Origin: Actinomycetota bacterium | Lineage (GTDB): Bacteria > Actinomycetota > CALGFH01 | NCBI GenBank assembly: GCA_036395655.1 | Contig: DASWDC010000054.1 | Location: 1 to 25,036, forward strand | Length of the DNA: 25,036 bases | Reading direction: 5' to 3' | Shown here: piece after piece, positions 1 to 25,036 of the stretch | Layout: the number at the start of each line of letters is the position of its first letter | How positions within the stretch are numbered: position 1 is the first letter of the stretch | Program-made: the position numbers and the translations under genes | Notes under the pieces: model-generated | Told to the model about the DNA's origin: nothing | The model's input: only the letters and a program-made list of their open reading frames with translations | Database searches by the model: none

Positions 1-211
1 TATGGATGGCCTTCAGCATCCGCTGATAGGCGGGCCTGGGCTTGTCGCCGGTTGCTGAGACGTCGTTGTCGGTGTAGACGTGAGCAATCCGATCGCCGCG
101 CCGATCGGCACCGTGCTGGCAGTCCTCGATCTGTCGCCGCACTCCCAAGGTATCCTCGGGGTCGAGAACCTGGCTGATGCGGGCGTAGATGGCGCCGGAC
201 TTCATGGGCAT
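1..211 (-). CDS. Large serine recombinase/integrase, N-terminal catalytic domain (partial, continues beyond the window's left edge)
   Basis: Manual translation of the minus strand from ATG 211 gives MPMKSGAIYARISQVLDPEDTLGVRRQIEDCQHGADRRGDRIAHVYTDNDVSATGDKPRPAYQRMLKAIH. This carries the serine-recombinase motifs YARIS (catalytic Ser), RQxxxC and YxDNDVSA...RPxYxxML. The frame is open to the window edge. Absent from the ORF track. Confidence 0.88.
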   Translation of the reverse strand, partial: MPMKSGAIYARISQVLDPEDTLGVRRQIEDCQHGADRRGDRIAHVYTDNDVSATGDKPRPAYQRMLKAIH

Positions 212-250
212 ACCACCACCTTACTATGTGATTTGCGACTCGTGGCCCAG
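212..250. mobile_element. Probable attL/attR junction of a serine-integrase element inserted in paaK
   Basis: AT-richer tract (ccttactatgtgatttgcgact) lies between the recombinase start (211) and the point (~242-245) where PaaK-like sequence (AQHGLHVNEDH) and high GC3 codon bias begin abruptly. The exact crossover cannot be fixed without the other end. Confidence 0.6.
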
Positions 251-823
251 CACGGCCTGCACGTCAACGAGGACCACTTCCTGGTCGAGGTAATCGACCC
301 TACGACTGGGTCGCGGGTTGCGGCGGGGGAGCGGGGGGAGTTGGTGTTCACCACGCTGACCAAGGAGGCGATGCCGCTGCTGCGCTACCGCACGGGTGAC
401 ATCGCGACCCTGGACCGCTTGCCGTGCCCGTGCGGGCGCACGCTCGTCCGGATGTCGAAGGTGCTCGGCAGGGTCGATGACATGCTGGTGGTGCGGGGGG
501 TCAACGTCTATCCGAGCGAGGTTGAGGCGGTGCTGCTCGCCGAGCCTGGGGTGGGGGCGCAGTACCTGCTGGTGGTGGATCGGACGCGGACGCTGGCGGC
601 GCTTGAGGTCGTCTGCGAGCTGGCGGAGGCGGCGTCCGGGGGCGGGGATCAGGCGCATCAGGCGGAGGGGGTCCGCGCCGCGGTCGCGCTGGCGTTGGAG
701 CGCCGGCTGGGGTTGCGCCCCGAGGTGCGGGTGCTCGCCGCGGGGACGCTTCCCCGTACCGAGGTTGGGAAGGCGAGGCGGGTTGTGGAGCGTTCAGCGG
801 AGCACGACCCGCTGACGCTGTAG
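242..823 (+). pseudogene. paaK: 3' half of a phenylacetate-CoA ligase (PaaK-like) gene, interrupted by the element
   Basis: Motifs GLHVNEDHFLVEVIDP, GELVFTTLTKEAMPLLRYRTGD, GRVDDMLVVRGVNVYPSEVE and GKARRVVER match the C-terminal part of PaaK-type acyl-CoA ligases. The N-terminal half is absent. The first ~54 aa of track ORF 80..823 are the antisense of the recombinase. Confidence 0.8.
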
Positions 824-959
824 CGGTCGCTGGAGCTGGTGCGAAGCGGCACGGCGACTGGTTTGGCGCTGCGCCGATGAGTTCGTGCGGGCGAGGCGGT
901 CTTCCTTGCAGGATCCTGGCGAAGCAGGCAGCGAAGCAGGCGTGGACAGGAGGGTGATC

Positions 960-1532
960 ATGGGCAAGGTTGTGGTGACGGAGTTCATCTCGCTGGATGG
1001 CGTGATGGAGGACCCGGGCGGGGCGGAGAAGGACCGCTACGAGCGTGGCGGTTGGACGTTCCAGTTCGACCGTGGCGAGGAGGGCGACAAGTTCAAGTTC
1101 GACGAGTTGATGGCGTCTGACGCGGGGCTGCTTGGGCGGGTGACCTACGAGGGGTTCGCGAAGGCGTGGCCGGCGATGGACACCGACGACTTCGGGCGCA
1201 AGCTGAACTCCATGCCGAAGTTCGTGGTCTCGTCGACGCTGGAGAACCCAACGTGGAAGAACACGACGGTGCTCCGGGGCGACCTCGCTGAGGAGGTCGG
1301 CAAGCTGAAGGAGCAGTTCGCCGGCGACATCATGGTCGCGGGGAGCGGGCGGCTGGCGCAGTCGCTGCTGGCGCGCGACCTGGTGGACAGGCTGCACCTG
1401 ATGGTCTTCCCGGTGCTGTTGGGGGAGGGCAAGCGCCTGTTCGCGGACGGCACGGACCTGACCAGGTGGCAGCTCGTTGAGACGAAGCAGACCGGCGAGG
1501 TCGTGATCCTCGTCCTCGAACGGGAGCGGTAG
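960..1532 (+). CDS. Dihydrofolate reductase / RibD C-terminal domain family protein
   Basis: Motifs VVVTEFISLDGVMEDPGG, LLGRVTYEGF, NSMPKFVVSSTL, GSGRLAQSL and FPVLLGEGKRLF. Start moved from 885 to ATG 960 because the RBS ggagggtgatc precedes it. Confidence 0.85.
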   Translation: MGKVVVTEFISLDGVMEDPGGAEKDRYERGGWTFQFDRGEEGDKFKFDELMASDAGLLGRVTYEGFAKAWPAMDTDDFGRKLNSMPKFVVSSTLENPTWKNTTVLRGDLAEEVGKLKEQFAGDIMVAGSGRLAQSLLARDLVDRLHLMVFPVLLGEGKRLFADGTDLTRWQLVETKQTGEVVILVLERER

Positions 1533-1574
1533 GCCGGGGCACGACACTGGGGCGGGTCGCTTCGGGCGGAGGGC

Positions 1575-1622
1575 TGTGGATAACCCGGGAGGACGGTCGG
1601 GCTGCTGTGGCAGACTCCGGGC
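1575..1622 (+). promoter_or_regulatory. Leaderless uvrD2 promoter with an upstream perfect DnaA box
   Basis: TGTGGATAA (reverse complement TTATCCACA) at 1575-1583, GGTCGG at 1595-1600, -10-like CAGACT at 1611-1616, then ATG 6 nt later. Confidence 0.55.
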
Positions 1623-3671
1623 ATGAACCCGAAGCGACTCACCCACGATCTGAATCCCGAGCAGCGCGCCGCGGTGGAGGCGTGCAGCGGCCCGGTCTGC
1701 ATCCTCGCTGGTGCGGGGACTGGAAAGACACGGGTGATCTCGCGGCGGGTCGCCTATGCGATCGCCACCGGGGCGGTCGACCCCAGGCACGTGCTGGTGG
1801 TCACCTTCACCGAGAAGGCGGCGGGCGAGATGCGCGAGCGGCTCGCCGGGCTTGGGTTCCCGGGGGTGCAGGCGCAGACCTTCCATGCGGCCGCGTTCCG
1901 GCAGTTGCGCTACTTCTGGCCACGGCTCTCGCAGGAGCCGCTGCCGGAGGTGGCCGACTCGAAGGCCGTGCTGCTGGTGCCGCTGCAGCGCAGCCTCCCG
2001 GGCGGCTACAAGTTCACCGCCCTGAAGGACCTCGCCGACGAGATCGAATGGGCCAAGGCGCGGCGCCTGGACCCGGACGGCTACGCGGCGGCGGTGGTGC
2101 GGCTCGGCCGCACGCCGCCGGTGCCGGCCGACCTGTTCACCGGCCTGTTCCGCCATTATGAGTGGGCCAAGGAGCGCGCCGGCCGGATCGATTTCGAGGA
2201 CATGCTGGTTCGCATGCTCGACGCGCTGGAACGCCGCGAGGACATCGCCGAGGAGTTCCGCGGCCAGTATCGCTGGTTCTCGGTGGATGAGTATCAGGAC
2301 ACCAACCCGTTGCAGCAGGCGCTGCTGGACGCCTGGCTGGGTGGCCGCGACGACCTGGCGGTGGTCGGCGACGAGGACCAGACGATCTATACCTTCACCG
2401 GAGCGACCAGCGACTACCTGACCGGTTTCAAGCGCCGCTACCCGGAGGCGTGCGTGTTCCGGCTGGAGCAGAACTATCGCTCCACGCCGGAGGTGCTGGC
2501 GGTGGCGAACCGGCTGCTGACCCGGTCGGGCGGTTCGCCGGGCAAGCGGCTGGTGGCGACGCGCGCGTCCGGCCCCGAGCCGGTGATCGCCGCCTTCGAG
2601 TCAGCCGAGGGCGAGGCCGCCGCCCTGGTCGCCGAAGTCGGCCGCCTGGGCGCGCTCGGGGTGGCGCTTGAGGAGGTGGCGGTCCTGCTGCGCACCAACG
2701 CGCAGATCCCGCTGGTGGAGGAGGCGCTGGCAGCCGCGGGGATCCGCTACCAGGTCCGCGGCGTGCTGTTCTTCCGCCGGCAGGAGGTGCGCCGGGCGCT
2801 TTCGGTGCTGTCGTCCCGCACCGCGCGGGCCGCGGGCGGGGGGCTGGTCGACGCAATCGAGGCGATCTGGTTCGAGCGGCTGGCGTTCCGCCGCGACCAG
2901 GAACCTGACAGCGAGGAGGCACGCCAGCGCCACGCCAGCCTGGTCAGCCTGCTCGGCGTCGCCGAGCGGCTCCAGGCCGACGGCGAGCACGCCGACCTGG
3001 CTGGCTTCCTCGCCGAGGTGCAGCGCCGCGCCGCCGACGAGGCCGCCGGGGTGGGCGGCGGGGTGAACCTGCTCACCTACCACAAGGCCAAGGGCCTGGA
3101 GTTCGACGCGGTGCTGCTTCCGGCTCTGGAGGAGGGGCTGTTGCCGATCCGGCAGGCCAGCGAGCCGGATGAGGTGGCGGAGGAGCGCCGCCTGCTCTAC
3201 GTCGGCCTCACCCGGGCGCGGGTGCACTTGTGGGTCAGCTGGTCGGCTCGGCGGACGGGGCCGTCCGGGCGGGAGCAGCCCCGCAAGCCGTCGCGTTTCC
3301 TCGACGACCTGGTCCCGGTGGACGCCGGCCGGGTGCGGCCTCGGGCGGTCGCGGCGGGGATCGGGACGTCACGGGCCGCCCCGGGGGCGCGGGCCGGCAA
3401 CGGCCGGGCTGGGGAGGGCACCGCCGGTAACGGGCGGGTGGAGGCCGCGCTCAGCTCAGCTCTTGGCGAGCGGCTGCGGGCTTGGCGTCGGGACCGCGCC
3501 AAGCAGGACGAGGTGCCCTCCTACGTCGTGTTCAACGACCGGACCCTGGCGGCGCTGACCGAGCGTCGTCCCCGTAGCCGCGGGGAGTTGCTCGCGGTCG
3601 AGGGGATCGGCCCGACCAAGCTGGATCGCTACGGAGAGGAGTTACTACGAATCCTTAGTGCTGACGAGTAG
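1623..3671 (+). CDS. uvrD2: ATP-dependent DNA helicase UvrD2 with C-terminal HRDC domain
   Basis: Q motif LNPEQRAAV, Walker A AGAGTGKT, DEYQD, NYRS and LLYVGLTRA. HRDC-like RLRAWRRDRAKQDEVPSYVVFNDRTL...GIGPTKLDRYG. Confidence 0.93.
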   Translation: MNPKRLTHDLNPEQRAAVEACSGPVCILAGAGTGKTRVISRRVAYAIATGAVDPRHVLVVTFTEKAAGEMRERLAGLGFPGVQAQTFHAAAFRQLRYFWPRLSQEPLPEVADSKAVLLVPLQRSLPGGYKFTALKDLADEIEWAKARRLDPDGYAAAVVRLGRTPPVPADLFTGLFRHYEWAKERAGRIDFEDMLVRMLDALERREDIAEEFRGQYRWFSVDEYQDTNPLQQALLDAWLGGRDDLAVVGDEDQTIYTFTGATSDYLTGFKRRYPEACVFRLEQNYRSTPEVLAVANRLLTRSGGSPGKRLVATRASGPEPVIAAFESAEGEAAALVAEVGRLGALGVALEEVAVLLRTNAQIPLVEEALAAAGIRYQVRGVLFFRRQEVRRALSVLSSRTARAAGGGLVDAIEAIWFERLAFRRDQEPDSEEARQRHASLVSLLGVAERLQADGEHADLAGFLAEVQRRAADEAAGVGGGVNLLTYHKAKGLEFDAVLLPALEEGLLPIRQASEPDEVAEERRLLYVGLTRARVHLWVSWSARRTGPSGREQPRKPSRFLDDLVPVDAGRVRPRAVAAGIGTSRAAPGARAGNGRAGEGTAGNGRVEAALSSALGERLRAWRRDRAKQDEVPSYVVFNDRTLAALTERRPRSRGELLAVEGIGPTKLDRYGEELLRILSADE

Positions 3672-3703
3672 CTTGGCCGCTTCAGGCAGGCGAGAATAGG
3701 CTC

Positions 3704-3919
3704 ATGTCACGTCAAAGGGAACGGGGCGCCCATCCGCCCGTCTGTCAGTACTGCGCCCGGGTCGCCGACACCAACGGTCTCGGGTTGCCGTTCGGCTGGA
3801 CTGTCCAGACGGGAGCGCACGGCTTGACCTTCTTGTGCTCAGGCTGCACCCGCTCGAACCTGCGCTCGATCGAGTCGCGGATGTTCGAGCGGGACCCGGG
3901 CGGGTTCGGGCTGAACTGA
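3704..3919 (+). CDS. Small putative Zn-binding protein (CxxC...GW...CxxC-x-RxNLRxIE)
   Basis: Two CxxC pairs (CQYC, CSGC). Resembles, from memory, the small conserved protein found downstream of uvrD2 in other actinomycetes. Possible leaderless -10 GAGAAT 6 nt upstream. Confidence 0.65.
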   Translation: MSRQRERGAHPPVCQYCARVADTNGLGLPFGWTVQTGAHGLTFLCSGCTRSNLRSIESRMFERDPGGFGLN

Positions 3920-3946
3920 GCGGCTGCTCGGGCGCTGGCGCCTGCT

Positions 3947-4588
3947 TCAGGCGCCAGCTGGGCCCGGTGCGGCGCCTTGCAGCGGCGCGGCGGCGGGCTC
4001 GGCGTAGCTGATGCGCCTGACGTGATCGTCGTCGAATTCGATGGTGGTCACGCTGCCGAGGGTGCAGCGGCGCCCGCCTGGCCAGTGCCCGAGGGGTCGG
4101 TGCTGGTAGGCGAGCCGCGCGACCCAGATCGGCGCCTGATGCGAGACCAGCACGACCTGCTGGCCACGGAACTCCTCCCTGGCGGAGGTGACCGCCGCCT
4201 GCACCCGCTCGGCGAGGTCGACGTTGCGCTCGCCCCATGACGGCGTGCGGATGTCGCGCAGCTTCCACCAGCTGGCCGGGTGGCGCAGGATGTACCAGCC
4301 GACGCTGCCGGCCACGCCCTCGAAGATCGAACTGGACTCGATCAGGCGCGGGTCGGCGCGGACTTCCAGACCGTGGGCCGCCGCGATTGGCGCGGCGGTC
4401 TGCTGCGCCCGTTCCAGCGGGCTCGCCAGCACCGCCGCCACCGGGATCGCAGCGAAGTAGCGGGCGAGCAGCTCCGCCTGGGCACGGCCGCGAGCGGAGA
4501 GGTTGAAGCCGGGCAGGCGTCCGTACAGGACCCGAGCCGGGTTCTCGACCTGCCCATGCCGCACCAGGTGGATGGTCGTCATCGGCAT
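3947..4588 (-). CDS. Histidine phosphatase (phosphoglycerate mutase-like) family protein
   Basis: LVRHG catalytic motif, LYGRLPGFNLS, ASPLERAQQTA and VSHQAPI. Alternative start at 4582. Confidence 0.9.
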   Translation of the reverse strand: MPMTTIHLVRHGQVENPARVLYGRLPGFNLSARGRAQAELLARYFAAIPVAAVLASPLERAQQTAAPIAAAHGLEVRADPRLIESSSIFEGVAGSVGWYILRHPASWWKLRDIRTPSWGERNVDLAERVQAAVTSAREEFRGQQVVLVSHQAPIWVARLAYQHRPLGHWPGGRRCTLGSVTTIEFDDDHVRRISYAEPAAAPLQGAAPGPAGA

Positions 4589-4605
4589 GGGTATGACCTC
4601 GCGGT

Positions 4606-5829
4606 TCAGTCCAGGGGCGCGGGCGGGGGGATATGTCGGGGCATGGTAGCAGCGGCCGGGGCGACACCGGCGAGCACGGCAGCGACCGCGGCGAGCAGCA
4701 CGATCAGCCCGAGGGCGCGGGTAAGACCGAGCTGGCCGGCGACCATGCCGATCAGCGGCGGTCCGGCGAGCCCGCCAAGATAGCTCATGCCCGTCACCGC
4801 CGCGATCGCCGGGCCGGCGGGTTGTTGCACCGGGGGCCTACCGCTCGGCTGACCTTGATCCCCGGACCCCCCGGCGCCACGGCCGGCGCTCGAGAACACG
4901 ATCGGGATCGTGATCGAGAGCCCCGCGCCGAGCAGGCCGAAGCCGAGGATGCCGGCCGGTCGTGTGGGGATCAGCAGGGCGACCAGCAGGCCCCCAGCGG
5001 CCAGGCTGGCCCCGGCGCGCAGGGCCAGGCGCGGTCCCCAGCGGGCGGTGGCGCGGTCACCGAGGAGGCGGCCGCTGGTCATCGCCAGGGAGAACGCGGC
5101 AAAGGCGAGGGCGGCGACGGCCGGGGAGGCTGCGCGGACCTCGCGCAGGTACACCGCGCTCCAGTCGCCGGCGGCGCCCTCGCCAAACAGGCAGCAGAAG
5201 CCGATCAGGCCAAGCAGGACGAGCCAGCGGGACGGCCGGGCCAGCCGCAGGGCCTGGCGTGACCCGTCGTCGGCGGCGAGCAGCCAGCGGTTGGCGCCCG
5301 CCGCGATGGCCGCGAGGCTGGCGGCCGCGAGCGTGAAGTGCGCCGCCGGGGTCAGGCCCAGCGCAGCCGCGGCGCTGCCGCCGAGCGCGCCGGCCAGCGC
5401 GCCGAGGCTGAACAGGCCGTGGAACGACGCCATGATCGGCCGCTGCCAGGCCCGCTCGACGGCGATGCCCTGGGTGTTCATGGAGACGTCCAGCAGTCCG
5501 TTGGCGAGTCCGAACAGCAGCAGCGCCGCCCACAGGGCCATCAGGTCCGGGGCCAAGCCCGCAAGCGGCAGGACGGCGCAGTGGGCGAACACCGCCGCCC
5601 GCGTCACCGGTCTGCTGCCACGGCGGGCCACCAGCGCGCCGGCCAGCGGGATGCCGGCCAGCGCGCCGAGCGTCGGCCCGAGCAGGGCGAGCCCAAGTTG
5701 GGGGGCGTCAAGGCCGAGGTGCCCCTTGACCGCCGGGATGCGCGCCGCCCAGGTGCCGATCAGGGCCCCGTTGACGAAGAACGTCACCGCCACCGCGATC
5801 CGCGCCCGCCGCACGACCCGGTCCGGCAT
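4606..5829 (-). CDS. MFS transporter
   Basis: About 12 hydrophobic segments, with motif-A-like GALVARRGSR and GRLLGDRATARWG. Start uncertain (5829, 5859 or 5907). Confidence 0.88.
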   Translation of the reverse strand: MPDRVVRRARIAVAVTFFVNGALIGTWAARIPAVKGHLGLDAPQLGLALLGPTLGALAGIPLAGALVARRGSRPVTRAAVFAHCAVLPLAGLAPDLMALWAALLLFGLANGLLDVSMNTQGIAVERAWQRPIMASFHGLFSLGALAGALGGSAAAALGLTPAAHFTLAAASLAAIAAGANRWLLAADDGSRQALRLARPSRWLVLLGLIGFCCLFGEGAAGDWSAVYLREVRAASPAVAALAFAAFSLAMTSGRLLGDRATARWGPRLALRAGASLAAGGLLVALLIPTRPAGILGFGLLGAGLSITIPIVFSSAGRGAGGSGDQGQPSGRPPVQQPAGPAIAAVTGMSYLGGLAGPPLIGMVAGQLGLTRALGLIVLLAAVAAVLAGVAPAAATMPRHIPPPAPLD

Positions 5830-5905
5830 GAACCTCGCCGTGTTCGTCGTGGCGCTCACGCTGTTCGAGTTGGGTCGCGGTGACACGATCGGCGGCTGGA
5901 GAGAC

Positions 5906-5930
5906 AAAAAAGCCCCCGGACGGGGGCTTC
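5906..5930 (-). terminator. Intrinsic terminator (minus strand) upstream of the MFS gene
   Basis: The minus strand reads GAAGCCCCC-GUCC-GGGGGC-UUUUUU: a GC stem, a 4-nt loop and a six-U tract. Confidence 0.85.
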
Positions 5931-6006
5931 AACGCCACACTGAAAGTTGTCGAGCTGACCTCCAGCCGGTTCTGCGGGATTATCCCGCGATGGCTGGCGG
6001 CGCGCG

Positions 6007-6246
6007 CTAGTTCTTGAACGCGTCAGGCGAGTAGTTCCACGGCTGGCCGCGGTCGATCTGGAAGCGGCCGCCGACCTCGGGGTCGCGGTCGATGCCGACG
6101 ATCTGGTGGCACTTGGGGCATTCCCAGCGCTCAAAGCCGTGCGCGGAGCCTTGCAGCGTCATCCGCGAGCCGCACTTGTCGCACACCTCGCGCTGGAGGG
6201 TCGGGGTGCTGCTACCGCTGGTATCGCTGGGGAAGTCAGTACCCAT
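6007..6246 (-). CDS. Small zinc-ribbon protein (79 aa, CxxC-x17-CxxC)
   Basis: CDKC and CPKC pairs, high GC3, and the RBS AAGGAG upstream of ATG 6246 (the track start at 6345 is probably too long). Confidence 0.7.
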   Translation of the reverse strand: MGTDFPSDTSGSSTPTLQREVCDKCGSRMTLQGSAHGFERWECPKCHQIVGIDRDPEVGGRFQIDRGQPWNYSPDAFKN

Positions 6247-6518
6247 GTCGTCGTCTCCTTGCTCCTCCCGGTCGTTCCCCGAGATGCACCTCCAGCATGG
6301 CCCAAGTCGCGCGATCTTGCATCTGCCGATCGCGGGATTCCGCATGCCGATCTCGTATCAGGACCTCGCCCGATTTGTAGCTCCTTGCCCTCTAGGTAGT
6401 TCTACCGTTCCTCGGTAGTTCCAACCGGCTCCGCACCCTCTCGCATTCCCCGCATAGCTTCTCACGAAGCTTCGACGTTGAGGCAATGGACGGCCACGAC
6501 ATTCAATTCGGCGGAAGG

Positions 6519-6593
6519 GACGCCGGAGTTCACCAGAGGGTTCACCAGCCTGGCCCCGGCGTCGGCCCCAGCAGGGCCGGTACGATGCGGAGC
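6519..6593 (+). promoter_or_regulatory. Leaderless hut promoter with a direct-repeat operator candidate
   Basis: -10 TACGAT at 6581-6586, 7 nt before ATG 6594. GTTCACCAG occurs twice (6528-6536, 6540-6548, period 12), bracketed by the inverted repeat GACGCCGG/CCGGCGTC (6519-6526, 6556-6563). Confidence 0.6.
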
Positions 6594-8162
6594 ATGCCAG
6601 CACCAGTACCGGGCAGTCAGCCAGCGCCCCGGCGGGTCGTGCTCTCCGGCGATCCGCTCACCATCGACGACGTGGTGGCGGTCGCCCGGCAGGGCATCCT
6701 CGCAGAGCTGGGTGATACCGGACGCAAGCGTATGGCCGCCGCCCGCGAGGTGGTCGAGCGGGCCGTGGTCGAAGGCCGCCGCGTCTACGGCGTTTCGACC
6801 GGGTTCGGTCTGCTCGCCAACACCCCCGTCGCCCCGGGCGATCTCAAGGAGCTGCAGCGCCGCATCGTCCTGTCGCACGCCACCGGCAGCGGCGACCCGC
6901 TGCCCGCGGAGGTGGTCCGCGCCCTGCAGCTGCTGCGCGCCCGCACTCTCACCCAGGGCTTCTCCGGGGCCCGCCCGGCGGTGGTGGAGGCGTTGCTCGC
7001 CCATCTGGACGCCGGGATCACCCCGGTCATCCCCGAGCACGGCTCGGTCGGCGCCTCCGGCGACCTCGCCCAGCTTGCCCACCTCGCCCTGCCGCTGCTC
7101 GGCGAGGGCGAGGTCGAGCTGGATGGCCGGCGCATGCCCGCCCTCCAGGCGCTCCGCCAGGCCGGGCTGGAGCCGCTGCGGCTCTCCTACAAGGAGGGCC
7201 TGTCGCTGGTCAACGGCACCGAGGGGATGCTGGCGCTCGCCTGCCTGGCGATCGCCGACGCCGAGGCGCTGGCTACCGCCGCCGACCTGGTCTGCGCGCT
7301 GTCGATCGAGGGGCTGCTCGGCACCGACCGGCCCTTCCAGCAGCGCCTGCACGAGCTCCGGCCCCACCCGGGCCAGGCCGCCAGCGCGGCGAACCTCCGG
7401 GTGCTGCTGGCGGGCTCGCCGATCCTCGCCAGCCACCGCCACTCCGACCATGCCATCCAGGATGCCTACTCGCTGCGCTGTGCCCCGCAGGTCCACGGCG
7501 CCTGCCGCGACACGATCGCCTTCGCCCGCCAGGTCGCCGAGCGGGAGCTCGGCTCGGTCACCGACAACCCGGTCGTCTTCGCCGACTCGGGCGACGTGGT
7601 CAGCAACGGCAACTTCCACGGCGAGCCGCTGGCCTTCGTGCTCGACTACCTCGCCATCGCCCTCACCGAACTGGCCAGCATCAGCGAGCGCCGCGTCGAC
7701 CGGCTGCTCGACCCCGCCCTCAACCACGACCTGCCCGCCTTCCTGACCCCGGACCCGGGGCTCAACTCGGGTCTGATGCTCACCCAGTACACCGCCGCCG
7801 CGCTGGTGAGCGACTGCAAGGTGCTCGCCCACCCGGCCTCGGTCGACTCGATCCCGACCTCCGGCAACCAGGAAGACCACGTCTCGATGGGCTGGACGGC
7901 CGGGCTGAAGCTCCGCCGCGTGGTCGCGAATGTCCGCCGCGTCCTCGGGGTCGAGGCGCTCTGCGCCGCCCAGGCCATCGACCTGCGCGCGCCGCTCCAG
8001 CCAGGGGTCGCCGTGGCCGGCGCGCTTGCCCGGTTGCGCCGCGACGTGCCGCCGCTGGACTCCGACCGCTACCTTGCTCCGGACATGCGGGCAGCCGAGG
8101 TGCTGATCGAACGCGGCGAGCTGGTGGCCGCGGCCGAACAGGCAGTCGGACCGCTGCGGTAG
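6594..8162 (+). CDS. hutH: Histidine ammonia-lyase
   Basis: YGVSTGFG, the MIO-forming [36 protein letters not shown] and [11 protein letters not shown]. Start set by the leaderless promoter (track start 6486). Confidence 0.95.
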
Positions 8163-8235
8163 GGAGCCGCCGCAACGCCACAACGACGGCAAGTGCGCAG
8201 GACCGAGTGCGCTGGCAAGGCAAGGAGGAACCATC

Positions 8236-10557
<2,322 letters not shown>

Positions 10558-11350
10558 TCGCGCGGCTGCGGGCGCGCACCCCGCTCGACCTGGTGCCGAC
10601 CTTCCTCGGCGCGCACCTGATCCCGCCGGAGTTCGCCAGCGACCGCGCCGCCTACCTCGACCTGCTGGAGCACGAGATGCTCCCGGTCTGCGCGCCGCTG
10701 GCCGAGTTCGTCGACGCCTTCTGCGACCGGGGCGCGCTCACGGTGGAGGAGTCCCGCCGGGTGCTGCGGGCCGGCAAGCGCCACGGCCTGGCGCTGAAGG
10801 TCCACGCCAACGAGCTGGGCCCCACCGGCGGCGCCTGGCTGGCCGCCGAGCAGCGCTGCGTCTCCGCCGACCACCTGCTGTTCCTCGACTCGGCCGAGGC
10901 AGCCGCGATGCGGCGGGCCGGGACGGTCGCGGTGCTGCTGCCGGGCACCAGCTTCCTGCTGAAGACCGGTCGGGCCGCGCCGATCCAGACCCTGCGCGAC
11001 GCCGGGACCACCGTCGCGCTCGGCACCGACTGCAACCCGGGCACCTGCTACAGCGAGTCGATGCAGCTGATGATCGCCCTGGCCTGCGTCCACGGCGGCC
11101 TCACCCCCGAGGAGGCGCTGCTCGCCGCCACCGACGGCGCCGCCAAAGCGCTCAGCCGAGCCGGCCGCGCCGGCCGGCTCGCCCCCGGGTCCGCCGCCGA
11201 CCTGGTCGTCCTGGCCGGCCGCTCCTACGCCGACCTGGCCTACCACCTGGGCGTCAACCTGGCGCACCAGGTGGTCAAGGGCGGCAGGGTGGTCGCCAGC
11301 GACGGCCGCCCGGTCGCCCTCCTTGCCCCAGAGCCGGAACCGGCGGACTG

Positions 11351-12265
11351 ATGGGGCAGGATCTGTTCGAGAGCGTCCCCAATATTTCGGAGGGCCGGCG
11401 GGGCGCGGTGGTCGACGAGATCGCGGCCGCCTTCGCCGGGGCGCATCCGGACGTCCGTCTGCTCGACCGCTCCTCCGACCCGGATCACAACCGCTCGGTG
11501 CTGACGCTGGCAGGGCCTGGCGCGGCCCTGGTGGAGGCCGCGGTGGCCGGGGCGGCCGCGTGCGCCCGCCTGATCGACCTCACCCAGCAGGACGGCGTCC
11601 ATCCCCGTATGGGCGCCCTCGACGTGCTGCCGTTCATCCCGCTGGGAACCATGCGCTTGGTGGAGGGCGTCCCGCTGGCGCTGGCGGCGGGCCGCCGGCT
11701 GGTCGCCGAGGTCGGCATCCCCGTCTACTTCTACGGCGCCGCCGCGCGACGACCGGAGCGGGCGGCGTTGCCGCGAGTCCGCGGCCGCGGCTTCGAGGCG
11801 CTGCTGACGAGCGCTGCCAGCGACCCGGACCGCGCGCCCGACCTCGGCGGCCCGGCGCCGCACCCGACGGCCGGGGCGACCGCGATCGGGGTGCGCTCCT
11901 TCCTGATCGCCTACAACGTGAACCTGGCGAGCGACGACCTCGCGGCGGCACGGTCCATCGCGACCGCGGTCCGTGAGCGGGACGGCGGCCTGCCAGCGGT
12001 GCGGGCACTCGGCCTCGCCCTGCCCGGCCGGGGCCTGACGCAGGTCTCGATGAACCTGCTCGACTACCGGGTGACCCCGCCGGCGGCCGCCTTCGCCGCC
12101 GTCGCCGCGCTCGCCGCGCAGCGCGGCGTCGAGGTGGCAGAGTCCGAGCTCGTCGGACTGATCCCCGAGGCCGCCATCGACGGCGTCGACCCGGCCGAGC
12201 TCCGGCTCCGCGACTTCAGCCGGGGGCGCCTGCTGGAGTGGCGCCTCCGGCAGGAAATCGGGTAG
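11351..12265 (+). CDS. ftcD: Glutamate formiminotransferase (stand-alone FT domain, no cyclodeaminase)
   Basis: ESVPNISEGR, DPDHNRSVLT, HPRMGALDV, IAYNVNL and QVSMNLLDY. Translationally coupled to hutI (TGATG). Confidence 0.88.
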   Translation: MGQDLFESVPNISEGRRGAVVDEIAAAFAGAHPDVRLLDRSSDPDHNRSVLTLAGPGAALVEAAVAGAAACARLIDLTQQDGVHPRMGALDVLPFIPLGTMRLVEGVPLALAAGRRLVAEVGIPVYFYGAAARRPERAALPRVRGRGFEALLTSAASDPDRAPDLGGPAPHPTAGATAIGVRSFLIAYNVNLASDDLAAARSIATAVRERDGGLPAVRALGLALPGRGLTQVSMNLLDYRVTPPAAAFAAVAALAAQRGVEVAESELVGLIPEAAIDGVDPAELRLRDFSRGRLLEWRLRQEIG

Positions 12266-12369
12266 GAACACCCCGCGCGATTGGCGCTCTCCAGCCAGGC
12301 GTGCTCGAATGCGACTGGCGATATCGAGCAGCGACAGCGCAGCGACCCGGCCGTGGCGGGAGGAGAACG

Positions 12370-13527
12370 GTGAAGCGCGGAGAGGGCCTGTCGGGCCCGG
12401 GCAGTGGCGACAACCCCGAGTGGTTCAAGAGCCCACCACCGCTGCCTCGGGTGCCAGTCACCCGCAGGGCACCGGTCGCGCCCGCGACGGCGCCGCCGCC
12501 TGCCTCGACGGCGCCGCCGGCAGCGACCGGCCCGCTGGCCCTCCCTGACGAGCCGCCGACCGAGCAGCTTCCGCTGCCCGAGTCCGAGTCCATTGCCGAG
12601 CCCGGCGAGCCGGGCGGCCCCGTTGCGGCCGCCGCGCCGGCGGGCCAGCCGCGCGCGTACTGGTTCGGCCTGGCGGTGCTGGTTGTGGGACTGGTGGCGA
12701 TCATGTCGTCGCTGGCGACCCACGTGACCTCGATCGTCCAGACAGTCCTGCTGGCCACCCCGCTGCTCCTGCTCGGTGTGGGGCTGGAGCGGGTCGGCCG
12801 CGGGGTCGGTCGCGCCTCGCTGCGCACGCTCGGCGCCGTGGTGATCGTGGTGGCCGTGGCGAGCCCGGTGGCGCTGTCGCTCTCCCGGCCCGGCTCGCAG
12901 GTCAGCACCACCGTGGACGAGCAGGTCCCGGCGGGCGCCAGCAACGGGGCCCTGCACGTCACCCTCGGCGGCGGCCAGCTCCACGTCGGCCCGGGGGCTC
13001 CCGGGCTGGTCCGGGGCGAGCTGCTCAGCCCGGGGACGCCGAGCACCGAGGTCTCCACCAGCGGCAAGACCGCCGTGGCAGCCCTGGCCGGACCGCGCCA
13101 GCACGGGCTGCTCGCCCGCAACCGCGGCAGCGACTGGGACGTCCGGCTGGGCAGCGGCCTGCCATGGACGCTCAAGGTCGACGCCGGGCCGCTGACCGCC
13201 GACTTCGACCTCCGCCAGCTCAACGTCCAGGGCGTCGACCTCTCCTCCGGCATCTCCCGGGTCGCCCTGCGCCTCAACCAGCCGGCCGCCAGGGTCCCTG
13301 TCAGCCTGCAGGTCTCGACCGGGCTGCTCGACGTCTACCTGCCCAGGAGCGCCTCCTGTGAGATCCGGGTGACGGCCCCCGTGGGCGCTCTGGTCCAGAG
13401 CAACTTCGGCTCCCAGGGCCTGGTGTCCCAGGGAGGAGCGTGGCGTACACCGGGGGAGAGCGCGACCGCCACCTTCGTGATCGAGGTCCGCGTCGGCGCC
13501 GGCCGAGTCCGCATCCACCGCGTCTGA
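12370..13527 (+). CDS. Membrane protein: Pro-rich N-terminus, ~3 TM helices and a C-terminal beta-rich LiaF/DUF2154-like domain
   Basis: RBS GGAGGAG before GTG 12370. Hydrophobic block AYWFGLAVLVV...VIVVAVASPVAL. Repeated beta-strand/Gly units (LHVTLGGGQLHV, LKVDAGPLTADFDL, VRVGAGRVRI). The family assignment is by resemblance only. Confidence 0.6.
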   Translation: MKRGEGLSGPGSGDNPEWFKSPPPLPRVPVTRRAPVAPATAPPPASTAPPAATGPLALPDEPPTEQLPLPESESIAEPGEPGGPVAAAAPAGQPRAYWFGLAVLVVGLVAIMSSLATHVTSIVQTVLLATPLLLLGVGLERVGRGVGRASLRTLGAVVIVVAVASPVALSLSRPGSQVSTTVDEQVPAGASNGALHVTLGGGQLHVGPGAPGLVRGELLSPGTPSTEVSTSGKTAVAALAGPRQHGLLARNRGSDWDVRLGSGLPWTLKVDAGPLTADFDLRQLNVQGVDLSSGISRVALRLNQPAARVPVSLQVSTGLLDVYLPRSASCEIRVTAPVGALVQSNFGSQGLVSQGGAWRTPGESATATFVIEVRVGAGRVRIHRV

Positions 13528-13618
13528 CCCCCGAGCGGCCCAGCGTCCGGCGGTGTCAGGGGACAGCTGCTTGCTGGTGAGGCAAACTACGTAGAAAACG
13601 CGACTGGCTCGCTCCCTG

Positions 13619-13644
13619 TGAAACGTAGAAAATGCCCCACCGAC
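13619..13644 (+). promoter_or_regulatory. Candidate ECF-sigma promoter TGAAAC-N16-CGAC
   Basis: TGAAAC at 13619-13624 and CGAC at 13641-13644 with a 16-nt spacer. ACGTAGAAAA is repeated at 13589-13598 and 13623-13632. Confidence 0.35.
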
Positions 13645-13670
13645 TTGAAGTTGCCAACAGAGCGGACGTC

Positions 13671-14402
13671 ATGACCGACCAACCTCTTCCCAGCCTCCCG
13701 ATGACCGCGACCGTGGAGGGCGCCAATCCGCCGCCGGGCGGCGGTGCTTCATCCGAGGGCAGCGGCGGTGCCGGGCAGCGCCGCGGCAAGCTCGCCGCGG
13801 CGTTCTCCACCATGATGCTGCTGATCGGCGGCCTTGCCTTCGGCGCCTGCATCGCCCTGCTCGGCGGGTACGCCACCCGGCTCGCCAGCGAGGTCGGCGG
13901 TGGTGGCAACCCGGCCGCCGACGCCGTCGCGCCAGCTGCCCATGGGGCGGCCCATGGGGCGGCCAGTGGGGCGGCCAGTGGGGCGGCCAGCAGCGCCCTG
14001 AGCGACCAGGCTGCGATGACCGTGCCGGGCGACACCGCCTCGATCTCGCGGTTTGGGCGGGCCGCCGCCGACATCACCGTGCTCCACGTGGGCGTGGCCA
14101 TGGTCGAGTCGGAGCCCCTCGGGGCGCGGCCGGAGCAGGGCTTCTTCGTGGTGGTGAAGGTCAAGGTGGTGGCGACGGGCATCAGCTTCGACGTCAGCTC
14201 CTACGACTTCGACGTCCTGGAACCCGACGGGTCGCCGGCGCCACGGGCGACCCCGGTGACCGCTTGGAAGCCGCCGCTCTACGCCGCCAGGCTCAGCCTG
14301 GCGGGCAGCACCGGCGGGGCCCTGGTGTTCGACGCGCCCGCGCGGCATGGGCTGGTCGCCTACGCCCCCCATGGCGTGCCGCTGGTGGAGTGGCGGTTCT
14401 GA
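13671..14402 (+). CDS. Membrane-anchored DUF4352-like (Ig-fold) protein
   Basis: One TM helix (AAFSTMMLLIGGLAFGACIALLGGY), an Ala/Gly linker, and a C-terminal FFVVVKVKV...FDV...DG...RLS...GALVFDAP pattern. Start uncertain (13632, 13671 or 13701). Confidence 0.6.
   Translation: MTDQPLPSLPMTATVEGANPPPGGGASSEGSGGAGQRRGKLAAAFSTMMLLIGGLAFGACIALLGGYATRLASEVGGGGNPAADAVAPAAHGAAHGAASGAASGAASSALSDQAAMTVPGDTASISRFGRAAADITVLHVGVAMVESEPLGARPEQGFFVVVKVKVVATGISFDVSSYDFDVLEPDGSPAPRATPVTAWKPPLYAARLSLAGSTGGALVFDAPARHGLVAYAPHGVPLVEWRF
13938..13990 (+). repeat. 12-nt in-frame tandem repeat (4 units plus a partial)
   Basis: gcccatggggcg x2, then gccagtggggcg x2, then gccag; encodes (A[H/S]GA)n. Confidence 0.9.
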
Positions 14403-14467
14403 GCCGGTTCCGCGGGGACCCGTCGTTGATGGCCGGCGTTCATGGCATCGACGTTGCCGATGCCGCC

Positions 14468-14519
14468 TCGACAGGGATGGCGCCCCCGGTTATAGTGAGT
14501 AAGTCGAACATGTGTTCGA
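14468..14519 (+). promoter_or_regulatory. Housekeeping-sigma promoter with a perfect LexA (SOS) box just downstream of -10
   Basis: -35 TCGACA at 14468-14473, 17-nt spacer, -10 TATAGT at 14491-14496. TCGAACATGTGTTCGA at 14504-14519 matches the actinobacterial consensus TCGAAC-N4-GTTCGA. Confidence 0.85.
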
Positions 14520-14534
14520 CAGGGAGGTGCCCGC

Positions 14535-14870
14535 ATGTCCATGTTCCTGGCCCGGTTCGTCGCAGTCGTCGCCGGTGTCGCCATGATCACCCTCATCACC
14601 GGCAGCGAGCGCGCCCGCGACACGATCGGCCGCCACTCCCGCGCCGGCTGGTTCTACGTCCTGCTCGGCATCGCCGCGCTTGAGGTGGCGCTGTGGCGCG
14701 GCGGTTTCCATCTCATGGTGCGCACCCTCGGCGCCGGACTGCTGTTCGTCGTGCTGGTACCCGCCGTCCAGGTGCTGTTCGGCCTGATCGACGGCGTCTG
14801 GTCCTGGTCTCGGCGCCGTGTCGATCGCCGCACCCTCTACCGCGAGAGCGACAGCGTTCCCTGGCGCTGA
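14535..14870 (+). CDS. Small (111 aa) ~3-TM membrane protein, predicted SOS-inducible
   Basis: RBS GGAGG at 14523-14527, three hydrophobic segments and an Arg-rich tail. No family recognised. Confidence 0.75.
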   Translation: MSMFLARFVAVVAGVAMITLITGSERARDTIGRHSRAGWFYVLLGIAALEVALWRGGFHLMVRTLGAGLLFVVLVPAVQVLFGLIDGVWSWSRRRVDRRTLYRESDSVPWR

Positions 14871-14891
14871 CCCGCGCAGCCAAGCGTCAGC

Positions 14892-14927
14892 CCTGAGCAG
14901 GTTCCACCCTGGCAGATTCTGCTCAGG
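14892..14927. other. 9-bp inverted repeat (terminator or operator candidate)
   Basis: CCTGAGCAG at 14892-14900 and CTGCTCAGG at 14919-14927. Confidence 0.5.
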
Positions 14928-15013
14928 TATTGCGGTTCCCCGGCGGCTATGTGCTAATTGCGATACTCGCGCGTGGAGCGCTGCGTTCGGGGCTAAGGAG
15001 GGTGAACCGCTCC

Positions 15014-15574
15014 ATGGTACTGGTGTGGCTGATTGTCGCTGTGACCGCGTCGATCCTGCTCGTGTTCGTCGCCGGGGCGCCCAGCGGGTCCCAGACCATC
15101 GAGTTGATCGCGGTCGCCGCCGTGGTGATCGGCGGCCTGCGGTACCTGAGCCTTCGCCGCCTGCGGCTGCAGGCGTTCATGCATGTCAGAGAGACGATCA
15201 AAGCAGACAACCTGGAAGCGTACGTCCACCAACGCCAGGCGCTCCGCGGCGCCATCCGCAGCGCGCGGCGCGAGCGTCGGCTGGTGGCTCGATCCACCAG
15301 GCTCGGCACCTTCTATCCGCCGATCGCCAGCCGACCCGCCGACCCGGGCAACTACGTCAAGCTCCGCCTTGGCGGGATCGCCTCCCCCTGGGTTCGCGTC
15401 CAAGACGTCCGCGGCATGATCATCCGCTGGACTCCGTTCGTGCGCTCCCCGAACGAGGCCTTCCTCACCGAGCTGACCGAGGGTGTCGCCCACTTCTGGG
15501 GCGTCGACCCGACCGTGCCGATCCGCTCCAACCTGAACCTGACGGCCAAATCAGTCCAGTTCAGGCTTCCGTAG
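15014..15574 (+). CDS. Hypothetical protein with 2 N-terminal TM helices and a soluble C-terminal domain
   Basis: Open frame from 14930. AAGGAGG at 14995-15001 favours a start at 15002 or 15014. Two hydrophobic segments. Confidence 0.65.
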   Translation: MVLVWLIVAVTASILLVFVAGAPSGSQTIELIAVAAVVIGGLRYLSLRRLRLQAFMHVRETIKADNLEAYVHQRQALRGAIRSARRERRLVARSTRLGTFYPPIASRPADPGNYVKLRLGGIASPWVRVQDVRGMIIRWTPFVRSPNEAFLTELTEGVAHFWGVDPTVPIRSNLNLTAKSVQFRLP

Positions 15575-15637
15575 CGGAAACCGCGACCAAACGCCCGCAA
15601 GAACGCGCTGACGAGGCCCCGGTGACCGTGGGTCCCG

Positions 15638-15662
15638 CTCCCTGTCTTCCCCTTACAGGGAG
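15638..15662 (+). terminator. Hairpin downstream of the 15014-15574 gene
   Basis: CTCCCTGT-(9 nt)-ACAGGGAG; no U tract. Confidence 0.4.
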
Positions 15663-15731
15663 ATGGCCGTTGTCTCACCGGAGGCCTCGTCGTCAGCACG
15701 ATCGCATGCCGCCCCGGGCGCGTCAACGAAC

Positions 15732-15895
15732 CTGTCCCCAGGGTCTGTGGATAGTGCTGGGGACAACCTGACCTGCGCTGTTGATCATGGATCGGGAACT
15801 GTGGACAACCAGCGGGCGGCTGGGGACAGGGAGATGGACATTCGGTGTCCACTACCACGATGACCTGCCCCGCGCTCGCCAAAGCCTGTGGACAG
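15732..15895. promoter_or_regulatory. Cluster of DnaA boxes
   Basis: CTGTCCCCA 15732, TGTGGATAG 15746, TGGGGACAA 15758, TGTGGACAA 15800 (perfect TTGTCCACA), TGGGGACAG 15821, GTGTCCACT 15845 and TGTGGACAG 15887, all within 0-2 mismatches of TT(A/G)TCCACA. Confidence 0.75.
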
Positions 15896-15935
15896 AGAAA
15901 TATTTCTGTCACACCGGCGTGCCATACTCCCCCGG

Positions 15936-16466
15936 ATGGCCGAACCAACCACCTCGCAGCCGCCCGTCCGGGTGATCCGCAGCGCCCGGCGCCGCAAGAC
16001 CGTGACCGCCTACCGCGAGGGCGACACGGTCGTCGTCCTCCTCCCCGCCCGGCTCAGCCGGCGGGAGGAGGCGCAGTGGGTCGCCACCATGCTGCAGCGC
16101 CTGGAGCAGCGTGAGCGCCGCCGCCAGCCAGCGACCGACGAGACGCTGCAGCGGCGCGCGCTGCTGCTCGCCAGGCGCTACTTCGACGGCGCGGTCGAAC
16201 CGGCCTCGGTGCGCTGGGTCAGCAACATGCGCACCCGCTACGGTTCCTGCACCCCGGGGGACGGCACCATCCGCCTCTCCGACCGCATCGCCCCCTACCC
16301 GACCTGGGTGCGCGACTACGTGCTTGTCCACGAGCTGGCGCACCTCGCCGTCCCGGACCACTCCGCCGCGTTCTGGGCGCTGGTCGCCCGCTACCCGATG
16401 GCCGAGCGCGCCCGCGGCTTCCTGATCGCCAAAGGCCTGGAGGAACACGAAGCCGCCGATGACTAG
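15936..16466 (+). CDS. M48/DUF45 (YgjP-like) metallohydrolase family protein
   Basis: RSARRRKTV, RYGSCTP...IRLS, YVLVHELAHL and HSAAFW. Leaderless start: -10 CATACT at 15923-15928, then 7 nt to ATG 15936. Confidence 0.88.
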   Translation: MAEPTTSQPPVRVIRSARRRKTVTAYREGDTVVVLLPARLSRREEAQWVATMLQRLEQRERRRQPATDETLQRRALLLARRYFDGAVEPASVRWVSNMRTRYGSCTPGDGTIRLSDRIAPYPTWVRDYVLVHELAHLAVPDHSAAFWALVARYPMAERARGFLIAKGLEEHEAADD

Positions 16467-17767
16467 CCGCCGGCGTCCGGGCCCTCGGCTCGCGGCGGCT
16501 CCGCTTCGTCCTCGCCCGCGCTGTCGTCGCCGAGCAGGGCGCGCAGGCCCTCCTCCAAGCTGATCTCCTGGCCGCCGACCAGGCCGATCCGCTCCAGCCA
16601 GCGGCCGGGCGCGTCGAGCTCCTCGGGGGTCGGCAGGAAGTTGGGATGCGCCCAGATCCGGTCGAGTCCCTCGACGTCGGTGGCAGCCAGGACCTCGCGG
16701 CAGAACCGCTCGCCCCGCGCGACCGCGGCCTGCGACGGATCGACCCGCAGCAGCTGCGCGAACAGGGCATGCGCGCCGGCGGGGTCGGCGAAGCGGCGCT
16801 CCACCGCCGTCTCGATCGCCGCCAGGGCGGGCAGGCGCCCCTCCAGCACCCGGCCGCTGAGCCCCACCGCGTACCCGCCGGTCAGCGCCAGCAGCACGGC
16901 GAGCCGCTGGGTGGCGGCCTGGAGCGCCGGGCTTGGCTCGCCGAGCAGCCCACCACCCTCGAGCATCTCCTGCAGGTTGTCGAGCCGGTTCAGGTCCTGG
17001 AGCTTCTCCATCAGCGCGGCCGGGTCCGGCTCAGTGAGCCTCGCCATCTCCTCCATCAGCTCGCGCAGATGGCCGGGCAGCCACGCCACCCCGGCGAACA
17101 GCCGCTGGCGGACCACCTCGTGGCAGGCGAGCCAGAGCCGCAGCTGGTCTGTCGGGACGTCGCTGGCCTGCTCGAAGGCGTCCACGTTCTCGATCAGCAG
17201 CACCACCGTGGCCGGATCGGCAGGCGGGATCGCCAGGTCGTACTGGCCGAGCACCAGGCGGGCGAGCTGGCCGACCACGCCGCCGACCTGCAGGCCGGCG
17301 ATCAGGCTGCCGAGCCGTCCGACCATCCCGGCCATCTCCGGCGGCACGCCAGCCTCGGCCCCGAGGCCCGGGGCCGAGCCGGTCGCCTCGGCCACGCGGC
17401 GGGCGGCCGGTTCGACCAGGGGTGCGACCGACGGCAGCACCGCCTCGGCCCAGTCCGGCCGGCTGCTCAGCCGGGCGGTGAGGGGACGCGGCGGCGCCGG
17501 CAGGCTGCCCACCGGTTCGACCCACAGCTCGGCGAGGCGCAGACGCTCGTCCCAGGCACGCTGCTCGGCCGGCTCGGGAACGTACGCGGGGCTTGGCAGC
17601 GCCGGCGTGGCCCCAAGCGCCTCGGCCCCGGCGGCCGTCGCCACCGCCACCTGGCGGGCCAGCTCCCAGTTGACGGGGCCCGACTCACCCGCCAGCAGCC
17701 GCGCGAACTCGCGGAACAGGGGGATCCTGCCGAAGAACTCCCCGCCCTCACCTGGGTTGGCACTCAT
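16463..17767 (-). CDS. DUF2342-type 'zinc-dependent metalloprotease' family protein (degenerate Zn motif)
   Basis: GPVNWELARQVA, QVGGVVGQLARLVLGQYDLAIP and IWAHPNFLPTPEELDAP. Leaderless start: -10 TAGGAT, then 7 nt to ATG 17767. Its stop overlaps the convergent M48 stop (CTAG). Confidence 0.85.
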   Translation of the reverse strand: MSANPGEGGEFFGRIPLFREFARLLAGESGPVNWELARQVAVATAAGAEALGATPALPSPAYVPEPAEQRAWDERLRLAELWVEPVGSLPAPPRPLTARLSSRPDWAEAVLPSVAPLVEPAARRVAEATGSAPGLGAEAGVPPEMAGMVGRLGSLIAGLQVGGVVGQLARLVLGQYDLAIPPADPATVVLLIENVDAFEQASDVPTDQLRLWLACHEVVRQRLFAGVAWLPGHLRELMEEMARLTEPDPAALMEKLQDLNRLDNLQEMLEGGGLLGEPSPALQAATQRLAVLLALTGGYAVGLSGRVLEGRLPALAAIETAVERRFADPAGAHALFAQLLRVDPSQAAVARGERFCREVLAATDVEGLDRIWAHPNFLPTPEELDAPGRWLERIGLVGGQEISLEEGLRALLGDDSAGEDEAEPPRAEGPDAGG

Positions 17768-17931
17768 GCACCCAATCCTACTCGCGCAACCCCCGCCCCA
17801 AGCCGCGCCAAGCCGGTGGATTGTGTCCTGGTTCACCGGTGATGCTCCGGTCATAAGGGTGGCAGGAACGGTAGCCTGAAGCCGACGGCAAACGGCGTTG
17901 GCAAGCCGATGGCATCGGGGCTCCCCGAGAC

Positions 17932-19020
17932 GTGGAAGGGGCGGAAGCGGTGGCACGAACGGTCGCCCTGGCAGGGGCAGCACATCCGGGAGCGGGGCAG
18001 CTCGCTCTGGCGCTGGAGGACGACCCGGCGGTCGAGCGGGTCCTCGCCTTCACCCATGCCGAGCTGCCCATGCTCGGCCCGAAACTGGAGGTCGTACCGG
18101 CGGGCCCCGGCGAGGAGCGCTTCGCCAAGACTCTGGCCGAGGCCGACACGCTGGTGGTGTTCCCGCTGATCGACGCGACCGACCGCAGCGAGGCCGGCCA
18201 GCGGGACCAGGTCCTGGAGGGCGTGCGGGCCGCCCTCCAAGGGGCCACAGGCGCGGCCACCGTGGTGCTGTGGTCCAGCGGGATCGTCTACGGCGCCCAT
18301 CCCGACAACCCCGTCCCCCTCACCGAGGCGCAGCCGATCCGCCCGAACAGCGACTTCGCGCCCGCGGAGCTGCTGGCCGAGGTGGAGCGCCTGGTGCTCG
18401 ACACCGCCGCCGCCGGCGGCCGCGGCACGGTGGTGCTGCGCGGCGCCGCGATCTGGGCGCCGCCATGGGGGACGTTCCTGTCGCGGCTGCTGCAGGCGCC
18501 AGCGATCGCTGCGGTGCGCGGCTACGACCCGCCGGTGCAGGGCCTCGACCCCGCCGACGCGGCCAGCGCCCTGGCCTTGGCGACCCAGGGCGGACTGAGC
18601 GGCCTCTACAACGTCGCCCCGGACGACTGGGTGCTGGCCAGCGAGGCCGCCAGGATCGCCGGGCGCCGCCGCCTGGAGATCCCCGAACGGGTCGCCTTCA
18701 CCACTACCGAACGGCTCGGCCGCGTTGGCGTGTCCAGCGCCGTCTCCGGTGAGCTGCACTACCACATGCACCCATGGGTGCTCGACAACCGCCGCCTGCG
18801 CGCCGCCGGCTGGGCACCGGGTTCGACCACCGCCGCGGCGATGGCCGCAGCCGGCCAGGCCCTGCCCGAGGGGATCCACGTCGGCCGGATCCAGGTGCGG
18901 CGCAGCGACATCTACCGGGGCGCCGCCGCCGGGCTCGCGCTGGTCGCCGCACTCGCCATCGCACGCCAGCGGCAGGCGCGCCGCTCGCCGACGCGCCGCG
19001 GCACCAGCGGTCCGTCATGA
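17932..19020 (+). CDS. Atypical SDR / NAD-dependent epimerase-dehydratase family protein with a C-terminal membrane anchor
   Basis: SSGIVYGAHPDNPVPLTE, VVLRGAAIW, GLYNVAPDDW and HPWVLDNRRLRAAGWAP. Hydrophobic C-terminus followed by an Arg-rich tail. Confidence 0.8.
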   Translation: MEGAEAVARTVALAGAAHPGAGQLALALEDDPAVERVLAFTHAELPMLGPKLEVVPAGPGEERFAKTLAEADTLVVFPLIDATDRSEAGQRDQVLEGVRAALQGATGAATVVLWSSGIVYGAHPDNPVPLTEAQPIRPNSDFAPAELLAEVERLVLDTAAAGGRGTVVLRGAAIWAPPWGTFLSRLLQAPAIAAVRGYDPPVQGLDPADAASALALATQGGLSGLYNVAPDDWVLASEAARIAGRRRLEIPERVAFTTTERLGRVGVSSAVSGELHYHMHPWVLDNRRLRAAGWAPGSTTAAAMAAAGQALPEGIHVGRIQVRRSDIYRGAAAGLALVAALAIARQRQARRSPTRRGTSGPS

Positions 19021-19031
19021 GTCCGTCATGA
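19010..19031 (+). repeat. Exact 11-nt tandem duplication containing the SDR stop codon
   Basis: gtccgtcatga at 19010-19020 and again at 19021-19031. Confidence 0.9.
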
Positions 19032-19072
19032 GCGGGTCGCGCTGAGGCCACCATGCTGTAAGAGGGATTCCG

Positions 19073-20116
19073 ATGAGCAGGGCGCTCGCGATTGACCTCG
19101 GCACCGCCAACACCCTGGTCTACGTCAAGGGCCAGGGCGTCCGGCTCACCCAGCCGACGGTCATCGCGCTCAACGAGCGGACCGGCGAGATCCTCGCCAT
19201 GGGCGACGAGGCCTACGCCATGATCGGCCGGACCCCTGGCCACATCGTGGCGGTGCGGCCGCTGCGGGGCGGCGCGATCTCCGATTTCGACACCGCCGCG
19301 CGGCTGCTCCGGCTGCTGCTGCGGCGCGTCGGCGCCGGCCGGCTGACCCGGCCGAAGGTGGTGATCTGCGTCCCGTCGGCGATCACCCCGGTGGAGCGGC
19401 GGGCCGTGCAGGAGGCGACCCTTGAGGCCGGGGCCAGAGCCGCCTACCTGCTGGAGGAGCCGATGGCGGCGGCGATCGGCGCCGACCTGCCGGTGCTGGA
19501 GCCGGCGGGCAGCCTGATCGTGGACGTGGGCGGCGGCACCACCGAGGCGGCCTGCATCTCACTTGGCGGGATCGTCGCTCACAACGCCATCCGCACCGCG
19601 GGCTTCGACCTGGACGCCGCGATCATCCAGCATGTGCGGCGTGAGTACGCGGTCACCATCGGCGAGCGGAGCGCCGAGGCGGTGAAGATCGCCGTGGGCT
19701 CCGCGATCCCGCCCCACACCCGGGGCCGCGGGGGCGACGGCGCCGACAAGGTCACCGACAAGGTCGAGGTGCGCGGCCGCGAGCTGGCCACCGGGCTGCC
19801 CAAGACCCTGCTGCTCGGCGCCGCCGAGGTCCACGAGGCGCTGGAGGAGCCGGTGGGGCAGATCGTGCAGGCGGTCCTGGACACCCTCTCGGCGGCCCCG
19901 CCGGACCTCGCCAACGACGTCCTCGACAAGGGCATCTTCATGACCGGCGGGACCAGCCTGCTGCGCGGCCTGCGCACCCGCATCGCCCAGGAGACCGGCG
20001 TCCCGGTCCATCTGGTGGAGCAGCCCCTCGACTGCGTGGTGCTGGGCGCCGGCCAGGTGCTCGAGTCGTTCGACAACCTGGCGCCGCTGTTCGTCGGGAC
20101 GCCCGGGTTCGGCTGA
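19073..20116 (+). CDS. mreB: Actin-like rod-shape protein MreB/Mbl (orphan, no mreC/mreD adjacent)
   Basis: IDLGTANT, VRPLRGGAISDF, EEPMAAAIGA, DVGGGTTE and GGTSLLRGL. Confidence 0.92.
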   Translation: MSRALAIDLGTANTLVYVKGQGVRLTQPTVIALNERTGEILAMGDEAYAMIGRTPGHIVAVRPLRGGAISDFDTAARLLRLLLRRVGAGRLTRPKVVICVPSAITPVERRAVQEATLEAGARAAYLLEEPMAAAIGADLPVLEPAGSLIVDVGGGTTEAACISLGGIVAHNAIRTAGFDLDAAIIQHVRREYAVTIGERSAEAVKIAVGSAIPPHTRGRGGDGADKVTDKVEVRGRELATGLPKTLLLGAAEVHEALEEPVGQIVQAVLDTLSAAPPDLANDVLDKGIFMTGGTSLLRGLRTRIAQETGVPVHLVEQPLDCVVLGAGQVLESFDNLAPLFVGTPGFG

Positions 20117-20167
20117 GACATCAGACGCGGCCGATGCACCTTATGATGCGTTGAGAGGCAGGAGCGG

Positions 20168-21193
20168 GTGGGAGCGGGAGGTCGCGTGCGGCAGTGGGTC
20201 CTGGTCGGCGTCGGTGCGGTGGTCCTGGTCGCCGTCGTGCTGACACTGAATTTCTACCAGCTCCCAGTGGTGGCGCTGTCGCCCGGCCCGGCCGAGGACG
20301 TGCTCAGCCGCATCAAGGTGGCTGACAGCACCCACGTCTACGACTCCAAGGGGAAGCTCTTCCTGACCTCGGTCGGGATCGACGACAACGTGCGCTTCTA
20401 CCAGGCGATCCTTGATTTCGCCAACCCTGACGTCCAGCTGCGCCCCCGCCAGGAGCTGTTCCCCAAGGGCCAGAGCACCCAGCAGGTCGACCAGCAGAAC
20501 GCCAGCGACATGGATGAGTCCAAGCAGACCGCGATGGTGGTGGCGCTGCGCCAGCTCGGCTACCACGTCGAGCCGCAGAGCGTGACGGTCGCCGCCGTGC
20601 TCAGCGGCGCGCCCGCCGACGGCAAGCTCCAGGTCGGCGACCGCATCCTGCGGGTGGACGACGCCGCGGTCAGCAGCATCAAGCAGGTCCAGGACACCAT
20701 CAGGCGCCACCACGTCGGCCAGACGGTCGCCTTCACGGTCAGCCGCCACGACGCCGCCCGCACCGTGGCGGTCGCGGTCGGGGCCGACGGGGGCCAGCCG
20801 CGCGTCGGAGTAGCGCTCCACGAGGACTTCGGCAAGCTGCCGGTGAACCTCTCGATCGACACCGAGGACATCGGCGGCCCCTCGGCCGGGCTGATGTTCA
20901 CCCTGGGGATCATCGACAAGCTCACCCCGGGCGACCTGACCGGCGGCCGCAGAATCGCCGGGACCGGCCAGATCGAGATCAACCAGACAGTCGACCCGAT
21001 CGGCGGGATCGACGAGAAGCTGGTCGCGGCCAAGCGGGAGGGCGCCACCGTCTTCCTGGTCCCCGCCGACAACTGCGCCGAGGCCAAGGCCCACCCGCCA
21101 AGCGGCCTGCGCCTGGTGAGGGTGCGCACCCTGACGGACGCGCTCGACTTCCTGCGGCCGAAAGCTGGCGACCCAGCGCCACAGGGCTGCTGA
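20168..21193 (+). CDS. PDZ-domain Lon-like (S16) membrane-anchored protease, YlbL type
   Basis: N-terminal TM helix, PDZ-like SGAPADGKLQVGDRILRVD, and Ser-Lys dyad motifs GGPSAGLMF and GGIDEK. Alternative start at 20186. Confidence 0.9.
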   Translation: MGAGGRVRQWVLVGVGAVVLVAVVLTLNFYQLPVVALSPGPAEDVLSRIKVADSTHVYDSKGKLFLTSVGIDDNVRFYQAILDFANPDVQLRPRQELFPKGQSTQQVDQQNASDMDESKQTAMVVALRQLGYHVEPQSVTVAAVLSGAPADGKLQVGDRILRVDDAAVSSIKQVQDTIRRHHVGQTVAFTVSRHDAARTVAVAVGADGGQPRVGVALHEDFGKLPVNLSIDTEDIGGPSAGLMFTLGIIDKLTPGDLTGGRRIAGTGQIEINQTVDPIGGIDEKLVAAKREGATVFLVPADNCAEAKAHPPSGLRLVRVRTLTDALDFLRPKAGDPAPQGC

Positions 21194-21212
21194 CGCCAGC
21201 GGGGGAGGCCGC

Positions 21213-21332
21213 TCAGGAGCTGCGCGGGCCGCCGCCGGTCGCCGCCAGGATCACGCTGCCAGCCAGCAGCGCGAACGAGGTCGCGATGATCAGGTCGATG
21301 AACGTTGCCGATACCCCCTTGACGTCCCGCAA
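21213..21332 (-). CDS. Unannotated 39-aa single-TM small protein
   Basis: Translates as (M)RDVKGVSATFIDLIIATSFALLAGSVILAATGGGPRSS. TTG start with GAGG 8 nt upstream, possible -10 TACCGT (21377-21372) and very high GC3. Confidence 0.45.
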   Translation of the reverse strand: MRDVKGVSATFIDLIIATSFALLAGSVILAATGGGPRSS

Positions 21333-21419
21333 GCGGTGGCCCTCGCCGGTACAGGCGACGGCGCGCCGAAAACGGTACGGGAGTCATACCACTTTGCCAT
21401 GGGGCCCCTGTCGACGCCC

Positions 21420-21461
21420 TGTGGACAGTCGCCTTCGCTCTGGCCGCCCAAGTGCTAGGGT
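21420..21461 (+). promoter_or_regulatory. UPF0182 promoter with an upstream DnaA-type box
   Basis: TGTGGACAG at 21420-21428 and extended -10 TGc-TAGGGT at 21453-21461. Confidence 0.55.
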
Positions 21462-21521
21462 CTGGCCTAGAAACACCCTGGTCCCCGCAACGAAACGTCG
21501 TGGAGTGAAAGGTCTGGTCAC

Positions 21522-24425
21522 GTGGTCGCAGCGCGTCGCCCTCCCCGCCGCTGGACGCTCGCCGTCCTGTTGCTGGCGTTCGTCCTGCTGGCCGCGGTCG
21601 GCAGCCTCTCCAGCTTCTATACCGACCTGCTCTGGTTCCGCGAAGTCGGCAAGAGCCCCGTGTTCTGGGGCCAGCTCCGCGCCAAGGCCATGCTCGGCCT
21701 GCTGGCGGGCGCGGGCACCGCGCTGATCGTGGGGCTGAACTTGTGGCTGGTCGAGCGGCTCGCGCCCCGCTACGGCCTCGCGGTGGTCGGCCGGCCCCAG
21801 GTGGAGCGCGCCCAGCAGATCCTCGGCCCCTACCTGCGCCCGCTGCGGCTCGCCATCGCCGCCTTCATCGGCCTGGTCGTCGGGCTGCAGGCGACCGGCT
21901 CGTGGCAAACCTTCCTGCTGTGGCGCAACGCGGTCTCCTTCACCGGCGCTGACGCCACCGACCCGCAGTTCCACCGCAACGTCGGCTTCTACGTCTTCCA
22001 GCTTCCCTTCCTGCGGGCGGTGTTCGGCTGGCTGTTCACCACCCTGCTGCTCGCCTTCCTGCTGTCCGCCGCCGCCCACTACCTGCTCGGCGGCATCCGC
22101 CCGCAGGCCGAGTCCCACCGCATCGCCGCGCCGACCCAGACCCACCTGTCGATCATGCTCGGCCTGATCGTCGCGCTGAAGGCCTGGGGGTACTGGCTCA
22201 ACAAGTACGAGCTGGTCTACTCGACCCGCGGGGTGGTGGCGACGGGGGCCTCCTACACCGACGTGAAGGTGCAGCTGCCCGCGCTCCAGATGCTGTTCTG
22301 GGTGGCGTTGATCTGCGCGTTGCTGTTCTTCTGGGGGGCGCGCAGCCGCGGCATCGCGGTACCGCTGTTCAGTATCGTGCTGCTGGCCGCCGTCTCGGTG
22401 ATCGTCGGCGGAGTGATCCCCACGGTCGTGCAGCGCTTCCGGGTCGCCCCGCAGGAGCTGCAGCGCGAGCAGCCCTACATCCAGCGCAACATCCAGGCCA
22501 CCCGCGCCGCGTTCGGGCTGTCGTCGGTGGACTCGCAGCCGTTCCCGGACAGCACCAACCTGACCGCGGGCGATGTTGAGGCCAACGCCAGCACCGTCGA
22601 CAACATCCGCCTGTGGGACCCGGAGGTGCTGCAGCCGGGCATCCAGAGCCTGCAGGCGGTTGCCCAGTACTACTCGTTCAGCGACGTGGACGTCGACCGC
22701 TACAAGGTCGCGACCGACCCCCAGTCCCAGGCGCAGTTGCGCCAGGTGATGGTCGCCGTGCGCGAGGTCGACCCGACCGGGCTCACCTCCTCCGCCAAGA
22801 CCTGGCAGAACCTGCACCTTGCCTATACCCACGGCTTCGGGATCGTGGCGACCCAGGTGAACACGTCAGCGAACCAGGGCCAGCCGGACTTCATCGTCCA
22901 CGACTTCGACCAGACCAACTCGCCGATCCCGATCGACCAGCCCCGCGTCTACTTCGGCGAGCCGCCCCCTGGCTCGACCGACTACGTCGTGGCCAACTCC
23001 AAGCAGCCGGAGGTCGACAGCCCCAACGCCAGCGGCGGCAGCAACACCGCGCCCTACCAGGGCGACGGCGGCATCCCGCTGTCGAGCTTCCCCCGCCGGC
23101 TCGCCTTCGCGTTGCGCTTCCGCGACATCAACCTGCTCATCTCGGGGAACCTGACCAGCCATTCGCGGCTGATGTTCAACCGCGACATCCGCGACCGGGT
23201 CGAGAAGGTCGCCCCGTTCCTGCAGTGGGACGGCGACCCCTACCCGGTGGTCGTCAACGGCAAGATCATGTGGGTGCGCGACGGCTACACCACCACCGCG
23301 AACTACCCGTACTCGTCGCGGATCGACCTCGGCAACGCCGCCCGCCGCGCCAGCGGCCAGCGTGGCGTCCAAGGTACCGGCAACTACATCCGCAACTCGG
23401 TCAAGGCCGTGGTCGACGCCTACACCGGCAAGGTGACGCTGTACGCCTTCGACGAGAGCGACCCGCTGCTGCGGGCCTGGCGCAAGGCGTTCCCCAGCCT
23501 GTTCGCCCCCAAGGCGAGCATGCCCGCCGACCTCACCCAGCACCTGCGCTACCCAGAGGACCTGTTCTCCATCCAGACCGAGCGCTTCGCCAGCTACCAC
23601 ATCGCCGACGCGGCTGGCTTCTACTCCAAGGGCGACTTCTGGGCGCTGCCGCAGGACCGCTCCGGCGTGATCGTCTCGCAGCAGAACGCCGCCCAGCAGG
23701 GGACCGCCGCCGGGCTGAGCCTCGCGACGAGCCAGGCAATGCGGCCCTACTACCTGCTGACCAAGCTGCCCGGCCAGACCGATCCACAGTTCGTGCTGGT
23801 GATGCCGTTCACCCCGAACAACAAGGAGAACATGGTCTCCTACATGGCGGTGGACTCCGACCCGCAGGACTACGGCAAGATCACCCTGTTCAGCCTGAAC
23901 CGCACCCGGCAGGTGTTCGGCCCGACCCAGGTGAACAACCGGATCCTGGCCGACTCCACGATCTCCTCCAAGATCTCCCTGCTCAATCAGCAGGGCTCCA
24001 AGGTGATCCTCGGGAACCTGCTGATCGTCCCGGTGAAGGACTCGCTGCTGTACGTCCAGCCGATCTTCGTGCAGGGCTCGGGCAGCAACTCCTTCCCGCT
24101 GCTGCAGAATGTCGCGGTCTTCTACAACAGCGCCGTCGGCTTCGACACCACCCTGACGGGCGCGATCTCGCAGGCGCTCGGTGCGCAGGTCCAGACGCCC
24201 TCCACGCCGTCGGCGCCCTCGACCACCCCGCCCGCCGGCCTCACCGCGACCGGCCGCCAGCTCCTGCAGCAGGCCAACCACGAGTACGCGCTCGCCCAGC
24301 AGTCGCTCAAGGCGGGCAACCTGGCCGACTACCAGAAGCACGTCAACAACATGGAGAAACTGCTGCAACAGGCACTCGGGTCCTCCACCAGCGGCGTCAC
24401 CACCACAACCACCCCGAAGGGGTGA
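21522..24425 (+). CDS. UPF0182 family membrane protein
   Basis: YTDLLWF, DPQFHRNVGFYVFQLP, ASYTDVKVQLP, NIRLWDP, DVDVDRY, YTHGFG, DGDPYPVV, NYIRNSVKAVVDAYTG and GNLLIVP. It precedes tRNA-fMet as in other actinobacteria. Confidence 0.93.
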   Translation: MVAARRPPRRWTLAVLLLAFVLLAAVGSLSSFYTDLLWFREVGKSPVFWGQLRAKAMLGLLAGAGTALIVGLNLWLVERLAPRYGLAVVGRPQVERAQQILGPYLRPLRLAIAAFIGLVVGLQATGSWQTFLLWRNAVSFTGADATDPQFHRNVGFYVFQLPFLRAVFGWLFTTLLLAFLLSAAAHYLLGGIRPQAESHRIAAPTQTHLSIMLGLIVALKAWGYWLNKYELVYSTRGVVATGASYTDVKVQLPALQMLFWVALICALLFFWGARSRGIAVPLFSIVLLAAVSVIVGGVIPTVVQRFRVAPQELQREQPYIQRNIQATRAAFGLSSVDSQPFPDSTNLTAGDVEANASTVDNIRLWDPEVLQPGIQSLQAVAQYYSFSDVDVDRYKVATDPQSQAQLRQVMVAVREVDPTGLTSSAKTWQNLHLAYTHGFGIVATQVNTSANQGQPDFIVHDFDQTNSPIPIDQPRVYFGEPPPGSTDYVVANSKQPEVDSPNASGGSNTAPYQGDGGIPLSSFPRRLAFALRFRDINLLISGNLTSHSRLMFNRDIRDRVEKVAPFLQWDGDPYPVVVNGKIMWVRDGYTTTANYPYSSRIDLGNAARRASGQRGVQGTGNYIRNSVKAVVDAYTGKVTLYAFDESDPLLRAWRKAFPSLFAPKASMPADLTQHLRYPEDLFSIQTERFASYHIADAAGFYSKGDFWALPQDRSGVIVSQQNAAQQGTAAGLSLATSQAMRPYYLLTKLPGQTDPQFVLVMPFTPNNKENMVSYMAVDSDPQDYGKITLFSLNRTRQVFGPTQVNNRILADSTISSKISLLNQQGSKVILGNLLIVPVKDSLLYVQPIFVQGSGSNSFPLLQNVAVFYNSAVGFDTTLTGAISQALGAQVQTPSTPSAPSTTPPAGLTATGRQLLQQANHEYALAQQSLKAGNLADYQKHVNNMEKLLQQALGSSTSGVTTTTTPKG

Positions 24426-24456
24426 CCGGACGGCCCGATCACCTCGCCAAATTGCT

Positions 24457-24486
24457 TTGCGGCCGGTTGGCGACGTGTGCTACCGT
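24457..24486 (+). promoter_or_regulatory. tRNA promoter
   Basis: -35 TTGCGG at 24457-24462, 18-nt spacer, and extended -10 TGc-TACCGT at 24481-24486. Confidence 0.6.
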
Positions 24487-24497
24487 GCGGCTCTCAC

Positions 24498-24574
24498 CGC
24501 GGGGTGGAGCAGTCTGGTAGCTCGCTGGGCTCATAACCCAGAGGTCGAGGGTTCAAATCCCTCCCCCGCCACCA
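24498..24574 (+). tRNA. Initiator tRNA-fMet (CAT)
   Basis: 77-nt cloverleaf with encoded CCA, anticodon CAT, three consecutive G-C pairs in the anticodon stem and an unpaired C1:C72. Confidence 0.97.
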
Positions 24575-24583
24575 AGCAGGTCA

Positions 24584-24619
24584 GAAGTGCTCCGAGGTTC
24601 TCGGAGCGCTTCTTCTTTT
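24584..24619 (+). terminator. Intrinsic terminator after tRNA-fMet
   Basis: GAAGTGCTCCGAG-GTT-CTCGGAGCGCTTC followed by TTCTTTT. Confidence 0.85.
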
Positions 24620-24657
24620 GTCGTCGCTTCGTGCCGCCAGTGCGGTCGAGGAGCCAG

Positions 24658-24834
24658 TTAGCGGCCAACTCTGGTGGTCGGGCGGTAGTTGGTCGTCTGC
24701 GGGCCCTGGAAGGGGCGGACGTGGCGGTGGACGTGGCGGTCGAGTGCGGCGCCGATCGCCCAGCCGATGATCGCAGCCGGGGTGAGGGCCAGGAGTAGGG
24801 CCAGAACCACGTGCAGGTCAGGCCAGGTCATCAT
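24658..24834 (-). CDS. Unannotated 58-aa small membrane protein
   Basis: Translates as MMTWPDLHVVLALLLALTPAAIIGWAIGAALDRHVHRHVRPFQGPQTTNYRPTTRVGR. Near-perfect RBS AAAGGAGGAG, one TM helix and a basic tail. Confidence 0.7.
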   Translation of the reverse strand: MMTWPDLHVVLALLLALTPAAIIGWAIGAALDRHVHRHVRPFQGPQTTNYRPTTRVGR

Positions 24835-25036
24835 CAACTCCTCCTTTCACTGCCGAAGGTGAGTACCGCGCCAAGTGCGCCTCGAATCGCGAAGTTGCCG
24901 ATTGGTGATCGAGACGAGTGCGGAGACAGGATTGTCAAGCTCGATCCTGCTGGGTATTCTACGGCATTAGCAGTAGGGCTCGATACGGCACGCGGACCGT
25001 CGCTGTCACCATTGCTCGTCATCTCGAGTTCGAGGG

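Follow-up and report, generated by a model that had tools for sequence, protein, structure and literature searches.

The window, the whole stretch of DNA analysed here (25,036 nucleotides), comprises all of contig C54, the longest contig of the source genome G000, which was assembled from a soil metagenome (2.2 Mb, 364 contigs, 57% complete). On the minus strand, positions 2 to 211 encode the N-terminal 70 residues of a large serine integrase, with the ATG start codon at 209 to 211; the gene runs off the contig start and is cut by the contig end, not by mutation. The translated 70-amino-acid open N-terminus (MPMKSGAIYARIS...) matched the Pfam Resolvase family (PF00239) with an E value of 3.1e-8 over profile positions 2 to 59 of 145 and contains the motif YARIS; a resolvase-type catalytic domain with its nucleophilic serine is therefore present in the window itself. 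The integrase gene is preceded by a leader that contains a ribosome-binding stretch (CCACCACC, plus strand) and, as predicted, the element-side, attP-derived half-site (212 to 236). On the other side of a boundary at 236 to 245 follows the 3' part of a gene for a PaaK-family aryl/acyl-CoA ligase on the plus strand (242 to 823), comprising 193 codons and a stop codon (821 to 823), with neither a 5' half nor a start codon of its own.

A metagenome scan returned a single contig, L020 (WNGD01154532.1, 1,710 bp), which was found with a 33-mer across the integrase start and encodes a complete recombinase of 482 amino acids; the window integrase is 96% identical to its residues 1 to 69. Besides the Resolvase domain (PF00239, E 4.3e-28, residues 7 to 154, including DLDRLHRR), the L020 protein contains the Recombinase (PF07508, E 3.3e-12) and Zn_ribbon_recom (PF13408, E 1.2e-6) domains, which are present also in P0001, and it matched PHROG 95 'integrase' with an E value of 3.9e-91. 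Judged by these domains, the L020 recombinase is a true large serine integrase, and 96% identity over the overlap suggests the same full domain set for the window integrase, of which the window carries 70 codons. The earlier note had described a minus-strand serine-recombinase N-terminus at 1 to 211 abutting a stop-free paaK 3' half, which the matches to PF00239 and TIGR02155 confirmed; the recombinase and zinc-ribbon domains that it proposed to look for in the full recombinase were found in the L020 homologue.

A further homologue, encoded on a contig of the Logan assembly of SRR13443334 (L042), shares 79% amino acid sequence identity with the L020 integrase. The closest phage proteins to the latter were Mycobacterium prophage serine integrases (36–39% identical). 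Genome searches at the order level and at the level of the host class, for which 22 genomes were available for comparison, gave no closer integrase than those already found, and scans of genome-contig and viral-contig collections by protein and by 24-mer gave no match. Look-ups of the window and L020 proteins as exact sequences, in collections from which near-identical records are withheld, were likewise negative. The unpublished genome G022 underlies none of the claims made here. The best NCBIfam match of the integrase was the XisF model NF041201, with a score of 85.3 bits against a cut-off of 375. The integrase gene has a GC content of 63.5% versus 71.8% for the window and a GC3 of 74–81% versus approximately 90% in flanking host genes, a composition that looks foreign to the host. 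Its dN/dS ratio was 0.08–0.14 (0.135 over 481 codons for L020 versus L042), and dS and dN values of 0.32 and 0.025, respectively, were obtained for the N-terminus between the window and L020; on these ratios the integrase is under purifying selection. Another serine recombinase gene of G000, on contig C126 (5011–5460; L013, 1477–1926), also runs off a contig end and was considered as the missing part of the window gene. It was rejected as a small recombinase of the Hin/resolvase type, unrelated to the window integrase (31% identity over the catalytic domain).

The ligase fragment is stop-free from 242 to 820 and contains an AMP-binding_C_2 domain (E 2.5e-18). It aligned to positions 244 to 421 of 422 of the PaaK model TIGR02155 (E 6.8e-52), with about 243 N-terminal residues missing. 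Within the host family, at least 15 genomes encode a full-length orthologue of approximately 441 amino acids (67–74% amino acid sequence identity), and the similarity of the orthologues to the window started at nucleotides 242 to 245 in every comparison. In all six relatives whose loci (11–19 kb) were compared, the orthologue is followed by the same UvrD/HRDC helicase gene, and in most of them a histidine phosphatase gene, hutH and hutU come next, as in the window. The shared syntenic slot and the common start of similarity indicate that the fragment sits at the place of the ancestral gene and that foreign DNA begins at approximately 236 to 245. As for the interval downstream, the helicase gene lies within approximately 50–150 bp of paaK in most of the six relatives; in the window, a gene for a 190-amino-acid RibD_C-domain (dihydrofolate-reductase-like) protein (960 to 1532, plus strand) is located between the paaK stop codon and the helicase gene, and it had no match at the corresponding place in any of the six.

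The paaK fragment shows no decay. It has neither stop nor frameshift. Of the 104 columns counted as invariant in 11 relatives, one alignment artefact and one column at the junction were set aside; the fragment retains 100 of the other 102, which are properly aligned, among them those of the GRxDDMLxxRGVNVYP hinge and of the C-terminal GK motif. Its identity to the relatives is 66–71%, and the relatives share 69–96% identity among themselves. Over the 44 codons comparable with L020, dS was 0.51 and dN 0.076, giving a dN/dS ratio of 0.15.

The orthologue P0121 scored 501.8 and 502.7 bits on TIGR02155 and NF041878, respectively, below the cut-offs of 646.3 and 700, and is thus to be regarded as a PaaK-family member of uncertain substrate. 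Accordingly, of the proposed phenylacetate-CoA ligase the family membership holds, whereas the specific assignment falls short of both equivalog cut-offs. In the relatives, the gene lies outside a paa catabolic cluster; its upstream neighbours in G012 encode a class-V aminotransferase, a ThiF-rhodanese protein, a WhiB protein and a radical SAM protein, and downstream again follows UvrD/HRDC. Searches of same-family relatives found no orthologue in G005, G006, G011 and G018. In G020 (C21, 35236–35809), the orthologue is split into two adjacent frames overlapping by 2 nt, owing to a frameshift or a sequencing error, and in another soil lineage (L057, 324–1386) a 78% identical orthologue is cut at approximately residue 213 by a DDE_Tnp_1 transposase gene. 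As it was not found, is frameshifted or is disrupted by an insertion sequence in several relatives, the ligase gene looks dispensable, which would be more in keeping with a landing site than with a gene under regulation.

To locate the boundary between the element and paaK, the DNA was compared with that of 11 intact orthologues. The identity with paaK begins approximately 14 nt before GGCCTGCAC at position 254, which puts the predicted crossover zone at 236 to 245. The adjacent stretch at 246 to 290, the putative host-side (attB-derived) half-site, contains the codons of the conserved peptide GLHVNEDHFLV and is strongly conserved among intact relatives. The same codons, as the reverse complement, adjoin the integrase leader in L020, which shares 91% nucleotide identity with the window, and in L042. 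The junction is common to three lineages, whose integrases show identities of 100%, 96% (N-terminal part) and 79%. It is also bridged by unitigs: record 10 of the Logan unitigs X2 covers positions 201 to 277 with 0 differences, and a 342-nt variant unitig (X3, X4) covers 4 to 277 with 25 differences. X1 and X2 are perhaps the source sample filed twice; L020, L042 and X3/X4 are independent. All runs that contained the window sequence were soil metagenome DNA. The junction at approximately 236 to 245 is genuine and non-chimeric.

All three sequences (window, L020, L042) agree at every position from 198 to 230. The window and L042 also agree throughout the approximately 36 nt that lead up to the junction, at 80% identity of their integrase DNA and with 44–54% of synonymous sites differing. 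By a rough estimate (0.8^36), the chance of such a 36-nt identity is approximately 3e-4; the stretch thus points to a constrained leader plus a predicted integrase-binding half-site. The integrase ATG is located approximately 30 bp from the boundary, and this proximity would place the attachment site of the element directly upstream of the integrase gene, as in its relatives. The bases flanking the boundary vary among the three inserted lineages, and for this reason the crossover is assigned to a zone rather than to one dinucleotide. As a candidate for the crossover core, a dyad centred on TCGA in the predicted attB was considered; on inspection it conflicted with a T at that place in 3/3 inserted lineages and was rejected. 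The paaK frame itself is open leftwards through the junction (59 to 823, plus strand), antisense to the integrase N-terminus, with a GTG at position 80, where L020 has an ATG. This open frame is probably an artefact of high GC content; it could permit translation of the paaK 3' fragment.

The element edge is known from this one, integrase-proximal junction. A tblastn search of G000 for the paaK 5' half with the N-terminal halves of 11 relatives identified just a 27% identical paralogue on contig C61, and in this 57%-complete assembly neither a search with short peptides nor a fuzzy one for the att arm in inverted orientation found anything. The end of contig C139 holds the radical SAM gene that lies approximately 2 kb upstream of paaK in relatives, and the contig stops before paaK. 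Given the completeness of the assembly, the absence of the 5' half means little. Truncated PaaK N-terminal products were also considered as candidates for the missing half and its junction, and were all rejected: P0125 (L050) is a frameshifted gene from long reads, P0124 (L057) is the copy disrupted by an insertion sequence, and the remaining ones are read-level artefacts. Many PaaK-like proteins of approximately 280–282 amino acids, consisting of the N-terminal domain only, are encoded on contigs of 74–305 kb from unrelated metagenomes, which suggests a naturally short or split family.

Both sides of an insertion were seen for a related element in the family member G005, the integrase of which is 50–53% identical to that of L020. 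On contig C103, 40 bp separate the start of the G005 integrase gene from a preceding cpaF/tadA-like ATPase gene, which is broken right after the Walker-A motif GKTTT, and the matching cpaF 3' half is found on contig C412, 420 bp from the contig end. The two halves tile the T2SSE profile (6 to 159 and 155 to 272), with ACCAC as shared core of the two att junctions. When joined in silico, they gave an in-frame protein that aligned colinearly to the intact paralogue on C55 of G000. Further members of the clade lie inside cpaF-like genes in L052 (P0013) and L051 (P0048). Together with the retained halves in G005, these sites suggest that the clade makes clean, reconstitutable splits of coding genes. 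By analogy to the G005 element, excision would also reconstitute paaK.

The L052 integrase is 50% identical to that of L020 and 84% to that of G005, and the 76-kb L052 record carries genes for a DUF2637 protein (PHROG 'excisionase'), Prim-Pol and SSB. A TrwC relaxase gene is found near the integrase gene in another relative, and L020, L042 and G005 have in common a short conserved ORF that runs convergently to the integrase gene. The cargo of the clade looks like that of a small replicative integrative element rather than that of a phage.

Two further observations concern the cpaF insertions. L052 (330–425) and G005 (C103, L056; C412, L054) have near-identical integrase-proximal arms (CGTGATA...) next to their 84% identical integrases, and are inserted at the same cpaF codon in opposite orientation. 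The integrase gene adjoins the cpaF 5' half in G005 and the 3' half in L052, which is unexpected, as the insertion orientation of serine integrases is normally fixed. In L051 (8610–12070), a cpaF-like fragment (approximately residues 99 to 321) lies between two different large serine recombinase genes, each of which starts approximately 26–35 bp away from that fragment. One gene thus seems to have received two separate insertions; P0048 (689 amino acids) is a gene-caller fusion of one of these integrases with the ATPase fragment.

We consider it likely, with a probability of about 0.78, that the locus represents an integrative element which used its own large serine integrase to enter a chromosomal PaaK-family CoA ligase gene. 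The window up to approximately position 240 would then be the integrase-proximal end of this mobile element, and positions 242 to 823 would be the displaced 3' part of the interrupted gene, which the insertion would have inactivated. An integrative element with one end in a phenylacetate-CoA ligase gene had already been proposed in the earlier note, and the syntenic full-length orthologues, the domains of the L020 integrase and the recurrent junction bear out the structural part of this proposal, with a PaaK-family gene as the insertion site. If the 5' half persists at the far end, the integrase together with a directionality factor would excise the element and rebuild the gene, an event that would belong to the ordinary life cycle of a mobile element and not to a host-regulated switch. 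Rather than a large prophage, the element itself is probably a small replicative integrative element with genes for Prim-Pol, SSB and a DUF2637 or excisionase-like protein, a cargo extrapolated from elements whose integrases are only approximately 50% identical.

An assembly error that joined two unrelated molecules at position 240 would give a similar picture, and the join does lie 240 bp from the contig end in a fragmented metagenome-assembled genome, with a shift of the GC content. Against such a chimera, a unitig without differences runs across the join, the variant unitig does so in other samples, and L020 and L042, from two other assemblies, share the junction with diverged flanks on both sides. 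A chimeric join at this place, the objection anticipated at the outset, is thereby effectively refuted. It is unlikely, too, that the locus is a dead-end remnant from which deletion or rearrangement has removed the 5' half of paaK or the attachment site at the far end, with a gene beyond rebuilding and a 3' fragment that is a pseudogene. This would agree with the missing 5' half, the dispensability of the gene in relatives and the bases at the junction, which vary freely between lineages. However, a half missing from a 57%-complete assembly weighs little, and a pseudogene fits poorly to a fragment with its frame intact, nearly all of its invariant columns retained (100/102) and a dN/dS ratio of 0.15. 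The integrase and the att half-site are constrained as well, and the related element in G005 has kept both halves of its target.

The junction shared by three diverged lineages fits either an old insertion of which both parts were kept by selection or independent insertions into diverged hosts. In the former case, the interruption would be old, fixed and vertically inherited, with selection acting on the integrase, the att half-site and the 3' half, and conditional, periodic excision would rebuild the ligase gene and turn it on, as in the skin/sigK, nifD and fdxN systems. Such a domesticated excision switch appears quite improbable to us. In its favour, the dS values of integrase and paaK fragment between the window and L020 are similar (0.32 versus 0.51) and compatible with co-divergence, both genes are under purifying selection (dN/dS 0.08 and 0.15, respectively), the att half-site is perfectly conserved, and the best, though weak, NCBIfam match of the integrase is XisF. 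Yet this match reached 85 bits against a cut-off of 375, the estimate of selection on paaK derives from just 44 codons, and independent site-specific insertions account equally well for the shared junction. The GC3 of the integrase (74–81%) has not drifted to the 90% of the host, which argues against long residence and favours independent insertions, in a sample too small to decide. Moreover, the orthologue was not found in four relatives (G005, G006, G011 and G018), is frameshifted in G020 and is disrupted by an insertion sequence in L057. The suggestion of the earlier note that the element is a candidate metabolic on/off switch is unsupported: the ligase scores below the cut-offs, is encoded outside a paa cluster and was not found or is broken in several relatives. 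If such a switch did exist, the periodic excision would represent, for metabolism, what the sigK and nifD switches are elsewhere, and would do so in an actinobacterial class that is uncultured.

Developmentally excised elements that interrupt genes are represented by skin/SpoIVCA-sigK in Bacillus and by the nifD and fdxN/XisF elements in cyanobacteria. The paaK element resembles skin and fdxN in that a large serine recombinase gene lies at the edge of an element interrupting a protein-coding gene, and precise excision would restore the frame, as predicted for paaK. It differs in its XisF score below the cut-off and in a composition that suggests a mobile rather than a domesticated element. Classical AICEs rely for the most part on tyrosine integrases and tRNA genes; the likeness to AICE-like elements lies in the Prim-Pol, SSB, DUF2637 and, in one case, TrwC relaxase genes beside the integrase genes of related elements. 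The elements targeting cpaF/tadA (G005 C103 and C412, L052/P0013 and L051/P0048) have integrases 41–53% identical to that of L020, with starts 26–40 bp from the junction within a conserved coding motif and a small convergent ORF after the integrase gene, and in G005 both target halves are kept. They hit the Walker-A region of a T2SSE ATPase and not paaK, and the paaK element was seen at one junction.

The insertion of serine integrases into coding genes is well known. A close precedent is the Streptomyces phage SV1, with its attB inside SCO4383, a gene for a presumed 4-coumarate-CoA ligase (PMC4068962). Both cases combine a large serine integrase, an attP beside the integrase gene (predicted here) and the truncated gene of an adenylate-forming CoA ligase of an actinobacterium; here, in contrast, the ligase belongs to the PaaK-type subfamily with an AMP-binding_C_2 domain and the host to an uncultured soil lineage. 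The paaK-element integrase also differs from those of phages, none of which exceeded 39% identity to it in the phage collection searched, and phage structural genes were not seen in the related elements. In full-text literature searches, no paper was found that connects a serine recombinase or attB to paaK or phenylacetate-CoA ligase, in line with the earlier note, which knew of no described paaK-targeting case. The event would thus be of an ordinary kind, and what appears to be new is the insertion site in a PaaK-family gene, for which no describing paper was found.

The locus adds a natural integrase/attB pair, with a predicted attB, from a barely sampled soil lineage, and its integrase clade appears to land repeatedly in conserved coding motifs, paaK here and the cpaF Walker-A region in its cousins. 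Such pairs may supply genome-engineering toolkits and help to map how the target specificity of serine integrases changes. For the host, the biology would be ordinary, with a mobile element in a dispensable-looking gene. Conservation of the target site throughout the host family would make the potential host range of the element predictable.

Follow-up and report, generated by a model that had tools for sequence, protein, structure and literature searches.

The window examined here, a stretch of 25,036 nt from an actinobacterial genome, carries three forward-strand genes preceded by a common promoter arrangement. The first is uvrD2 (1623–3671), which encodes a UvrD helicase with an HRDC domain (PF00580, 1.8e-54; HRDC, 3.2e-20); the second, labeled M48 in the initial annotation, encodes a YgjP-like/SprT-like metallopeptidase (15936–16466; PF01863, 2.4e-21; PF10263, 2.6e-06) and is called the M48-like gene below; and the third encodes a UPF0182 membrane protein (21522–24425; PF03699, 6.1e-277). 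Reading the window sequence directly, we found TGTGGATAA starting at 1575 and CAGACT at 1611 for uvrD2, TGTGGACAG at 15887 and CATACT at 15923 for the M48-like gene, and TGTGGACAG at 21420 and TAGGGT at 21456 for UPF0182. The positions given initially are right: each box starts 36 nt before its −10 hexamer, leaving a gap of 27 nt, and all three boxes share one orientation. With their flanks, the sequence matches are CTGTGGATAAC (1574–1584), CTGTGGACAGA (15886–15896) and CTGTGGACAGT (21419–21429), all on the + strand.

Each −10 hexamer is preceded by TGn (TGgCAGACT at 1608–1616, TGcCATACT at 15920–15928 and TGcTAGGGT at 21453–21461, all matched on the + strand), and the three are therefore extended −10 promoters. 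The ATG codons of uvrD2 (1623) and the M48-like gene (15936) lie 7 and 8 nt past the −10, so that both genes look leaderless, and the uvrD2 transcript probably is; the UPF0182 transcript would have a leader of ∼55 nt if its start site, as we infer from the sequence, falls 6–8 nt past the −10. The M48-like gene also has an upstream array of four same-orientation boxes (15746–15829, + strand), of which those at 15746 (TGTGGATAG) and 15800 (TGTGGACAA) are perfect and those at 15758 (TGGGGACAA) and 15821 (TGGGGACAG) carry one mismatch. In total, the window contains five matches to TGTGGAYAR, all on the + strand, where 0.24 were expected, and none of 100 shuffles gave five. Two known promoter types do not fit these sites: the TGGACA within the box stands 28 nt from the −10 rather than at the 17 ± 2 nt of a TTGACA-like −35, and the PafBC (RecA-NDp) arrangement, with TGTCRGTG 8 nt before the −10, is absent from all three promoters.

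The three sites are members of a genome-wide promoter class. Across the 2.2 Mb of the assembly, which is 57% complete, there are 62 TGTGGAYAR boxes, and 22 of them are followed by TANNNT at 35 nt (6 boxes) or 36 nt (16 boxes); all remaining distances from 9 to 99 nt hold 7 TANNNT matches in sum, with 0–1 per distance. This sharp peak bears out the proposal, made initially from the window alone, that the boxes mark a position-specific promoter class. Among one-mismatch boxes, a TANNNT stands at 35/36 nt in 11 of 189, and boxes without the first T have a −10 in only 1 of 37. The word TGTGGAYAA occurs 51 times and its reversed word never, with 34 and 0 occurrences for the 11-mer, and 45 of the 62 boxes are intergenic, compared with 79% of the genome lying in genes as estimated with a crude gene caller. 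Downstream of 19 strict sites the coding strand agrees with the box in 10 cases and is opposite in one, the other 8 having no assignable strand; start codons of leaderless type lie 5–7 nt past the −10 at 8 of 37 sites, and 29 of 35 downstream open reading frames (ORFs) carry Pfam families. The architecture of the class is an 11-base element, C-TGTGGAYAA-C, at about −48 to −40, and a TANNNT −10, frequently accompanied by TGn or a G at −14, starting 35/36 nt from the box start. No −35 hexamer is conserved at positions 13–18 of the 62 boxes, and most class promoters are without any −35. The box ends in GAYAA, GAYAG or GAYAC, with GATA in 33 of the 62 and GATAA in about half.

These features bear on the alternative raised in the initial annotation, that WhiA with WhiB binds the box. 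Its appeal is that the GACAA of the box resembles GACAC, that the C-terminal domain of WhiA is described as binding upstream of the −35 in either orientation (PMC10243135), and that in M. tuberculosis WhiA is reported to bind the promoter region of recA (PMC13473873). However, the alternative fails on the motif: GACAC shows no distance peak in the genome (no distance has more than 5, and the mean is 2.2), the TGTG half is required, as judged from boxes lacking the first T, and GATA replaces GACA in roughly half of the boxes. Since WhiA spacing is also described as variable (PMC10243135), whereas box spacing is fixed, we regard this reading as scarcely credible. Class II CRP/GlxR sites (TGTGA-N6-TCACA near −41.5) were also considered and rejected; TGTGG does occupy the upstream half-site, but there is no TCACA signal at positions 11–15 (≤0.28 bits over the 62 boxes).

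A second register was found in which the box is inverted (TTRTCCACA) and the −10 lies 46–49 nt away. It accounts for 8 of the 62 boxes, recA included; the seven downstream ORFs examined all carry Pfam families, recA being the eighth case, and the register recurs in 7 of the 8 genera of the family, versus 0–2 in controls. The centre of the inverted box is ∼12 bp further upstream, which puts it on roughly the same helical face as the forward box. The class I and class II promoters of MarA, SoxS and Rob follow a similar pattern, with an asymmetric single site that stands near the promoter one way round and, flipped, about one helical turn further upstream; the protein family and DNA word differ from those here, and no AraC-type candidate was identified in this analysis.

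The two registers also weigh on whether the box could be a contact for RNA polymerase itself, either through sigma region 4 on a −35-like TGGACA or TTGACG one turn too far upstream or through the alpha C-terminal domains on an UP-like element. The box does contain TGGACA, TTGACG stands at the same place in two uvrD2 orthologues, and both registers lie near what we take to be the positions of the proximal and distal UP subsites. The spacing and the word make this quite unlikely all the same: sigma-70 promoters have a spacer of 17 ± 2, and 27–28 nt is outside that range; the inverted word works too, and a sigma region 4 in a fixed position could not account for that; the need for the first T means that more than the GACA core is read; and the alpha C-terminal domains, which bind A-tracts, are not suited to a 9-bp word containing GC.

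Turning to the genes, the class covers nearly all DNA-repair helicase genes and dozens of promoters overall. All four UvrD-family genes, in three transcription units, carry the box, as do genes for Lhr, an SMC/RecN-type ATPase and ComEA, together with yraN-comM and recA. The link to repair suggested initially is thus stronger than could be seen from uvrD2, but the gene set as a whole is wider than that suggestion, as TCA-cycle, respiration and nitrogen genes also belong to it (gltA, acn, sdhA, ppdK, qcrC-like, glnA and glnE). A gene set of this breadth counts against DnaA, as known DnaA regulons are compact.

Many promoters of Actinomycetota are without a −35 and are thought to depend on adaptor proteins. 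In mycobacteria, the promoters of the adaptor PafBC resemble the class described here in lacking a −35 and in pairing a canonical −10 with a single element set at a constant distance upstream, and their repair gene sets overlap with ours (PMC8635444). PafBC or another WYL-domain DNA-damage regulator might accordingly be proposed as the binder of the box, given that uvrD1, uvrD2, the adnAB-like genes, lhr and recA all carry it. This genome has few copies of the canonical PafBC motif, with TANNNT at the right distance for 1 of 266 TGTCRGTG words, and elsewhere in actinobacteria the PafBC-type promoters at recA, priA and DUF222 genes have the box ∼22 nt upstream of them. We nevertheless consider this very unlikely. 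As described in PMC8635444, one helix-turn-helix (HTH) of PafBC reads tGTCgg-N10-tAnnnT at −26 and the other contacts sigma, which leaves none for a second site; the box, TGTGGAYAA at −44, differs from the PafBC element in motif, position and orientation. The two elements coexist in this family, where the canonical motif is found at 0–4 sites per genome in genera with and without the class alike and tandem WYL genes are present in 21 of 21 genomes.

Conservation in orthologues, proposed initially as a check on the spacing, differs among the three loci. At uvrD2 the position of the box is held in six close orthologues with degenerate sequence (TGTGGACGG, TGTTGACGG, TGTGCACGG and one TGTGGACAA), and six of seven retain tgtggCAGACT, the seventh having CACACT. 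At the M48-like gene the −10 is (C/G)ATACT in 15 of 15 orthologues, but the distance from the proximal box is 36 nt in our genome and 35, 44 (7 of 7 genomes of genus g3), 46 or 55 nt elsewhere among five genera. An array homologous to the one upstream of this gene is found in g3 (7 of 7), in g4 and in one of three g8 genomes, so that the conserved feature here is the box array and not the 27-nt gap. At UPF0182 it is the −10 that is constant, with gtgcTAGGGT in 14 of 14 orthologues from six genera, whereas a box at 35/36 nt is limited to 3 of the 14: our genome, G007 (TGTGGGCAA) and G012 (TGTGGATAG).

With 11 of 14 UPF0182 promoters lacking the box, it appears unnecessary for basal activity at this gene, and DnaA, though bound at the boxes of the class, might repress or merely be soaked up there instead of activating. 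All three window promoters are extended −10 promoters able to work without upstream help, and E. coli DnaA represses dnaA, mioC, uvrB and others (PMC11317965). We hold this reading to be improbable: a box at −48 to −40 stays clear of the −10, and titration alone would call for neither a spacing constant to within 1 nt nor a pair of registers related in phase. Further, most class promoters are without a −35, the usual mark of activator dependence, and it is from such features of the sequence that activation seems the likelier sign of regulation.

Among the genomes compared, abundance of the forward class is confined to three genera (g1, g3 and g8) of one uncultured family. In g3, a stereotyped element of promoter plus leader accounts for most strict matches; Pfam families are carried by only 11 of 30 downstream ORFs, and the downstream coding strand is co-oriented in 6 cases, opposite in 5 and without assignable strand in 19 of 30. 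Isolated conserved cases also occur in distant actinobacteria, at a leaderless mazG, a DUF2520 gene, recA, priA and a DUF222 gene.

The strongest candidate for the protein that binds the box is DnaA. Read on the other strand, TGTGGAYAA is TTRTCCACA, and it agrees with the DnaA-box word at 9 of 9 positions. Table 1 of PMC4285127 gives the DnaA box as TTATCCACA for E. coli and as TTGTCCACA for both M. tuberculosis and S. coelicolor, and the box described here is degenerate solely at the position where these E. coli and actinobacterial boxes differ. Its flanks also agree with those of the strong E. coli sites listed in Table 1 of PMC11317965, namely TTATCCACAg at DARS1, CTATCCACAg at DARS2 and gTTATCCACA at nrdA. 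The dnaA gene is not in our 57%-complete assembly; in 11 relatives the dnaA-dnaN spacer holds one-mismatch boxes only, TGGGGACAG and TGTGGACGG among the variants, and in G007 perfect boxes lie upstream of dnaA. Each genome has a single gene with DnaA domain IV and no domain-IV paralogue, and DnaA, domain IV included, is nearly identical across the family. As DnaA is universal, the restriction of the forward class to three genera must reflect either a difference in cis or another factor.

That other factor could be a different sequence-specific protein, such as a monomeric HTH activator or a lineage-enriched RNA-polymerase adaptor, which reads the same word and may compete with DnaA. Besides the distribution among genera and the breadth of the regulon, this is favored by the sufficiency of one box here; ChIP-seq in E. 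coli places DnaA on only 16 regions with a preference for paired boxes, and few of 32 perfect single boxes lie within a bound region (PMC11317965). The adaptation of sigma by PafBC offers a precedent for dedicated adaptors at actinobacterial promoters without a −35 (PMC8635444). On the other hand, an unrelated protein would need to match the DnaA box at all nine positions, in its flanks and in where it is degenerate. No candidate emerged either: there is no domain-IV paralogue, and none of the six box-driven ORFs without Pfam families was recognized as a DNA-binding gene. Boxes also stand in same-orientation arrays where no promoter is expected, namely six between convergent genes on contig C218 and the conserved array upstream of the M48-like gene. 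These arrays and the distant conserved cases fit a universal factor better. A different protein is, in our view, clearly less probable than DnaA, though not remote.

Taken together, the sequence evidence suggests that DnaA doubles as a gene activator in this uncultured soil actinobacterium, and we give about even chances to the overall explanation of a promoter class with two registers and DnaA as its activating binder. DnaA would bind the box as a monomer through domain IV and, from either of two positions, help RNA polymerase onto promoters that offer no −35 contact, much as class II and class I activators do or as DnaA does at E. coli nrdAB, where DnaA on promoter-region boxes can activate by making the complex of RNA polymerase with DNA more stable (PMC8203912). 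Repair and recombination genes, together with part of central metabolism, would then be transcribed in step with the level or nucleotide state of DnaA. A more far-reaching version, to which we lean somewhat less, is that DnaA acts in this lineage as a global position-specific activator, a monomer in two registers in helical phase (forward at about −44, inverted at about −56) at promoters without a −35, driving recA, uvrD1, uvrD2, the adnAB-like genes, lhr, genes of competence type and some of those for the TCA cycle and respiration, and that a weaker form, with the box at recA, priA and mazG, may be ancestral in Actinobacteria atop the PafBC and LexA damage responses.

Such a system would both resemble and depart from known DnaA regulons. 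In E. coli (nrdAB, dnaA, polA, purH), B. subtilis and Caulobacter, as here, the same 9-base word lies close upstream of promoters, and replication, repair and nucleotide genes are among the targets. Those regulons are of modest size, with 16 regions bound in E. coli (PMC11317965), and use paired or clustered boxes with no single fixed position, whereas here a single box in one of two fixed registers serves dozens of promoters without a −35, central metabolism included. The arrays upstream of the M48-like gene (15746–15895) and on C218 and C38 recall E. coli datA/DARS and the B. subtilis clusters in being same-orientation runs away from oriC, though the first of them, unlike those clusters, is also joined to a promoter.

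DnaA is known to regulate the transcription of just a few genes, and its mechanism of activation is not settled. If our reading is right, nature would offer dozens of promoters without a −35, each with one box in a set position, as a clean system in which to study that mechanism, and DNA repair and energy metabolism would be tied directly to the replication initiator; if the binder is not DnaA, a promoter protein that reads the DnaA word would be equally important as a competitor of the initiator. Finally, the recA box in distant actinobacteria adjoins LexA or PafBC sites, which hints at a third, unrecognized input to the actinobacterial DNA-damage response.

The initial annotation had inferred from three cases a class of promoters in which a DnaA-type box (TGTGGAYAR) stands at a fixed distance from the -10 hexamer. 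A genome-wide distance scan of the source assembly (GCA_036395655.1) bears this out, with a sharp 35/36-nt peak, measured from box start to -10 start, among its 62 boxes. At six boxes a TANNNT begins 35 nt from the box start and at 16 boxes 36 nt from it, while each of the remaining distances between 9 and 99 nt holds zero or one TANNNT, seven in total. Broken down by box ending, a TANNNT at 35/36 nt follows 19 of 51 TGTGGAYAA boxes and 3 of 11 TGTGGAYAG boxes; it also follows 11 of 189 one-mismatch boxes, and two-mismatch boxes in this genome show only background association with a -10. The variant TGTGGAYAC is tolerated (TANNNT at 36 nt in 4 of 9), and loss of the first T of the box is not (1 of 37). 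Such counts contradict the alternative, offered alongside DnaA, that WhiA/WhiB reads these sites, since the available text of PMC10243135 and PMC13473873 gives WhiA a GACAC motif at variable spacing, so that this reading fails on the motif.

The word itself is frequent in the genome, with 51 copies of TGTGGAYAA against 0 of the reversed word and 34 against 0 for the 11-mer; TGTGGAYAG is near control level (11 versus 5). Intergenic boxes make up 45 of the 62, with genes covering 79% of the genome according to a crude gene caller, and a test of codon position at the 19 strict sites placed the downstream coding strand in the same direction 10 times and opposed once, being indecisive at eight. When sites were defined as a box with at most one mismatch plus TANNNT, or a perfect box plus [TC]ANNNT, 8 of the resulting 37 had a start codon 5–7 nt past the -10. 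Pfam families were found in 29 of 35 ORFs downstream of forward sites. On this sequence evidence the box and -10 sites are predicted promoters, and between box and -10 no -35 hexamer is seen. Neither a CRP-type palindrome or half-site nor a displaced -35 is supported by the sequence around these boxes. DnaA action at promoter-proximal boxes is already known; in the literature on DnaA-box regulons and promoters, judged mainly from listings, we found no description of dozens of promoters that form a class with a single box in a fixed register and no -35.

The boxes and -10 hexamers of the three founding promoters lie where they had been placed, at uvrD2 (box 1575, CAGACT 1611), at the gene for a YgjP/SprT-like, M48-like metallopeptidase (15887, CATACT 15923) and at UPF0182 (21420, TAGGGT 21456), with 36 nt between the two starts in all three. 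Read directly from the sequence, each -10 is extended by TGn (TGgCAGACT, TGcCATACT and TGcTAGGGT), and the ATG follows the -10 by 7 nt at uvrD2 and by 8 nt at the M48-like gene, the spacing that would be expected of leaderless transcripts. The window holds five TGTGGAYAR boxes against 0.24 expected, all on the + strand; the two outside the three founding promoters, both perfect, lie together with two one-mismatch boxes in front of the M48-like gene.

Conservation of the 27-nt gap in orthologous promoters, which would follow from a position-specific class, was found only in part: the box position is kept at uvrD2, whereas the spacing varies at the M48-like gene and the box is mostly absent at UPF0182. 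Among uvrD2 orthologues, tgtggCAGACT with a leaderless start is present in 6 of 7, the other having CACACT, and the relatives keep the box in position with a degenerate word (TGTGGACGG and TGTTGACGG twice each, TGTGCACGG and TGTGGACAA once each). M48-like orthologues have [C/G]ATACT in 15 of 15, and a same-orientation box array precedes the gene in the source genome and, within the uncultured family of eight genera (g1–g8) to which it belongs, in g3 (7 of 7), g4 and g8 (1 of 3). The distance from the proximal box to the -10 is 36, 35, 44 (g3, 7 of 7), 46 or 55 nt across genera, and the box is absent in two g8 genomes; what is conserved at this gene is thus not the 27-nt gap. Within this array, window positions 15835–15880 and their homologous counterpart in loci L160–L167 are A/T-rich and conserved (g3 reads gagaaattctttgc), in a genome of 72% G+C, and the boxes together with this patch are reminiscent of origin-like or DARS-like sites. 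For UPF0182, gtgcTAGGGT is present in 14 of 14 orthologues and a box at 35/36 nt only in the source genome, G007 (one mismatch) and G012, so the box is a late addition to an already working promoter.

The box also occurs in an inverted register, in which TTRTCCACA starts 46, 47, 48 or 49 nt before TANNNT in 1, 3, 3 and 1 cases (8 of 62 in the source genome), with zero or one TANNNT at each remaining distance from 9 to 69 nt. The box centres of the forward and inverted registers lie ~12 bp apart, near one helical turn, and the existence of this second register also speaks against a displaced -35. In several listed examples a TTGnnn hexamer, noted by eye and uncounted, follows the inverted box by 15–16 nt. 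All seven ORFs tested downstream of inverted boxes have Pfam families; they include aconitase, dihaem cytochrome c, pyruvate phosphate dikinase, ArgJ, an Fe-S/CCG protein and a leaderless UPF0102/YraN gene followed by a ComM-type gene. The eighth case is recA, with a LexA-type palindrome (CGAAC-N4-GTTCG) between box and -10. Upstream of recA (C201:6590-6643) the -10 lies at 48 nt, and a TATGAT additionally stands 8 nt after the box, an arrangement equal in geometry to the mycobacterial RecA-NDp motif (9-mer, N8, TAnnnT) but with TTGTCCACA in place of TTGTCRGTG.

Repair and related functions in the forward register comprise uvrD2, Lhr, a UvrD1/PcrA-type helicase, an AdnA/B-type helicase-nuclease that is the first gene of a pair, KsgA, ComEA, a fragment of an SMC/RecN-type ATPase, the YgjP/SprT-like peptidase, and proteins with a JAB domain or of the Helicase_C_3 type. 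All four UvrD-family genes above the Pfam cut-off, in three transcription units, lie behind box promoters. Metabolic and other genes are represented by citrate synthase, aconitase, glutamine synthetase, GlnE, an SdhA-type flavoprotein, homoserine, aldehyde and acyl-CoA dehydrogenases, S6 (rpsF), CtaG and PspA, among others. At a subset of box promoters, a G/C palindrome (GGGGGGNCCCCC) located 6–7 nt past GATAGNNT coincides with the predicted start of the transcript; the promoters of this subset lie on contigs C14, C95, C114, C154, C161, C222, C296, C335, C349 and C60, before genes for citrate synthase, GlnE, an acyl-CoA dehydrogenase, a Helicase_C_3 protein and ArgJ, with the C161 and C296 copies near-identical across ~45 nt.

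We counted the forward pattern across genomes as TGTGGAYAA-N26/27-TANNNT, with a reversed-word control (0–1 in the family). It occurs 19 times in the source genome, 1–51 times in g3 (11 genomes), 12–21 times in g8 (three genomes) and 0–2 times in the other five genera. In 380 further genomes of the phylum it is near control level (0–5), with the exception of a genus of 7–10-Mb genomes in which two forward sites recur in at least four genomes; as seen in sites from two of these, a leaderless mazG follows the first site and a DUF2520/Rossmann gene the second. The inverted pattern is spread over more of the family: it occurs 11–24 times per genome in g8, eight times in the source genome, 0–8 times in g3, 2–5 times in g2, g4, g5 and g6 and not at all in g7 (controls 0–2), and outside the family it is modestly enriched in a few lineages (for example 8 versus 1 and 6 versus 0). 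Each phylum-wide tally includes one genome flagged unpublished (forward G159, inverted G133), and no claim depends on either. In three distant actinobacteria (L208, L210 and L212, from G071, G137 and G111), a perfect inverted box lies ~22 nt upstream of a PafBC-type element (TGTCRGNG-N8-TAnnnT), before recA, a leaderless priA-type gene and a DUF222 gene. The available text of PMC8635444 makes no mention of an upstream box-like element at PafBC promoters; it has PafBC reading tGTCgg at -26, with both HTH domains accounted for, and on this motif and geometry we rejected PafBC as the box reader, an unlikely candidate whose canonical motif is retained, at 0–4 sites per genome, in all genera.

DnaA is our candidate binder, and we give roughly even chances that it would act at these promoters as an activator. 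The box word agrees with the DnaA box at nine of nine positions, varying only where the E. coli and actinobacterial words differ (compared in Table 1 of PMC4285127), and the flanks, where a C precedes 47 of the 62 boxes and follows 46 of them, agree with strong E. coli sites in PMC11317965 (Table 1). Same-orientation arrays also occur where no promoter is expected, in the conserved M48-upstream array and at C218:463-571, where six boxes spaced by 12 and 20–23 nt sit between the 3′ ends of two convergent genes, one of the enolase superfamily and the other Lrp/AsnC, and relatives carry the array variants TGGGGACAG and TGTGGACGG in their dnaA-dnaN spacer as well. The handful of cases conserved in distant actinobacteria would suggest a universal factor. 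Against DnaA, the regulon would be unusually broad, E. coli DnaA is described in the consulted portion of PMC11317965 on only 16 regions with paired boxes preferred, and DnaA proteins are near-identical between genera with and without the forward class, with no clade-specific change in a 10-sequence alignment. Binding of the boxes by another protein is a weaker but appreciable possibility; no DnaA domain-IV paralogue was found (none of 21 genomes gave more than one match), and no autoregulated regulator was recognised among box-driven ORFs lacking a Pfam family. The remaining options are jointly improbable, and that DnaA at the boxes acts negatively is quite improbable.

At C38:715-900, an open GCS2-family (EgtA-like) frame carries what looks like an in-frame insertion of ~78 residues containing five boxes, three of them perfect, and four GGCTGGACCGAC-like repeats; an EgtB-like gene comes next. 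The strict hits in g3 (L127-L156, from G017 and G011) form a stereotyped element of ~110 nt, sometimes in tandem. In it, GGGGC-TGTGGACAAC-C and a spacer that varies precede T.GGC-TACSCT and CCC..T..GGGGG.CC, after which comes a semi-conserved segment with GGTTCCGGCGTGCCC at its end. Pfam families were assigned to only 11 of the 30 ORFs downstream, no Rfam family was found in 20 of the g3 loci, and RNAalifold on 28 of the 30 leaders (the visibly divergent L143 and L153 excluded) gave only a two-pair stem without covariation. One possible reading of this element is a promoter joined to a leader or small RNA present in multiple copies.

The source assembly spans 2.2 Mb in 364 contigs and is 57% complete, the window being contig C54. 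DNA runs containing the window stretch are soil metagenomes, and its nearest relatives by uvrD2 are MAGs from soil that carry the label Actinomycetota or Actinomycetes. The UvrD2 matches (L041-L115) comprise six close actinobacterial relatives at 70–75% identity and then, at 49–59%, matches that come almost entirely from Chloroflexota (Limnocylindria) MAGs and not from other actinobacteria; the box is absent upstream of uvrD2 in all of these more distant matches. An Rfam search of the window matched a tRNA gene alone, at 24498-24571 just 3′ of the UPF0182 gene (RF00005, 65.5 bits), and positions 6486-12265 hold a histidine-utilisation cluster of an aromatic amino acid lyase (HutH type), urocanase, an amidohydrolase and a formiminotransferase.
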